IMG/VR virus record: IMGVR_UViG_3300033148_003000
DNA from: an uncultured virus (IMG/VR IMGVR_UViG_3300033148_003000)
Taxonomy: Duplodnaviria > Heunggongvirae > Uroviricota > Caudoviricetes
Length of the DNA stretch: 64,000 bases
Direction: 5' to 3' (one strand)
Below the pieces are notes generated by a model. That model was not told the origin of the DNA and made no database searches. It worked only from the letters and a program-made list of their open reading frames with translations. Below, one piece after another: positions 1-64,000 of the stretch. Both the position numbers and the translations under genes were made by a program. Each line of letters starts with the position of its first letter. Position 1 is the first letter of the stretch.

Positions 1-233
1 ACCAAAGATGATGACATGTTTTTACTTACCAAACCTTGAAAAAAACCTCCCCATAAAGGGTGCGCAAACAGGGATTGAAAGAATGATTTTAACTTGTTCA
101 GCAGTCTTTGTACTACACCTTGAGTTCCCACCGTGACAACTAAATCATTGTTGTCGAAGATTATATCACCAGTGGAGTCTTGTAACAAATCTTTACCTAA
201 AATTCCTTCTTTTTCTTTATAATTTTGAGTCAT
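1..233 (-). CDS. Baseplate wedge subunit (gp25/W-like), partial; runs off the window
   Basis: Own translation from ATG at 233: MTQNYKEKEGILGKDLLQDSTGDIIFDNNDLVVTVGTQGVVQRLLNKLKSFFQSLFAHPLWGG; the GD-dl-v and HPxWG pattern and the position after the spike gene fit. Confidence 0.7.
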   Translation of the reverse strand, partial: MTQNYKEKEGILGKDLLQDSTGDIIFDNNDLVVTVGTQGVVQRLLNKLKSFFQSLFAHPLWGGFFQGLVSKNMSSSL

Positions 234-264
234 TTTTAACTTTCATTTTTATTTTTAACTTTTA

Positions 265-1023
265 TTATATTGGCGATTCTGCATATTCATAATCATAATC
301 ATATACATTAAGATATTTATCTATTGTAATCAACGATGGTGTAAAATGGGCAAATGTCGAACGATTTTCTTTTGTATATTGTCTATTTTTCTTTTGTATT
401 AATTTAGCGGTAACATCATCCCAAGTATCTAATATAGGTGGCATTCTAAAAACAAATGGATTTGCACGAGTCATAAAACTTCCATGTTGTTTTCCACTAA
501 TTATTCGATGTTTTGATACAGTTCTTGTTTTTAGAGATATTGTTCCTAATCTTCCAGATCCTACTATTGATGTGTCTTGTTCATTATGTGCAATAACCCA
601 AGATCCATCATATATTGTGTTGTGAATCAACCCAATATGCGATGCTGGTTGATGAGTTCTATATCCTTGACCATAACTAGTACTTCCACCTCTCCAACCA
701 ATAACATCCCCAGGTCTTACACGTAGATTGGTTTCAACAACATTTGATGGTTCTACAAACAAATCAGACCCTTTAGTATCAGGATTATTATCAATGATAA
801 ATTTCCCACCTGGTAAGTTTATTAATGATTGGTATAATAAATATGAAACACTTTGATTGTAAATATCTGGGTTGTAACCTGATCTACATAATACTGTTGA
901 AACACATCTTGCACAACCATCTCGTCTAAAACATTCACCTACTCCATCATTAGCGTTGACTGAATAATTGATGGATTCAACGATGGTTTTATTTTGTTCA
1001 GGTATAAATATTTCACTAAACAT
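265..1023 (-). CDS. NlpC/P60-CHAP-like putative peptidoglycan hydrolase
   Basis: GCARCVSTVL (Cys), PGDVIGW and HIGLI (His) motifs; lies in baseplate cluster. Confidence 0.55.
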   Translation of the reverse strand: MFSEIFIPEQNKTIVESINYSVNANDGVGECFRRDGCARCVSTVLCRSGYNPDIYNQSVSYLLYQSLINLPGGKFIIDNNPDTKGSDLFVEPSNVVETNLRVRPGDVIGWRGGSTSYGQGYRTHQPASHIGLIHNTIYDGSWVIAHNEQDTSIVGSGRLGTISLKTRTVSKHRIISGKQHGSFMTRANPFVFRMPPILDTWDDVTAKLIQKKNRQYTKENRSTFAHFTPSLITIDKYLNVYDYDYEYAESPI

Positions 1024-1038
1024 ATTTCATATGATTCC

Positions 1039-2286
1039 TTAACAAGACATTGTGTTTTCACTTGGAGTTACTGATTTTACTCCAAAATCACCTACTAATC
1101 CGTCTGTTTTATCTCTTTTAAAATATGCTGAATTAGTGATTCGATCATATTGTTTTTTAACAATTTCATAATAATATAACGCTTTTTTAATGTAATTGGT
1201 CATTTTATTGACTGTTTTTTTAGCTTTATTTTTTGTGTCTTTAAATTGTGGTAAATTTTGTATAATTAAAGGGCCATAATCTTTAATATCACCTTTGATA
1301 ACACTTTCAACATCAAAATCCAAGTAGTTTAAATATTCACTTACATCACCACCAATGTTTATAGTCGATGTGATTTTTGAGATTTCATTTTTAACACCTT
1401 TTAAACCTTGAGATTTAATTTTTTCACCTATGGATTTAACTTTGGATGTTAATCCAGATGTTAAACTGTCTAAATTAAAAAGTTGGATTGCTTTCATGTC
1501 AGTCATTGATGATTTAAAAAACTTCATAAAGGGGTTACCAGACAGCGCAGGGTAAAGATTGTAGATATTGATTACTTTAAATGGTGATAATCCGATGATT
1601 TTAACTGCCCATGTTAATAATTGTGTTAATTTTCCCAACTTTTCAGTTTGTTGTTTGTTTGCATCTGCAAGAGATGTTACTTGGGCAAGTTTATTATTAA
1701 GATCATCGAATTTTTGGTCGATTTGTTCAACTATTTCTTCAATGTTTGTTGGTAAGTTGATATTTAAATCACCAATTTGGTTGATATGATTACTCATTGT
1801 TGAGATTGGTTTAGGTGATACCAAGTTAATAAAACTTGAAGAATTAAACATTAAACCTTTTACATCATTCATAAGAAGAATATTTTGTTTAGTTGTTAAC
1901 AAGAAATCCTTTAGAGGGTCAAGTATTTTACCAACAAGTTTACCATATTTTTCTCTTGATCCTTCTGTTGTCGGTGGTTTTTCGGTACGAGTATAAAATG
2001 TTCTCAACAACACCGAATTGTTTATTGAACCAACAAATCCAACAAGTACTTGTTGACCTTCAAAGAAGGGTTGAATTTGTCCCACACCATGACCACTAAA
2101 TGGAGTTCCAATAGGTATGTCGGTTGTTATAAGACCATCTGGGAGTAATTTAACTCTAATTGTTTGTGCATCAGGATAGTACTCAACAACTTCTGCATAA
2201 GAAAATCCAGTGTTGTTGAAGATTTTTTCTTCAATTTCTTGAAATCTTTCAGAAACATTTAAATTAATTTGGTCTTGTTTAGTCAT
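1039..2286 (-). CDS. Baseplate spike protein (gpV/gp5 OB-fold) with long C-terminal extension
   Basis: N-terminal AEVVEY..TIRVKL..GQQVLVGFVG; directly follows the hub gene. Confidence 0.7.
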   Translation of the reverse strand: MTKQDQINLNVSERFQEIEEKIFNNTGFSYAEVVEYYPDAQTIRVKLLPDGLITTDIPIGTPFSGHGVGQIQPFFEGQQVLVGFVGSINNSVLLRTFYTRTEKPPTTEGSREKYGKLVGKILDPLKDFLLTTKQNILLMNDVKGLMFNSSSFINLVSPKPISTMSNHINQIGDLNINLPTNIEEIVEQIDQKFDDLNNKLAQVTSLADANKQQTEKLGKLTQLLTWAVKIIGLSPFKVINIYNLYPALSGNPFMKFFKSSMTDMKAIQLFNLDSLTSGLTSKVKSIGEKIKSQGLKGVKNEISKITSTINIGGDVSEYLNYLDFDVESVIKGDIKDYGPLIIQNLPQFKDTKNKAKKTVNKMTNYIKKALYYYEIVKKQYDRITNSAYFKRDKTDGLVGDFGVKSVTPSENTMSC

Positions 2287-2288
2287 AA

Positions 2289-4187
2289 TTATTCTGTTTT
2301 GTTGTCCGATTTGTCGTTTACTACATGCTCTTCAATTGCACAATAATCAACTCTTGCAGCTTCTGTTGGTGCTCTAAGTGCAAAATAACCTACATGTTTT
2401 TTAAATTCATTAACACTCATTGTCCCTATACGATATTTTAAACTAGATGATACATGATGAACTTGAGTATTACTAATTGCAATCCCTATATGTTCATCAC
2501 CATGTTTAGAACTTCCAAGATAACCAACAATATCACCTCTTTTAATATCTCTATCACTTACATCAGTAAATTTAAAATTTATATTTATAATACTACGTAT
2601 TGCAACAACATTTTCACATTTTATATTTAATCCACAATGTCTTAAAACAGTTGATACAAAATATGCACACCCTTGTGATTTAAATTGTTTATTTTTATAA
2701 TAATTTGCGATGTGATAGATACATTCACTTAAAGAAGTTCCAGGTTGTATTTTACTTAATAAACTGGGGTCTGGTAATACACACACACTTCCATAATCCC
2801 AACCTGGACCACTTGTTATATCACCATACCGTTTCCTAGATCCTACAACACCACCATAGATTTTAAAGAATTGTTCATATTCTAATCCTGCGATAGATTG
2901 ATCTAAAAGAACACCTTCTATTGTTACATCAACTTTATATCCAACGTTTCCCACACCATATTTTTCGACAATATTAGATACATACCATTTAATTTTATCA
3001 AATCCTGTTCCTTCGAAAAATCCTTTGATTACTACGTTATCATCTGGATTTAGGAAAGGATTACCCAAAGTTGAAAATGTTAATTTCCATCTTTTATGAA
3101 TGATATTACTTAAAACTTTTTTTGCTAACGCAGAAAGATCACCGTCATAATTGTATTCATAATATCTAAATAAACGAGTGTTTTTGAGTTTAAGCCCTTT
3201 TTCTTTATTTGATCCACTTGATTTTTTTGTTATTTCTTCGATATATTGATCTCGATCTAGATCTGCGATTCCAACTTCCCAAGTTTTAGTGTTTTGAATA
3301 TAATTACGTATTTCAACACGAATATTTTTATCAGTGAGTCGAGGTTCACGTTGAAAAACAATGTTTTTAATATTAGGTCCTGATTCATTAAGACTATCTG
3401 ACGGACTACCAGTTAACGATTCTTTTTTACCATATGTATAGACGTGTTTTGCAACGGTTGGGTTGAATCTACCAATACGAATTTCCCTATTATGTACTCG
3501 TACTACTTCACCTAATCTTTTTGCACAGTCTTGGATTATACTCCAAAATGATTTATATTTACATAAATACACGTAGCCTTTTTTAGAACCTTTGTCACCT
3601 ATTTTGATGTTGGTATCTACACGAGGAGCAATTTTAATTGTGTGTAATAAACCTTTTTCTTTTGCGATATGTTCGATTAATTCTACACAAGTCATGTCTT
3701 CATATCGTGCAATGATCATGATTGTTTTCAAATAATGGGAAAGATCATGTGCTTGAAATTCAACGTGGTTTTTGGTTGTACACATTTTCAAAGTCGGAAT
3801 GTTAACTGTACCAAAGAACCTCAAATTTTCGTCTTTCTTTAATTCATCTAATAATTCAGGAGAATATTCCTTTAACTTTGTGTCTTCATTTTTAATAAAA
3901 GTAGGAATATTTTTAACATATCCTGAATACACTGATACTTCAAATCTACCGCTTCTACCATCTGCTAAAAATAAATCTCTAAATAATTCTTTAGGAAATT
4001 GTGCTGTTGAACATTTAAATGTTACATTGTCGGTTGATCCTGAGTTGGACTTATTAAGGTTGTAATTCATAACAATGATTGGTAAAGGTTGAGGTATACT
4101 ACCACCTGATTTAGATTGTTGAGGTGACATAAATACAACTGTTCTAGGTGTTGTTGTGTATGTTACAGTATTTATTGCGCTACTCAT
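2289..4187 (-). CDS. Baseplate hub (gp27/gpD/XkdQ-like) with C-terminal NlpC/P60-like hydrolase domain
   Basis: Hub pattern LRFFGTV..AHDLSHYLK..GNPFLNPDD..WYVSNIV; C-terminal GCAYFVSTVL..RGDIVGY..HIGIA. Confidence 0.7.
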   Translation of the reverse strand: MSSAINTVTYTTTPRTVVFMSPQQSKSGGSIPQPLPIIVMNYNLNKSNSGSTDNVTFKCSTAQFPKELFRDLFLADGRSGRFEVSVYSGYVKNIPTFIKNEDTKLKEYSPELLDELKKDENLRFFGTVNIPTLKMCTTKNHVEFQAHDLSHYLKTIMIIARYEDMTCVELIEHIAKEKGLLHTIKIAPRVDTNIKIGDKGSKKGYVYLCKYKSFWSIIQDCAKRLGEVVRVHNREIRIGRFNPTVAKHVYTYGKKESLTGSPSDSLNESGPNIKNIVFQREPRLTDKNIRVEIRNYIQNTKTWEVGIADLDRDQYIEEITKKSSGSNKEKGLKLKNTRLFRYYEYNYDGDLSALAKKVLSNIIHKRWKLTFSTLGNPFLNPDDNVVIKGFFEGTGFDKIKWYVSNIVEKYGVGNVGYKVDVTIEGVLLDQSIAGLEYEQFFKIYGGVVGSRKRYGDITSGPGWDYGSVCVLPDPSLLSKIQPGTSLSECIYHIANYYKNKQFKSQGCAYFVSTVLRHCGLNIKCENVVAIRSIININFKFTDVSDRDIKRGDIVGYLGSSKHGDEHIGIAISNTQVHHVSSSLKYRIGTMSVNEFKKHVGYFALRAPTEAARVDYCAIEEHVVNDKSDNKTE

Positions 4188-4519
4188 TGTGTAATGTTTA
4201 TAACCTGTCCTTTATCTAAAATTAAATCATTGAAATCATTATTTAATAAGATAGTTTCACCTAATGTGTAATCATTATAAAACTGAAATCCTAATCGAAA
4301 CACATCATCGTTTTGTATTGCCGTATATTGTCTTTTCTTGGTATAAACATCAACGTTGTAATAATCAATAAAACGTAAGTTATTTAAAATATTATTATAA
4401 CGAGCAATTGATTGTTGATGTTGAAGATCCAGTTCAAATATATTTGAAATGGGTTGCGATTCCAATTCATCAAGTTTATTTTTAACTTTTTGCATCAAAT
4501 TTTTAATAATTAATGTCAT
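4184..4519 (-). CDS. Tail protein X / LysM-like baseplate protein
   Basis: C-terminal YTAIQNDDVFRLGFQFYND..ILLNN..LDKGQVINI. Confidence 0.6.
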   Translation of the reverse strand: MTLIIKNLMQKVKNKLDELESQPISNIFELDLQHQQSIARYNNILNNLRFIDYYNVDVYTKKRQYTAIQNDDVFRLGFQFYNDYTLGETILLNNDFNDLILDKGQVINITQ

Positions 4520-6297
4520 TAGAATTCTTTCTTAATTTTTTCTTCTAATGTTTCATCTTTTTTGTTTTGTGGTTTTTTTAATATTTCTTTTATTGGAATT
4601 ACACGAGATTTATCATCATCTGTTTTAACACCACAATTATTAGATGCTATAAGTTTTAATTCAGATAAATCTAATTGCCCATTTTTTAATAAAAAACTAT
4701 CTACTTGATGTTTTGGACTTGCAGTTTTATTAATTTCTTCAACTAAACCTGAAATAAAATCATCATTTACGTTAGTTTTATAAGGGCATGTATCAGTTAT
4801 AATTATTTTATTTTTTAATAATTCTCGTTCTTTAAGGTGATACAAAACAGCTCTATTTTTCCATGAAATAAAAGGTTTTTTTTGAGTAAAATTTAATACT
4901 TCACCAGTATAATTTTTTCCTATTATATTAAATCCATAATTTTTTACTGTATAACCTGCTGGTAAAATATCTACACCAACTTTTATAAATGGGTTTTCTT
5001 TTTCTAAATACTCAAAATATTTTTGAATATGAGCATCATTATTTTTATTTTTATTATTATCCGTTACGTCGAATAGAAAATAATATTGTATACAATATCC
5101 TGGACTATTATGATCTTTTAAAACAATTGTATATGTATATGGTACTGTTTTATCTTTAGTTTTATCTTTAGTTTTATCTTTAGTTTCATCTTTAATTGTA
5201 GTTACAATACCAGGAAACATCTTTGATGCACTCATTTTAGATCCTGATTTTGTAGTTGTTGTCATAGAATAACAAGAAACTATATAACCACTCATCATTG
5301 CTGGAACATATGTAATATCTTTTCCATCAATACTTTCAACTTTATTAAAACTTTCTCCTTCTTGACCACGTTTTTTTGTTATTTGGGTGTTTTTATTTTT
5401 AAGATGTTCAGTAACATACATTGGTGATAATGTTAATAATTCATTAATTGTTACTTGATCGAGAAGAAATGATGATTGAAGTATATCTTCTTCTGATGGT
5501 TTCTTTTCAGGTTTTTCTCCTTCTAATTCTTTGTTGATTTCTTCAATAAGTGCAGGTAAATCTTCAAATCGTGGCGATCTTCCGATTTTAGTTTTAACGG
5601 GTTCATCATGTGGTTCGATTTTAATTTCGTATGTAATGTTGTTTTGATGTTTATGAACTAAATTTAATTTTTTTATAACTGCGTTATGTTCTTCAATTTT
5701 GATACCATTCCCTAAACCATTTTTTGATCCCTTGGAGTCATTAGAATGAAGATTATTACTAGTTTTATAAACAAGTGTAATGGGATTTTCTGACTTAAAT
5801 AATTCTTTTAGTTCATTGAAACGATTTTGGGCATCTGCTCCTCGCAATAAACCTGTGAATTCAATTGCTTCTACAAAATCACCCATTAATTGTACATGTT
5901 TTATTCCACCTGGGAATTTATGTACTGGTCCTTCTTTTGTACGTTTTACAGGAAGTTCATCAGGTTCAAAATCATTAAATGATATATATTGTTCAACATC
6001 GTTGATTTTATAAGCGATCATTAATGCACAATTTTTTGATTTTAATAATGATTTAGTGTATTGCGAAATATCAGTTTGATATTTAGGTATTGCTTGTTTT
6101 TTTAAAATGTCGGTTAATACTTCTGATGAATCAATTAAAATTTTCTTTTCTTGATCAGTATAACCTTCTAAACCACTAGTATTAAAGTTGATTTGATCTG
6201 GGTTTTCTATATCAAAAGGATCATCAATTTGAATTAAATCATCTGAAGAATTAATTTTAAATTTGTCGGTATTAAATATATCAGAAAAATTTGTCAT
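4519..6297 (-). CDS. Tail-tube initiator / baseplate organising protein (putative)
   Basis: Immediately after tape measure; VHKFPGG..VQLMGD..IEFTGLLRG motif. Confidence 0.55.
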   Translation of the reverse strand: MTNFSDIFNTDKFKINSSDDLIQIDDPFDIENPDQINFNTSGLEGYTDQEKKILIDSSEVLTDILKKQAIPKYQTDISQYTKSLLKSKNCALMIAYKINDVEQYISFNDFEPDELPVKRTKEGPVHKFPGGIKHVQLMGDFVEAIEFTGLLRGADAQNRFNELKELFKSENPITLVYKTSNNLHSNDSKGSKNGLGNGIKIEEHNAVIKKLNLVHKHQNNITYEIKIEPHDEPVKTKIGRSPRFEDLPALIEEINKELEGEKPEKKPSEEDILQSSFLLDQVTINELLTLSPMYVTEHLKNKNTQITKKRGQEGESFNKVESIDGKDITYVPAMMSGYIVSCYSMTTTTKSGSKMSASKMFPGIVTTIKDETKDKTKDKTKDKTVPYTYTIVLKDHNSPGYCIQYYFLFDVTDNNKNKNNDAHIQKYFEYLEKENPFIKVGVDILPAGYTVKNYGFNIIGKNYTGEVLNFTQKKPFISWKNRAVLYHLKERELLKNKIIITDTCPYKTNVNDDFISGLVEEINKTASPKHQVDSFLLKNGQLDLSELKLIASNNCGVKTDDDKSRVIPIKEILKKPQNKKDETLEEKIKKEF

Positions 6298-8324
6298 TAA
6301 CTTAATAATCCTAAATAATCATCTTTTGTTTCACTTTCACCAAATATATTTTCTAAATATTTGTTAAATTCTTCCCTTGTCATATTACCCTTTTTAGCTG
6401 CAATATGTAATTCTTGTAATTTTAATTCAGATGCAACACCTGTATCATGCATATATTGCATCAATTCAATAACTCTTTTATTATGTTTACGGGTTTCAAG
6501 ATCTGTTGTTTGAAATTTAAAATCTTGAGGTCCTAATTTTGAAGGTTGAATAGTACCTATTTCTTCACGTTTTAGAATTTGTGTCATTGGATCTTGAATT
6601 ATATTAGATAAACCAGGTATTACAAATTTAAGTAAACTATCAGCGCTTCTTGTAATACTTTCAGTACCCTTTTTTGCAAATTTTGTTGCTTCTTCTTTAT
6701 CACCACCTAATAATGATTTTATACTATTACCCACGTTAAAAATAGTTTCTCCAAGTGCTAAAAATATATCTATAAAATGTGAAATATGTATCATTAAAGA
6801 CAGAAATGTAGTTTGAAGAGTTAACATAGCACTTTGCCATGCTAAATTTAATTTAATCATTATAACCATTGATTGAATATGATCATCACTAAGTAATATT
6901 GCGTAATATTTTCCCCATGCTTGAATATATTGATTTAAAACATCTAATCCACCTGTTTCAATAAACTGTTTTAAAAATGTTGAAATTTTAGTTACTAATA
7001 GTCCAATAAAATTAACGGCGGAAACAAATAAATCTTTATTTTTATCTAATACACCAACTTCACTAAAAAAAACAGTAAACATTGACCTAAATATTGTTCC
7101 AATTTGTCCCCCAATCCCAATAAGAGAATTAAGAAATTTTTCGATGTATTTATAAAGTGCTGCATCTTCAATCAGTGATCTTACATAATCAAATGTAGAA
7201 CCAAGATGTTTCATTAAAGGTTTACCAACATAGTTGTCGAGAATTTCCCCAAAATTAATTGTCATCATTTGATATTCGGGAAGAAGTTCAATACCTTTAC
7301 CAGTCATAATGAAATATTTAGACATACCAGCAAAATATTTATTGAGTCTTTTAAACATTGGTTCACCAATTTTTGCCAATGCTAATGAACTATATCCTTT
7401 GATGACACTCAAAGAAAGAATCCAAGACTTTTCCAAATTAGCGAGAATTCTATCGGTGATACCCTTTGCAGCAAGTTCTTTTTGGAACATATCAATGGCT
7501 TCTTTAATATGACCTGATTGAACAGATTGAGAGAATTTCTTTTTGAATTCTAAACTAAAGGATAATTCAAATCTTTGTGCCAGAGATTTAAAATCTCTTG
7601 CACCTTGACCCTGTAATAGTTCTCTGATTGCGAATGTTGCACCACCCATACCCTGTTGTGGATCTAAGAGTGCAAGTTGTACTGCGGAATCCAGTAGACG
7701 TTTTGTTTCACCAATATTAACAGTATTAACTTGAATACCCCTGGCAGCTTTGATCATATCGTCTATTTTGCCACCAGATCTCAACGCCAAACTGGTTGCA
7801 TAACGACCAAGGTCTTCAGATTCTTTTGCTGCTTCTGCTAAGGCTAATTTGTTAATAGATCGAGGTAAAAATTCACCACCGGCAATACCATAGGTTTTCT
7901 TAAATGAGATTTCTTTTTGTGCCTGTATGATTGCATCTAAAGACAACGTTGCGCTTTGTATTTCAGCATTAAGGGTTATAAATGCACCTATAAACCCCTT
8001 GAGAATGTTCCCACCTATAAACATTGCAACTGTTAATTGAAAAAATCTAATATTGGCTGCAAGGGTATTTATTCCACGGGCAATTTTGAAAATTGACGAA
8101 GATTGTAACCCAGGTGGTTGAAATATTTGATCAAGACCAAACCCTTTTGCGGACTTTGCAGCTTGTTTAAATGCAGTTGATAAAGATCCTAAACCTTTGG
8201 TTAAACCAGTCATATTTTTGGTTAGATCAACAACACCAGCAGCACCTAAAACTTGGACACCAATCTTTATGATTGATCCCATTGCTCCTCCACCTGCTGC
8301 TATTCCTGCTAATGGTGCTACCAT
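6297..8324 (-). CDS. Tape measure protein
   Basis: Ala/Gly-rich helical protein with hydrophobic segments, downstream of frameshifted chaperones. Confidence 0.8.
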   Translation of the reverse strand: MVAPLAGIAAGGGAMGSIIKIGVQVLGAAGVVDLTKNMTGLTKGLGSLSTAFKQAAKSAKGFGLDQIFQPPGLQSSSIFKIARGINTLAANIRFFQLTVAMFIGGNILKGFIGAFITLNAEIQSATLSLDAIIQAQKEISFKKTYGIAGGEFLPRSINKLALAEAAKESEDLGRYATSLALRSGGKIDDMIKAARGIQVNTVNIGETKRLLDSAVQLALLDPQQGMGGATFAIRELLQGQGARDFKSLAQRFELSFSLEFKKKFSQSVQSGHIKEAIDMFQKELAAKGITDRILANLEKSWILSLSVIKGYSSLALAKIGEPMFKRLNKYFAGMSKYFIMTGKGIELLPEYQMMTINFGEILDNYVGKPLMKHLGSTFDYVRSLIEDAALYKYIEKFLNSLIGIGGQIGTIFRSMFTVFFSEVGVLDKNKDLFVSAVNFIGLLVTKISTFLKQFIETGGLDVLNQYIQAWGKYYAILLSDDHIQSMVIMIKLNLAWQSAMLTLQTTFLSLMIHISHFIDIFLALGETIFNVGNSIKSLLGGDKEEATKFAKKGTESITRSADSLLKFVIPGLSNIIQDPMTQILKREEIGTIQPSKLGPQDFKFQTTDLETRKHNKRVIELMQYMHDTGVASELKLQELHIAAKKGNMTREEFNKYLENIFGESETKDDYLGLLS

Positions 8325-8327
8325 TTA

Positions 8328-8591
8328 TCAATCTCGATTCACTTTATAAACTTCTTTTCCTTCAGGTTTATTTTTTTCTTCTAGTTCTTTTAACTGTTTG
8401 GTGTATATTTCATTGATAAACGCAAATTCAGTAGTACCTAAACTATTAACCCATTCAGGCGATTTTGTTTCAAAAATTAAACTTAATCGAGCACAATAAT
8501 GAGGGCTAGATCGTAAACACAACATATATAGATATTTTCTATAAAAAAGTCTTCTTATATTATCTATAATATGTTGATCTAAGTCTTTCCC
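8328..8591 (-). CDS. Tail assembly chaperone, C-terminal -1 frameshift extension (gpT-like)
   Basis: -1 frame is open from slippery GGGAAAG (8591-8585): GKDLDQHIIDNIRRLFYRKYLY continues in frame into ORF 8328..8525. Confidence 0.75.
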   Translation of the reverse strand, partial: GKDLDQHIIDNIRRLFYRKYLYMLCLRSSPHYCARLSLIFETKSPEWVNSLGTTEFAFINEIYTKQLKELEEKNKPEGKEVYKVNRD

Positions 8592-8980
8592 TCAGTTGAA
8601 TCTTCAACCAATGCGTCAACTTCTTCTTCAGTATTTGGTGTATCTTCTGAATTCATTTCTTGTGAATATTTGGCCAATTCTTCTTGTTCCGCAAACGAAA
8701 AGCGTGACCAAAAATTTTCAAGAGTTTTATATACTTTAAAATGTTCTCTAACATGTAATTGATCATGAAATGTTGGGTTTTTAGAGTCATTTTCTATACG
8801 TTTTTGGTATTGAACAACCGTCATTGCAGTCTGGGCCATTCCCATTGCTATTGCAGCACCCATATGAGTTGGTGGAAAATCTTCACCATACATTTTTAAA
8901 ATTTTAAGATTATCTGCTGCATTGGATTCTCTAAGAACAACTTTTCTACCTGTTTTTAATGTTACTGGTAATGTAAACAT
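8579..8980 (-). CDS. Tail assembly chaperone (gpG-like)
   Basis: Between tube and tape measure; ends GAG GGA AAG ACT TAG. Confidence 0.8.
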   Translation of the reverse strand: MFTLPVTLKTGRKVVLRESNAADNLKILKMYGEDFPPTHMGAAIAMGMAQTAMTVVQYQKRIENDSKNPTFHDQLHVREHFKVYKTLENFWSRFSFAEQEELAKYSQEMNSEDTPNTEEEVDALVEDSTEGKT

Positions 8981-9028
8981 AATTTCCTTCCTCTTTAATT
9001 AATTTCCCTTTTATTTTTTTATTTTTAT

Positions 9029-9496
9029 TTATGGTAATGTTTTTGGTGGAATAAGATCGTTGACAATTATATCATCTGCTGTCGCAGTAATTGATTCTGT
9101 GATTTCTGCACCTGATTCACTTACTGATACTGTTTTAAATTGTAACACACAATTTGTATATGTCTTTGATTCTAGTCCAACCCCATCACGGGACATTATG
9201 TCATGTTGAATATCATAATATAATGTTTCAAGTCCTTGTCGATGTCTATCGAGAAGTTTTTGTGCAATTCTTGCATTATCTGAACCAGTTTTAGCAGTTT
9301 TCACTTCTATCGTGATATCACCCATGTCAATATCATGTTTAGTTTTTGTACCACCTAATGCTCTACGTGAAAGTAGAACATCATTAACTGTTACTTCGAT
9401 TGAATCGATATCATTGGTTGCAACTGGTACTAAATTGTAAAGAAAAGTAACTTTAGAATTCGTTCCTAATGATGCATTGCTGGTTTTTACTGCCAT
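9029..9496 (-). CDS. Tail tube protein
   Basis: 155 aa beta-rich protein directly after sheath; YTNCVL..EITESITATA. Confidence 0.8.
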   Translation of the reverse strand: MAVKTSNASLGTNSKVTFLYNLVPVATNDIDSIEVTVNDVLLSRRALGGTKTKHDIDMGDITIEVKTAKTGSDNARIAQKLLDRHRQGLETLYYDIQHDIMSRDGVGLESKTYTNCVLQFKTVSVSESGAEITESITATADDIIVNDLIPPKTLP

Positions 9497-9569
9497 AACT
9501 TTATTTCCTCAATTTCTTATTTTACTTATTTAGTGATTATTTGTAATTATTTAAAATTATTAATACTTA

Positions 9570-12002
9570 TTAATACTGGAATTGTGCACTAAATTCAACA
9601 CTTTCACCTGCTTCTAATCTGATAAGGATATGATCTGCTGCTGCAAGTAATAGAACCTTAACATTAGCAATTAAAGTTTTCGCTTTTATCACAGCAGGTG
9701 TATTAATGGCAGCTGAAACATCAACTCTAAATGTATCACGAGGATTATCAGAATCAGGATTACCGATTTTTCCTTCGTCAAATAATCTTTGTAAAAATAA
9801 TTGAATTGCACTTTTTACGTTGGTTCTAAGTCTTTTAGTATGTAGTTTGGAAACCAGTGCTTCTAATCCTTCGGAAAGATTACGAGCAATAAATGCTCTC
9901 ATACTAACGGTTGAAATTTGTTCAACTGTTTCATCTCCTGATGTATTAATACCATTTAATATACACATACCATAACCTCTAAGGTTATCAATAGGTGAAA
10001 TACCTGCTAAAGTCAACTTATCGGAATCTGAATCTTCGCCACTACTACTGATCGTCAAAGTATTACCCAAAGAACCTAATATTAAAGATCTACTAGGAGA
10101 TGATTCAAATGCCAAAGATGCCAAACGACCTGTGTAAGATGGTGAATATGCAATGATATGAATATTACCTGTATCGGGATTTAAAAAATATTGTTCTGGA
10201 TGAGTTAAAATTACAAATGGACTGATTACATCATCAACAAATGCAATCGCTTCATTGTGTGTTGCATTTGGGGGTGAATTTAAGACAGCATAACGTTCAC
10301 GTTTATTTGTGACTAACGCTTTCAATGCAATAGCATTAACGTTAAGAGTTCCATGAGACTGTGATCCATAAGAAATCACGTCTACATAATTACTTTGTCC
10401 TGCAACTGCGATTGCAGTTTGCATTGAAAGATCATCGATTGGATCACCATTTGAACCACCATTCATGTTGGTAAATGTTGAAACAGTAATAGGTAACGTA
10501 TAATCAACAATTGAACTATTTCTGGTTACAGTTACCAATTGACTTCTTTGATTTATATAATCGACTAAATATTTTGGGGATGTTGGATTCATAGATAATT
10601 TTTTATATGGTTCATGATTGTCTAAACTGTCAATGATGTCAACATTAACAGATGTATTATTATTGTTGATTATTTTAATTGCGATTGAATTTCCAAAACT
10701 ACCACGATATTTTCCTTTAAAGGTTACAATATTATTATCAGCAATATCTTTAGCAATTAAAGATGAGTACTCTAAACCACCGTTAGATCCACCAGCCAAA
10801 GTTTGAGTATTAAGATTACGTGGAAGTAAGTCTGTTGCATTAACATCAACTCTTGTAGCACTAACTAAAGAACTACCACTTGTTATTACATCTACTATGT
10901 AAGCTGATGGTGTACCGTCATCCATTGTAAGATTAGAAAATGGTTCAGTTTGTTCAGTAATTAAATCATGAACAATAACAGTCTTAGTGCCTGCGGTTCC
11001 ATCTTGTACTGTAATTTTTATATTATTACCGTTTAAACCTTCTGTTACTGCATCAAACCTAACTATATCTCTCACGAGTGATGTAGTCATTGCAGATGCT
11101 GCCTGGTTTGTTGGTAACGTATCATCACTAATTAGTGATAAACGTTCAACTCTAACTAAATCACTATCAGTGTTGATTTTATCAACAATGAATGTCGATG
11201 AATTACCTTCATTCATATCTAAATTTGTGTAAGGTTCGGTAACAACATCAACCATTGCAGTTGATCCCTGGTTTGTTGGTAATGTATCAACATTCATACC
11301 AGAAACACGTTCTACACGTACCAGCGATGATGTAGAATTAATGGCATTAACTAAATAAGTAGAAGAAACATACTCATTCATGTTAACATTATCATATTCT
11401 TCTTCATCAATTTCACCTGCATTGATAACAATTTTAGAACCATTTAATGATCCATCAGAAATTGTAACGGTTGTTCCTGTACCAATACCCGAACCGTTAT
11501 AAATAAATTTCGCAATTCCACCTCCATCGATTTGATACAAAGGGCCTTTGATTGTAATATTTTTATTAGATCCTGATCCATCAGTGATTTCAACATTGGT
11601 TGGTCGATCGTTGGTTGGATCTTTACACAAAAATTTTACAATTGAACCTGCATCGTCTTGATACCAATGTGTGTTTGTGATAGTGTATGTAGATGCAGTC
11701 GGTGAACCATCAGCAGGTGTTGCTCTGATGATTTCTACATTGATTAAACTTTGCATGAACATCGCTGCACAATCAAGATAACCTTCCAAACCATCAACAT
11801 AACGACCGAATTTTCTTTGTAAATCGGGAAAATCATTCACTGCGGTTGAAATATTCTCGGGACCCCAATTATAATCACCAATAAATTGTGCAACCCTAAT
11901 AGCACGTTCACCAATTATAGTTAATGGTTGGACTTCCATAACTACAATACCCGGTGCTGCAAATTGTTTATAATTACTTCCTTCAGCAACAATTCTACCC
12001 AT
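9570..12002 (-). CDS. Contractile tail sheath protein with repeated inserted domains
   Basis: PGIVVMEV..FIGDYNWGP..FGR N-terminus, sheath-like C-terminus (SPS..GISPI..LFLQRLFDEGKI), LAGGSNG repeats. Confidence 0.9.
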   Translation of the reverse strand: MGRIVAEGSNYKQFAAPGIVVMEVQPLTIIGERAIRVAQFIGDYNWGPENISTAVNDFPDLQRKFGRYVDGLEGYLDCAAMFMQSLINVEIIRATPADGSPTASTYTITNTHWYQDDAGSIVKFLCKDPTNDRPTNVEITDGSGSNKNITIKGPLYQIDGGGIAKFIYNGSGIGTGTTVTISDGSLNGSKIVINAGEIDEEEYDNVNMNEYVSSTYLVNAINSTSSLVRVERVSGMNVDTLPTNQGSTAMVDVVTEPYTNLDMNEGNSSTFIVDKINTDSDLVRVERLSLISDDTLPTNQAASAMTTSLVRDIVRFDAVTEGLNGNNIKITVQDGTAGTKTVIVHDLITEQTEPFSNLTMDDGTPSAYIVDVITSGSSLVSATRVDVNATDLLPRNLNTQTLAGGSNGGLEYSSLIAKDIADNNIVTFKGKYRGSFGNSIAIKIINNNNTSVNVDIIDSLDNHEPYKKLSMNPTSPKYLVDYINQRSQLVTVTRNSSIVDYTLPITVSTFTNMNGGSNGDPIDDLSMQTAIAVAGQSNYVDVISYGSQSHGTLNVNAIALKALVTNKRERYAVLNSPPNATHNEAIAFVDDVISPFVILTHPEQYFLNPDTGNIHIIAYSPSYTGRLASLAFESSPSRSLILGSLGNTLTISSSGEDSDSDKLTLAGISPIDNLRGYGMCILNGINTSGDETVEQISTVSMRAFIARNLSEGLEALVSKLHTKRLRTNVKSAIQLFLQRLFDEGKIGNPDSDNPRDTFRVDVSAAINTPAVIKAKTLIANVKVLLLAAADHILIRLEAGESVEFSAQFQY

Positions 12003-12052
12003 TATATTTACTCCTTAATCAATTTTAGTTATATAACTAATTATCAATAATA

Positions 12053-12712
12053 TTAATTAATTTTTCTTATTTCCATTCTTATACCGTTAGGAATTTCACT
12101 GTAAGTTGTTTCAGTGATAACCGGATCAACTGGATCTTCAGGTAAAGATGTGTTGGTTTCTATATTTACTTGTATAATATCTGCTGGATATAAATTAAGT
12201 TCTTCATAAAGTTTATAAATAACTTCTATTCTAAAATCACATCTAAAAGGGTAATTCCCACTTTTATAGGTTTTTGATAATTTAATTAATTTAATATCTA
12301 CATATTCATCTAAACCGTCATCTACTAGATTAAATATTTGTACTGATTCACCTTTTAATAATAATGTTTTAATTTTATTTCGTATGTTGATTAATTTACT
12401 TGGGGTTTCTTCAACAATCGAAATAACAAAAACTGCATCACTTGTTCCAACATATTGCCATACTCTAAATGAACCATTTGGATTTTCTTCAAAAATATGA
12501 GTGTGAAGATCTGAATTCATGGTTCCATATTCATTACTCATCTCACAAAAAATACCAAAATAAGGAATTTTGGTTTTAATATATAGCTGATCAGGTTTAC
12601 TTGTGGCGATATTGTTTAAATTTATATCATCTTCATCATATATAATTTCATCTATATTTGAAACTAAATAATTACGGATTTTTTTAATTACTTTTATATC
12701 TTCATTTGGCAT
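12053..12712 (-). CDS. Tail terminator/completion protein (putative)
   Basis: Position before sheath; size. Confidence 0.5.
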   Translation of the reverse strand: MPNEDIKVIKKIRNYLVSNIDEIIYDEDDINLNNIATSKPDQLYIKTKIPYFGIFCEMSNEYGTMNSDLHTHIFEENPNGSFRVWQYVGTSDAVFVISIVEETPSKLINIRNKIKTLLLKGESVQIFNLVDDGLDEYVDIKLIKLSKTYKSGNYPFRCDFRIEVIYKLYEELNLYPADIIQVNIETNTSLPEDPVDPVITETTYSEIPNGIRMEIRKIN

Positions 12713-13164
12713 TACAGACCCAAATCTTTTTTAAGTTCTTCTAAGAATATTTTTTCTGCTTTTTTAATGATATAATCTTTATTGGTGTCAACAACAGGTC
12801 TTATATCTTTTAATAAATCATATCTTTGAGCGTAGATTCCTGTTGTTTTAATATCTATCGTTCCACTTACAGTTTTTCCCTTTATACTATTCATCATATC
12901 TTCATGATTAATAAAAAAGTGAAATGTATATGCAGGGTCTTTTTGACTTGTCCATTTTGGTGAAAGTTGTAAATAATTTCCAGATCCTAGTTTCTCATAT
13001 TCTTTTTCGTAGAAAAATACCTTAACTATGCGAATTACTTTATCTTTGATTTGTCTCCAAATTTTATTTATATCAGATACTTTTAATTTGTCAGATATTT
13101 TTTTTAAACGATCACCTTGTTTTTTAATTGGAATTCCTTTTAGAATTAATTTGAAGTCAATCAT
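12712..13164 (-). CDS. Neck/virion morphogenesis protein (putative)
   Basis: Synteny; basic; YLQLSPKW..MMNSI pattern. Confidence 0.5.
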   Translation of the reverse strand: MIDFKLILKGIPIKKQGDRLKKISDKLKVSDINKIWRQIKDKVIRIVKVFFYEKEYEKLGSGNYLQLSPKWTSQKDPAYTFHFFINHEDMMNSIKGKTVSGTIDIKTTGIYAQRYDLLKDIRPVVDTNKDYIIKKAEKIFLEELKKDLGL

Positions 13165-13184
13165 AATTTCACTTATTTAACCAA

Positions 13185-13670
13185 TTAGTCTTCTAAATCT
13201 GCAAGAATATCATCTGATGAAAATCGTCTTTCAGCAATAAATGTTTGACTTCGAGGTAAAAAATAATCGAATGATTTAGCTAACATTTTTTTAACTTTAT
13301 ATACTTCATCAACTTCACTGGTAGTATAAGGATCATATTCCCAAGGTATGATAATTAAATCATTAATACGAACATTGAATGAAGGTGTCGTGATAAATGT
13401 AACTGTATTTTTGCCTTCAAAATTCATTTCGCCAAAATTAGTTTGATTTTCTTTATCTAAGTGTTGTTTATAGGTGATGAAAATTTTATTATCAGACCAT
13501 TCAGGTTCACCTATAAATTCACCAAAACTATCAAATTTTGCGTTTGGTCCTGGTCTTCTTTTAGTTACTTCAAACCCGTTTTCTTGAATCCATTTTTCGT
13601 CATGAATACTGTCGTTTATATATGAATCCCGTGTCCAACACCAATGTCGTTTAACCATAATTTGTCCCAA
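13185..13670 (-). CDS. Head-closure protein (putative)
   Basis: Synteny after adaptor. Confidence 0.5.
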   Translation of the reverse strand: MGQIMVKRHWCWTRDSYINDSIHDEKWIQENGFEVTKRRPGPNAKFDSFGEFIGEPEWSDNKIFITYKQHLDKENQTNFGEMNFEGKNTVTFITTPSFNVRINDLIIIPWEYDPYTTSEVDEVYKVKKMLAKSFDYFLPRSQTFIAERRFSSDDILADLED

Positions 13671-13673
13671 TTT

Positions 13674-14258
13674 CTACAAACTTAAAATTTTACGTCTATA
13701 TGGTTCAAGTTTTTGTTTGATTTGTGTCCATAAAGGTAAAGGTGTTGGTTCATAAACAAATTTAGAATTATTACCACTTTCACTATGCAACACACCACGC
13801 ATGTGTTCTTGTAAAGTTAATCCTGCTTGTTCGATGATAGCTTGTTTGATTACAAAGGGTATTTCATGGATTTCCCAACCACCATTATAGGACAATGTAT
13901 AATAACAATCAGAATTATATTCATCAGGATATTTGACCATAAATTTTGTTACTAAATATTTAACAGATTCAACAATTACAAGATCTGTTACACCAACATA
14001 TGTATAAGACAATTCAGATACTGAATGGACTGGGTAAACTCTACAAGATCTAATTGCGGAACTACCACCCCAAAATCGGTCTACGTAGTTTCCTCGATCT
14101 AAACGACGGCCTAAAAAGTTATCTATTATTTCTTCTATTGCAGATAAGAAAAATATCAAACTATCTATTGATGGAAAACATTTTCCATCACCTATCTCAA
14201 CCTTGACACCAGATTGACCTTCAAGAAATTCCTGAACTGTTATATATCTAAGAGTCAT
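13674..14258 (-). CDS. Head-tail adaptor/connector (gp6/gp15-like)
   Basis: YITVQEF..IIDNFLGR..YPVHSV..YNGGW..IPFVIKQAI..LEPYRR. Confidence 0.8.
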   Translation of the reverse strand: MTLRYITVQEFLEGQSGVKVEIGDGKCFPSIDSLIFFLSAIEEIIDNFLGRRLDRGNYVDRFWGGSSAIRSCRVYPVHSVSELSYTYVGVTDLVIVESVKYLVTKFMVKYPDEYNSDCYYTLSYNGGWEIHEIPFVIKQAIIEQAGLTLQEHMRGVLHSESGNNSKFVYEPTPLPLWTQIKQKLEPYRRKILSL

Positions 14259-14266
14259 AACAATCC

Positions 14267-14536
14267 TTATGCGTTAGCTATATCACCACAAAAGTTAACA
14301 GCAACATAATATATCTTATCAGCAGCATCTTTAACTTGTTCAAATTCTTTCACATCGAATGCCCAACTATCTCCTCTAGTTATAACTGTCCCAATTTTAA
14401 CAATTGAACCACCCTTAAAAATAGGATCATTTTCAACTACTGTATATGTATTAGTTGTTTGTAAAGTATTTATAACTTTATAAATTTTAGAAAGATTTGT
14501 ATCTTTCAACATAATTGTTTTAGCATTATTAGCCAT
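14267..14536 (-). CDS. Small virion protein downstream of capsid
   Basis: ORF with AGGAG RBS in head module. Confidence 0.5.
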   Translation of the reverse strand: MANNAKTIMLKDTNLSKIYKVINTLQTTNTYTVVENDPIFKGGSIVKIGTVITRGDSWAFDVKEFEQVKDAADKIYYVAVNFCGDIANA

Positions 14537-14548
14537 GTTTTTCTCCTT

Positions 14549-15607
14549 TTATATTTTATCAATACCTGATATGAAACCAGATGTTAATGTATACAAGAAA
14601 TCCAAACCCATTGAATCCAATACAGCAATTTTCTTTTCATCCATAGGATATGTTCTTGGCATATCTACTTGTCTTGGGTCAAATACTCTAACCATATCAA
14701 TTTCACTCATGTCTAACATAAGAACTGTATCATTAACATTACTAATTTTAGCTTCATTGAATAATTTTATTGGTATACGGAAACCATTTAGTGAAACGTA
14801 CACAGGAACTTCTTGTGCCATACTGAATTGAGTAGGAGTTGTATAAACTTTAGGTTCATCAGACCATTTATTTAAAGTCCTTAAAGCTTTTTGACACATC
14901 CAAAGTATTGCATTTTCAACTTCTCCGCCATTATCAACAAGAATTGAGAAAATTAGATTTTCTAAATCATCTTGAATTAACATATGTGAACCAAGTGCTC
15001 CACCACTATATGTTAATGATGTTCCAGTATTGCTACTTAATGATTCTCTTGCAAGAATTGTCAAAATACCATCGGTTTCATTATCTTTACTTCTATCACC
15101 ATTAAAAATGAAATCTTCTTTTGCTAAAGAGAAACATTTTAAGTTACCTTCCATACGTCTTTTTATAACGTTCTCAGGATTAGGGTTTTGTGATAATAAT
15201 TTAACTAGCATTGTCCATTCGATACCAACCCCTAGCATCATAATTTTGTTTTCCTTCCGATTATATGAAGGTTTTGGATTAAACGCTTGAACACCTTCAT
15301 GTATCTTGAATGAATCTCTTGAGGCTGATTGTAAAGCTTCAGTCATCATCTCAAACATAAACCCATTTTCTTTACGTACTTCTTTACTCTCTAATGCATC
15401 TAACATTGGAGTTTTAACATTTTTAGATATATCTCTAATCATGTTTTTCATTGATGGCATGTTACCCTGCATTTTGACAGGATCAGTTGAATCAAAATCC
15501 TGAGAAGTCATTTGTTCTCTTCGGATTTCGCCTAATATTTGATCTCTTGATTCTTTGGTGGCAAACATGTCACCAATTTGTTTGACCATTTCTTCTGTTA
15601 TTTTCAT
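14549..15607 (-). CDS. Major capsid protein (HK97 fold)
   Basis: 352 aa after protease; TPMLDAL, KEDFIFNGD..ETDGI motifs. Confidence 0.85.
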   Translation of the reverse strand: MKITEEMVKQIGDMFATKESRDQILGEIRREQMTSQDFDSTDPVKMQGNMPSMKNMIRDISKNVKTPMLDALESKEVRKENGFMFEMMTEALQSASRDSFKIHEGVQAFNPKPSYNRKENKIMMLGVGIEWTMLVKLLSQNPNPENVIKRRMEGNLKCFSLAKEDFIFNGDRSKDNETDGILTILARESLSSNTGTSLTYSGGALGSHMLIQDDLENLIFSILVDNGGEVENAILWMCQKALRTLNKWSDEPKVYTTPTQFSMAQEVPVYVSLNGFRIPIKLFNEAKISNVNDTVLMLDMSEIDMVRVFDPRQVDMPRTYPMDEKKIAVLDSMGLDFLYTLTSGFISGIDKI

Positions 15608-17163
15608 TATATGGCTCCTTCGTTTTTCATACTTTCTACAAATGCCTTACTCCAAAGATCCATAGAAGAAAGTTGTTCATTATCTTGTTTATTATCTTGT
15701 TTTTCACGTTTTATTTCAGTAAGAACCTTTTCTTCTTGATTTTCTGGTTGTTTATTTATACAAGAAATAATCTTATGTAAACTTTCGCTAAGAATTAAAA
15801 TGTTTTTTTGTATTGCAAGTATATCATTTTCTTGTTTTGCAAATCCTTTTAATACAATTTCTTTAACAACTTTTTCTACACTTTCTCTTGTAATAAATGC
15901 AGAAAGATCATATTCTTGTTTTTTTGGTTCTTCTGTTTTTGGTTCTTCTTTAGATTGTTTACTTTCACGTTCGATTAAACATGCAAAAGATTTTTGAAGA
16001 TCATCAATTGAGTCTTGCATTTTTTTGTTATCAATTGTAATTTGAATTTGTTGAGGTTCGGGTTTGTTTTCTACTATTTTAAGACCTTCTTCAGGGGTTT
16101 TAACTTCAGTTTTGACTTCAGTTTTAACTTCACCTTCTACTTTGTTATCTTTAGATTGAGGTTCAACAACAACTGCATCAGTTGAGACAGTTTCTTTTGT
16201 AGATGTTTCAACAGCTACTTTTTCATTTTTGTCTACCATTGTATTTTCTCCTTTAAATTTTTCTTTTTGTTTATTCATAACAACTGTCATTGCTTCTCTT
16301 GCAATACCATGAACCAATGATATGGGATTAGATGGTACAGAAGTAACTGCAATTTTTTTAATCCTAATTCGATTTACAATAATTTCAACTGAACCATGAT
16401 AATATCCAAATTCTTCAGTTGTTGTAATGGGATTTTTTGTATTATCATAATTGAGAATATCGGCATCTGTTACATCACCAACAATCGATAATCCAATTAA
16501 TAGTGAAGGAAATTTCTCAACTTTATCATTAGAATCAACCTGTTTTTGTATAAGTTTATATAGATATGAACTAAATGGATGGTTTGGATCTAATTCTGCT
16601 TTAATTTTCAGTAAATAGTTATAACCATCAAACTCAACATATGCCTCGGTGATGATACCCATATTGGCTTTCCAATTACCATTATGAGTGTCTTCTAAAA
16701 TAACAGGATAATAATTACTTTCTTTAATATTAGCGTTGATTTGATTTGCCATATCTTCCAAACATAAATGAGTACATTTAGTTTGAAAATCATCAAACAT
16801 ATCACTAGATGCAACACCATGAATGACCATTTTTTTAGTGGATTTATCAATTGATGCTCGTTCGATAGTAACTAAAAAAGGTTCTTCATGTTTAAAATTT
16901 TTCACAATTTTATGAGATTCTAATTCTTTCCAATCATCTACTTCAAGATTCATGTTCAAAACTTGAGCAGATCTTTCGATATTGGCCCAAGCTTCATTTT
17001 TTATTATTTCAGTAGGTGTATCTCCATTAGGATTTTTCACCTCATTAAATCTAGATATAGCAGATTGTAACTGATTATATGTATCAATCGGTAATTTGTT
17101 GAGTTGTTTAAAAGGTGTATTGCGATAATCTTTTGGATTAAATGTAAATGCAAATTCTTTCAT
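15607..17163 (-). CDS. Prohead protease with C-terminal scaffold region and extra N-terminal domain
   Basis: IHGVASS..D, DTH (His), IGLSIVG (Ser), IAVTSVPSNP; acidic coiled C-terminus. Confidence 0.8.
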   Translation of the reverse strand: MKEFAFTFNPKDYRNTPFKQLNKLPIDTYNQLQSAISRFNEVKNPNGDTPTEIIKNEAWANIERSAQVLNMNLEVDDWKELESHKIVKNFKHEEPFLVTIERASIDKSTKKMVIHGVASSDMFDDFQTKCTHLCLEDMANQINANIKESNYYPVILEDTHNGNWKANMGIITEAYVEFDGYNYLLKIKAELDPNHPFSSYLYKLIQKQVDSNDKVEKFPSLLIGLSIVGDVTDADILNYDNTKNPITTTEEFGYYHGSVEIIVNRIRIKKIAVTSVPSNPISLVHGIAREAMTVVMNKQKEKFKGENTMVDKNEKVAVETSTKETVSTDAVVVEPQSKDNKVEGEVKTEVKTEVKTPEEGLKIVENKPEPQQIQITIDNKKMQDSIDDLQKSFACLIERESKQSKEEPKTEEPKKQEYDLSAFITRESVEKVVKEIVLKGFAKQENDILAIQKNILILSESLHKIISCINKQPENQEEKVLTEIKREKQDNKQDNEQLSSMDLWSKAFVESMKNEGAI

Positions 17164-17190
17164 GTTAATCCTTTATAAATTTTATTCTTA

Positions 17191-17739
17191 TTATTGATAA
17201 TGATATTTAAATAATTCTTCTAATTGTGGGGATAATACAAGTGTATACGGTAAAGTAATTTTGTTTAGAATTATAATTCGAGGTTTATTGTAATCACGAA
17301 TTAATATTTTCTTTTTAATTAGTTTTCGAATTGTATAATCACACCGTGAACGTTTTGTTTGTAATTTTATTCTTAATTTAGTGATTGTCCAAGTTTCGTT
17401 TTTATTTTCATATTCTTTAATTAGATTGATTATTTTAATATCTCTAATAATACTAGGAATTAAAAGATTTAGATAATTTGGTAAAGATGATTCTGAAATT
17501 TCTTGGAGAAATTTAAATCTTTTTTTATGTCCTCTTGTTTCAACTATCTTAATGATTTTATGTCTAACTAATAGTTGAATAACATATCGACGGTAATTTT
17601 TAGCTTGATAAAAATCATTTTGTAATTCGTAGTCAAATTTTTGCAACGTTTTGATTTTTAAAATACCTGTTTTTTTAATTTCACGAATACATGCTTCCAA
17701 TAATGGAACTAAATATCCTTGAAATTTTAAATTTTTCAT
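17191..17739 (-). CDS. Putative winged-helix DNA-binding protein
   Basis: Very basic; two wHTH-like segments (TITKLRIKLQTKRSRCDYTIRKLIKKKILIRD). Confidence 0.5.
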   Translation of the reverse strand: MKNLKFQGYLVPLLEACIREIKKTGILKIKTLQKFDYELQNDFYQAKNYRRYVIQLLVRHKIIKIVETRGHKKRFKFLQEISESSLPNYLNLLIPSIIRDIKIINLIKEYENKNETWTITKLRIKLQTKRSRCDYTIRKLIKKKILIRDYNKPRIIILNKITLPYTLVLSPQLEELFKYHYQ

Positions 17740-17926
17740 AATTACCCTCTCATATATACTAAATCAACCCCATGTAAAGTTTTGTAACAAGTGATTGATC
17801 ATAGACCTGAAATTTTTGTTACAAAAACATGTACCAAAAACCCCGAGGAAATATTTTTAATTTTTGAAATAGGGGTTGATAAATATGAAGTTTTTTTACA
17901 TTTTCTAACAAATTGTAACAATTGTG

Positions 17927-17955
17927 TTGCAGAATATTAAAAAATAAAGTATAAT
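17927..17955 (+). promoter_or_regulatory. sigma70-like promoter
   Basis: TTGCAG-17-TATAAT. Confidence 0.5.
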
Positions 17956-17961
17956 ATAATT

Positions 17962-18360
17962 ATGCATATAAATAGTTCAATTTTAGACAAAGTTGAAAGA
18001 CGTTCTAAATATCTAGAATTACGTCTACAAGAACTTAAGAAATATTTCAGATGGATAATTAACAATGATGAAAGTATAATAGAAACTGAAATACATATAC
18101 CAAATAAACCATATAAATATCGCAAATTACATGAATATTGTATACATGAAAAATTATTACAATATCAAGGAATCGAAGATAATAAATATAAATATAAAAT
18201 AGGAATTGAAAAAGTGGAAAATTATTTAAATAAATTAACAACACAATTAAAAACTTACAATAAATTAATTGTTTATTTAAGAAATAATTTAAGAATTGAA
18301 AGTCGAACAAAAATGTATCGTATTTATGAATATTACAGAGGAGTATATAATGACCAATAA
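17962..18360 (+). CDS. Hypothetical protein
   Basis: ORF after promoter. Confidence 0.55.
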   Translation: MHINSSILDKVERRSKYLELRLQELKKYFRWIINNDESIIETEIHIPNKPYKYRKLHEYCIHEKLLQYQGIEDNKYKYKIGIEKVENYLNKLTTQLKTYNKLIVYLRNNLRIESRTKMYRIYEYYRGVYNDQ

Positions 18361-18733
18361 TCAAGAAAACAATAACCAAGAAAAAGACAACACCAATTGG
18401 GAAATGGGCAAAAAAATTCTTAAAACACTTAGAGGAAGAACATTAAACCCAAAATATTTAGAAGAAGTGTATCAACATTTTGGTTTACCAATCACTCCAA
18501 TTAGTGATGTAATTGAATTGTTTAAAGGTGTTGTTAATGATTACATTGATATTAGCATCCATAATGTTCTTGATGCAAAACCGGAAGAATTGCAAAATAA
18601 ACTATATGCACTGAAATGTCTAACAACTTTATATTTCATGAATATCGCAATACTAAAAGGTGTTCAAAGGACAATTAGTGAAAAACAATCACCAATCATT
18701 ATCACACCTCGAAATGGTGATAAAGGAAGTTAA
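18350..18733 (+). CDS. Hypothetical protein
   Basis: GAGGAG RBS before ATG 18350. Confidence 0.65.
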   Translation: MTNNQENNNQEKDNTNWEMGKKILKTLRGRTLNPKYLEEVYQHFGLPITPISDVIELFKGVVNDYIDISIHNVLDAKPEELQNKLYALKCLTTLYFMNIAILKGVQRTISEKQSPIIITPRNGDKGS

Positions 18734-18735
18734 CA

Positions 18736-18987
18736 ATGATTTCTAAATACAAAGAAATTCTTTTTTTAGAAGAATTAAAAGAAAATGAAAACAAGTATTT
18801 TACAGTAGATTGGCCTAAATTGGTTTATGATTTTATTCGTGAACCCATCTTAGAGATTAACGATTTTGTGGTTGATTTAAATGGTAAGGAATTAATAAAC
18901 GCAAATTTTTATTCCATTAAGTTAACACAAAAAGGTTGTGAATATTTGGATAAAATTCACGAAAGGTTATATTATGATGAACGTTAA
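18736..18987 (+). CDS. Hypothetical protein (possible winged helix)
   Basis: IKLTQKGCEYL wing motif. Confidence 0.55.
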   Translation: MISKYKEILFLEELKENENKYFTVDWPKLVYDFIREPILEINDFVVDLNGKELINANFYSIKLTQKGCEYLDKIHERLYYDER

Positions 18988-19095
18988 AAGAATATCTGTG
19001 TGTTCATATGCTGTTGCGAAATTGGTAAGATCTGATGAATATCGTATAGATAAGTAACTAAATAGTAAACTACAAATTCAAAAGTGAAAGCGTAA

Positions 19096-19381
19096 ATGTT
19101 AATAAAGTCAGCATATAAATTCCAACTAAAACCTAAATCAAATGACTTACATAAATTAAGTCAATTTGCTGGATGCTGTAGATATGTCTGGAACAAAGCT
19201 CTAGAATTACAAAAGAAACAATTAGATAATAAAGAAAAATTATTTAAATATACAGAGCTTTCAAAAAACTTGTTGAGAGGATGTGACATTGGTCAGTCGA
19301 TGAAGCAGGAACCCGCCGAAAGAGTACAAATACAAGTTTGTATTTAGTAGGAATTATATACATTGTATGTAAGGATGTCAA
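19096..19381 (+). mobile_element. tnpB: Internally deleted IS200/IS605-family tnpB remnant with retained right end
   Basis: TnpB N-terminal HTH (AYKFQLKP..FAGCCRYVWNKAL) fused directly to the C-terminal tail (QSMKQEPAE); no RuvC or zinc finger; followed by GTAGGAAT-hairpin-GGATGTCAA. Confidence 0.8.
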
Positions 19382-19436
19382 AACAGACATGTATATAATG
19401 TTTTGTATCAATATTATCAAAAATCTAGAAAAGGTC

Positions 19437-19465
19437 TTGACTTTTATTCAGATTTTTGGTATACT
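19437..19465 (+). promoter_or_regulatory. sigma70-like promoter
   Basis: TTGACT-17-TATACT with extended TG. Confidence 0.7.
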
Positions 19466-19581
19466 TTTAGAAATAGTTTTAGGAATAATGAAACAAATTT
19501 AACTTTAGAAGAAGGAATCAAAATGGTAGAAAAATCTTCTAAAATGATAAAAAACAAACGCAATAACTAAATAAAGGGAAA

Positions 19582-20982
19582 TTGAAAATGATCTCCAATA
19601 AAATAATTTTAGAAATTTTTGAAAAGTTGGAAAAAAGAAATTTGGAAGTCTATCTAATAGGTGGTTTTGTTAGAGATACTTTACTTGGATTTCAACCCAA
19701 CGATATTGACATCTTGGTCAACACTCAAAATTTTGAGGAATTAAAAATTGTTTTAGAAGAAGAAGAATTTAAGATTTTGGATAATGGAGGAGATAAATTT
19801 TGTCATTATAAAACTCTGTATAAAGGTTTAGAGGTGGATTTTGCAACTCCTAGAGAAGAATCATACTCGTTGGAATCACGTAAACCTTTGGTAGAAAAAG
19901 GTTCTATGGAAAGTGAAATTGAAAGAAGAGATTTCACAGTAAATAGTTTTTACGCTAAAATACTACCGGATGGTAGCTTAACAGTTATTAATCCTGAAAA
20001 TCTGTGTGATTTAAACAATAAAATATTAAAAACTAACGGAGATCCACTTCAAACTTTTATAGATGATCCGGTCAGGGTATTAAGAGTAATGAGATTTGCG
20101 AAAAAATATGATTTTGTAATCCATTATACAATACAACAAGCTTTGAGAAATTTTGATTGGACACAATTTAAAAAAGTGTCGATTGAAAGAATCACCGCCG
20201 AAATTTTAAAATGTCTAGAAGTTGGCGAATCGTTGATAAAATTTGGTGTTATATTTAAAATTTTGGAAGTATTAACTAAAGATGATGAAAAATATAAATA
20301 TACCCAAAATTTTATTAAAAAATTAATTCATGATAATGATTACGATTGTAATTATAATTCTGTATATGATTATGAAACCCATACACATATTGAAAAAACA
20401 CTTAAACTTGCAAATAAAAGTAGTGATCAAATATTGGTTATGACAGCATGGTTACACGACTTTGGAAAGTTTGTAACCAGAGGGTATTCAGAAGAAAAAG
20501 AACGTTATACATATATAGGTCATGAAAAAGTGTCGGCTAAATTGGCAACTGAAATGTTGAAACTGTTTCGTGTAAATCAACAATTTAAAAAAGTTCCAAA
20601 AATTGTGGAAAATCACATGCGTATTAAATGGGTATTATCAATGAAACATGGAACTTTGATTAAGTTTATACAAAAAAATAAAGACGTTATAAAAGAATTG
20701 GTAAAATTTAATGAACTGGATTGGAAAGGTAAATCCTTAGAATGGCAAGAAGAAATGGGAACCGAACAAACTCAAATGGAAATTGAAAAACGTTTACAAG
20801 AATATTTTGACGCATTTCCATCTCGTAAAAAATGCAAACTACTTTTTGAAGGAAAATCGCCAGAACTAATACATAATGATTTGTGTCAAATAGTTAGAGA
20901 TAATTTAAATAAAAATAATCAATTGGGAAAAGCTTACGAAGAATACTCTAAATTTTGCGAAGAAGATGATAAAAATGGATAA
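19582..20982 (+). CDS. cca: tRNA nucleotidyltransferase (CCA-adding/PolA family) with HD domain
   Basis: GGFVRD..DIDI, RRDFTVN, DDPVRVLRVMRF, SIERI, WLHDFGK..GHE. Confidence 0.9.
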   Translation: MKMISNKIILEIFEKLEKRNLEVYLIGGFVRDTLLGFQPNDIDILVNTQNFEELKIVLEEEEFKILDNGGDKFCHYKTLYKGLEVDFATPREESYSLESRKPLVEKGSMESEIERRDFTVNSFYAKILPDGSLTVINPENLCDLNNKILKTNGDPLQTFIDDPVRVLRVMRFAKKYDFVIHYTIQQALRNFDWTQFKKVSIERITAEILKCLEVGESLIKFGVIFKILEVLTKDDEKYKYTQNFIKKLIHDNDYDCNYNSVYDYETHTHIEKTLKLANKSSDQILVMTAWLHDFGKFVTRGYSEEKERYTYIGHEKVSAKLATEMLKLFRVNQQFKKVPKIVENHMRIKWVLSMKHGTLIKFIQKNKDVIKELVKFNELDWKGKSLEWQEEMGTEQTQMEIEKRLQEYFDAFPSRKKCKLLFEGKSPELIHNDLCQIVRDNLNKNNQLGKAYEEYSKFCEEDDKNG

Positions 20983-21041
20983 AAGAGTTGCAAGATTTGG
21001 AATATACAACTGGATATGATGTTAGAAAGGGTATAAAATAA

Positions 21042-21581
21042 ATGATTGATTTTAAAGAAAATATTAATGGGTTGATTTTATATTTAATTAAAAATTATGA
21101 ACATTTAACTAAAGATCAAATTCAAAAATTGTTTTATTTTTTCAATATTATTATGAAAGAAAATCTAATATTTCATGTGTACTTTTTTGGTCCATATTCA
21201 GAAATTGTTGAAAATTCAATCGATGAATTATATGTAGAATTTTACATAAATATTAAAAGAAATCGAAATAAACCAGATACATATTTTATTGATGATAACT
21301 GTTTAAACAGTCACTCACAAAGTGATAATGAAAAAGTTGATGAATTATTAAAGAAATTTATTGAAGAAAATGATTTAAGACAATTCGCAGAATTGATTGA
21401 AGTATTTAAAAATGATTTACAAAGTCCTGATGAAAAGGAATTAGGTATGGCAGCAAAATCACATTTCTGTTTAGAGAATTACAATATTAACCATGTTGAT
21501 TATAAATATTGGTCAATTACTGAAAAACAGTTAAAAAAAGCTCAAGAAATATTGGTGAAAGTTAGAGAATTGGAGAACTAA
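21042..21581 (+). CDS. Panacea/SocA (DUF4065)-YwgA-like antitoxin-type protein
   Basis: IQKLFYF..YFFGPYSE motif. Confidence 0.55.
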   Translation: MIDFKENINGLILYLIKNYEHLTKDQIQKLFYFFNIIMKENLIFHVYFFGPYSEIVENSIDELYVEFYINIKRNRNKPDTYFIDDNCLNSHSQSDNEKVDELLKKFIEENDLRQFAELIEVFKNDLQSPDEKELGMAAKSHFCLENYNINHVDYKYWSITEKQLKKAQEILVKVRELEN

Positions 21582-21584
21582 AAG

Positions 21585-21989
21585 ATGGAAAATAAATCTA
21601 TTGATAGTATGATAACCAACTATCGTGTATGGGATAAAGAAACTCGACAATTTACGTATGTAAAAATTTGGGAATTAACAGAAAAATATTTTACTGAAGA
21701 TAAATATGTGACACAATCTTGTACCAATGCTGAAGATAGTAATAATATAAAGGTTTACCAAGGTGATATATTGAAAATTACTTGGTGGAATGTAACTGAA
21801 TATTATCAAGTTGTGTGGAATCCTAAATTGTGTGGATTTAAATTTGGAGATATACCTATGGCTTGTGTATATAATTCTCCTTATAATGGTCAATTAGCTG
21901 ATGAAACATTTATTGTTGGTAACATTTTTGATAAAGATCTATATAGGCAAATTGAAAATAAAGGAAACGGGTATGATAAGGAGAAATAA
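21585..21989 (+). CDS. YopX family protein
   Basis: YRVWDK..QSCT..VYQGDIL..IVGNIFD. Confidence 0.8.
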   Translation: MENKSIDSMITNYRVWDKETRQFTYVKIWELTEKYFTEDKYVTQSCTNAEDSNNIKVYQGDILKITWWNVTEYYQVVWNPKLCGFKFGDIPMACVYNSPYNGQLADETFIVGNIFDKDLYRQIENKGNGYDKEK

Positions 21990-22169
21990 ATGGTATATTT
22001 AACAAATAGTGAACAAATTTTAAAATTATTAAAAGAATTGGGTGAAGAAATTAAATTATTATCTCAAGATGTTAAAGAAATAAAAACAAAAATAATGGAA
22101 CATGATTATGAAATAGTATGTAATTGTGATTGTGAGGATATTCGTAATTTTCATAAATGGGAGGAGTAA
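21990..22169 (+). CDS. Hypothetical protein (59 aa, below ORF-track cut-off)
   Basis: AAGGAG RBS; MVYLTNSEQ..HKWEE. Confidence 0.55.
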   Translation: MVYLTNSEQILKLLKELGEEIKLLSQDVKEIKTKIMEHDYEIVCNCDCEDIRNFHKWEE

Positions 22170-22173
22170 ATAA

Positions 22174-23001
22174 ATGATTGAAGGATTTCGAAAAATAAAA
22201 GATAGAGAATTCTGCACAGATTATAAATTTATCAAAAATCCTGCATTAAAAGTGTACATGCATGTAACAGGTCCTTATCGTTTTAATGATTCTTATAAAA
22301 TAGTTTTTGAGGATTATGTAAGTTGCCCATTTAATATCGGTAATAAATATAATATACAACAAACTCGATATATTGAAAATTCTATTTGGAATTTTTTAAA
22401 TGATATTCCATTATGTAATAGTGTAGCATCTTTTAATTACTACCATAAAACTTTACCATTAAGAGAAGATTTGAAAGCACATTTTGGTAAATATAAAAAC
22501 TGGAATTGGAAGAATTTTGCAATTAGTATTGACAAATTTATGGATAACATAAATATTGAAATATTAGAACCTCAGTCTTTTAAAGACTTATGGGAAACAG
22601 ATCCATGTTTTCAACATGAAATTAAAATGACTTGTAAATTTAAAAATCAAAAAGAAATTGTCAATAACATATTTAATAAAAAATGTAATAACGTATTTGA
22701 TAATGAATTTTTGGTTGTATTATCAAGAACTGGGTTGGAATTTTATACATCAACATATCGGGATAAATATTGTGAATATGATAGTTTTATGTTTAAAGTT
22801 GATTATAATTTTCACAAACCTGTGATTAATGTAGAAAAATTAACAAAGAAATGTGTTAGTGATTTAACCAATTTTCATTGTAAACGTGTTGGTAATTTAA
22901 AAGACCAAATAAAAATTGCTGCTAAAGAATTTGATGTATTGTATGATTGTTTTGTAAACTACCCACAAAGTGGTGATAGTTTTGTTAACAAAGGGGAATA
23001 A
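22174..23001 (+). CDS. Hypothetical protein, paralogue of 59789..60487
   Basis: Shared MIEGF, YKNWxW, DPCF and F.VDY...KP motifs. Confidence 0.65.
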   Translation: MIEGFRKIKDREFCTDYKFIKNPALKVYMHVTGPYRFNDSYKIVFEDYVSCPFNIGNKYNIQQTRYIENSIWNFLNDIPLCNSVASFNYYHKTLPLREDLKAHFGKYKNWNWKNFAISIDKFMDNINIEILEPQSFKDLWETDPCFQHEIKMTCKFKNQKEIVNNIFNKKCNNVFDNEFLVVLSRTGLEFYTSTYRDKYCEYDSFMFKVDYNFHKPVINVEKLTKKCVSDLTNFHCKRVGNLKDQIKIAAKEFDVLYDCFVNYPQSGDSFVNKGE

Positions 23002-23309
23002 TGTCTCATTATGAAATAAATGTTATAACCCAATCAGGAGAAATAACTAGATTAATAAATTTTAGTTTATGGGAAGATGTTATTGAATATATAGAGACTA
23101 ATAAAAAGGTTAATTGTGAATATTTTATAGAAGAATGGCAGGAAGATAATGAGTATTATATATCTTTTGTTAGAAGGTATGATACGCAAGGTGGTGTAAT
23201 AAACCCCACAGAACCATTTATATCAACAAAACTGAAAAGTGATGCTGTTTATCTATACATTGAAAAATCTGAATTAAAACGAATGATATCTTATAATACA
23301 GAGGTTTAG
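23001..23309 (+). CDS. Hypothetical protein
   Basis: Translationally coupled ORF. Confidence 0.6.
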   Translation: MSHYEINVITQSGEITRLINFSLWEDVIEYIETNKKVNCEYFIEEWQEDNEYYISFVRRYDTQGGVINPTEPFISTKLKSDAVYLYIEKSELKRMISYNTEV

Positions 23310-23332
23310 AAAATATCTTAAAGGAGTTTGAA

Positions 23333-23695
23333 ATGTTAATGATATCTAATATTGATTTAGAATATGGACCACCAATGAAAGAAATAGTTGAAATTACTGA
23401 GAATGAATGTAAAAAAATAAAAATTGTAATTAAATATTTATTGGAAAAAAAAGAATATTTATATTTAGGTGAAATAGAAGGTAAACATTCTCAAGTTGAA
23501 ATGGATCTTGATGAATTAAAAGGGATTGAATTTATTGATGCAGATTGTAAAGAAAAAATTGCAGCATATCATTTACTTCGTCAATATTTACCTTGTAGTA
23601 TTGTTTGTGAAAGGTTATTAGAATATTACGATGAAGAATTACCAAAAGAGTTGTCATTAGATTATGAAGATGAACCACAAATTGAGGTAGAATAA
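23333..23695 (+). CDS. Hypothetical protein
   Basis: AAGGAG RBS. Confidence 0.6.
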   Translation: MLMISNIDLEYGPPMKEIVEITENECKKIKIVIKYLLEKKEYLYLGEIEGKHSQVEMDLDELKGIEFIDADCKEKIAAYHLLRQYLPCSIVCERLLEYYDEELPKELSLDYEDEPQIEVE

Positions 23696-23697
23696 TT

Positions 23698-23886
23698 ATG
23701 TATCATGCATTGAGAATATTATTAAAAGAAAAAATCGAAAATGAAAGAAACGAGTTAACACAATTTAAAATGTTTAACACTTATGAGATGAATGATCATG
23801 ATTTAGGGTTTGCTAATGGTTATGTAAAAGGTGTTGAAGACATGACCAGAAAGGTAAACACGTTGTTATTACATTTAGATAGATAG
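23698..23886 (+). CDS. Hypothetical protein
   Basis: GAGG RBS. Confidence 0.55.
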   Translation: MYHALRILLKEKIENERNELTQFKMFNTYEMNDHDLGFANGYVKGVEDMTRKVNTLLLHLDR

Positions 23887-24233
23887 TGATTAAATAAAAT
23901 GGAAAAAGAAAATTTTAAAGATAAATTAAACACTTTTTATATACAACAATATTTAAATTGGTTAAAACATTATAACATAAATTGGGTGGATATTCAATTA
24001 TAATGGAATCTGGTGAAAAGTCTGATAGTCCGAGGATATTAAAAGAAATTGAAAAGAGAAAAGAAGTTGGGATTATATAAAGAATATGTAAAGGGAATTA
24101 CGTAAACTTTACGAAATGTCCACGGAAATACACCTCACGTTGTCTGTATTAACATGAAACATAAAATAGGTGTATTGATGACCATGTAATATAAAAGTTA
24201 GTGTAGGGTCTTAGAATGTAAAAGGAGAATTAA

Positions 24234-24518
24234 ATGTTAACAAAAATTGAAATGGAAATGAATGCTTTACGAAGAATTGTAACAAAATTAACGAAAGATG
24301 TTATTGATTTAAAACAAGAACTTGAATACGTAAAAAAGAAAGTCTTCGATTTTGAACATAAATACGATAATTTAAAAACACAACCTTTACAATTTAAAAA
24401 TACCAATCTACCTAAAGTTATTGACAAATTTGAAGTACAAGGACAAGAATATTTTCAATTAGCAGACGTTAATGACGAGTTTGATGGAATTTTTGATCAT
24501 TTAAATAAAGGTGAATAA
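24234..24518 (+). CDS. Hypothetical coiled-coil protein
   Basis: AAGGAG RBS; heptad pattern. Confidence 0.6.
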   Translation: MLTKIEMEMNALRRIVTKLTKDVIDLKQELEYVKKKVFDFEHKYDNLKTQPLQFKNTNLPKVIDKFEVQGQEYFQLADVNDEFDGIFDHLNKGE

Positions 24519-24523
24519 TTGCA

Positions 24524-24721
24524 ATGTTGGATAATATGACTATAACTAAATTTTTACTTATTGTGTATATACTTAGTGTATCTTTTATGTGTTTAATTGC
24601 TACTATATCTATAGTAAATAATGGTAAAAATCAAGCGAAATATTGTGAAATAGCATCTAATGATAGTAGATCTGAGTATGATAAATGTGTAAAAAATTTT
24701 TACAAATATATAAAGGAGTAA
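24524..24721 (+). CDS. Hypothetical membrane protein
   Basis: N-terminal hydrophobic segment. Confidence 0.55.
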   Translation: MLDNMTITKFLLIVYILSVSFMCLIATISIVNNGKNQAKYCEIASNDSRSEYDKCVKNFYKYIKE

Positions 24722-24724
24722 ATA

Positions 24725-25015
24725 ATGATCAATGAAAAAAAAGTTATGTTGACAACCTTATTGAAAATTAGTACTAAAATGAAAGATCATCAAGAAAATA
24801 GTTTATATAAAATTACTGGGTTAGAAGAACATTTAAAATTTTGGTTATCTCATTTACCAAAAGATTTATATGATCCTGAAGATCGTAAAAAAATAGAAGA
24901 AATCATGATACCAATATTTGAGTTTGCATACCAAACGGGTTTTTTTAATGGTAGTGAATCAATATTTCATAAATTCATGGATGTTATAGATGAGGTTTCT
25001 AGGGATAGTGTTTAG
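24725..25015 (+). CDS. Hypothetical protein
   Basis: AAGGAG RBS. Confidence 0.6.
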   Translation: MINEKKVMLTTLLKISTKMKDHQENSLYKITGLEEHLKFWLSHLPKDLYDPEDRKKIEEIMIPIFEFAYQTGFFNGSESIFHKFMDVIDEVSRDSV

Positions 25016-25046
25016 AATTTAATTTATAAAGAAATTTTTACAATCA

Positions 25047-25075
25047 TTGATTAGTATAACTGTTTGTGTTATACT
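25047..25075 (+). promoter_or_regulatory. sigma70-like promoter
   Basis: TTGATT-17-TATACT. Confidence 0.65.
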
Positions 25076-25103
25076 AAAATAAAACAAAATAAAGGATGAT
25101 TAA

Positions 25104-25859
25104 ATGTTAATAAATAAAGAAGAAAAAATAAACAAAAAATGCCCAATATGTGGGGATGTAAATCAAACTCTTGATTGTTTACAACATCTTGATGATCTTG
25201 AATTATGCAATAAATGCATAGGTAATTATATTGGATTGTTAAAAGAAAAAGATCATTACTTGTCGTTTAAAGATATTCCAATATATGAGGTAATGATAGA
25301 AAATACGGATTTTTTATTAAAAAAATATAAACAATATAATATACCAGTGATTGTAATTGAGGAGTGTATTATTTGTAACAAGAGATATTCATTAAATATA
25401 AAAGATTGGGTGTGCAATTATATTTGTACAACCTGTCAAAATAAAAAGGAAGAAAATATAAACAAAAATTTAAAGAAAATAGGTTATTCAGAAAAAGATA
25501 AATTAATTATCAAAAAATATGTAGATGAACAAATTACTGAACAAAAAGGAAAATTTAAAATGAAAAAAGTTGTAATTAAAAGTAAGTCAAAAGAAGTAAA
25601 TATTGAAAAATTTGACGTAAATAAAATATACGCATTTCAATCCACATATTCTGGTATTATTTATAAATTAAACAAAAGTAATGGTGAATATAATTTTATA
25701 ATTGTTCAAAAATCAATAGGTGTTTATGGTGATGGATGTAAAACAGGAATAGATGCATTGCGATATCTAATCAACAATTATGAAGTTGTTTATGAATTTG
25801 ACAACTTTAAAGATTTTTCACAGTGGTGTAATAAACAATCAACCGAAATGGAGTGGTGA
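25104..25859 (+). CDS. Zn-finger protein fused to a paralogue of 57317..57613
   Basis: Four CxxC pairs; C-terminal part begins MKKVVIKSKSKEVNIE..NKIYAF. Confidence 0.6.
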   Translation: MLINKEEKINKKCPICGDVNQTLDCLQHLDDLELCNKCIGNYIGLLKEKDHYLSFKDIPIYEVMIENTDFLLKKYKQYNIPVIVIEECIICNKRYSLNIKDWVCNYICTTCQNKKEENINKNLKKIGYSEKDKLIIKKYVDEQITEQKGKFKMKKVVIKSKSKEVNIEKFDVNKIYAFQSTYSGIIYKLNKSNGEYNFIIVQKSIGVYGDGCKTGIDALRYLINNYEVVYEFDNFKDFSQWCNKQSTEMEW

Positions 25860-25881
25860 ATAATTTAAAAGGTAAAAATAT

Positions 25882-26856
25882 ATGAAAGTATTATCTTTAT
25901 TTGATGGGATAGGTGGCGCAAGACAAGCACTAAAAGTTGCTAATATTCATGTTAGTAAATACTACGCATCTGAGATAGATAAATGGGCGATTTCTGTTGT
26001 TTCTAAAAATTTTCCAGATGTAAAACAAGTTGGTGATATTACCAAACTGAATTTCAACGATTATAAAGAAGTTGACTTACTTATTGGTGGGAGTCCATGC
26101 ACTGGATTTTCATCGTCTGGTAAAGGGTGGAATTTTGAAGATCCCAAATCTAAATTATTTTTTAAATTTGTGGAAGCACTTAATATTATAAACCCTAAAT
26201 ATTTTCTTTTAGAAAATGTTAAAATGAAAAAACAGTGGAAAGAGACCATCACCCAATATGTAGGTGTTAAACCAGTTATGATTAATTCTTCACTTGTAAC
26301 TGCCCAAAATCGTAAACGTTTATATTGGACTAACATACCCAATGTTGAACAACCTAAAGATTTAGGGATTATACTAAAAGATGTGTTAGAGGTTCAAAAT
26401 TTTGATGAAATTAAAAATGAAAATATTTCAGCAAGAATAGTTGGACGTAGAATAAACAAAGAAGGAAAATGTGAAGACTGTAATTCCAACTTAATTTTGA
26501 AACAATATGTAGAGGTTAATAAAAATCCTAAAAAAACAAACACATTAACAACAGTTGAAAAAGATAATATTTTGATAGACAAATTATTCATGGATACCCA
26601 AATTAGAAACAAGTCTAAAACTGTGAGAGTTGGTGGTCGTGGTAGTTATGATCGACATGAATGGGATAGTGTAGACAAAAACCATTTTAGGAAATTAACA
26701 CCATTAGAGTGTGAACGATTACAAGGGTTTCCCGATTTTTACACTGACTGTATATCAAAAACTCAACGATTTAAATGTTTGGGAAATTCTTTTACAGTTC
26801 CAGTGATTGCACATATATTAAGTTATATAAACAGAAAGGTAAAAATAGATGACTAG
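25882..26856 (+). CDS. DNA (cytosine-5)-methyltransferase
   Basis: LSLFDGIGG, GGSPC, LENV, QNRKRLYW, ERLQGFP, LGNSF. Confidence 0.92.
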   Translation: MKVLSLFDGIGGARQALKVANIHVSKYYASEIDKWAISVVSKNFPDVKQVGDITKLNFNDYKEVDLLIGGSPCTGFSSSGKGWNFEDPKSKLFFKFVEALNIINPKYFLLENVKMKKQWKETITQYVGVKPVMINSSLVTAQNRKRLYWTNIPNVEQPKDLGIILKDVLEVQNFDEIKNENISARIVGRRINKEGKCEDCNSNLILKQYVEVNKNPKKTNTLTTVEKDNILIDKLFMDTQIRNKSKTVRVGGRGSYDRHEWDSVDKNHFRKLTPLECERLQGFPDFYTDCISKTQRFKCLGNSFTVPVIAHILSYINRKVKIDD

Positions 26857-27310
26857 AATAGTTCCTTATAAAATTTGGGAAGAAATATAAGAAAACAAAT
26901 TAAGAAAAAGGGGAATTAATAAGGACGACACGTATTTATATTATTCAGTTGTGCAATATCATCCATCAACTATAAAAAATGAAAGATTTAATGTTGGTTT
27001 GATTTTTTATTTTCCTTCAATACAACAATATTATAAAATGGTGATTCAACCCCACGGAAATAAATCTAAAGGGTTGCAATTGATGGGTTATCCTCAAGGT
27101 GAATTGTTCTTTTTGTCACTGAATAATTGGATATCTCAAATTGAAAAATCAGGTGTGATGACTAATAGAAATGATTTTAATTCTCAATTATTTAAAAGAT
27201 TTTCAATAAAATATTTAAGTACTAAGATGATAAATGCAAAACAATTAAATAATGGTGATTATTTTGAAAAATTTGTAAAAGATAGATTTAGAATATTAAT
27301 AGGAAATTAA
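26849..27310 (+). CDS. DUF3037-like protein; likely start ATG 26849 with in-frame TAA at 26888-26890, or shortened product from GTG 26951
   Basis: YSVVQY.P...ERFNVGLI motif; AGAAAGG RBS before 26849. Confidence 0.55.
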
Positions 27311-27312
27311 AG

Positions 27313-27536
27313 ATGTATAAATTAATAGAAAATGATGACTCCTATGGAGTCACTTAACTAATGATGGATTTTATAAAACTGAAGGAATGGAAATTAAGAA
27401 TGTTGGTGTCTTAGTAAGAACAACTAATATCAGTGGGGATTTTACAACAGTTTTTATTCCAAATGTACAATTGTGTATAATGGGTAAATATAATATAAAT
27501 AATGAATGGTATTATTGTTTGATAAAAAGTGATTAA
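27313..27536 (+). pseudogene. Small phage gene frameshifted by a 29-bp palindromic micro-insertion
   Basis: Removing the 29 bp between the two AATGATG copies (27331, 27360) restores a 64-aa ORF MYKLIENDGFYKTEGMEIKNVGVLVRTT..FIPNV..KSD. Confidence 0.7.
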
Positions 27537-27551
27537 TAAGGAGAATCGTAG

Positions 27552-27872
27552 ATGTTTGACAAAATTGAAAACTGGTTTATACCTTACGAGTATAAGGAAG
27601 AAAAATATAAAACAAGATTAGACGATAACATCAAACTACTTTTAAACAAATGTTTAAAACTTAATTCAGAAAATATCGACTATATCACTAATCTACAAAT
27701 ATGGGAACCAGAACATAATCAAATTGACTATTTACCGTTTATTCCTAAACTAGAAAATATTGAAAAACAAAGTTTAGATGAAAAAGAAAAAACCTATAAA
27801 AATTTAGTTGTATTATACAAAGATTTGTTTGTTAGAAATATAAATTTTGAAGATACTTTTAAAGAATATTAA
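27552..27872 (+). CDS. Hypothetical protein
   Basis: AAGGAG RBS. Confidence 0.6.
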   Translation: MFDKIENWFIPYEYKEEKYKTRLDDNIKLLLNKCLKLNSENIDYITNLQIWEPEHNQIDYLPFIPKLENIEKQSLDEKEKTYKNLVVLYKDLFVRNINFEDTFKEY

Positions 27873-27901
27873 CTAGTAAACAAAAATTGGTTACATAAAT
27901 T

Positions 27902-28159
27902 GTGAAAGGTATTAAAATGGGTAAAATTGTAGAAATCGTACTACATCATAATCCTGATGATACAAATAATTTATTAGATTATCATAAACAAGTAGATGGT
28001 TGGAGTACATGTGGATATTGGTGCCCTATTCGTCCAATTATTAAGATCGGAATAATCAAAAGATTTGCAATTAATTGTAAAAATAGGTTTAATTATTGTT
28101 TACGTTACCTATACAATCATGTGGTAAGGTTATTACCTAAACAATTAGGAGACAAATGA
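27902..28159 (+). CDS. Hypothetical protein
   Basis: ORF; ATG 27917 after AAAGG probably the true start. Confidence 0.5.
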   Translation: MKGIKMGKIVEIVLHHNPDDTNNLLDYHKQVDGWSTCGYWCPIRPIIKIGIIKRFAINCKNRFNYCLRYLYNHVVRLLPKQLGDK

Positions 28160-28533
28160 TGGAAAATAAAATGGAAAATAAAATACAAAATTTGCTAAAT
28201 ACAAATGTAAATAAATTGTTGTATTTAAATAACGTTATTGGTGATTATAATAAAATAAAAATAGATACTCATGATAAAGATTACAATAAAATGATACTGA
28301 ATGGGTTGATTCGCCAAAAAGTGTTAACAATTGATCATAATCTTACCGAACAGGGATGTGGTTCGTATTCTTACACTTATGTGGTTAACAAGAAGAATTT
28401 ACCAAAAGTTGTTAAAAAAACCAAAAATCTCATAATTAAACAAAAAGAAGTTTTACTGTTTCTTAGTGAAGGTGTGAAACTGTCCCGCAAATCTCATCAA
28501 TATTATTTAAATTTTTTGAATAATTGTTGTTGA
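28156..28533 (+). CDS. Hypothetical protein
   Basis: AGGAG RBS, coupled to upstream ORF. Confidence 0.55.
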   Translation: MMENKMENKIQNLLNTNVNKLLYLNNVIGDYNKIKIDTHDKDYNKMILNGLIRQKVLTIDHNLTEQGCGSYSYTYVVNKKNLPKVVKKTKNLIIKQKEVLLFLSEGVKLSRKSHQYYLNFLNNCC

Positions 28534-28678
28534 TAATTAGGGTTGACATTAAACTGTTATAAATATTATCAACGTTTAAAATTTTCTTTTATATTTTTTT
28601 AACGTAAATTTACACAGAGTCTTAATATTAAAGTGTTATAAATATTGGTGACATTAATATTATAGGGTGTATTTGGGA

Positions 28679-29081
28679 ACCAGCCTTAGTGTCAACAATC
28701 CAAGTGTCAAACGTACACTAAGGGGGGTATATTGTCCAGCTCACACTAAGGGTAGGTTAGTGTCCGACACACAATAAGGCTGGTAACAATTCAATTTCAA
28801 TATACACACTGTTGAGTATGTAATAATCGTTAACGGTGATAGATGTATAGTATGTAGTATGTGTAGTACGTAGTATGTTGAATACGGAGTATGTGGAGTC
28901 ATTTATTTGTGTAGTAACGAGTATGTTTACTAATGAGTATGTATAGTAGTGGTTATATTTAATAAGGGTATTCAATAGGTATGTGTAAATGTTTAGTATG
29001 TTACTTGTTGAGTATGTGTTATGTTTACTATTGAATGTTTGGTAATTAAGTTAGTGTTTATTGTACACTATACACTAAGGT
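28679..29081. repeat. Non-coding repeat block with ACACTAAGG motifs and nine AGTATGT copies
   Basis: Motifs read directly (see findings). Confidence 0.75.
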
Positions 29082-29092
29082 GGGTATAAAAG

Positions 29093-29111
29093 AACCTCCT
29101 ATTTAGGAGGT
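29093..29111 (-). terminator. Intrinsic terminator
   Basis: ACCTCCT AAAT AGGAGGT followed by TCTTTT on minus strand. Confidence 0.7.
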
Positions 29112-29120
29112 ATAAATTGG

Positions 29121-29441
29121 TTATACAAATACTAGATAATGTCGATTTTTATAATCACTTGGTTTAATATAGGACAATCTGAAGTTAAACAGGTCCATCC
29201 ACCTTTTAAGGTGAGGTATCATATAGAACGGTACATGAGAACATTCAATGCAATCATGGCAGTTCTTAACAAAGGTGTTATCACCTTTATCAATCCATTC
29301 AGATGCTAATTTACATTTGAGTTTAATACTCAAGTACTCAAACAAGTTCGATCTTTGTTGGCCGTACTTACCAACTATACGGTCTTTTACAAACTCATTA
29401 TAATTGGTTGTTTGGTTCATAGTCATTGTTAAATTTGCCAT
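29121..29441 (-). CDS. Hypothetical protein
   Basis: AGGAG RBS before ATG 29441; Cys-rich segment. Confidence 0.6.
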   Translation of the reverse strand: MANLTMTMNQTTNYNEFVKDRIVGKYGQQRSNLFEYLSIKLKCKLASEWIDKGDNTFVKNCHDCIECSHVPFYMIPHLKRWMDLFNFRLSYIKPSDYKNRHYLVFV

Positions 29442-29480
29442 GGTGTTACTCCTAAATTGTGTAATCACTGCCTTGATTAA

Positions 29481-29517
29481 AGGCTTTAAACACTCAGTAA
29501 ATGAGTGTTTAAAGCCT
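29481..29517. other. Perfect 16-bp stem-loop between two genes (possible RNase III or mRNA stability site)
   Basis: AGGCTTTAAACACTCA-gtaaa-TGAGTGTTTAAAGCCT, no U-tract. Confidence 0.6.
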
Positions 29518-29536
29518 GCAATTAAGCAGGCTTAAA

Positions 29537-29794
29537 TTACCAAGTTGATATATCAAATGTCAAATCTTTTTCCTGTTCCTGTTCTTTAAAGACATTCCAT
29601 GTTTTGCGGTTAACTATACCTGTGATTTTATTGTAACCCTTTGTAGCAACAACAACAACGTCATTGTTGAACAGAATTGTAATAGGTGTTAAGTTATAAC
29701 CTTCTTTTGATAGTTCTGTTATAGGAAGTATGTTATTCATTTGAACCTTCTTTCTGGCCTGTTGGCCTGTTTTGTACTTTGTTCGTATACTCAT
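29537..29794 (-). CDS. Hypothetical protein
   Basis: ORF track. Confidence 0.55.
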   Translation of the reverse strand: MSIRTKYKTGQQARKKVQMNNILPITELSKEGYNLTPITILFNNDVVVVATKGYNKITGIVNRKTWNVFKEQEQEKDLTFDISTW

Positions 29795-30089
29795 TATAAC
29801 AAAATTTGACCATGATTACATTACCCAAAAGAGTAGTATTTATTAATATTTTCTATTAACCTATCGACTAATATTCAGAAATTTGTAGTATTGATATAAT
29901 TTACTACACAAATAAATGAGTATTCAGATAATTTAGTAATCATTACTTTGTAGTATTGAAATAATTTAGTAAACAATTTGTTGTGTAGTATAGATAATGT
30001 TCACTTGACACTAAGGTATCTTAGTGTATACCGAACAATAACCTTAATGTATAGTGTACACTTAACACCAACTATTTCTAAAAATTGAC

Positions 30090-30144
30090 TTAGTAGTAAA
30101 AGTGGTACCATGCAAAAATCAACTTAGTAGTGATTTTGGTACCA
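30090..30144. repeat. TTAGWA-N7-TGGTACCA tandem, cluster 1 (2 copies)
   Basis: Copies at 30090 and 30124. Confidence 0.75.
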
Positions 30145-30242
30145 TGCAAACTGGTCAATAACTGCCATGGCATGGATAATAATACACTAAACAGTCTATA
30201 TACACTATATATCATTAACTATAAGAACGATTAATTAACCTT

Positions 30243-30366
30243 CGCTTATATGCGTCTATATTAACATGTATATGTTACATGGTATGTTGTTACCTAAACA
30301 TGTTGTTAAACTTTACCAGAGACCTACAAACATCATTTAAAGACCTTTATCATATATGTGTAAAGT
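30243..30366. repeat. ~125-bp dispersed element, copy 1
   Basis: Ungapped similarity to 31510-31632 and ~37059-37149. Confidence 0.75.
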
Positions 30367-30439
30367 TAAATAAATATAAAATACTTAAAAATTGTTTTAA
30401 ATTTCTTATTAGAATTGCAAAGTTTTTAAATTTTTATTT

Positions 30440-30545
30440 AATAGCCTGGGACTATTAAAAGCCTGGGACTATTTAAAACAACGATTTCTAAAACAATAGT
30501 CTGGGACTATTAAAAAGACTATCACAAAATATTAACCAGGCTATA
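30440..30545. repeat. AATAGCCTGGG motif cluster
   Basis: Three direct copies of (A)GYCTGGGACTAT and one inverted partial copy. Confidence 0.7.
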
Positions 30546-30550
30546 AAAAT

Positions 30551-30570
30551 AACCCGCTAAATTAGCGGGT
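30551..30570 (-). terminator. Intrinsic terminator
   Basis: ACCCGCTAA T TTAGCGGGT then TATTTTT on minus strand. Confidence 0.7.
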
Positions 30571-30626
30571 ATAGATTATATTACCACTTAGGAGGTGTAT
30601 CAAAAATGAAGTTACTATTATTGATA

Positions 30627-31148
30627 CTATTTTTTTAAATAATGATAAAAATCATCGATGATTTCCAGACCAAACTCATTCATAAAGAATGCGTAATTTT
30701 CTAACTGTTCAAACCAGAAATTTGCACCTGTAGTTTCACCATTGATTATATTTTCAATGGTTTTATTTAAAATTTGTAGAAATATGTGTAAATATCCTTT
30801 GTTAATTTCATCATGTTTATATACACTATCAATGAGAACATCAACAGTAGTGTATACATCTTTAAGTTTATCAAGTGAAATGTTCTCATTTAAATAAACA
30901 TCACCTTCATTTATGAAGTCTATACCTACACATTTATCATCACCACATTCAAATTTAGCTCCAATTGGTTTTAAGTCTACATCAAAAATTTTACAGTCTA
31001 ATTGTGTAGCAAACTCATTATCTAGATCAAACCTATCTTGATCTATTAAATCCTTTGCATCTTTAAGCAATAAATAAGTTATACTTCTTAAATCCTTCAA
31101 TGCAAGGATTTTGTTTTCTTTTCCATACGGTGTTAATTGTACTTTCAT
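30627..31148 (-). CDS. Protein with N-terminal ribosomal L7/L12 CTD-like domain
   Basis: NKILALKDLRSITYLLLKDAKDLID resembles the L7/L12 KIxVIKxVRxITGLGLKEAKDLVE motif. Confidence 0.6.
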   Translation of the reverse strand: MKVQLTPYGKENKILALKDLRSITYLLLKDAKDLIDQDRFDLDNEFATQLDCKIFDVDLKPIGAKFECGDDKCVGIDFINEGDVYLNENISLDKLKDVYTTVDVLIDSVYKHDEINKGYLHIFLQILNKTIENIINGETTGANFWFEQLENYAFFMNEFGLEIIDDFYHYLKK

Positions 31149-31180
31149 GTTTAATACCTCCTAAAAATGTGTAATTTACA

Positions 31181-31363
31181 TTAATCCACAATGAAATATT
31201 TTGTGCATAATTGTTTAGCAAAATTATCCTCTAGATCAAATATACGTTTATCTATTAAATTAAGCCCATCTCTTAAAGATAATCCTGTTATATTTCTTAG
31301 ATTTCTTAATGCTTCTATTCTATTTTCTTTTTCATGTTTATATTCAATTAATTTAACTAACAT
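31181..31363 (-). CDS. Ribosomal L7/L12 CTD-like protein (tandem paralogue)
   Basis: NRIEALRNLRNITGLSLRDGLNLID. Confidence 0.6.
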   Translation of the reverse strand: MLVKLIEYKHEKENRIEALRNLRNITGLSLRDGLNLIDKRIFDLEDNFAKQLCTKYFIVD

Positions 31364-31509
31364 TTAAATTACCTCCTAAAATGTGTACTTCTTGTTTATC
31401 TTCTCCTATAATAACACCTTTTATTTGTAATAGCCTGAGTATTTTCACTCATATACATATACATGACTATTTACATATACATGACTACAAATAACTATTT
31501 TATTTATAT

Positions 31510-31632
31510 CGCTCATATGGTCTTATTTTCATATTTATATATTACATGGTACGATATTACCATGTAGATAGTTAATGTTTTACTAGAACCCTGGAAATGT
31601 CATTTAAAGACATTTTAAATATATCTGTAAAG
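31510..31632. repeat. ~125-bp dispersed element, copy 2
   Basis: Core TACATGGTA-cgatat-TACCATGTA. Confidence 0.7.
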
Positions 31633-33280
31633 CTATGTTAATTTAAAGATTACTCAACAAATAAATAACTAACGTATATGTAAATGAGTGTTTTTACTCA
31701 GGTTATCGACGGTTATTCATGGTATAATAGGTATATAAGCAGGTTAAAGACAACAAAGTTTTAAACAAGTTTTCACCCAATAATAGAAAGTTAATATTAC
31801 TCGGTAACATGTAATATAAACAACCAAGCATTATATAAAATTGGTTAAGAAATCGTTACAGAAGAATTTCTAAAAAACAGAAATATTGTTCTATAAATAT
31901 TGTTCCAGTAATCTATTGTTCGTTATTAAGGATTTTAACTTTAGATATTCACAAGTATTGTATCTAAAAGTAACTAAATGTTAACTAAATGATTGAATTG
32001 TTAAGACATTTTGCCAAATTTTGGCAATTTTTCTTTAAATTTACGAACAATTAAAACATTTTAAGCAATAAAACAGTGAAGATAACTACTATGAGGGTAT
32101 TTATGTTAATCGTAAATTGTGTTGTTCGCTGAACATGTTATATTATAAAGTGTTTAAACTACAATAATAAATATTTATTTCTGATTAACAGAAATATTGC
32201 AGTTAGTATTTCCGATAATCAGAAACGCCAGAATACATATCTTTTTTTCAGTATTGTGGACTAAGAAAAGTTTTTGAGGAATATCGTTTTTGAATTATTT
32301 GTTAAGTATTATTTGTTAAGTATTACTAAAAAAAAAAAATATTTCTTAATAATTCCTTAAATAATTGTTTAAAAATTTTTCTAAAGATTTGGGCAATTTT
32401 TGTTTATTTATTTATTTATTTATTTATTTACTTTTTATTCTTATTGTTTATTTTTTTTTAATTTTGTTTTTCATTACTCTATTATATAATTATACATACG
32501 TTAGTATGTAATAATATAAACCCTTTAATATTACATGTACATGTAATATATATTATATAATATAAAGGGGTATTTTTGGATAAACGGCAAAATCTGAGTT
32601 ATCAATGGTTATACTTAGTAAACGATACTTGATTACATTTTTTGTAGGATTATTTGTCTTATTAACAATTGTTAATAATTGTTAATTGGTAAAGAAATAT
32701 TGAATAAGTAATATAAATATAAACACCAAAATGTAACCTTGATATTACTTAAGGTTAACTATTATTAATAATAATAAGAAAAATCCACCTATATTTAAAT
32801 ATAAGTGACTCCTACGGAGTTATCATCATTGGTCAGTTATAAAATAATTTTAAGTTATTGTTTAAAAATTGAAATTAACTCAAAATTGCTGCAAAGGATA
32901 ATAATCTAGTGTAAAGAACGTAATATTTGCTTCTGTTTAGGGTCCATTGTTCAAAGTAGCAACGATCTAATTTTAAACTCACATCACCTTATCACGGTGT
33001 AGTTGAGATGTCGGATTATGTCTTTTAACACATCTAAGGCTTTACAAAGATTTGATTAAGAGGTGTTATCTACTAATACATAGACCTGGTACACGTTTAC
33101 ATTTCTTAGACTCAAAGATTACTCAATAATGGGACTCAATTTTAAACCCTACTGTTACTAATAAATTTTATCCTTCATATATACTAAAACAGGTGTTTTA
33201 GGTGTTTAAGTAATGATACCTTATTGTTAAACCCTAAAATGATGTTACAAAAACTCCTACCCAAAAGTAAGAAGAAATAT

Positions 33281-33417
33281 AAAGATAGCCCTAAAGGGCT
33301 AGTATAAATTAAATTGATAAGTAGGTACCATTTGGTAAGATATTACTTGTTATTAACCCTAAAATAACAATATTTCATCATAAAAGATAGCCCTTTAGGG
33401 CTAGTATAAATTAAATT
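33281..33417. repeat. Two 35-bp palindromic direct repeats separated by 67 bp
   Basis: AAAGATAGCCCT(AA/TT)AGGGCTAGTATAAATTAAATT at 33281 and 33383. Confidence 0.8.
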
Positions 33418-33434
33418 AATATATTATAAATTAT

Positions 33435-33557
33435 CTTATATTTTAGATTTTATAATATAAGATAACTTATATTTTAGATTTTATAATATAAGTTAAATTA
33501 AGTTGAATTATCTTATATTTTAGATTTTATAATATAAGTTATCTTATATTTTAGATT
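33435..33557. repeat. 27-bp iteron-like tandem repeats (3 full, 1 partial); candidate replication origin
   Basis: CTTATATTTTAGATTTTATAATATAAG at 33435, 33466, 33512; partial at 33543. Confidence 0.75.
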
Positions 33558-33803
33558 CTTAAATATAATATTACCATGTTAGGTTAATACAAATTCAATT
33601 ATTATGTTTACTAACCAATATTGGTTAGTGTAATTCCTGTAAAGACTACTTATTGTTAAGTTTTGTAACAATTTTTTTTTTAAAATCGTCGAAAGGTGGA
33701 TGAAATCTAACTATCTACACAGTCAACAAACCTTTAATCAAACCTTCAAACCTTTTACAGTCTTTTAGAAATTAAGGTTTATATTTAGATCTATTTAATC
33801 AAA

Positions 33804-33846
33804 GTGTACAGATTTGTGTACGTGTACAGATTTGTGTACAGGTTTG
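33804..33846. repeat. GTGTACAGATTT short tandem repeat
   Basis: GTGTAC four times; GTGTACAGRTTTGT three times. Confidence 0.65.
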
Positions 33847-33891
33847 TAACTTAACAACTAAACGACTAATTTAGCCGTTTAAGTGTGTAGG

Positions 33892-34194
33892 TTAATCGTC
33901 ATCAAAGTCGTTATTTAGTGATGTCATTGTTAACACTTCCAGTCTTACACCAAAAATAAACAGCTCTATTGCTGCCATAACAGTTGACAATGAGTATAAA
34001 CCTTTTGAATATAAATACACCCCAATAGGTGTACTTTCCCTTAAATCGTTGTAGCTAAATCTATAGACATCATTCAAATACGGTCTATAAATTTCACCAT
34101 TTGAGATGTCTTTCAAATTGAGTTTTTCTCTTTTAACTTGGTTTAATTTAAAATATTGTTTAAAATATTGTTTAACTTGTCCTAATAAAACCAT
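33892..34194 (-). CDS. Hypothetical protein
   Basis: AGGAG RBS. Confidence 0.6.
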   Translation of the reverse strand: MVLLGQVKQYFKQYFKLNQVKREKLNLKDISNGEIYRPYLNDVYRFSYNDLRESTPIGVYLYSKGLYSLSTVMAAIELFIFGVRLEVLTMTSLNNDFDDD

Positions 34195-34261
34195 TTGTTA
34201 CTCCTATATTGTGTAAATTAATCATTATTAACTGTTAAAACCTGTTTTAGACTGTTTCAAG

Positions 34262-34498
34262 CTACTTTAAATTAACTCGGTATTGACTTGTTTGAGTCTT
34301 ATCCCTATGAATCGACAATATCTCAATATCGTTATCTCTTAAAGTTTTAATCTGTGTACCCGATATTACAATCCCAACAAGATTTGAAGAACAAAAAGGT
34401 ACCGTTTTTGGATTTAACGTAGTTAAAGCCTTCATATAGTTCATTACCCTTGTAAGTGACTCAGTTGTGTCTAAGGTTGTGTTTATTGTTTTACTCAT
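34262..34498 (-). CDS. Hypothetical protein
   Basis: AGGAG RBS. Confidence 0.6.
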   Translation of the reverse strand: MSKTINTTLDTTESLTRVMNYMKALTTLNPKTVPFCSSNLVGIVISGTQIKTLRDNDIEILSIHRDKTQTSQYRVNLK

Positions 34499-34541
34499 TT
34501 GATTACTCCTATATTATGTATACTACTTTTTTGTTGGTAAT

Positions 34542-35012
34542 TTAAATTATTACATCCTGTTCTTTTTGTATTATTACTTTTCCTAATATATCTAAATAAT
34601 GTTCTTTTCCACCTGTAAATTTACCGTAAATATTCCAAATATTCCAATCTTTATCTTTTAATTCACCTTTTTTATTTCTTTTTTGCAAATATCCTGAACA
34701 ACTAAAGGTTGCTGGTTTATCTTCAATCTCAAAAATTCTAACAATTCTACTATTTCTAGTTTTATAATACCCTGTTTCATTAATGACTATGTTTTTTCTT
34801 TTTATATCAATTAATTTCTTACTTGTTACTGGAATAACACCATAATAAGCACAATATTCTTTGAAAGTGTTAAATCTTTTTTGACAATGAGGAGTATTGT
34901 AATCTTTTTTTAACCAATTTTTATCAACATAATTAATATTGTTTACTGTAATAGAACCTTCTTGTTTAATTTTCTTTTCTAATATTTTATTAGTTATTGT
35001 AATATTACTCAT
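34542..35012 (-). CDS. Hypothetical protein
   Basis: GAGG RBS; YKTRN..VRI..W...G pattern in C-terminal half. Confidence 0.6.
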   Translation of the reverse strand: MSNITITNKILEKKIKQEGSITVNNINYVDKNWLKKDYNTPHCQKRFNTFKEYCAYYGVIPVTSKKLIDIKRKNIVINETGYYKTRNSRIVRIFEIEDKPATFSCSGYLQKRNKKGELKDKDWNIWNIYGKFTGGKEHYLDILGKVIIQKEQDVII

Positions 35013-35021
35013 TTTTACCTC

Positions 35022-35228
35022 CTATTTTGTGTAATGTTTTGTGTAATACCCAGAAAGATAGCAATAAATATCCCTCCAACTATCAGTATTGAAATGTGTT
35101 TGTTGCACAACTTTGCAATTGTCAACCTGTAACAATGTCAAGTTTAATTTTTTTGCAAGTAATTGAGCACGTTCTTTGTATTTGAAATATTTGGTGTTTT
35201 TGGTGTTTTTGGTGTTAATATTATCCAT
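35022..35228 (-). CDS. Hypothetical protein
   Basis: GGAGG RBS. Confidence 0.55.
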   Translation of the reverse strand: MDNINTKNTKNTKYFKYKERAQLLAKKLNLTLLQVDNCKVVQQTHFNTDSWRDIYCYLSGYYTKHYTK

Positions 35229-35660
35229 TTAAACCTCCATTTTGTCAATTGCTGGAAATGTTAAAAATTGATAATTTTCCACCTTTTTAGGTATTTTACT
35301 TAATTCACAAATTAAAAAACCTTCTTTGATTTGTTGTAAACTGTTTTTGTCGTTTTTATTAAGTGTGAAAGTAATTTTATATTGATTGTGATATGCGACC
35401 AATGAGGTTGATTTTAATTCATTAGTTAAGTGACTCCAAGAGTCATCATTACTCATTTGTTTCAATTCTTCAATTATACCCATTTCAGATATAACGCCAC
35501 TAAGAACGTTTTCATGTTCTAGATTGATGATTCTCAAATCATATTTCAACTTTTTAATTTTGTAGTATTTCAATTCATTATGAATACTAAAATTATCAAT
35601 GTTTCTAAATAATAAAGACATATTAAGTATTTCATCAACAGTTATTTCAGTATTTTGCAT
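35229..35660 (-). CDS. Hypothetical protein carrying a 27-bp in-frame micro-insertion
   Basis: ORF; insertion at 35419-35451. Confidence 0.6.
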   Translation of the reverse strand: MQNTEITVDEILNMSLLFRNIDNFSIHNELKYYKIKKLKYDLRIINLEHENVLSGVISEMGIIEELKQMSNDDSWSHLTNELKSTSLVAYHNQYKITFTLNKNDKNSLQQIKEGFLICELSKIPKKVENYQFLTFPAIDKMEV

Positions 35661-35671
35661 TTTTAATTCCT

Positions 35672-35866
35672 TTATAATTCCTTTATAATTTTACAAATTT
35701 CTTTTCTCATCTCATCCATTTTATGAGATATTTTAAATTTTTCAGTCTGACAAGTAACATAACTTACTTGTCCTAAATATTTGTGACATTTCAATAACAA
35801 TGTTTCTAAATGCGAAAGTTGATTCTCATTATTGGGATTTTTACCAATATATTTTAATATCCCCAT
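35672..35866 (-). CDS. Hypothetical protein
   Basis: ORF in operon. Confidence 0.55.
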   Translation of the reverse strand: MGILKYIGKNPNNENQLSHLETLLLKCHKYLGQVSYVTCQTEKFKISHKMDEMRKEICKIIKEL

Positions 35867-35868
35867 TT

Positions 35869-36186
35869 TTACACCTTTCTTAATCTTTTAGCTTCTTTGA
35901 TGTTTTTTTTCAAAAACAGTTTTCTAGTTTTCAGGTTCCAGTACTCCACAAAGTTATCAATTGAGTAGATTTGATCTTTTGAATAAATGTCGTTAAAATC
36001 ATACCCTTCTTTGGGATTACCCCAAAATTCACATTCACAAAGTGTAGGTACGTGATTATTACTTAATGAATGAGCAATATTGATTATTTCAGAATTTAAC
36101 CAGTCTTTTTTAATTTTCAGATTATCGGTATTATGTAAATTATCTGAAATATCTTCTTTGTATTCAATATTAAACCCTATTGCCAT
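35869..36186 (-). CDS. Hypothetical protein
   Basis: GGAGG RBS. Confidence 0.6.
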   Translation of the reverse strand: MAIGFNIEYKEDISDNLHNTDNLKIKKDWLNSEIINIAHSLSNNHVPTLCECEFWGNPKEGYDFNDIYSKDQIYSIDNFVEYWNLKTRKLFLKKNIKEAKRLRKV

Positions 36187-36397
36187 TATTTACCTCCATA
36201 TTTTCCTTTAAAAATTCAATTAATTTTTTACATTTTAGAATTGAACCATTTTCATTGTCAATTCTAACAAGTATTTTTAATAAATTTAACTCAGAAGGCT
36301 CATTATGAAAAAGGTTAAAACCCTCCTCAATATTTTCTAATTTTTGTAATTTTTTGTTAATATGTATATGTTTTAACATACCAATAATGTTATTCAT
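36170..36397 (-). CDS. Hypothetical protein
   Basis: GGAG RBS. Confidence 0.55.
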   Translation of the reverse strand: MNNIIGMLKHIHINKKLQKLENIEEGFNLFHNEPSELNLLKILVRIDNENGSILKCKKLIEFLKENMEVNNGNRV

Positions 36398-36448
36398 GTT
36401 TTTAACTCCATTAACTGTAATTAACTGTATTTCTTTAACCTTTCTTAA

Positions 36449-36763
36449 TTACCTATTACTTTGCATAGTCATGAAACAAACATGACCATGATGCTTAAAC
36501 CACAAATATTTATTTGTAAATGGTATATTAAACGACACACCATTCACACTATTTTTATATTGATTGAAATAATATGATTCTAATTTAATTGTAAAACCAA
36601 AGGTGATAACTCCAGTATGGAAATCAATATTTATACTTGAATTTAATATTTTGTTTACATGATTCAAAACAAATTGAATCTTTTTATTTTGCATATAAGG
36701 TATTTTAGATTTTATAATGTATTTATTTTCTTGTAAAAATATAACAATATTTCTTAAATTCAT
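36449..36763 (-). CDS. Hypothetical protein
   Basis: AAAGG RBS. Confidence 0.55.
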   Translation of the reverse strand: MNLRNIVIFLQENKYIIKSKIPYMQNKKIQFVLNHVNKILNSSINIDFHTGVITFGFTIKLESYYFNQYKNSVNGVSFNIPFTNKYLWFKHHGHVCFMTMQSNR

Positions 36764-37058
36764 TTTTTTAACCTTTCTGTTTAATGTACCTCTTTAACTG
36801 TTCTCATGTTATCATTTCCACATTGAAAAATAAACCCTTTTATGATAGAACCTTTAATATAACTTAACAACGACGTTAACACGTTCCAGTTAACTATTTT
36901 CAGGTCAATAATTAAAAAAATTCACAAATTAATTTTCTCAAAAATTTAAACTTTTTGACTATGATTAGGTATACAGTCATAATTAAATTAAGAATGGTTT
37001 AATCATCAACAATAATTGGATTCATAATATTTACTCCTCTTAGATTGTAAAACAACTT

Positions 37059-37149
37059 CTCTTAGAAAGGGCTATTTTGCAATTATTTATTTACATGGTG
37101 TATTATTACCTAAACATACTGTTAAACTTTACCAGTGACCTACAAACAT
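37059..37149. repeat. ~125-bp dispersed element, copy 3 (truncated)
   Basis: 37091-37149 matches 30275-30333 at 53/59 nt with no gaps. Confidence 0.75.
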
Positions 37150-37426
37150 TAAATCCGTCGATGTTTGTTGAAAGTCTTCTGAGAGTAATTATAGATATTA
37201 TATATTACATTTTACATATATACACTATTATTATTATTCAATATTTAATTATATGTATAGTATACCAAAAATTTACTAAACATTTAAATAAGTATTGGAA
37301 TAATTTACTAAACAAACATTTAATATACACAAATAAATGACTACACAAGTAATTGAGTAGTCAAATTTTTGGTGTATCTAAATATTGTCTATAAATTCAA
37401 TTTAAAAATAAAATCAATAAATTGTC

Positions 37427-37490
37427 TTAGAACCGAAGGTGGTACCAATTTTTTTAGCAATAAATTGTCTTAGAAGTAAAGTTGGTACCA
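37427..37490. repeat. TTAGAA-N7-TGGTACCA tandem, cluster 2 (2 copies, 43-bp period)
   Basis: Copies at 37427 and 37470. Confidence 0.75.
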
Positions 37491-37511
37491 AAATTTTGGG
37501 TTAAATTAAGT

Positions 37512-37664
37512 TTACTTATTACCTTTACTTTTGATGTGTTCTTTGAGTTGTTGTTTCAATTTATGATCAAGTTGTTGAACTTTGTTATAAAGTTTTTCAC
37601 TAAATATGTAGCATGTAACTAAACATTCTGCTACATGGTCTAAAAATCTATCATACTTATTCAT
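37512..37664 (-). CDS. Hypothetical protein (50 aa, not in ORF track)
   Basis: AGAAAGG RBS, own promoter; MNKYDRFLDHVAECLVTCYIFSEKLY.. Confidence 0.6.
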   Translation of the reverse strand: MNKYDRFLDHVAECLVTCYIFSEKLYNKVQQLDHKLKQQLKEHIKSKGNK

Positions 37665-37707
37665 GTTTAGCCTTTCTTTTAAGTGTGTTGTATTAACTGT
37701 TATCTAT

Positions 37708-37736
37708 ATGATAACACCTATACATATACATGTCAA
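37708..37736 (-). promoter_or_regulatory. Early-type sigma70 promoter
   Basis: TTGACA-17-TATCAT with upstream GTAAAC box. Confidence 0.75.
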
Positions 37737-37902
37737 GTACTCTAAAGAAACTGTTTACAAATTGTTGCATGTAATTATTGTGTTGATAATTTCTAAAACA
37801 ATAGCTTGGGGGTATTTGGTGGAGAGGGTGTATTTAAAACCCTAAACAATAGTTAAGGGGTAATTGTTTAATATTAACCCTAAATAAAAACCCTAAATAA
37901 AA

Positions 37903-37931
37903 ACCCTAAATATTAAACAATATTTAGGGTT
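37903..37931 (-). terminator. Intrinsic terminator
   Basis: AACCCTAAATATT..AATATTTAGGGTT followed by T-run on minus strand. Confidence 0.65.
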
Positions 37932-37993
37932 GTACTTACTTCAAACAAAGACAAAAAGTTCAATTAAGTACTTAATATTTAGTGCCTATTATT

Positions 37994-38022
37994 ATATTAT
38001 CATAAATTTAATTGATTGTCAA
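37994..38022 (-). promoter_or_regulatory. Early-type sigma70 promoter
   Basis: TTGACA-17-TAATAT (extended TG) with upstream GTAAACAATTTACCAAA. Confidence 0.65.
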
Positions 38023-38044
38023 GTGTTTTTGGTAAATTGTTTAC

Positions 38045-38302
38045 TTAACTTAACTTAATAATACTATTTGCTTCAACTTGAGTCATATTGAATGTTTCTT
38101 CTGCATAATATCCACAAGAACACTCATTAGAACCTTGTTGGTGAAATCCTTTCCAATTACCAACGCCAAATTTTGTATTTAATTCATCTACATATTCATC
38201 AAGTGTTGAAGTGTATTCAATATCATAAAACTCTTCATCTATTTCTTTACCTTCGAGTGTAAAAGCTCTTAATTCACCTGTGAAGTTATAATCCATACTC
38301 AT
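38045..38302 (-). CDS. Hypothetical protein
   Basis: AAAGG RBS; acidic. Confidence 0.6.
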   Translation of the reverse strand: MSMDYNFTGELRAFTLEGKEIDEEFYDIEYTSTLDEYVDELNTKFGVGNWKGFHQQGSNECSCGYYAEETFNMTQVEANSIIKLS

Positions 38303-38357
38303 GTTGTTTACCTTTCTTGTTTGTGTACTTTACATTTTTTATATCAATGTTAACATT

Positions 38358-38792
38358 TTAATACGGTTTAAGTATACCTAAATTATAGTGTATATACATA
38401 TTATTTAAATCGTTATACTCAATTTCTTTTTTACCTAAATGTTTCATTTCATTACATACACATGATCTTAAAACCAACAAATCAATTAAGTTAATAACAA
38501 AAAGCGCAAATTGTTTGCTTGTATGTAATCTAACCTTTATAATAAAATCTTTCACTTTTTGATCAACACCTTTAGGGATTTTACCCCAATATCGGGTAAT
38601 ACCTAATTCAATTTGTGACGTTTCTTCTACATCAATTGTTAAATCCTGTAAATCAATTGCAAAATCAGGATTAGGAACCAAAGTAATTATTTTACCTTTT
38701 TGATTAAATTTCAATATTTTTCCTGTACAATTGATTAAATGTGTATGTAAATCGCAATTTAGTAAATTACATTTTAATGGCTGTTTAATCAT
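38358..38792 (-). CDS. Hypothetical protein
   Basis: GAGG RBS. Confidence 0.6.
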   Translation of the reverse strand: MIKQPLKCNLLNCDLHTHLINCTGKILKFNQKGKIITLVPNPDFAIDLQDLTIDVEETSQIELGITRYWGKIPKGVDQKVKDFIIKVRLHTSKQFALFVINLIDLLVLRSCVCNEMKHLGKKEIEYNDLNNMYIHYNLGILKPY

Positions 38793-38804
38793 ATTTAACC
38801 TCTT

Positions 38805-39158
38805 TTAAATGGTTATAAACGGTAAATAATAGTTATGGTACTTTTGTAAACAATTTATTGTTTCATCAATCCATGGTGTTTTAATATGTAAATGACACTG
38901 ATCAAGTTTTTCTGTTTCCTCATTTTTTAAGTAAAAACTATACCTTATATAATCTTTAATTGGTTTATCTTGTTGTAAATAATATTCTTTCGTTATTTTA
39001 TCAACCATAACCGCATAACTCCACCTAATATTGTCTTTAACATTGCCCTTGTCTTTGGTAAATACTAAACAATTATCATCACATACATCTAATTTAAGTT
39101 TAAAACCATATTTAGTAAAATATTCAATAATTGTTTTATTTAATGGGGTTTCTAACAT
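38805..39158 (-). CDS. Hypothetical protein
   Basis: GAGGAGG RBS. Confidence 0.6.
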   Translation of the reverse strand: MLETPLNKTIIEYFTKYGFKLKLDVCDDNCLVFTKDKGNVKDNIRWSYAVMVDKITKEYYLQQDKPIKDYIRYSFYLKNEETEKLDQCHLHIKTPWIDETINCLQKYHNYYLPFITI

Positions 39159-39253
39159 TTAATAATCCTCCTCAGTAATATTACACAACTCTTTAAATAT
39201 TTCCACAATTTCATCTTTAGACGTTGTTAAAATGTTGAACAATGTACGGTCTT

Positions 39254-39568
39254 TCAATGACTCGTAAGAATAATCGCAACCAAATGAAACCCGCCTTCAA
39301 CATCAATGTAAACGTTTTGTTCTCTTACATTGTATTGTGTTGTTTCTTTTCCATGTTCTTCTGAGTCTTCAAAAACTTCCAACTCTGGTACATACTCTGA
39401 AATATTGTGACCATTATTAGCATTAACCCAATTACCTTGTTTTATCAATGATTGGTGAAATCTTTCAATACCTTTCGCGATAAACCATGTTTGTTTGTCA
39501 GTTAAGCCATGATTTTTAGTTAATAAATAAGCCTTTGTTTCAATATCTTGATAATTAGTTACAACCAA
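39254..39568 (-). CDS. Hypothetical protein
   Basis: ORF track. Confidence 0.5.
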   Translation of the reverse strand: MVVTNYQDIETKAYLLTKNHGLTDKQTWFIAKGIERFHQSLIKQGNWVNANNGHNISEYVPELEVFEDSEEHGKETTQYNVREQNVYIDVEGGFHLVAIILTSH

Positions 39569-39762
39569 AATTTTAACTTAATATTTAACCATATTATAAA
39601 TATTTCCAGTAATATAATCACCAAAGAACTTGCAAATTGGTAACACAAACCTGTAAATGAGTAATTACCAGAATAATACACCAAAACAATAATTAACATC
39701 AATAAACAGTTGAAAAAATACATTAAATCTATAATCGTTTTGTTAGGATAATCAGTTTTCAT
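39559..39762 (-). CDS. Hypothetical membrane protein
   Basis: Two hydrophobic segments. Confidence 0.55.
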   Translation of the reverse strand: MKTDYPNKTIIDLMYFFNCLLMLIIVLVYYSGNYSFTGLCYQFASSLVIILLEIFIIWLNIKLKFWL

Positions 39763-39763
39763 G

Positions 39764-40144
39764 TTATAAATTCCTTATTAATTGTAATATTTCAATATAT
39801 CCTTGTATTTGAGCTTCACACACCCATAACTTTTTGAATCTTTTAATTTTGACAATTGTTTTCAAGTTATAGTAATTCACCTTTTTATTTAATTCCACAA
39901 GCTCATTTGATATCAGTTCTTTGATATCATCAATCCCTTTAATGTCCTTAATATTCCCCCTGTTTTCATTTATAAAGGTAATAACCTTAGCATAACTTTT
40001 GTTAATTCCTTGTTGACAACTTGCATGAAAATATCTTTCAAATGTACCTAACTCGCATTTTGGTATCAATTGATTGTATTTATACTTTAATTTATAAATT
40101 TCAAGACTTAAAATATTTTGTAAATAATTAAGATCAATAAACAT
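39764..40144 (-). CDS. Hypothetical protein
   Basis: AAGGA RBS. Confidence 0.55.
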   Translation of the reverse strand: MFIDLNYLQNILSLEIYKLKYKYNQLIPKCELGTFERYFHASCQQGINKSYAKVITFINENRGNIKDIKGIDDIKELISNELVELNKKVNYYNLKTIVKIKRFKKLWVCEAQIQGYIEILQLIRNL

Positions 40145-40266
40145 TATGTAAAACTTCCTTCTTTTTAATAATCTAATAAAATATTGATATAATCAACAAC
40201 TGATACGTCAAACCCAAATATTTTAGATAATCTATTTAATAACTTTTTTCTATTATTCATTCATGG

Positions 40267-40974
40267 TTAAATCTTTGTAGGCCAACTATTACACTTTAAA
40301 AAATCCCAACCATCGGCACCAACTCGATTTTGTGGTGCATCAAGTTTAAATCCAAAAGTCAACCATAAAATTTGACATTCTTTAAAAAGTTGTTTTTCAA
40401 GTTCGTAAAAACCTTGTTCCATGTCACTTTCTGTAACATCGTCAATGTCTTTCAAATCGTCGTTTTCATCCTTAAAAGTAAAATTATCACTCCATAATGT
40501 TGCACCTCCACTATATTCATAAACCATTTCACACCAATTATTGAAAGTATAATCTTCTGTTTTGTGTTCTTCAGAGAATCCACAACTATTAATAACACTT
40601 TGTAAGTCTTTTGATGAAAACTCAGAAGGTGCTACAATTGACAATTGCATTTGTAATTGTGGTTCATTACATGCATCAATCAAATTCATAAATTCCGCCA
40701 CATAACAAAAGTGAAATTCCCCATTGTATTTTATTTCACTAATCCATGTACCTCCATACTGGAAATAATCTAAATCACCTGTTAGAAAATTAAATTGATA
40801 AACAGTGTTATCATTGTTGTTGCAATAATTGTCTAACAGTTTACCTTTTTCATAAATTTTGGGTAAATGTAAACCAACATTATTATCAACTTTCTTATTT
40901 AAACAACTTCTTTTAACCTGTTGTTTAAGTGTTATTTTTTTAACTTGTTTGTTGTTTATTTCTTTTTTAACCAT
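40267..40974 (-). CDS. Hypothetical early protein
   Basis: GAGG RBS; own promoter. Confidence 0.65.
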   Translation of the reverse strand: MVKKEINNKQVKKITLKQQVKRSCLNKKVDNNVGLHLPKIYEKGKLLDNYCNNNDNTVYQFNFLTGDLDYFQYGGTWISEIKYNGEFHFCYVAEFMNLIDACNEPQLQMQLSIVAPSEFSSKDLQSVINSCGFSEEHKTEDYTFNNWCEMVYEYSGGATLWSDNFTFKDENDDLKDIDDVTESDMEQGFYELEKQLFKECQILWLTFGFKLDAPQNRVGADGWDFLKCNSWPTKI

Positions 40975-41021
40975 TTTTATTTACCTCTTTTTTTTTTTGT
41001 TAACTGTTTTTTCTTATTCTA

Positions 41022-41050
41022 ACTATAAAACCTTTATTTAAATAATTCAA
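41022..41050 (-). promoter_or_regulatory. Early-type sigma70 promoter
   Basis: TTGAAT-17-TATAGT with upstream GTAAACAATTTACCAAA. Confidence 0.7.
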
Positions 41051-41099
41051 GTGTATTTGGTAAATTGTTTACAACATCTTGATGATTGTTTACAAATTG

Positions 41100-41906
41100 T
41101 TACACTAAAATTAATTCTCTTTGTTTATTTAAAACATTTTTCTTTTTACCCAATGTTTTTGTATTTCCTTTAAGTTTGTTGTAATTTATTTTTCCTTTTG
41201 TCCGATAACTATTGTATTTTGCATAACAATCAGGGCAATTATGTTGGCATGATCCACTACTTAACAAATCAATTCCTTGAATATTTGTGATTGGTTCTAA
41301 GTTGTTGATTCGGTAACAATTTAAACAATATAAACAACCTTTTTCAGCAATATCACATGGCCATGTTTGTTGGTATTGTTGTTTAATTTCTTGTATAAAT
41401 TCCAAATACCGATTTTGAGTCAATCGTTTATAATTACCTTTAAATGTGTAATGTTTTTGTTCATCTACATGGGTATATTTATTGAATGTGTTGTTACACC
41501 TAAATTTTTGTGGTATAACCAACAAATTCAAGTTGTCTTTTTGACAATAATCTAAAACCTGTTTTGTTGTGTTTTTGGTTTGATTATTCAACACAAACTT
41601 GTAAACCACACTGTCAATATATTTAGACGGTAATTTAGGTTCCACAAATTTTAAATTAGGTGTAACAGTAAACCCGATTTTGACTCGTTTATGTTTTATT
41701 ACACTTAACAATAAATCCTTAGATGTTGTTAAACATTTATTTGGTTGAGTGTTACCCCACACATTATTATAACCTTTTACGTTAGACCATACAAAGAAGT
41801 TTTTGAATGGCTCATCAATAAGTAATTGTTTAAGTTGTCGTAACTCGTTTTCAGTGTAATTAAAATTGGTAAATTGTATACCTACTCTGATCAATTCCTT
41901 GTTCAT
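41100..41906 (-). CDS. Protein with C-terminal CxxxCxxC Fe-S motif (radical-SAM/DUF1848-like)
   Basis: IDLLSSGSCQHNCPDCYA; additional C..GCLYCLNC cluster. Confidence 0.55.
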   Translation of the reverse strand: MNKELIRVGIQFTNFNYTENELRQLKQLLIDEPFKNFFVWSNVKGYNNVWGNTQPNKCLTTSKDLLLSVIKHKRVKIGFTVTPNLKFVEPKLPSKYIDSVVYKFVLNNQTKNTTKQVLDYCQKDNLNLLVIPQKFRCNNTFNKYTHVDEQKHYTFKGNYKRLTQNRYLEFIQEIKQQYQQTWPCDIAEKGCLYCLNCYRINNLEPITNIQGIDLLSSGSCQHNCPDCYAKYNSYRTKGKINYNKLKGNTKTLGKKKNVLNKQRELILV

Positions 41907-41939
41907 GTTTTAACCTCTTATTCATGTGTAATATTTTAC

Positions 41940-42170
41940 TTAAACTTTGTTTATTAAATCTATATAATTATACCCTAATACATAAAATTCCAATTCATCC
42001 ATTGATTTGAAAAACATCAATTGATAACCATTTTCCATGAAATGTTGAACATTTTCACATCTATTTAACAACCTGTAATCTCTAACATTGATACTAACTA
42101 TTGTGTGCATTTTTGTCAATGATATTTTGTAATCATCTAAACGTTTTTTTATTTCATTTGGTACTTTCAT
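41940..42170 (-). CDS. Hypothetical protein
   Basis: AAAGG RBS. Confidence 0.55.
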   Translation of the reverse strand: MKVPNEIKKRLDDYKISLTKMHTIVSINVRDYRLLNRCENVQHFMENGYQLMFFKSMDELEFYVLGYNYIDLINKV

Positions 42171-42205
42171 AATTATTTAACCTTTCATGTTAGTTTTTTG
42201 TAAAC

Positions 42206-42685
42206 CTAAAACGGTAAATTGTATTCCAACTGATTGTAACTGAAATTATTAATCCATTGCATTAATTGGGTTTCATTGTTAAATATTTCAACTAGTTTAA
42301 TGTCATACTTGTCAGGTCTATTTAACATCAATGATATGCGTCCATCAACCAACCATCTCAATTTAAACAGGTTAGGGAACATTGATTGCACTTGTTGTTT
42401 TACAATATCTTGTTTAAGTGTTTTACTTGATCTCAATTTTAATTGTGACTGTCTCAGTAGTTCACGTTTTTTAATTGACAATTCTTTAAGTTTACGTTTT
42501 TCCAAAAGTTTTTGTTCTTGGGATAAGTATTTTTGTTGTTCTTTCAACTCTTTTTCAAGTTCACCAAATAAAAAACCTAACAAAGTGAAAATTACACAAC
42601 CACCAAACCCTAACACTGCAAACAATAAACATTGTCCTGATTCTTGGGGTTTGTCTCGAATTTTTGTAAAGTCTATCATTGACAT
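42206..42685 (-). CDS. Hypothetical membrane-anchored coiled-coil protein
   Basis: Hydrophobic segment then coiled coil. Confidence 0.6.
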   Translation of the reverse strand: MSMIDFTKIRDKPQESGQCLLFAVLGFGGCVIFTLLGFLFGELEKELKEQQKYLSQEQKLLEKRKLKELSIKKRELLRQSQLKLRSSKTLKQDIVKQQVQSMFPNLFKLRWLVDGRISLMLNRPDKYDIKLVEIFNNETQLMQWINNFSYNQLEYNLPF

Positions 42686-42802
42686 TTTAGTTTATCCTTT
42701 AATAATCTCTATACATCATATCTATAAATATTATACCTAACATTATAAAAACCCCTAAATATGCAATTAACATAATAGTAAACATAATAATTTGAATTAT
42801 TT

Positions 42803-43123
42803 CTAACATTTTTCCTCTATTTCAACAATATTATCAATTATACAATGATTATGATCTAAACAGTTAAATAAATTTAAATTTTTGTTTATGTATTCACAAA
42901 CCACTTTGTCAATTTCTATTTCAGATAAATTAGTGTGTTTTAAATAATACTCAATCAAAGCAGTTCGTGAATTATGTAGATTACTCATTAATCGTCGTTT
43001 TTTATTGATACGGGTATTAATTAGATGATTTCCATTATCAACAATTAAATATTGTGTTTTACTTATTTTTTTAATTAACATTTTTATTTTATCCTTTATT
43101 ATTTTTTTTAATTTTATAACCAC
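42803..43123 (-). CDS. Hypothetical protein
   Basis: ORF track; internal ATG likely the true start. Confidence 0.5.
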   Translation of the reverse strand: MVIKLKKIIKDKIKMLIKKISKTQYLIVDNGNHLINTRINKKRRLMSNLHNSRTALIEYYLKHTNLSEIEIDKVVCEYINKNLNLFNCLDHNHCIIDNIVEIEEKC

Positions 43124-43509
43124 ACAATTTTAAAGCGTAATCGATAGAAAAACCTTGATTAAATAAAATATGTCTATATAATTCACTTACATTTTTATCT
43201 CTTAATATTTCTTTATTATCTTTATATAAAATATTAAAGCTCATTTTACCCCTTTCATAATTATTTGTTGTTAGTCATTTTTATTTACTCTTTTATTTTA
43301 ACCTTTATAATTATCTTTTAATATTCTTAAACAATCTTCACATCGATAATGATAATGTGTCATTTCATTTTAATTTATCCTTTGTCATGTTTTTCAATTT
43401 GTTTAACTAAATAAAAAGGGATAATTATAATTACAGTGATAACAACAATTGTTTATTCAATATTGAGACACTAATTATTACGACAATAATTACAACTATC
43501 CCAAAGAGG

Positions 43510-44520
43510 CTAAATAAGAGGTAATAAGGCTTGAACCGCCTTTTGTTTCAAAGAATTACCAGAACCAAATAGAACCTTGTGAGTTCTACCAGGTGAACTC
43601 GTTACTTGTGAAGGGTTTAGACCTCGATAGTAATCAGCATAAAGAGTAACAGCATTTAAAACACCCCATGCGGTATCTTTTGTTGATTCCATTTGTTGAC
43701 CTTTACCGTTATAGTAGAGATAGTTTAATAATTTTACAGTTTCTCTTTTATTTTTGTTGATATCTTCAATAGTATTGTATTGTACTTTGTCATCATAACC
43801 AATAATTGATTCAAAAATTTGATGTCTTTCAGAAGTATTAACTTTAGTTTGTGACAATTTATTACAAAAACTTTCAAAGTTGGACCATTTTTCTTCAATT
43901 AAACCCATTTCAACTTTAACGGTTTCAGGTTTAAATTGGTTGAGATGATTAACTTTAATCACATGATCATGAGATTCTTTATCTAATGATAGTGTTAACG
44001 TGTTATTACAAACAACTCTAATTGATGTCACTTGACATGTTGTCGCAAATGAACCATCATATGATGTAGATAGTAACAAATAACCATTTACTTGATCACC
44101 ATCCTGTAAAGTGAAATTTAAAGGTAGTTCGGCTAAACCCCATACTTTTTTACCTTTTAGCAATACACCTGCGGTGTTCATTTTAAACCCCAAGTCTTTT
44201 ATTAAAGACTCAAAAAAGAAAATGATCTCTTTAGGTTGCACAACATTGTATCCTAAAGAAACAATCCCTAATTCCTCAAAATTATCATCTCTAAATAGAA
44301 CCTTTTTGTTTTTAGATGTTGCCAGCTTTGGGGTGTCTACATTATCACCAATATTATATTGTATAGGTGATTCTTTAACAGTGTAGTTTAATCCTGATTG
44401 TTGTAACCATATTTCTAATGGTTGTCCTTCAACCATTTTTTGGCCTAAACCATGCCATGGTTTAGCATTTGTGTATGCAACCGCTGCAAACTTTTTACTG
44501 AAATCTAATTCATGAGCCAT
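43510..44520 (-). CDS. DUF932 (phage/plasmid TIGR03299-like) protein
   Basis: MAHEL..PWHGLG..YNVVQP..TAGVL..LLLSTSYDGS..IRVVCNNTL..TAWGVLNAVT. Confidence 0.9.
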   Translation of the reverse strand: MAHELDFSKKFAAVAYTNAKPWHGLGQKMVEGQPLEIWLQQSGLNYTVKESPIQYNIGDNVDTPKLATSKNKKVLFRDDNFEELGIVSLGYNVVQPKEIIFFFESLIKDLGFKMNTAGVLLKGKKVWGLAELPLNFTLQDGDQVNGYLLLSTSYDGSFATTCQVTSIRVVCNNTLTLSLDKESHDHVIKVNHLNQFKPETVKVEMGLIEEKWSNFESFCNKLSQTKVNTSERHQIFESIIGYDDKVQYNTIEDINKNKRETVKLLNYLYYNGKGQQMESTKDTAWGVLNAVTLYADYYRGLNPSQVTSSPGRTHKVLFGSGNSLKQKAVQALLPLI

Positions 44521-44587
44521 TTTAATTTACCTCTTACTTATGTATTTGACTGTTTATTGAAATATTTCTTTTGTTCTTCTTACTCTA

Positions 44588-44616
44588 ACTATAAACCTTT
44601 TATTTTGAAATTTCAA
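44588..44616 (-). promoter_or_regulatory. Early-type sigma70 promoter
   Basis: TTGAAA-17-TATAGT with upstream GTAAC box. Confidence 0.7.
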
Positions 44617-44644
44617 CCTATTTACTTGATATTGTTACTTAATT

Positions 44645-44989
44645 TTACAAAATATTGATTAACTCTTTTAATATTTTAACGGTTTCTTCATGTATATCTA
44701 TTGAAGTTTCAATATCTAACATTATATCTTTATCAATATTATCTAGATATAAAGAACCAATACATAAATCTTTAAATAACCATATATGAATGTTTATACC
44801 ATCACACTCATATATTTTTAATGTAAAGTGATTTTTTTTACATATGTATAAATCAGTTTTCATATCAGGTGAATAGTTTTCTTTATTGAAAACATCTATA
44901 TCACATATATTAACATTTTTTTGAGAATCAATTACCCAATCATTTGATTTTAATATTTTATAATGTTCAAAATAAGCTGGTAAATTCAT
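44645..44989 (-). CDS. Hypothetical protein
   Basis: AAAGG RBS. Confidence 0.55.
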   Translation of the reverse strand: MNLPAYFEHYKILKSNDWVIDSQKNVNICDIDVFNKENYSPDMKTDLYICKKNHFTLKIYECDGINIHIWLFKDLCIGSLYLDNIDKDIMLDIETSIDIHEETVKILKELINIL

Positions 44990-45045
44990 TATTAACCTTT
45001 CTTAATTTTAAATTACAAGGATAAACCTTCTTTGTCTTTCAGTAT

Positions 45046-45414
45046 TTATAAATAAATATCTTCATTAATATGTCTAGATATTCTAGTTTCTAAATCATGA
45101 CAATCAATATTTATAAACTCATTTTTTAATGTTATTATTAGTTGATCATAAGTACTGGGACAAATTTTATTTTCAAAATGTTTTATTAACATTTTTTTCT
45201 CTTCACTAGCTTGTAAACAACTTTCTTGAAAATTATCATAATTAAAACAAAAATCAAATAATAAAAATAATTCATTATTATCTAAATTTTCAATAATCAT
45301 TTCAATTTGTTGTTTTTCTGTGTAATCTAATTCTTTAAAATGTTCCATTCTTAAACCTCTTTTACTTAAATTGTATTTTACATCTATTGTTGAAATAATC
45401 TTCACCTTTTTCAA
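45046..45414 (-). CDS. Hypothetical protein
   Basis: True start probably ATG of MEHF after GAGG. Confidence 0.55.
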   Translation of the reverse strand: MKKVKIISTIDVKYNLSKRGLRMEHFKELDYTEKQQIEMIIENLDNNELFLLFDFCFNYDNFQESCLQASEEKKMLIKHFENKICPSTYDQLIITLKNEFINIDCHDLETRISRHINEDIYL

Positions 45415-46153
45415 AGTCTTTTCGATAATTATCCCAATGATTAAAACTTTCTGAACCAGTATCCCACAATGAAGATTCTTTTGTGTAGTTGTTTTGAATA
45501 AAATAACCTGTTACAAAATGATTGTTAACCCAAATTAAACTAAATTTATCTGTGTGTAGACTTTTTGGTGTTACTCCATTGAGTGTAACATCATTTGTGT
45601 TGTTATCACCTAAAATATGGACTTTATCCAATTCAATACGTTCTGGTAATAAATCATGGTAATGTTTTTCAATGCTATCTAACATACCGTTTGTTTTTAA
45701 TTCATCACCATAAAATCCGTAAAGTGAATCAATAACCTCATCATGAAGTTTTATTTCATATCCAAAAATTTGGCCTCTTAAACATTGATCATATTCTTTC
45801 ACTTCATTTACAAGATACTGTTCTATTTTTTCTTGAAATTTTTTAGATATTCTTTTAACTCCAAATTCATTTCTAACTTTTTCTTTATTAACTGTTACAA
45901 TCCCAACCTTGCCGGAATCCCATTGACAACTAAAAGGTGTAGTTTTCATGGTTATTCCTGAATGTTCATAAAGATATAAAGGTAAAGTAACATATTTATT
46001 TGATTTTTCTATTTTGTTTACTTCACCTATTGTTAATTCATGTTCATCACCTAATGTGTATCTATTAGAGAAACAATACATTGTGCCTAAATTGTCGTAA
46101 TCTATTCTAGGATTCCCGTTACAGTCTTGAATAAATTCTATAGTTAAAGCCAT
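45362..46153 (-). CDS. Conserved hypothetical phage/mobile-element protein
   Basis: NPR..DNLG..LPLYLYEHSGI..WDSGKVG..EVKEYDQ.L.G motif. Confidence 0.65.
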   Translation of the reverse strand: MALTIEFIQDCNGNPRIDYDNLGTMYCFSNRYTLGDEHELTIGEVNKIEKSNKYVTLPLYLYEHSGITMKTTPFSCQWDSGKVGIVTVNKEKVRNEFGVKRISKKFQEKIEQYLVNEVKEYDQCLRGQIFGYEIKLHDEVIDSLYGFYGDELKTNGMLDSIEKHYHDLLPERIELDKVHILGDNNTNDVTLNGVTPKSLHTDKFSLIWVNNHFVTGYFIQNNYTKESSLWDTGSESFNHWDNYRKDFEKGEDYFNNRCKIQFK

Positions 46154-46184
46154 TTTAATTTACCTCTTATTTTGTACACAAATT

Positions 46185-46541
46185 TTATAAATAACAAGAA
46201 ACTTCTATTTTATTTTCTTTCATTAAATTTAATAATTCAATATAGGTAAAATCATCACTATCTATACTATAATAAATATTATTAAATAAATTAGGGTATA
46301 TTTCTTTATTGTTTTTTTCTTTATCTTGAATAAGTTTTCTGTTTTTTAATTTATATTTGTTTTGTTTAATGTGAATAACTAAACCCTCTTTAAATACCAA
46401 ATGATTTTGAAAATATTCTAATATATCTTTTTTACAAGAAAAACAAAATGGGACAAAATCTTTTGTTTTTTCTAAATTATCCCAAACAGTAAATGGGGTT
46501 TTACATCTATTGCAAACATAGTTAGTATGAATAGTTTTCAT
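46185..46541 (-). CDS. Hypothetical Zn-ribbon protein
   Basis: CNRC..CFSC. Confidence 0.55.
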   Translation of the reverse strand: MKTIHTNYVCNRCKTPFTVWDNLEKTKDFVPFCFSCKKDILEYFQNHLVFKEGLVIHIKQNKYKLKNRKLIQDKEKNNKEIYPNLFNNIYYSIDSDDFTYIELLNLMKENKIEVSCYL

Positions 46542-46551
46542 AATTTACCTC

Positions 46552-46818
46552 TTATTTTACTAAATCATTTAATACCGATATTAAATCTTTTGTCAACCTT
46601 TCATGTTCTTTTATGTAAAAACTATACGGTTTATCTAGGTATATTTTTTCTAAAAATTCTTTTGTAGGTTCTTTAGATTTGATAAATTTTTCAACAATCC
46701 ATTGTATTTTATATAACATATATGCAGTATTTTTAATTTTTTTAGTATTGTAAATAATCATTTTAACACCTTTCTTATTTAATAAACTAAATGTTGAGGA
46801 AATAACCCATACATACAA
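46552..46818 (-). CDS. Hypothetical protein
   Basis: ORF track; internal MIIY start likely. Confidence 0.5.
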   Translation of the reverse strand: MYVWVISSTFSLLNKKGVKMIIYNTKKIKNTAYMLYKIQWIVEKFIKSKEPTKEFLEKIYLDKPYSFYIKEHERLTKDLISVLNDLVK

Positions 46819-47021
46819 CTTGTTTTTTGAAATGTTTTTTTCTTACCATTTGTATAATAAGATAATAAATACGATTTAATCTGTGTGTCAATTATTGAAT
46901 TTAATAATTGTACATCGTATGTTAAATCTAAATAAGAAATATCTTCATTGTTGTATTTACCTTCTGTTTTTTCTACTCTTGTGATTATTTTATCTAAATC
47001 TATTTCTAATATAAAACCCAT
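46779..47021 (-). CDS. Hypothetical protein
   Basis: AAAGG RBS; own promoter. Confidence 0.55.
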   Translation of the reverse strand: MGFILEIDLDKIITRVEKTEGKYNNEDISYLDLTYDVQLLNSIIDTQIKSYLLSYYTNGKKKTFQKTSCMYGLFPQHLVY

Positions 47022-47051
47022 TTAATAACCTTTCTTATTTACTACACCTTT

Positions 47052-47080
47052 ACTATAAACCCTAATGAAATAAAAAACAA
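47052..47080 (-). promoter_or_regulatory. Early-type sigma70 promoter
   Basis: TTGTTT-17-TATAGT with upstream TGTAAC box. Confidence 0.6.
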
Positions 47081-47217
47081 CCTCTTTTTATTAAACTGTT
47101 ACAATTGGTAACAACCATCTTTGGATTTTTAATAATTAAAAACATGTATATTAATATACATATATATGCTAATTTTAATATTCAAATTTACATAACTTTA
47201 CATTTAAAGATTTACAC

Positions 47218-47246
47218 TTGACATTCATTTGATTATAATTTATAGT
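47218..47246 (+). promoter_or_regulatory. sigma70 promoter facing the non-coding repeat block
   Basis: TTGACA-17-TATAGT. Confidence 0.7.
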
Positions 47247-47409
47247 TATATTAGATTAAAAACGGAACTTTGAAAATAGAATAAAGAAAGTGAGGACACC
47301 ATGCGACTCTTTTTTAATTGAGTTTATTATTAAAAAGGTATAAATATTATTTACAATATTTATCCCTTCAAAATTTATTTAAAAATAAAAATTTTCTAAT
47401 ATACCCCTT

Positions 47410-47556
47410 TTAGAACTACGACTGGTACCAAAATTTTTCAGTAAACACCTTTAGAAGTCCGACTGGTACCATGTATCATAACCAGTAATTTGTCTTTAGA
47501 ACTAGACCTGGTACAAAAATTTTCAGTAAACTGTCTTTAGAACTGTAAGTACACCA
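47410..47556. repeat. TTAGAA-N7-TGGTACCA tandem, cluster 3 (4 copies)
   Basis: Copies at 47410, 47451, 47496, 47537 (last degenerate). Confidence 0.8.
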
Positions 47557-47589
47557 AAATTTTTATAATAGATACCTCTTATGTTAATA

Positions 47590-47619
47590 ACACCCATTTT
47601 TAAAAATGGGTGTCTTTTT
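47590..47619 (+). terminator. Intrinsic terminator, possibly bidirectional
   Basis: Perfect palindrome ACACCCATTTTTAAAAATGGGTGT followed by CTTTTT. Confidence 0.7.
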
Positions 47620-47779
47620 ATTTGTTAATACTATTAGATACAATAAACTAATATACACATAATTAATAAACCTATCCCTACAATAAGTTGTAAATATTCT
47701 TAAAACCATTGTGTAAATTTGTTAAATAATCTTTCAGTTAATATTTCAATTTTAGTTTTACGGCATTCAAATCACCTTT

Positions 47780-47885
47780 AATAGCCTGGGGGTATTTGGT
47801 GGGTGTATGTGGATTATAAACAATAGCCTGGGAGTATTAAAATGGTTGTAGGGGTTTGTAAACCATTGGTTAATAGACTGGGGTT
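47780..47885. repeat. AATAGCCTGGG motif cluster
   Basis: Copies at ~47780, 47822, 47872; first is near-identical to 37800-37822. Confidence 0.7.
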
Positions 47886-47911
47886 AATAATTAGGGTGTT
47901 GATAACCAAAA

Positions 47912-48358
47912 TTAAAAACTTCCTTTATGTGAGTCCCATGAATAATCTTCCTCATTTTGAGGGTTACTATCACCAGTTGTATGATAACTATTGTAAGGTC
48001 TGCTATTTTTATAAATTTTCTTTAAACCTTTTATTAATGAAATTTGGCCTTTTGTTGCATTTTTATTTATTTCGATATCATTTATTAATTTTTGTATTTC
48101 TCTTCTTTTTTTATTTGTCATAGTGTATTTAAGTAATTTATTTAAATCATATAAATATAATCTATAAATACTATATTGTTTAATCATTTTTTCAATTAAT
48201 TGTTTTTGTTTATTTGAAACTTTTTGATTTTGTAATAAATTTTTTTGTATACATAAAATTTTTCGTTGTTCTTTAGGTCTTACTGTTTTGACCAATAATT
48301 CATCTAATTTATGTAAGTAGTATCCTAACATTTTATCTCCTTTGTTATTAATAAACAA
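47912..48358 (-). CDS. Hypothetical basic protein
   Basis: GGAG RBS suggests start at 48331. Confidence 0.5.
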   Translation of the reverse strand: MFINNKGDKMLGYYLHKLDELLVKTVRPKEQRKILCIQKNLLQNQKVSNKQKQLIEKMIKQYSIYRLYLYDLNKLLKYTMTNKKRREIQKLINDIEINKNATKGQISLIKGLKKIYKNSRPYNSYHTTGDSNPQNEEDYSWDSHKGSF

Positions 48359-48364
48359 GAACCT

Positions 48365-48634
48365 TTACAAATAAACAGGTTTCTTATCTTTGATGGTGGT
48401 ATCAATAACGATCTTTAATTCAGGATAAACCTTATTAATGAGAAATTTAACAAAATTCACTTGATTTTCACTAATACCCCAATAGGTTAAATCACCATGA
48501 CCGCTCTTATAATATTCTGTTTCTATATATAACCCATTTACTTTACACAATCTTGTAATTTTATTTACATCACAAGTTAAGTTGTACAAGTCATCATCGT
48601 CTATATATAAAATATAAGTAGTTAAATCATTCAT
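48365..48634 (-). CDS. Hypothetical protein
   Basis: ORF in operon. Confidence 0.6.
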   Translation of the reverse strand: MNDLTTYILYIDDDDLYNLTCDVNKITRLCKVNGLYIETEYYKSGHGDLTYWGISENQVNFVKFLINKVYPELKIVIDTTIKDKKPVYL

Positions 48635-48878
48635 GTTTATTTACCTTTAATTCATCTTTTATTGCATTTAAAATTTTATCATCATGAACTATATTATCTA
48701 ATAATGCCCAAGTTTTTAAATTATATTTTGTTAATATATCATAAAATTTATTACATATTTTACATTGAAATACAACATGTACGTAACCTATAGTACTATT
48801 ATAACCTAAACAATCATTTAAAACAATATGTTTAAATTTCTTATTTAAACATTTACATTTTGGTTTATTATTTGTCAT
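48627..48878 (-). CDS. Hypothetical Zn-binding protein
   Basis: CKC..CKIC. Confidence 0.55.
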   Translation of the reverse strand: MTNNKPKCKCLNKKFKHIVLNDCLGYNSTIGYVHVVFQCKICNKFYDILTKYNLKTWALLDNIVHDDKILNAIKDELKVNKHE

Positions 48879-49084
48879 TTTCGATTCTTCTTCCTTAATA
48901 TATTTTTAAATTCTTTTATCAATGTTTTAACTTTATTTATTTCTTCTATTATTTCTCGATCCACAGGGTTTAATCTTTCTAGATTAAATTTATCAAAATT
49001 ATCAATATACCCTATGATAAACCCAATAATAAAACCCACAGTAAATGATGTAATTATTATTACAAGTAATTCAAATATCTCCAT
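48875..49084 (-). CDS. Hypothetical membrane protein
   Basis: N-terminal hydrophobic segment. Confidence 0.55.
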   Translation of the reverse strand: MEIFELLVIIITSFTVGFIIGFIIGYIDNFDKFNLERLNPVDREIIEEINKVKTLIKEFKNILRKKNRK

Positions 49085-49315
49085 TTAAAATTCTCCAGGA
49101 TCTTCATAAAGTTCTTTTAATTTTGACCACAAGTTATATTTTTCAATCAATCCCAACACCAAATCCCAAATAACGGTTTCGCTATTTTCACTAGCTCTTA
49201 TTCCCAGTATTCGATTCTTGTGTTCTAAATACTCAATATGAGAACATTTATTCCCCTTTGAATTGACATCAAGATTTTCTAATGATTTATTATAATCACT
49301 GTTACTTCTAACCAT
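49085..49315 (-). CDS. Hypothetical protein
   Basis: GGGAG RBS. Confidence 0.55.
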   Translation of the reverse strand: MVRSNSDYNKSLENLDVNSKGNKCSHIEYLEHKNRILGIRASENSETVIWDLVLGLIEKYNLWSKLKELYEDPGEF

Positions 49316-49361
49316 ATTAATTCATCTCCCTTTATTTCTTAAACCAATCTTTAATTTACAT

Positions 49362-49640
49362 TTACTTTAAATCAAAATCAACAATTTGAGAAAATACCTT
49401 ATCAAAATACAAACAATATTCATCACATAATTTTCCAACATCTGATGATTTATCTATATTGAGTTTTTTTATTGAACCATATTCATCAATATTGTTATTA
49501 ATTATATCTAAACTTTTTTCCAATTTATCGTGAACGTTTTCACATTCTTCTCGTGATTGATAAAATACTCGTTCATAAATACACTCCCATGAATCATCAT
49601 ACTCTCCACCAAATAATTCAATTCCATATATTTTAGTCAT
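49362..49640 (-). CDS. Hypothetical protein
   Basis: ORF in operon. Confidence 0.6.
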   Translation of the reverse strand: MTKIYGIELFGGEYDDSWECIYERVFYQSREECENVHDKLEKSLDIINNNIDEYGSIKKLNIDKSSDVGKLCDEYCLYFDKVFSQIVDFDLK

Positions 49641-49901
49641 CTAACTCATCCTCGTTACATATCCATTACTACAACAATCACCATTACATCTCAAAGATTG
49701 ACAAGGAAATTCATTACAATCTGAAGGAAACGGACATTTGATAGATCGGCAATCTTTATCTTTTGTAATTTTTAAAACGTGTTCAACAAGTTTTGGATAT
49801 TTAGCTGTAAAATTTACCACCAAATAAAACAAATCCCCAAAATCCAAAACATATTTACCATCATATTTTATTTCTTTTGTATATGAACCGTATTTATTCA
49901 T
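49641..49901 (-). CDS. Hypothetical Cys-rich protein
   Basis: AAGGAG RBS. Confidence 0.55.
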   Translation of the reverse strand: MNKYGSYTKEIKYDGKYVLDFGDLFYLVVNFTAKYPKLVEHVLKITKDKDCRSIKCPFPSDCNEFPCQSLRCNGDCCSNGYVTRMS

Positions 49902-49925
49902 TTATTCTCCTTATTATTTACATTA

Positions 49926-50222
49926 TTAATAATTACTTAACCACCAATTTTTAAATTGTTCCCATATAGTTGGTTTAATTGAATCTTCATCACTATTTAA
50001 ACAGTTATCATCACTTTGTGAGTGACTCGAAGAGTTATCAACAAAATATTTACAATTATTATCTTTATTAATACATCGACAAAAATCATTATATTTTATA
50101 CTAGGAGGATATAAATAATCACCAACAATATTTTCACTCACCCAAGCATTCTTACATAGGCAATTATTAGTATATTTCATCATGTATAAATATTTACAAT
50201 TTTGACAATATACTCTATTCAT
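49926..50222 (-). CDS. Hypothetical Cys-rich protein carrying a 30-bp in-frame micro-insertion
   Basis: CQNCKY..NKDNNCKYF; insertion at 50003-50040. Confidence 0.6.
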   Translation of the reverse strand: MNRVYCQNCKYLYMMKYTNNCLCKNAWVSENIVGDYLYPPSIKYNDFCRCINKDNNCKYFVDNSSSHSQSDDNCLNSDEDSIKPTIWEQFKNWWLSNY

Positions 50223-50431
50223 TTCACTCCTTTAACTATCAATAACTTTTCTAATTCTTTATAACGTTCATCTCTTGTAATTTCTTTATCAAATTCTTCT
50301 TGATCAGTTTGTTTCTTTGTCATATACAATACAATAATATACACATTTTTGTATTTTGCATAATAATTATTTTTAATTATACGTTTTACATAATCTATAT
50401 TAATCAATTCATCATTAAATTTCAAAAACAT
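50219..50431 (-). CDS. Hypothetical protein
   Basis: ORF in operon. Confidence 0.55.
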   Translation of the reverse strand: MFLKFNDELINIDYVKRIIKNNYYAKYKNVYIIVLYMTKKQTDQEEFDKEITRDERYKELEKLLIVKGVK

Positions 50432-50443
50432 TTTATTAATCCT

Positions 50444-50641
50444 TTATGTTCTTACTCCTATTTTCTTCATAAGATCTTTTAATTTTTGTGATGGGTCTAG
50501 TATATCTCCAATCGGATGAACTTGATCTAAAGACCATTTAAATAATTCAATTTCTTCTTCAGTTAATATTATATTATCATCATTAACACTAGTCCACATA
50601 CCCATTTTGTTCCTCCATAAAAACTTCTTCACTAACAGCAA
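50444..50641 (-). CDS. Hypothetical protein
   Basis: Probable start MGMW after GGAGG. Confidence 0.5.
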   Translation of the reverse strand: MLLVKKFLWRNKMGMWTSVNDDNIILTEEEIELFKWSLDQVHPIGDILDPSQKLKDLMKKIGVRT

Positions 50642-51092
50642 AATATTCGCTTAATTTAGTTATCATATCAGTAGTTAGGGGCATTTTTCCTTCAGTAGTT
50701 TGATAAATTAGTATTACAGTCATTATTGAAGGATTTTCAAATCCCAATATTTTACACATATCAGTTATTGAAAGATCATGTTGGTTCATCAAAAATTGCA
50801 ACATTTCATGAGGTTTTGAGTCCGGTATTGGGTATGCAACCTTTTCGAAGTCTTCGATCTTTTCAGACAATTCTTCTAAATATTGATTTATTTCAACCTC
50901 ACTTACAAACTGGTTGTAACCTTGTTGCGATAATATTGTGTTTTCAATAGGTCGATTATTTACCAAATTTTCTAATATATCAAATACTTTTTTGTAAACC
51001 TTTAAATAATAATCATTGTTTTCTTCAGTTTCAATTTTTGAAGGTAAAGGATATTCTTCTATTAATTCTTTGTATGTTGGCGTTTTAGTCAT
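50589..51092 (-). CDS. higA: HigA-like antitoxin / XRE HTH protein
   Basis: YP..IETEEEND..IEDFE..YPIP..PHEMLQFLMNQHDLSITDM..LTTDMITKLSEYFAVS. Confidence 0.7.
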   Translation of the reverse strand: MTKTPTYKELIEEYPLPSKIETEENNDYYLKVYKKVFDILENLVNNRPIENTILSQQGYNQFVSEVEINQYLEELSEKIEDFEKVAYPIPDSKPHEMLQFLMNQHDLSITDMCKILGFENPSIMTVILIYQTTEGKMPLTTDMITKLSEYFAVSEEVFMEEQNGYVD

Positions 51093-51382
51093 TTATCTTT
51101 CCTTTTAACTTGTTCTGGAATCCCCATTAATGTTTCATTTCTTATATCGATTAAACTTTTTTTAATTAAATTTTCATAACAATTCAATAAATCATATTTA
51201 AATATCCCATCAACATCATTGTAATTATGGATTTGTTTAGATTCATACAATTTCACAATTTTATTGTTGATTAAAAATTCTAATTGTAAATCGCCCGATT
51301 CAATTTGAGGATTATCCATAGTGTAATCTATTTTATCTAAATTAAGTTTAAATCGGATATCAATTGTAATTTGTTTAGTCAT
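51089..51382 (-). CDS. Hypothetical protein
   Basis: ORF flanked by a 25-bp direct repeat. Confidence 0.6.
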   Translation of the reverse strand: MTKQITIDIRFKLNLDKIDYTMDNPQIESGDLQLEFLINNKIVKLYESKQIHNYNDVDGIFKYDLLNCYENLIKKSLIDIRNETLMGIPEQVKRKDK

Positions 51383-51743
51383 TTATCTTTCCTTTTAATT
51401 CTGTTTGTTCTTTTTTTAATTCATTTAATCTTTCACAACAATGATCATATCTCATAATTAATTCTTCTTTTTTTGATACTCCCATTATAGTTCCCATCCA
51501 TGGGTCTGGATTACCTGGATAACATAAAAATTCACCATTATGTATATTATTTAGCATTTTAATATTTACGTTATACACATCTGTACATTCTTTATATTTT
51601 TCATTAATTATATCTTCGATAACATCATTAGAATATTTTTTAAGGTGGTGATTAAATCTTATTGATTGGGATGTAATTTGACAATAGATCATACAACCCG
51701 CAAACCATACACCACATGTAATTAATATTATCATTTCTATCAT
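51375..51743 (-). CDS. Hypothetical membrane protein
   Basis: N-terminal hydrophobic segment. Confidence 0.55.
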   Translation of the reverse strand: MIEMIILITCGVWFAGCMIYCQITSQSIRFNHHLKKYSNDVIEDIINEKYKECTDVYNVNIKMLNNIHNGEFLCYPGNPDPWMGTIMGVSKKEELIMRYDHCCERLNELKKEQTELKGKIND

Positions 51744-52471
51744 GATTTATTACCTCTTAAATAAGGATTAGAACCCACATCTTCTAATTTAACTCTTAAA
51801 TTTCTATTAGATCGTTTTGGTTGAATGATTTCATCATTTTGTAAGTGTTTCTTTGACTTCTTAGTTAAATTGTTCAAAGATTTATGTGGTGGATTATTAG
51901 AACTTTGTGTAGGTGGTTTAATCTCTCTATTAGGATCAACCTTTCCACCTGTATAACATGGTTGATAACTTTGACCTGTTGAACCATCAGTAGGTCGTGG
52001 GATTTGTGTAACAGGTTTTTGACCACCTTTTTTAACCGAGCCTTCTTGTATAAAACCATTAGGAATTATAACTTTTTGTTTACATTTTTCTTTATTATTT
52101 TGATATTCAGTAATTAATTTATTTAAAAGTAATTTATATTTTATTGATACCAAATATTCCAAATCAATACATTTAATTTGATCGACATAATCATTAAGTT
52201 GTTGATATTCTTCTACTGTGAATTTACATAATTTTGTGTTGAATAATTCACAAGGATTTTGGTTATTGTTTTGATTTGGATAATTTTGTTCACAAGGATT
52301 CTCTCTATGTCTATCTAGTGGAGGATCAGGTGCTGTATGAAATACCGTTCCTCCATCATATTCAGTTCTATCTTCATCAACATATTTACCAAAACCGTTT
52401 ATAAACTTATTCCAATTTTTATAAAATCGTTTAAATTTTTTATTAATCATCATTATAACCTTTTTCTTCAC
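51740..52471 (-). CDS. Hypothetical protein with Pro/Gly-rich low-complexity C-terminus
   Basis: ORF track. Confidence 0.55.
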   Translation of the reverse strand: MKKKVIMMINKKFKRFYKNWNKFINGFGKYVDEDRTEYDGGTVFHTAPDPPLDRHRENPCEQNYPNQNNNQNPCELFNTKLCKFTVEEYQQLNDYVDQIKCIDLEYLVSIKYKLLLNKLITEYQNNKEKCKQKVIIPNGFIQEGSVKKGGQKPVTQIPRPTDGSTGQSYQPCYTGGKVDPNREIKPPTQSSNNPPHKSLNNLTKKSKKHLQNDEIIQPKRSNRNLRVKLEDVGSNPYLRGNKS

Positions 52472-52526
52472 AATACCATAAAACTACCACAATTAATATA
52501 CACAATAATAATATTTCAGTCATTCT

Positions 52527-52889
52527 TTACTCCTTTTTATCATCGAATCCATATTCTTCATCATATTTAGAAAAATCTTCATTCACACCACATTCCTTAC
52601 AACCATCCCATAATAATCCGATGTGATCGTCTTCCCAGTCACCGCTATGTAAGTAATGACAATATCCGTTGTTTTGTTCTAGTTGATATGGATCACTATC
52701 ACTAAATGGACAATCACTACAATATAAAATCTCATTTGGGATGTGTTTTTCAGGTTCTTCTAACATTTCAGTTAGTTCAAGATATTGTTCTTTAATAATT
52801 TCAAAAAGTTTTCGGCTTTCATTGGTAACTGGTTTTTCTTTTAGAATCCAATTCTGCATTTCTTCATATTTTAAAAAAGTTACAAACAT
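52527..52889 (-). CDS. Hypothetical Cys-rich protein
   Basis: CSDCPF..GYCHYL..LLWDGCKECGVN. Confidence 0.6.
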   Translation of the reverse strand: MFVTFLKYEEMQNWILKEKPVTNESRKLFEIIKEQYLELTEMLEEPEKHIPNEILYCSDCPFSDSDPYQLEQNNGYCHYLHSGDWEDDHIGLLWDGCKECGVNEDFSKYDEEYGFDDKKE

Positions 52890-52900
52890 TTATTCATCCT

Positions 52901-53233
52901 TTAAATATCTAAGTTTTTATTCCTTGATTTATATAAATCACATATATAACAACAATTTACTATAATACAATCATCTAAGTTATCATCATTAACACAATTT
53001 CCTATTGATTTACAACAAAATTCACGAAAATATAAACAATCAAAACAATGATTTACAGTTTCTGAAAATTTATAATTATGTTTTCTTAATTTTTCTGTAT
53101 AGTTGTTTTCAAATTTATCATTACAGTGTTCACATAAATGTACCTCTCCATCAGTTTCCACCATTTTTGTATACACATTATCTAAGAAAAAGTATAAAAA
53201 TTTACCACATTTATCACATATACAACCAATCAT
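52901..53233 (-). CDS. Hypothetical Zn-finger protein
   Basis: CDKCGK..HLCEHC. Confidence 0.55.
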   Translation of the reverse strand: MIGCICDKCGKFLYFFLDNVYTKMVETDGEVHLCEHCNDKFENNYTEKLRKHNYKFSETVNHCFDCLYFREFCCKSIGNCVNDDNLDDCIIVNCCYICDLYKSRNKNLDI

Positions 53234-53445
53234 TTTAATTTTCCTTATTCCTTAATATAACATTTTCCGTTACATACTGGGCATCTTTCTTTTTCAAACC
53301 CACCATCAAAAAGTGTTACTAATCCTAAAGATATTATTCCTTCTAATATATTATAACCAACATTTTTATAAATAGTGCCACTACCTTTACATTTAGGACA
53401 TTTTATCATTATAAACCTTTCTAATTTCTACAAATTAATAATATA

Positions 53446-53475
53446 ACTATAACAACTAACATTATACATATACAA
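53446..53475 (-). promoter_or_regulatory. sigma70-like promoter
   Basis: TTGTAT-18-TATAGT with extended TG. Confidence 0.55.
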
Positions 53476-53564
53476 CCTATATCACCATTTAATTTTGTTA
53501 ATATTTCTAATATTTGAGTTAATAACTCTATTGTTTGTGTTTCCATAAATTATTTTCCTCATAC

Positions 53565-53963
53565 TTATTTCTTCAACAATAATTTAAATTCAAAGGTTGT
53601 TGTTTCATTTAGTGAATTTAATTTCTTTAATATATCATCTACAATCCCAAGAAGTTGTTTTCTTATAAGACGTTTTTGATTAGGATTTTTAGGTTTGTTT
53701 AAAACCAAATTAAATTCATTCTCTAAGAATTCTTCATCAATAATAAAAGGTTCTTCATCATCACACCATTCTGAAATAACTTCAGTAAATCCAACATTTT
53801 CAGTATAAGACATAACAGCTTCTGGAACAAATTCATTATATAATTCCTGAATTTCCCATAATTCAAATTCGCTATATGGTTTATGGGTTAAAAACTGACT
53901 CAGTACACCAGTTTCTCCTGTGTTCCAATTTTCTAAAATTAATTTACTATAATTATCTAACAT
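53565..53963 (-). CDS. Hypothetical acidic protein
   Basis: AAGGA RBS. Confidence 0.6.
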   Translation of the reverse strand: MLDNYSKLILENWNTGETGVLSQFLTHKPYSEFELWEIQELYNEFVPEAVMSYTENVGFTEVISEWCDDEEPFIIDEEFLENEFNLVLNKPKNPNQKRLIRKQLLGIVDDILKKLNSLNETTTFEFKLLLKK

Positions 53964-54280
53964 TTGTTAATTCCTTTAACTACTTCATTTTCATTATATT
54001 CTGTATTATACCCTGTATTATATAAAACAGATGATAATAACCAATTAATCAATTCGTGTTTTATTAAAAGATATTCTAACATTTCATCATCATTATCATC
54101 TGAAAATTTCGAGAGTATTTCCTTTCTCATGGTTTTCAATACTACCCTATATGCTATATGATTGGGATATTGATATAGATCATTTCCGATACTAAATAAG
54201 GTGGTGGTTTTTAAATTTAATGTATTTGGCATTTTGTTTCCTTCATTATAGAATTTCTTTATTACTATTAACCATATCAT
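53957..54280 (-). CDS. Hypothetical protein
   Basis: Probable start MPNT. Confidence 0.55.
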   Translation of the reverse strand: MIWLIVIKKFYNEGNKMPNTLNLKTTTLFSIGNDLYQYPNHIAYRVVLKTMRKEILSKFSDDNDDEMLEYLLIKHELINWLLSSVLYNTGYNTEYNENEVVKGINKC

Positions 54281-54304
54281 AATTCTTGGTAGTTGTCAAT
54301 AGGT

Positions 54305-54973
54305 TTATGTATTGTTGTAAATATTATTAATATATCTACATAATCCATTATTGGTTTGTATAAATGTTTCTTCTGTATTACAATTATAAAATTTTTCACC
54401 TTCAAGAATATCTGGATTAAAAGAATATTCACATATTTCAAAATTATAATCTACCTTACCTTCATACCAGTTTATATCACCTTCAATAATATGTGGTTCA
54501 TCTATATTAGAATATTTTTGAGTTAATAAATCATTAAAATCATCATTTAAACAACTGTTTTCACATTCTTGAGTTATAAAATCGTTATAATAATCAACAC
54601 TTTCAGAAGCTTCTAGATATGTGCTAACATGTTCAATCATTTTTAAACAGAATGAAGTTTGATTACCTAATTGACCTTTAACATCATCATAAATACAACA
54701 ACCGTGTTTATTGAATTTTACATAAACATCTTTGTTAAATAAACTTTTAACTTTTTCTAATGAACATTTTTTCATCACCATTTGATAATGTTTTTCATTA
54801 ACATATATTTCAAACAATTTATCAAACAACTCAGGATCGACCAAATGAGAATCGATAAACATGTCTAGAAAACAGTGTTGGTTTTCTTTTTGTTTTTCTT
54901 CACATTTATTGGGTTTAAATATCCAAGATTTTAGTTTGTTAAAACAAATAGGTTTATTAAAACAAATCATCAA
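54305..54973 (-). CDS. Hypothetical protein
   Basis: ORF track. Confidence 0.55.
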   Translation of the reverse strand: MMICFNKPICFNKLKSWIFKPNKCEEKQKENQHCFLDMFIDSHLVDPELFDKLFEIYVNEKHYQMVMKKCSLEKVKSLFNKDVYVKFNKHGCCIYDDVKGQLGNQTSFCLKMIEHVSTYLEASESVDYYNDFITQECENSCLNDDFNDLLTQKYSNIDEPHIIEGDINWYEGKVDYNFEICEYSFNPDILEGEKFYNCNTEETFIQTNNGLCRYINNIYNNT

Positions 54974-55178
54974 ATATTTCAGTTTTTAATATCGAATATA
55001 ATTCCATTGTTAAAAGAAAACATGTACCTACAGGGCCTAATATACACAATATTAGTCTCATCCATGCTAATTTTTGTTTTTCTAAATGATCAAACATTGT
55101 ATTTGTGAATAAAATATTTACCATAAAACATAATAAATAAACACAGAATCCTAATAAAAATAACGCTATTGTTGTCAT
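54957..55178 (-). CDS. Hypothetical membrane protein
   Basis: Two hydrophobic segments; AGGAG RBS. Confidence 0.55.
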   Translation of the reverse strand: MTTIALFLLGFCVYLLCFMVNILFTNTMFDHLEKQKLAWMRLILCILGPVGTCFLLTMELYSILKTEIFDDLF

Positions 55179-55240
55179 AATTAACTCCTACATTGAAAAT
55201 ATTTATAAACTATTTTTGTTTTACTTTCTTTATACTGTTA

Positions 55241-55570
55241 TTAAGACAATTCTTGGTGTCGTTTTTGTAATATTGGGGCTAAACATTTACCAACGAATTT
55301 AATTGGAATTCCCAATATAGATAACGCAACAAATGGCGCAACTAATATTGGACATACTTGGTAAATTACCACACTAAATAACACAAACATTGATAACCTA
55401 AGTAATGTGTCAATTGATATTGATATTAAACTAGCAAATATCAATAAAAAATCTGTCCATTTAACATCTTTATTACCATTATTACTAATACTATTAACTT
55501 TAAAATCGTTTTTCATTTCGTCTCCTTCTTTACTCTTAACAATACACAAATAAACATTCAAATTCTTCAT
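55241..55570 (-). CDS. Hypothetical membrane protein
   Basis: Hydrophobic segments; probable start MKNDF after AAGGAG. Confidence 0.55.
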   Translation of the reverse strand: MKNLNVYLCIVKSKEGDEMKNDFKVNSISNNGNKDVKWTDFLLIFASLISISIDTLLRLSMFVLFSVVIYQVCPILVAPFVALSILGIPIKFVGKCLAPILQKRHQELS

Positions 55571-55739
55571 TAACCATTACACCTAATTTAGATAATCTTT
55601 CCAAATCTTTTTTAGATATCACATTTCCAGGATTATTAGGTGGTAGAAACAATTCCTCATAACCGGTAGATATATTATCACAATCTTTAACATATTTAGA
55701 CAAAATTTCAATAATTTGTTTTAGTTCATTAAATTTCAT
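55536..55739 (-). CDS. Hypothetical protein
   Basis: GGAG RBS. Confidence 0.6.
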   Translation of the reverse strand: MKFNELKQIIEILSKYVKDCDNISTGYEELFLPPNNPGNVISKKDLERLSKLGVMVNEEFECLFVYC

Positions 55740-55752
55740 ATAATTAACTCCA

Positions 55753-56172
55753 TTATCTTTTTATTATCAGGCCAAATATTTTTAACATTGTTGTAACCAC
55801 ACACAAAGGTGTTTCTTGATGATCAACCTGTTCATATTTTATTAACTGTTTAAGTGAAATTTCCAATTTTTTTGCAAAATCTTCTTCTGTTAGTTTCCAT
55901 GATAACCGCAGTTTGATAAATTCCTGACCGTTTAATAAACACTCTTCCAAAGAAGGTTTATAAGCTCCTAAAAAGGATGTTGTCAATTGTTGGTATTCTT
56001 TCAATTGATAATTAAAATCTGATATCATCGATAGATAACCATTTATACAACATTGTTTAACATCTTTATTTGTAAATTGGTTACAACTATCTATGGATTT
56101 TATATTATTTTCAAATATTTCCAAATTTTGTTCAGTTATTTTCTTTTGATTAGAATTTTTAATTATAAACAT
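55753..56172 (-). CDS. XRE-family HTH protein
   Basis: FIKLRLSWKLTEEDFAKKLEISLKQLIKYEQ. Confidence 0.7.
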   Translation of the reverse strand: MFIIKNSNQKKITEQNLEIFENNIKSIDSCNQFTNKDVKQCCINGYLSMISDFNYQLKEYQQLTTSFLGAYKPSLEECLLNGQEFIKLRLSWKLTEEDFAKKLEISLKQLIKYEQVDHQETPLCVVTTMLKIFGLIIKR

Positions 56173-56184
56173 TTAATTATCTTT

Positions 56185-56421
56185 CTATTCATCATAAACT
56201 TCTTCTTTCCACAATCTACCCATGTGTTCAGCATCATCAATTAGGTTTTCTAATTTACTCATTTCACATTCTGTTATATCAATACTTAAACTGTTGGCAT
56301 TATCAAAACATGAATCATGTATTGTTAACGTGTAAGTTACTTCACCACAATCAATATGAGTAGGAGTTAAACTAACTATAGCGCCATTATAAACAAATTC
56401 TTCTTGACTATTATAACCCAT
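56185..56421 (-). CDS. Hypothetical protein
   Basis: AAGGA RBS. Confidence 0.55.
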   Translation of the reverse strand: MGYNSQEEFVYNGAIVSLTPTHIDCGEVTYTLTIHDSCFDNANSLSIDITECEMSKLENLIDDAEHMGRLWKEEVYDE

Positions 56422-56548
56422 TTTTAGTTATTCCTTCCTTAATTTGTAAATTAAACTATCTATATCCATTATTTACCCCTTTTTTATTTATCATTTATTA
56501 GTTTATTGTACTTTATTTGCACATCAAGATTTTTATCTACATTCTTTT

Positions 56549-56896
56549 TTAAACATTTTTATACTCACCTTTCAAATCTTTTTTTAAACTGTGAAATGTA
56601 CCATATAATAATTCCATACAATATAATATATTTGCATGATCTAATCTTTTAAGAATAGTTAATAATATTATAATTTCATATATTGAGTTTTCTCTTTTTA
56701 TTATTGAATTTAAATTATCACAATTAAAATTTTCTAATAGTGTATTTGTTCTATCTTTAAGTAATTTAGGTAAATCTTCTTTGAATTTTTCTTTATTTAT
56801 CTCTGACAAAAATAAATCAGTTTGTTCTCCATAATCTGTTATTTGATCACATATTAATACACTTTTTAATTCATTAATTAAATTCTCTACACTCAT
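56549..56896 (-). CDS. Hypothetical protein
   Basis: ORF in operon. Confidence 0.55.
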   Translation of the reverse strand: MSVENLINELKSVLICDQITDYGEQTDLFLSEINKEKFKEDLPKLLKDRTNTLLENFNCDNLNSIIKRENSIYEIIILLTILKRLDHANILYCMELLYGTFHSLKKDLKGEYKNV

Positions 56897-57344
56897 TATT
56901 TTTATTTATCCTTTCGATCATTAGATCTAAATTGTCAGGTTCTAGTATACATGTCTTTTTATCGATGGGTTGCACCAAACCAGAACGATGATCTTTACAA
57001 GTTCCACGTTTTTGATTATAAGTCTTCACAATTTTCTTATTAATTTGAAATTCATTTGTGAACAGCTCTTCATTTTTTTGTGTATAATATTTATTTAATC
57101 TGTTACACATTTCTTTTATTGCTGATTCCTTATTGATTTTTTTAGAACGTGTATCATTGTTTGTAACCATAATACCTGTAGATTTGTGAATCAGTCTAAC
57201 ACCTTGTTTCTTTTTGTTACGATGTTGTCCACCAGCACCAGTTCCTGAAAAGAATGATATCTCAATCTTTAAATCAATATTATCTTTGTTGTATAAAAAC
57301 ATTTTGGGATGTTTCCTTATTTTCTTATTACTTCTAAACTCCAT
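56874..57344 (-). CDS. Peptide chain release factor-like protein (GGQ domain only; ArfB/PrfH-like)
   Basis: FFSGTGAGGQHRNK..GVRLIHKSTGI..RS...NK..A; VKTYN..DHRSG; probable start 57302. Confidence 0.8.
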   Translation of the reverse strand: MEFRSNKKIRKHPKMFLYNKDNIDLKIEISFFSGTGAGGQHRNKKKQGVRLIHKSTGIMVTNNDTRSKKINKESAIKEMCNRLNKYYTQKNEELFTNEFQINKKIVKTYNQKRGTCKDHRSGLVQPIDKKTCILEPDNLDLMIERINKNNECREFN

Positions 57345-57613
57345 TCAAGAAATTCTTTAACATTATCAAATTCATAAATTATATGTTGATTATCGATAAG
57401 TCTTAGATTTATTGCATATTTAAAGGTATCATTTTTAATTTTAGAATAATAATTATCAGAATTGTTGATACATACAAATGATATTAAATTTTGGATTTGT
57501 TGTAGTTTATATATTTCGTTAAAACCTTTATGATAAAATGCATATATTTTATTCTTGTTAACATCTTCAATATTTACTTCTTCAGATTTAATTTTAATTA
57601 TAACCTTTTTCAT
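57317..57613 (-). CDS. Hypothetical protein, paralogue of the C-terminus of 25104..25859
   Basis: MKKVIIK.KS.EVNIE..NKIYAF..YEFDN. Confidence 0.65.
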   Translation of the reverse strand: MKKVIIKIKSEEVNIEDVNKNKIYAFYHKGFNEIYKLQQIQNLISFVCINNSDNYYSKIKNDTFKYAINLRLIDNQHIIYEFDNVKEFLEWSLEVIRK

Positions 57614-57640
57614 TTAAACTCCTTTATTATAGTGTAACCA

Positions 57641-57889
57641 TTACCAATAATACAAATGTGGTTTACAATTTCCTAAATCAAACACCAATTCATCTGGATC
57701 AAATCCTTGTAAAACTTTCTGACATGAACGTTTATTTCTTCTTCTTTTAGGTTGGTTATTAAAGACTATGTTCCACCATTTAGGCGTTGATCTAATCCAA
57801 ATTATGTCAAATAATTCATGTTTGTTATATTTATCCCAAGACCGTTTTCTTGGTGATTTTCTTGGTCTTTTTCTTTTGTGATTAGCCAT
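57641..57889 (-). CDS. Very basic small hypothetical protein
   Basis: Arg/Lys-rich; TPKWWN..PKRR..KPHLYYW. Confidence 0.65.
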   Translation of the reverse strand: MANHKRKRPRKSPRKRSWDKYNKHELFDIIWIRSTPKWWNIVFNNQPKRRRNKRSCQKVLQGFDPDELVFDLGNCKPHLYYW

Positions 57890-57901
57890 TTTTGTAAATT
57901 C

Positions 57902-58090
57902 CTAATCATGAATTGGTTCAATTTTATAAAGTTTTAAATAAATAAAATTTGGAAATTCAAGACTATAAGAAACTTTATTTACAACATAAGGTATTGTTTG
58001 ATATGTTAATACATCACCAACTCTTGGAATAAAATTCATTTGTTTTTTAATCAATATTTTTCCATTACATGCAAATAAACAGTTATACAT
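57902..58090 (-). CDS. Hypothetical protein
   Basis: FIPRVGD motif. Confidence 0.55.
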   Translation of the reverse strand: MYNCLFACNGKILIKKQMNFIPRVGDVLTYQTIPYVVNKVSYSLEFPNFIYLKLYKIEPIHD

Positions 58091-58279
58091 TTAATTACCT
58101 TTCTTGTTTTAATACAAATTCGCAAACATTAGGACTATAACTGTTAATATTAATAAAATTATTTGTATATTATATCCCAATCCTTCACGATTATTTACAA
58201 TATTTTGTATTAATTCTATTATTTGTATTACTATACAAATTAAATATAAACATATAAGAAATATAACCATTTATCACCT

Positions 58280-58465
58280 TTACATACTAATTAAATAAAA
58301 TCCACCATATTCATTAAAATTTTCAATCTTGGTTAGTATACATGATCCACATAATAACCCACTACCTATAGGTTTATTTTTGGGTTTAATTTTCTCCCAT
58401 AAATTATCAGAAACCACAACATCTACTTTAAATTGTCGCCCACATTCTTGACATTTACAACTCAT
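58280..58465 (-). CDS. Hypothetical Zn-finger protein
   Basis: CQECG..LWEKI..LLCGSC. Confidence 0.6.
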   Translation of the reverse strand: MSCKCQECGRQFKVDVVVSDNLWEKIKPKNKPIGSGLLCGSCILTKIENFNEYGGFYLISM

Positions 58466-59066
58466 AATTTACAGCCACAATTCTACGACTACTATAATAA
58501 TCAACATCTTGTGTTGCCCTAACCAAAGGGTGGTCTTTCAAATGTTTATAGTTTTTAAAGAAATCTTTATGGTCTTCATATTTACCCCATCTACTCATAT
58601 GATAGGCGACCATTGCAACCAAAACTTCTTTAGATTCATTTGATATATTAATACTTTCCAACACCAACTCAAGTTCTTGCGCACACAGAGATGCATGATC
58701 TGGAATTGTTTTTAACTTTTGATGTTCATCAGACCACCGAAAACAGTGAGGTAAATCATGAATCAAAACTGCGGTTCTTAATAAGTTAGTGTTGTTTTCA
58801 CCAAAATTATAAAATCTTGCCGTTTGTTCAGCCAATACCGCACATTTTTTAAGGTGTATCAATTTACCCCATTCCCCTAATTCATCAAAGGGATGATATA
58901 ATCCACTTGTTGATGATGGATTTTGTAAAAACTCTAAAGGTGTCATGTTGTAAATCAATTCAACAACTTTTCTTAATTGTGGACAACTTATTTTTTCTGC
59001 ATATGGTTCAATTAGTTTGTAGTTATCTTGATTATTGTCTTTATCACTGGGTTTATTATTCATCAT
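58455..59066 (-). CDS. HD-domain phosphohydrolase
   Basis: PSSTSGLYHP..LIH..LIHD..DHA..YHM..DYYSSR. Confidence 0.8.
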   Translation of the reverse strand: MMNNKPSDKDNNQDNYKLIEPYAEKISCPQLRKVVELIYNMTPLEFLQNPSSTSGLYHPFDELGEWGKLIHLKKCAVLAEQTARFYNFGENNTNLLRTAVLIHDLPHCFRWSDEHQKLKTIPDHASLCAQELELVLESINISNESKEVLVAMVAYHMSRWGKYEDHKDFFKNYKHLKDHPLVRATQDVDYYSSRRIVAVNYEL

Positions 59067-59324
59067 TCTTCATCTCCTTATTTAAATATTTTTCTATTTC
59101 TTTTTGTATAATCATTTTTACAACCTTACTACGTTTGTATCATCTTGTTTATAGATATTCATCATAATCAAGACTTCTTGTCCACCACTTATCAGTGTCT
59201 ACATATTCTTTTAAAATCTTGATAATAATATCATTTCTAGATTCATCTTTATTATCAATATAATCTATAACGTTTTTAGGAACTAAAAGAGTAATTTCTA
59301 TTACCTTTAATATTTCAACACTTT

Positions 59325-59681
59325 TTATAACTCCATTATTTGTGCAAACTGTGTCAAATTTAGAGGTTCATTTAGTTTATAACCACCATGTTTTTGATTA
59401 AATGTTACTCTCACAATTGCAGGTACAACACCTGTTGATTTTAAAATACCAGCAACTAGTAGCGCATGCATCACAACATCAGTTTTATTTGACACTGCCA
59501 AACAATTGCAATGTAATGTTTGGAATGTTCTAACCAATTGTTTAATTATTTCAACATTTTTCAAAGTTGGTAATTCAGGTAAAGTTTCTGTAATTACAAT
59601 CCTTACACCTTTTTCTTTGATAATATCCTTTTCATTTTCAATATTAGACACATTCATTATTCTACAATGTTCTAGTTTCAT
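59325..59681 (-). CDS. Hypothetical protein
   Basis: AAGGAG RBS. Confidence 0.6.
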   Translation of the reverse strand: MKLEHCRIMNVSNIENEKDIIKEKGVRIVITETLPELPTLKNVEIIKQLVRTFQTLHCNCLAVSNKTDVVMHALLVAGILKSTGVVPAIVRVTFNQKHGGYKLNEPLNLTQFAQIMEL

Positions 59682-59788
59682 TCACTTACTCCTTTTAGTC
59701 GTTCTTCATTGTATTCACTACGTTCGTATCATTAATTTTGTTTATCTAACTATGTTCGTATAATTTCTCTTTTAATTTACTTAATTAT

Positions 59789-60487
59789 TTATTTAAAATT
59801 ATTATACATAATTGAAAAATCTTTTTTAACAATACATAAAATATCTTCAAGATTTTGAATTGTTTTATCACCATAATCTTCTAAACTATTCAAACATTTT
59901 CTTTTTAATGTTTTAATATTAAAATCAGGTTTAGTTATTTTGTAATCAACATCAAATGTCATTGTATTTTGCATAAATTTTAATCCTTTTATTCTATCTA
60001 TGAAGATTTTAAATTGAAAATTATTTTTGGATTCATCATTTTTAAATTGACATAATAACTTTAAAGTATAAAAGAAACATGGATCTTCGGCTCTTTTACA
60101 TTCTCTTTCATAACCTATTTCATTTAATATTTCAATATTTAATTCATCCATCAATTTCTTTAATTGATTATCGAAAATTTCCCAATCCCAATTTTTATAA
60201 TGATCATACGATTTAATAATATTTAATAATTCTGTATCATTTTGGTTGTCGATTGAAATTAAAAAATTATAAATATTATTTTCATCATTACTACAATAAC
60301 AGTCATAACTATATTCTTTACTTTTATATTCTTTATATTTAATGTAATATTTAATACCTTCATAATGACTTCTTGGGTTATAACGTCTTGTATTGATTTT
60401 TAATAATGGAAAATTAACGTGTTCATATTTATCTTCCATTGTTTCTTCATCTTTATCAGTGTTTATATTTTTAAAACCTTCAATCAT
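59789..60487 (-). CDS. Hypothetical protein, paralogue of 22174..23001
   Basis: Shared motifs with 22174..23001. Confidence 0.65.
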   Translation of the reverse strand: MIEGFKNINTDKDEETMEDKYEHVNFPLLKINTRRYNPRSHYEGIKYYIKYKEYKSKEYSYDCYCSNDENNIYNFLISIDNQNDTELLNIIKSYDHYKNWDWEIFDNQLKKLMDELNIEILNEIGYERECKRAEDPCFFYTLKLLCQFKNDESKNNFQFKIFIDRIKGLKFMQNTMTFDVDYKITKPDFNIKTLKRKCLNSLEDYGDKTIQNLEDILCIVKKDFSIMYNNFK

Positions 60488-60490
60488 TCT

Positions 60491-60802
60491 TTAATAATCT
60501 CCTTTATATATCATATTAGAAACATGATCATTATCCAATTGATAAATTTCATCATAAGTATTATACATATCGTCATCAACTTCTTCGAAGTTATCTCTTT
60601 CTTCTATATTTAGAAACATTGCAAGATCATCCAACACGTCAATAAATTCAATCAATTCATTAGTATTATTAAATGCCGTCTTACCATCTAAATGTACCGA
60701 CAATTTTCTAAACTGGGTTTCAGGTTGTAATTCAATACTCAAACCACCGAATGATTTTTTTGTTTCAAATTCTTCTAGTTGGTTGTTGTTTTCGTTATTC
60801 AT
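60491..60802 (-). CDS. Hypothetical acidic protein
   Basis: AAGGAG RBS. Confidence 0.6.
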   Translation of the reverse strand: MNNENNNQLEEFETKKSFGGLSIELQPETQFRKLSVHLDGKTAFNNTNELIEFIDVLDDLAMFLNIEERDNFEEVDDDMYNTYDEIYQLDNDHVSNMIYKGDY

Positions 60803-60819
60803 TGTTTACTCCTTATATG

Positions 60820-61050
60820 TTATTCACATTTCCGTAAATAGTTAATTTCTTCTTCTTGCGATTGAATAATTTCAATTAATTCTCTTATTGCATAATATTC
60901 AGGTGATGGTTCTTTAATAATTGTAACATCTGAATATTCCATCTTAACATCCGTTATAATTTTATAAGCAGGAACGCTATAATTTTTTGAACTATATATC
61001 CAAACATCATCATTAAGACTTTCATGATAAAATTCTTTTTGACACATCAA
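60820..61050 (-). CDS. Hypothetical protein
   Basis: ORF in operon. Confidence 0.5.
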   Translation of the reverse strand: MMCQKEFYHESLNDDVWIYSSKNYSVPAYKIITDVKMEYSDVTIIKEPSPEYYAIRELIEIIQSQEEEINYLRKCE

Positions 61051-62991
61051 TTACACCTTTCTAAATTTGTTTACAATTTTATCAACAATTCTGTCGAACC
61101 AAGGCTTTTGAGATAATTTATTTACAATCCAATGAACCTTTTCATCTAAATATTTAATTTTATCATCTAATTGAGTTAAATTTTGTTGCTCTATTTGACA
61201 ATTTCTATCAAACCCCGTTAAGACATAATTATTCACTCGTTTAATATATTCTTTAACACTATCAGATATCTCAATTCCTTCTTTTTTTATATCAGCAACT
61301 AAAGATTTATTATTAACTTCCAAAATATTTCTAAATGTTTCTTTTTTGTTGATTAATTGTTTTTCTTTATTAATTTTCTTATCTTCATTATTTTTATTGG
61401 GGATTTCTTTGTCTATTACTAACTTTTTAGGTACAACTTCTTTTTGAATTTCTGAAACTACAACTGGGTTTAGAACCAATTTGCCATGATTAGAAAAACT
61501 CATAATATGGGATTTTCGATAATCATTTATTTCTCTTATCCAAACTTGACCATATAGAATTTTACCAATTGGAATTACTTCACGTTTTTGATTTCCTCTT
61601 TTATTCAATATAAAAGAGCACCCAATATCGTCGGTTCGAATCTTGATATTGTATTCTTTGTAATAATTAACAAAATTCATCAAATCTTGTACATGTTCGT
61701 CATCTATAAATATTGATTCTGCATATTTATCATTTTTTAATATCTCGATTCCTTCTTTTCTTATATCATATGATAACATGTTAACTATTTTTGATCTGAT
61801 ATATTCCAAATTCTCAGTTAATACCTTGATTTGATTGATGGTTCTTACAGATTTTTGTTTATCAACTTCTAACAAATACTTAACAACTCCCGAAGATCTG
61901 CTACAACCATTTTTAGATTGTCTACAACCATCTAGTGATTGTTTATCAACTTCTGAAGATTGTTTATCAACTTCTGGTAATTGATCTTTAACATGAATTA
62001 TTTCTTTAACCAATTTTGGGTTATTTTGTGTTGTTTTTTTAATTTGTTGTTGATAAACTGGGAACACTTCTTTTTCACGTAAATCATTTATATTATTTGG
62101 AGTAACCAACCCATGTAATAAATATTGTAATGATTTTTGTTTGTATTGGGTATAATCTTTATTATATATATGAATAGTAGCTGGTCCATGTTTAGGGATA
62201 TAAATATTTTTTATCTTATTTCTATATTGATTAATAAAATTATTTATAGTCAGGACATGTTTTAAATTATTATCTAAAATAATGATATGATTTTTTTTAT
62301 TTTTATTATAATAAATATGGATTAATATTCGATCATCTTTAATTTCATATTTTTGTATACTTTGGATTTCGTTTTGTATATAATCTAAAGTATCAATTAA
62401 TTGAACACGGTCTTGGGAATCTCTTAACTGTTTTTGGTCTTTTATTGAGTTGTCTAACCCAACCAAAGATCTTTCTTTATCAGTCTTTGATAATTGGTCA
62501 ATTTCTTTTTGTAATTGATTACAACTATCTTCAGATTGACTTTTAACATCAAATAATTTATCGAAAATATATTTACATCTTGTATGAGAAATATGTATTT
62601 GTGATTTACGTAAATCATTATATTTTTTTAGATAGGATTTCCCATATAATATTGAAGTTATCGATTTATAATATGTTTGTTGTTTTTTTTCTTGAATGAA
62701 AAATCCTGGGTTTTTATCAAATGGTAATCTAAGTTTTATATACCTAATATCATATTTATTCAATTGTTCATAAATAAAACGATGTAATATTGAAATATGT
62801 TCTGTATCATTATCTAAAATCATTTGAGAATATTGGTCCTTATTATTTTCCGAAATGTTAATTAATATTCGGGATTTTTCAATCTCATAATTAACAATAT
62901 TATTAACATTTTCTTTGATGTAGTCTAATTTTTCCACCAATTCATTTGATACTTGTTTAGACATTAAACCGTTTTCTATTATTGTTGACAT
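61051..62991 (-). CDS. Large protein with three repeated domains (degenerate HNH-homing-endonuclease-like) and a heptad-repeat linker
   Basis: Three LDYI..YEI..I.I..ILD..LYG..NDLRKS repeats. Confidence 0.6.
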   Translation of the reverse strand: MSTIIENGLMSKQVSNELVEKLDYIKENVNNIVNYEIEKSRILINISENNKDQYSQMILDNDTEHISILHRFIYEQLNKYDIRYIKLRLPFDKNPGFFIQEKKQQTYYKSITSILYGKSYLKKYNDLRKSQIHISHTRCKYIFDKLFDVKSQSEDSCNQLQKEIDQLSKTDKERSLVGLDNSIKDQKQLRDSQDRVQLIDTLDYIQNEIQSIQKYEIKDDRILIHIYYNKNKKNHIIILDNNLKHVLTINNFINQYRNKIKNIYIPKHGPATIHIYNKDYTQYKQKSLQYLLHGLVTPNNINDLREKEVFPVYQQQIKKTTQNNPKLVKEIIHVKDQLPEVDKQSSEVDKQSLDGCRQSKNGCSRSSGVVKYLLEVDKQKSVRTINQIKVLTENLEYIRSKIVNMLSYDIRKEGIEILKNDKYAESIFIDDEHVQDLMNFVNYYKEYNIKIRTDDIGCSFILNKRGNQKREVIPIGKILYGQVWIREINDYRKSHIMSFSNHGKLVLNPVVVSEIQKEVVPKKLVIDKEIPNKNNEDKKINKEKQLINKKETFRNILEVNNKSLVADIKKEGIEISDSVKEYIKRVNNYVLTGFDRNCQIEQQNLTQLDDKIKYLDEKVHWIVNKLSQKPWFDRIVDKIVNKFRKV

Positions 62992-63257
62992 TTAATAACC
63001 TTTCTTTAAATTTTTCTAACTTTTGTTAAATATTTCCTCTAGTTCTTGTTGTATCTCATAACCTTTTAAACTATAACCTAACATACATATCCCTCTAAAT
63101 AATTTCTTTTCAGTTATTTTTCTTTTTTTTTTGTTTCTTGCATAACTTTCATAACCATTTCGTCGATAAGTTTACAGGTTTCTTGAGGGATGGGATTTCG
63201 GTAACAATAATTTTTAAGTTCTTCAACTGTTATTTCTTGTTTGTCCATTATTAACAC

Positions 63258-64000
63258 CTATGAAGATTTTGAATCATCAACTTCGTTTAAATCATCGGTT
63301 TTCACACTTTGTAAATAACCAATCATTCCGCCCAAAATTCGATGAAATTCTTCAGGATTATCGATACCATATGTTAAATCACTCAGAAACCCAGTGCCTT
63401 TCATAGTTATTCCAATTTGTGTTCTATCTTCAAATATAAAACCATGTAATCTAACACAATCATAATTAAATCTGTACGTTTGTTGAAAATCTTTAATATT
63501 GAAAGGTTTTACATTATCATACTTACTTGAATTAGGTGACTTTAATTTCCAAATTTCTTGTTGAAAAGATTCTAATTGTTTTTCCATTTTACTTACTTGT
63601 TCTTTTGATAATGTAAGTTCTTTAGATGTTTTAATATATTCTATATTGGATCTTTCAATTTGATTTTGTAAAACATTTGAATGATTTTTTAATTCCTTAA
63701 CTTCATTTTGAAAAGACTTTAAATGCCCTGTCATATTGGATACTTGTTGTTTGGTTTCCGTTAATTTTTGTTCTGTTTCCTGTAATAGACCATAAAAAGT
63801 ATCATTTTCTAAAATATTAATATGATCTTTCATTTCTTCAATTTCAACACATTGTTTATTGTAATCACTTTGAAATTCTCGAATAACATCATTTTGAGTG
63901 TCGATTTCTTTTTCTTTTAATACTGTATCATTATATTGTGATTCGTTTTCATCTTTTAATTCTTTAATAACATCAACTTTTCTATTACCTTCTTCATTCA
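63258..64000 (-). CDS. Coiled-coil hypothetical protein, 5' end outside window
   Basis: Frame of ORF 63258..63833 stays open to the window edge. Confidence 0.6.
   Translation of the reverse strand, partial: NEEGNRKVDVIKELKDENESQYNDTVLKEKEIDTQNDVIREFQSDYNKQCVEIEEMKDHINILENDTFYGLLQETEQKLTETKQQVSNMTGHLKSFQNEVKELKNHSNVLQNQIERSNIEYIKTSKELTLSKEQVSKMEKQLESFQQEIWKLKSPNSSKYDNVKPFNIKDFQQTYRFNYDCVRLHGFIFEDRTQIGITMKGTGFLSDLTYGIDNPEEFHRILGGMIGYLQSVKTDDLNEVDDSKSS

Follow-up and report, generated by a model that had tools for sequence, protein, structure and literature searches.

Short hairpin-forming repeats in unrelated genes of a very AT-rich phage genome, a possible family of very small selfish DNA inserts

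Overview

We describe a family of seven copies of a hairpin-forming repeat of about 30 nt in the very AT-rich genome of an uncultured phage, of which a 64-kb window (the whole stretch of DNA analyzed) was available to us. The segments have a common DNA-level origin and were copied as DNA into unrelated genes. Our preferred reading, which we hold tentatively, is that they form a selfish family of gene-less micro-hairpin inserts moved in trans, comparable to the Rickettsia palindromic elements (RPE) and the GC clusters of yeast mitochondria. Most copies are read through in frame within small host genes. In size they would appear to rank among the smallest selfish inserts on record.

Definition of the repeat family

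The invariant core common to the copies is TGAT-R-ACT, a palindromic centre, and AGTCACT-Y-A. The centre, between ACT and AGT, is 5–8 nt long and variable in sequence, and it is palindromic in every full copy. Comparison with shuffled sequence had been named as one check that could overturn the family, and the pattern TGATGAYWACTN{6,14}AGTCACT, with 2 matches in the window, was absent from each of 100 shuffles. With pattern AGTCACTYAMMWAR there were 4 matches, whereas shuffles averaged 0.06 and 0/100 of them reached 4, and a head-plus-tail scan gave 6 against a mean of 0.1; a looser two-box pattern allowing at most one mismatch per box was unspecific (6 matches; shuffle mean 1.63, maximum 6). 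A covariance model built from copies 1–5, as the original prediction had suggested, was run on both strands of the window and scored these copies at 40.7–47.1 bits, as expected by construction, with the next site at 14.5 bits. A chance origin of the motif is excluded.

All five copies in the original prediction proved real when their coordinates, spacing, flanking repeats and sequences were checked, and two further members, copy 5b and the decayed copy 7, had gone unnoticed. Copy 1 (21293..21326, + strand; subfamily A, 41.6 bits with the covariance model) consists of TGATAACT, a perfect 14-nt palindrome ACTGTTTAAACAGT and the tail CACTCACAAAGTGAT; its TGATAA at 21293-98 is repeated 30 nt on, at 21323-28, and it lies in frame in the ORF at 21042-21581, at about residues 84–95 (DDNCLNSHSQSD). 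Copy 2 (27333..27365, + strand; subfamily B, 47.1 bits) reads TGATGACTCC-TAT-GGAGTCACTTAACTAATGAT, has a unit of 29 nt between AATGATG repeats, and interrupts a small gene. Copy 3 (32793..32825, − strand; 41.0 bits) lies in no ORF, within a non-coding stretch of ~2.5 kb (31.4–33.9 kb), and is a mosaic with a subfamily-A-like head and a subfamily-B-like centre and tail start, lacking the 3′ TGAT; before it stands AACTGACCAATGAT, where comparison by eye with the A-type tail gives agreement at 14/18 positions. Copy 4 (35418..35448, − strand; subfamily B, 40.7 bits) has a 27-nt unit between TAATGA repeats and is in frame in the ORF at 35229-35660 as NDDSWSHLTN.

Copy 5a (50010..50040, − strand; 41.5 bits) combines a subfamily A tail with a centre (CTTCG) that closely resembles the one in copy 4, and is in frame in the ORF at 49926-50222 as DNSSSHSQSD, the flanking repeat of copy 5 being TGATAACT at a spacing of 30 nt. 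Following it head to tail in tandem is the tail-less copy 5b (49990..50010, − strand; TGATAACTGTTTAAATAGTGA), whose head and centre are those of copy 1 apart from one palindrome mismatch, and whose in-frame unit is 18 nt (DDNCLNS); the 12 nt that it is missing, CACTCACAAAGT, are exactly the stretch between two AGT words. Copy 7 (48570..48596, − strand), a candidate decayed member, reads TGATGACT-TGTACA-ACTTAACT-TGTGA, with 8/8 head positions, a B-type tail with one mismatch and no AGTC, and its 24-nt unit is in frame in the ORF at 48365-48634 as DDDLYNLTCD. With the covariance model it is not significant alone, since its 14.5 bits correspond to an E of 0.5, and it passes a filter of no head mismatch and at most one tail mismatch, for which shuffles average 0.13 matches. 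Copies in this family both stack in tandem (5a/5b) and decay (5b and 7).

The flanking direct repeats, 6–8 nt long, lie within the conserved TGAT-containing ends of the element and so need not be target duplications. Being part of the element's own ends, these repeats do not demonstrate the targeting of TGAT sites that was originally claimed. That their length varies and that they coincide with those ends also speaks against a fixed staggered cut. TGAT-type words are very common across the window. The copies have a G+C of 0.30–0.39 compared with 0.23–0.26 in the surrounding 600 nt, copy 5b being the exception, and all 7 are on the transcribed strand, the non-coding copy 3 included. A scan for 12-mers recurring at distant sites of the window (G+C of at least 4) gave 247 recurrent words, and the 80 most frequent of these included no other such family.

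Copying at the DNA level and effect on host genes

The host genes had been called unrelated, and all-against-all BLASTP of the 464 ORFs in the window agrees, giving 7 related pairs, none with a host gene. Even so, 11 + 19 bases are identical between copies 2 and 4, and 18 between copies 1 and 5. These exact runs of 18–19 nt include synonymous positions, and the rare codons CAC (RSCU 0.34), AAC (0.47) and GAC (0.31) are retained in every copy where they occur, while overall codon usage of the elements is ordinary (mean ln RSCU 0.24 vs. 0.32 in the background). Because such runs, rare codons included, occur in unrelated genes, the segments must have been copied as DNA rather than arising as convergent peptides, in line with the predicted family of short palindrome-containing segments spread as DNA.

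The frames were also as predicted, with copies 1, 4 and 5 in frame, copy 2 frameshifting and copy 3 outside any ORF. In-gene units measure 30, 29, 27, 27/30, 18 and 24 nt, 5/6 being multiples of three (binomial p ~0.02, calculated by hand). In-frame copies are translated as a hydrophilic stretch of about 6–10 residues, D-D/N-x-x-x-S-H-x-x-x-D/N, and the expectation that such segments lengthen their proteins held, at about 8–10 added residues. Subfamily B has stops in 5/6 of its frames, which explains its orientation and frame. Within the host genes, the copies are found at codons 7, 13, 62, 70 and 84.

The small host gene of copy 2 (27313..27536, + strand) begins at an ATG at 27313, 8 nt after an AGGA (27301-04). 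Sites of this type precede 60/86 long ORFs vs. 228/2447 of all ATGs, and the start looks genuine; in the database the gene is called from an internal Met, giving 49 aa. Frame 1 ends after 14 codons (MYKLIENDDSYGVT and a stop), and the other 65 codons (27339-27536) are in another frame that would be joined to the first if the 29 nt were omitted. The 29-nt copy 2 truncates this gene.

Folding and covariation of the hairpin

As single-stranded DNA, only copies 2 (z −4.2; a 7-bp stem) and 4 (z −3.3) fold clearly better than shuffles, the values for copies 1, 3 and 5 being −0.9, −1.8 and −0.4. The hairpin arms had been described as covarying, and double-sided changes do exist in 2/7 stem pairs, through which the centre of copy 1 stays palindromic, but both are in copy 1 only and the covariation score was matched by 23/500 shuffles. 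Support from covariation is thin and comes from one copy. No Rfam family matched the repeat at its gathering score or at E ≤ 1.

Search for a moving enzyme and for empty sites

None of the 108 ORFs examined (64 kb of a ~165-kb contig) has a Y1/HUH, RAYT, IS110 or other transposase domain, or a recombinase or reverse-transcriptase domain. The original prediction was nearly right that no transposase is visible, but it missed a TnpB/OrfB_IS605 relic, an 83-aa ORF at 19096..19347 (+ strand) that we mention as context. Its residues 1–47 match HTH_OrfB_IS605 (E 2.7e-13), which is the N-terminal part of TnpB; the remaining TnpB is missing, and tblastn found TnpB/InsQ genes in 15 phage records at 32–44% identity. 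No sequence or hairpin resembling the repeat was found at the relic. As a remnant of the IS605 family, it is evidence of past contact between this genome and hairpin-dependent transposons. Also encoded in the window are an RF-1-domain protein and a protein resembling L7/L12.

Our searches found no close homologues of P0001 (the copy-1 host protein), P0003 or the copy-2 ORF product, and no orthologue with an empty site, close relative of the phage or sequencing run. The closest P0001 homologue (33% identity) aligns without a gap across the element and 10/12 aligned homologues are as long at this site, so a plain 10-residue insertion is not visible in P0001; the protein comparison does not demonstrate the mobility that was claimed. 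The motif itself is present in 0/12 of these homologues. When 170 sliding 10-residue deletions of P0001 were scored against an HMM built from the 12 homologues, the best was residues 84–93, the element, at 89.2 bits vs. 87.4 bits for the whole protein; the gain is only 1.8 bits and deletions across much of 82–112 fall within ~2 bits of the full protein. The AlphaFold model of P0001, the one host protein modelled (mean pLDDT 84.5), has its only segment below 50 at residues 89–92, inside the element. For the motif outside this genome, searches of IMG/VR, JGI metagenome contigs and GTDB genomes gave only chance matches without a hairpin, so nothing points to its having spread to other genomes.

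Possible mechanism and alternative explanations

We propose that a selfish, gene-less repeat of about 24–34 nt has reached unrelated positions of the phage genome by being copied as DNA. The unit would be a short hairpin with the conserved stem base T-R-ACT / AGT-C-A, a 5′ TGAT and a 3′ tail ending in TGAT/TGAA. It may insert beside a TGAT word and itself end in that word, so that apparent duplications would result. A protein supplied in trans could recognize the folded single strand of the repeat. In REP/RAYT systems and IS200/IS605 ends, too, the stem base and flanks are conserved and the stem top and loop are free to vary, so our first guess is an HUH/Y1-type enzyme whose gene lies elsewhere in this genome or in the host. 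Selection would presumably remove each copy that breaks a needed gene.

DNA-level copying without a dedicated enzyme is a possible but less probable explanation, in which the segment spreads, stacks and shrinks during recombination-dependent phage replication, either by switching of the replication template or through patches inserted at TGAT(R)A words by microhomology, the hairpin being only prone to stalling or slippage and the direct repeats being the microhomologies used. This would account for flanking repeats that vary (6–8 nt) and are identical to the element ends, for partial or mosaic copies (5b without the 12 nt between AGT words, 7 without AGTC, and the mixed copy 3), and for 108 ORFs without a transposase. 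However, it leaves the invariant stem base and flanks with a compensated stem top unexplained, as well as why only one sequence forms such a family among the 80 commonest words of the 12-mer scan; TGAT-type words, moreover, are very common in the window. A function in cis seems unlikely; here the repeat would be an mRNA or DNA hairpin whose fixed flanks are recognized by a phage or host factor, for example an endoribonuclease, a translational repressor or a nicking enzyme, and the genes carrying it would be a co-regulated set. The conserved stem base and flanks with a variable stem top, the presence of all 7 copies (even copy 3) on the transcribed strand and the retention of rare codons speak for such a function, but the copies sit at arbitrary positions in genes, one destroys its gene, others decay (5b, 7), 3/5 hairpins are no more stable than shuffles, and Rfam holds no match.

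We give very little credence to translational bypassing, similar to that of the Magnusiomyces byps or the T4 gene 60 gap, in which ribosomes at copy 2 would take off at GAU/GAC and land on a GAU 26–29 nt downstream to make the whole small gene product. There are matching Asp codons on both sides of the gap, the GAC is in the 5′ arm of the 7-bp stem, the following codon UCC is rare (41/16027 codons), the gap contains an in-frame UAA, the gene has a good ribosome-binding site, and RF-1-domain and L7/L12-like proteins are encoded in the window; GAU/GAC pairs and "hungry" codons are described for gene-60-type cassettes (10.1101/2022.08.31.505936). On the other hand, the take-off codon has no adjoining stop codon, only 9 residues are made at take-off, making a gene-60-like nascent-peptide signal impossible, and GGAG is 13 nt from the landing codon instead of about 6. 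No bypass is needed in the other five in-gene units, which are open, and copy 4 lacks an Asp codon to land on; a broken accessory gene is the simpler reading. Just as improbable is an ordinary peptide motif or a low-complexity acidic/serine linker whose DNA likeness is a by-product of coding. The translated segments are indeed similar (D-D/N-x3-S-H-x3-D/N), and the DDNCL peptide, with 10/12 matching bases, recurs at 39066-39077 in another small gene. This reading is already disfavoured by exact 18–19-nt runs without synonymous differences in unrelated genes, by the same sequence being out of frame in copy 2 and outside ORFs in copy 3, and by the palindromic centre of every full copy.

Comparison with known systems

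The selfish micro-hairpin reading can be set against several known elements. REP/BIME sequences, which go with RAYT (Y1/HUH) transposases, and the subterminal IS200/IS605 hairpins each show one short imperfect hairpin next to whose foot lies a conserved tetranucleotide; their polarity is fixed, their stem base conserved and their stem top free. IS200/IS605 elements insert on the 3′ side of a fixed short word, which is not truly duplicated and which their right end resembles. Their derivatives require two hairpinned ends that differ from each other and measure about 100 nt or more. REPs are G+C-rich and lie outside genes, with a RAYT gene in the same genome. The repeats in this phage share the short hairpin, conserved foot word, stem base and fixed polarity, but 5–6/7 copies are in genes, each has one hairpin, and no Y1 enzyme is encoded in the 64 kb. 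MITEs usually range from about 50 to 500 bp. Bacterial MITEs, as described in PMC10969869, are likewise non-autonomous, multi-copy, flanked by direct repeats and occasionally in genes, with examples of 190–235 bp that have terminal inverted repeats; the repeats here are shorter than these examples, with an internal palindrome and direct repeats as termini.

The Magnusiomyces byps, by the account in 10.1101/2022.08.31.505936, are GC-cluster derivatives that also lie inside genes, in any frame, and are skipped by the ribosome. The yeast mitochondrial GC cluster GC42 is described in PMC4478555 as a short palindrome, G+C-richer than its very AT-rich genome, with putative short target duplications, merging, stacking and shuffling, and no known moving enzyme, all of which is similar to what we see. 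GC42 is 42 nt, organellar, and shown to be mobile by population data (PMC4478555), whereas the repeats here are in a phage and known from one genome alone. RPE, according to PMC10969869, are gene-less palindromes of about 150 bp in bacterial chromosomes that are found in unrelated genes, in frame and adding a conserved peptide, and also between genes. Compared with that description, the repeats here, at 18–34 nt, are about five times smaller and reside in a phage.

Anatomy of the Repeat Family

The five copies of the hairpin repeat lie exactly at the coordinates of the original prediction, with the flanking repeats and reading frames described there, and are delimited here as copies 1 (21293–21326, +), 2 (27333–27365, +), 3 (32793–32825, −), 4 (35418–35448, −) and 5a (50010–50040, −). 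When aligned they keep TGAT, ACT, AGTCACT and a single A as invariant columns. The motif is non-random, with strict patterns giving 2 and 4 matches compared with 0 and 0.06 in 100 shuffles; a loose two-box pattern was unspecific (6 matches, with shuffles averaging 1.63). When the five copies were used to train a covariance model, it recovered them at 40.7–47.1 bits, as expected by construction, and the next site on both strands (128 kb) scored no more than 14.5 bits. The repeat family is real and statistically solid.

Each copy is read as a 5′ head (TGAT-R-ACT), a centre of 5–8 nt between ACT and AGT that is palindromic in every full copy, and a 3′ tail. In subfamily A (copies 1 and 5a) the tail ends in CACTCACAAAGTGAT and a second 5-bp stem, TCACT/AGTGA, is possible, while in subfamily B (copies 2 and 4) the tail ends in CACTTAACTAATGA and that stem is mismatched. 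Copies also stack and decay. Copy 3 is a mosaic: its head is A-type, its centre is B-type, and its tail departs after CACTTA. Copy 5b (49990–50010, −) follows 5a head-to-tail as a tandem and consists of the copy 1 head and centre, lacking 12 nt (CACTCACAAAGT). Copy 7 (48570–48596, −) has a perfect head and a B tail with one mismatch, lacks AGTC, and passes a head-plus-tail filter (shuffle mean 0.13), although its covariance score does not reach significance by itself (E 0.5).

Unit size across the family is 18–34 nt, and every one of the seven copies has TGAT 1–4 nt 5′ of its stem and is carried on the transcribed strand. Flanking repeats measure 6, 7, 6 and 8 nt, overlap the conserved ends of the element and are absent at copy 3. 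Apart from 5b, the copies have a G+C content of 0.30–0.39 compared with 0.23–0.26 in their surroundings. Five sit within ORFs that remain intact, copy 2 breaks up a gene and copy 3 is in non-coding sequence. In another small gene, the minus-strand stretch 39066–39077 (GATAATTGTTTA, encoding DDNCL) agrees at 10 of 12 bases with copies 1 and 5b over their head and centre; it could be a copy in advanced decay or a coincidence.

Hairpin Structure

The predicted covariation of the hairpin arms stood in part: two stem pairs do change on both sides, but in copy 1 only, and 23 of 500 shuffles reach the same score. Four of the seven stem pairs never vary. When folded as single-stranded DNA, copies 2 and 4 were much better than shuffled sequence (z −4.2 and −3.3), and copies 1, 3 and 5a were not. 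The conserved half-sites stand at a variable spacing of 5–8 nt, which argues against a dimeric operator in duplex DNA, and this candidate was dropped. Since the base of the stem and its flanks are fixed and the top of the stem is free, recognition of a folded strand is favoured.

Known RNA structures were also considered. By eye we dropped a C/D-box or K-turn (no CUGA partner), a hammerhead core (no GAAA after the stem) and a bulge-helix-bulge intron (no pairing across the junctions), and Rfam returned nothing at gathering score, with three irrelevant matches at E ≤ 1.

Copying as DNA and Reading Frame

The host genes had been described as unrelated, and an all-against-all BLASTP of 464 ORFs agrees, giving 7 related pairs with no host gene among them. 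Nevertheless, 11 + 19 bases are identical between copies 2 and 4, and 18 between copies 1 and 5a, with zero synonymous differences between copies and the rare codons CAC, AAC and GAC kept. In copy 2 this sequence is out of frame, and in copy 3 it is not within an ORF. Identity without synonymous change, together with these out-of-frame and non-ORF copies, makes a convergent peptide motif very unlikely, and on these alignments the segments are copied as DNA. A linker-scanning artefact was rejected, GTTTAAAC being present in copy 1 only.

Measured from the opening TGAT to the following TGAT or TGAA, the six in-gene units are 30, 29, 27, 27/30, 18 and 24 nt long, an in-frame bias in which five of the six are divisible by three (hand-calculated p ~0.02). 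The in-frame copies 1, 4 and 5a encode DDNCLNSHSQSD, NDDSWSHLTN and DNSSSHSQSD, respectively. Only one of six frames is open in subfamily B and two or three are open in subfamily A, so the frame and orientation seen inside genes are the outcome of selection and carry little information on mechanism. Non-coding copy 3, the only copy free of frame constraint, has the same orientation. Codon usage gave no foreign mark on the segments.

Homologues of the Host Proteins

A search of a 5.8-billion-protein collection with P0001, the host protein of copy 1 (21042–21581, +), returned the window's own proteins only, and neither P0003 nor the copy 2 ORF had a homologue there beyond the window's own proteins. 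An exhaustive HMMER search gave 13 distant homologues of P0001, of which 12 were aligned and P0009 was omitted (1512 residues with only 25 matching). The family consists of proteins of ~180 residues with an invariant YGPYS motif, and of the 13 proteins in the alignment one shows a weak match to a SocA/Panacea domain. None of the 12 homologues carries the repeat-encoded motif, and in 10 of the 12 no gap is opened opposite the element. The closest homologue (33% identity) is colinear, with zero identities from about residue 76 to 100. The gapless region at the element counts against a plain insertion of 10 residues.

A deletion scan and a structural model speak for an insertion instead. In a scan of 170 sliding 10-residue deletions of P0001 against the family HMM, the best deletion was residues 84–93, the element itself, raising the score only from 87.4 to 89.2 bits; much of 82–112 scores within ~2 bits of the full protein. 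The AlphaFold model of P0001 has a mean pLDDT of 84.5, and the sole stretch below 50 is residues 89–92, located between a beta-hairpin (70–84) and a helix (93–109). Taken together, the alignment, the deletion scan and the predicted structure show the element in P0001 to be a dispensable and probably disordered loop. The P0003 model, built without an alignment, was unusable (mean pLDDT 33.2).

The Gene Interrupted by Copy 2

The small gene at 27313–27536 starts with an ATG at 27313, after the stop of the preceding gene and with AGGA 8 nt upstream, and this frame closes after 14 codons, inside copy 2. Its other 65 codons run in another frame to 27536, and the next gene starts 15 nt on, at 27552. 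Omitting 29 nt would join both frames, but any unit of 29 nt would automatically have this effect, which therefore does not count as independent evidence. The database gene call for this locus uses an internal ATG, with AGGA directly against it, and gives 49 aa. The simplest reading is that of a truncated accessory gene. A −1 frameshift was dropped by eye, as no slippery heptamer was seen. Copy 2 alone has GAU/GAC before the gap and GAU after it, with the GAC lying within the stem GACUCC/GGAGUC.

Genomic Context

The window has a G+C content of 25–33% and covers 64 kb of a contig recorded at 165,479 bp in the protein collection. Its ORFs are densely packed in three blocks, with strand changes near 17.8 kb and 28.6 kb, and are broken by a non-coding stretch of ~2.5 kb (31400–33900) on the minus-strand side of the 28.6 kb switch, which contains copy 3. 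A Shine-Dalgarno-like word is found upstream of 60 of the 86 long ORFs, and no tRNA genes were found in the 64 kb. Few genes are recognisable: a protein with weak tail-sheath C-terminal matches (9570–12002), a CCA-adding tRNA nucleotidyltransferase (19582–20982), a C5 DNA methyltransferase (25882–26856), a DUF932 protein (43510–44520), and YopX-like, RF-1-domain and HD proteins. In 50,697 phage records, nothing was matched by megablast of 8 kb of the window or by tblastn with the sheath-like protein, with P0002 or with the copy 7 host. A related-locus search of IMG/VR found none with P0001 and P0004, and one distant locus (31% identity) with the CCA-adding enzyme. We read the source as a very divergent tailed phage.

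Several other features were observed. The RF-1 (peptidyl-tRNA hydrolase/release-factor) domain protein (56874–57344, −; 156 aa, E 1.1e-17) resembles ArfB, and the phage would thus encode a factor for ribosome rescue or termination. In a 173-aa protein (30627–31148, −), residues 1–40 match the ribosomal L7/L12 C-terminal domain at 26.0 bits against a Pfam cut-off of 25.9, and an adjoining 60-aa ORF (31181–31363, −) is 52% identical to the N-terminus of that protein. Two paralogous pairs sit on opposite arms of the window, 22174–22998 (+) with 59792–60490 (−) and 25104–25856 (+) with 57320–57613 (−), at 31% and 45% identity. Within the ORF-free stretch there are tandem repeats at 33405–33558, with starts 31 and 46 nt apart, and two copies (33281 and 33383) of a G+C-rich hairpin, AAAGATAGCCCT(A/T)(A/T)AGGGCTAGTATAAATTAAATT. 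Repeat families of 34–94 nt (D1, D4, D6, D7, D10 and D11) are common to 29870–30380, 31507–31647, 37056–37500 and 47397–47564; many of these repeats in the non-coding stretches contain GGTACC-type words, and these families could be small RNA genes or else cassettes with a promoter or regulatory role.

Candidate Enzymes and Distribution

The original prediction saw no transposase in the window, and Pfam searches of 108 ORFs likewise gave no transposase, recombinase or reverse transcriptase; what it had missed is a TnpB relic. No Y1/HUH (RAYT) gene (PF01797) was matched among the same 108 ORFs. The relic is an 83-residue ORF (19096–19347, +). Over residues 1–47 it matches the N-terminal HTH of TnpB/OrfB_IS605 (E 2.7e-13), an assignment that tblastn bears out with matches to TnpB/InsQ genes in 15 phage records. 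An unusually G+C-rich stretch (~19270–19330) follows the HTH, directly upstream of the CCA-adding enzyme gene, and 19096 to ~19450 may be a decayed IS605-family element. The covariance model of the repeat had no match in the 18.9–19.6 kb around the relic, and the seven inverted repeats near it are all unlike the element. All that the relic shows is that a hairpin-dependent IS family at some time entered this genome.

In IMG/VR, the A tail and the full pattern gave 0 loci and the B tail gave 2, both coding look-alikes without the hairpin. Five loci in JGI metagenome contigs (four at 39–52% G+C) and two in GTDB genomes also had no hairpin. As far as these three collections go, the repeat family belongs to this phage alone. 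No description of in-frame palindromic micro-inserts in phage genes was found in the open-access library searched.

Possible Origins of the Repeat

We tentatively favour a selfish micro-hairpin repeat that would insert beside TGAT, be moved in trans, most likely by an HUH/Y1-type enzyme, and be filtered by selection to in-frame lengths. How it inserts, which word it targets and what enzyme moves it are our inferences: the repeat would insert adjoining a TGAT, with the inserted piece itself ending in TGAT, its folded strand would be recognised by a protein acting in trans, most likely of the HUH/Y1 type, and selection would keep only in-frame lengths inside genes. Enzyme-free template switching, which the varying length of the junction repeats and the partial copies favour, is possible though rather doubtful, and we consider it unlikely that the repeat is a regulatory hairpin acting in cis. 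A plain peptide motif is highly improbable given the sequence found out of frame in copy 2 and beyond any ORF in copy 3. If the selfish repeat we favour truly inserts as units of 18–34 nt, it would lie at the lower size limit of mobile DNA, supply phage proteins with small in-frame indels, and provide a handle on an enzyme that recognises so minimal a substrate.

We give very little credence to a byp-like translational bypass at copy 2. Like the gene 60 and byps bypasses, copy 2 has matched take-off and landing codons (both Asp) and a take-off within the 5′ arm of a stem. However, in those systems take-off is directly followed by a codon that is a stop or cannot be decoded, and there is a signal from the nascent peptide; copy 2 has neither: the codon after its GAC is UCC, which is rare (41/16027) yet decodable, and the candidate take-off is preceded by only 9 residues. 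It would be similarly far-fetched to combine the two ideas, with the repeat (a single hairpin and a 4-nt word, ~30 nt in all) as the smallest element yet seen to be moved by a hairpin-recognising, single-strand HUH-type enzyme, inserting beside TGAT within phage genes, and the frame break of copy 2 tolerated by a ribosome hop from GAU/GAC to GAU; if true, the hop would be a phage case of byp-like bypass, unrelated to the T4 gene 60 cassette.

Comparison with Known Systems

MITEs are roughly 50–500 bp long, a range that units of 18–34 nt fall below. They have terminal inverted repeats, whereas in this repeat the inverted part is internal (ACT...AGT, extended T-R-ACT/AGT-C-A) and TGAT words in direct orientation form the ends. 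MITEs also have a target-site duplication of fixed length; the flanking repeats here measure 6, 7, 6 and 8 nt, overlap the conserved ends and are absent at copy 3. REPs are short imperfect palindromes with a conserved tetranucleotide at the foot, as is this repeat, but their word is GTAG rather than TGAT and they are extragenic, while the copies here are mostly intragenic. The recognition logic of REP/RAYT and of IS200/IS605 ends resembles that of this repeat. IS200/IS605-derived elements (PATE), however, have two different subterminal hairpins in place of one main hairpin. These elements also need TnpA (Y1); the window shows a truncated TnpB N-terminus at 19096–19347 and no PF01797 match.

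The behaviour also matches that of the Rickettsia palindromic elements, which PMC10969869 describes as ~150 bp long; the repeat here is five times smaller and is set apart by length. Those elements are inserted in frame in unrelated ORFs and translated; here five of the six in-gene units keep the frame, and may have been inserted and be translated likewise. Yeast mitochondrial GC clusters, as PMC4478555 presents them, have a G+C-rich palindrome, short flanking repeats, merging and stacking, all of which are seen here. With no terminal inverted repeats, small units, intragenic sites and a single hairpin, the repeat is not a member of the Rickettsia elements, yeast GC clusters, REP/RAYT or IS200/IS605. 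In all likelihood the family represents in-frame palindromic selfish DNA in a new and very small form, found in a phage. If its units do insert, phage genes, like those of Rickettsia and yeast mitochondria, could be seeded with selfish hairpins, leading to new protein loops or knockouts.
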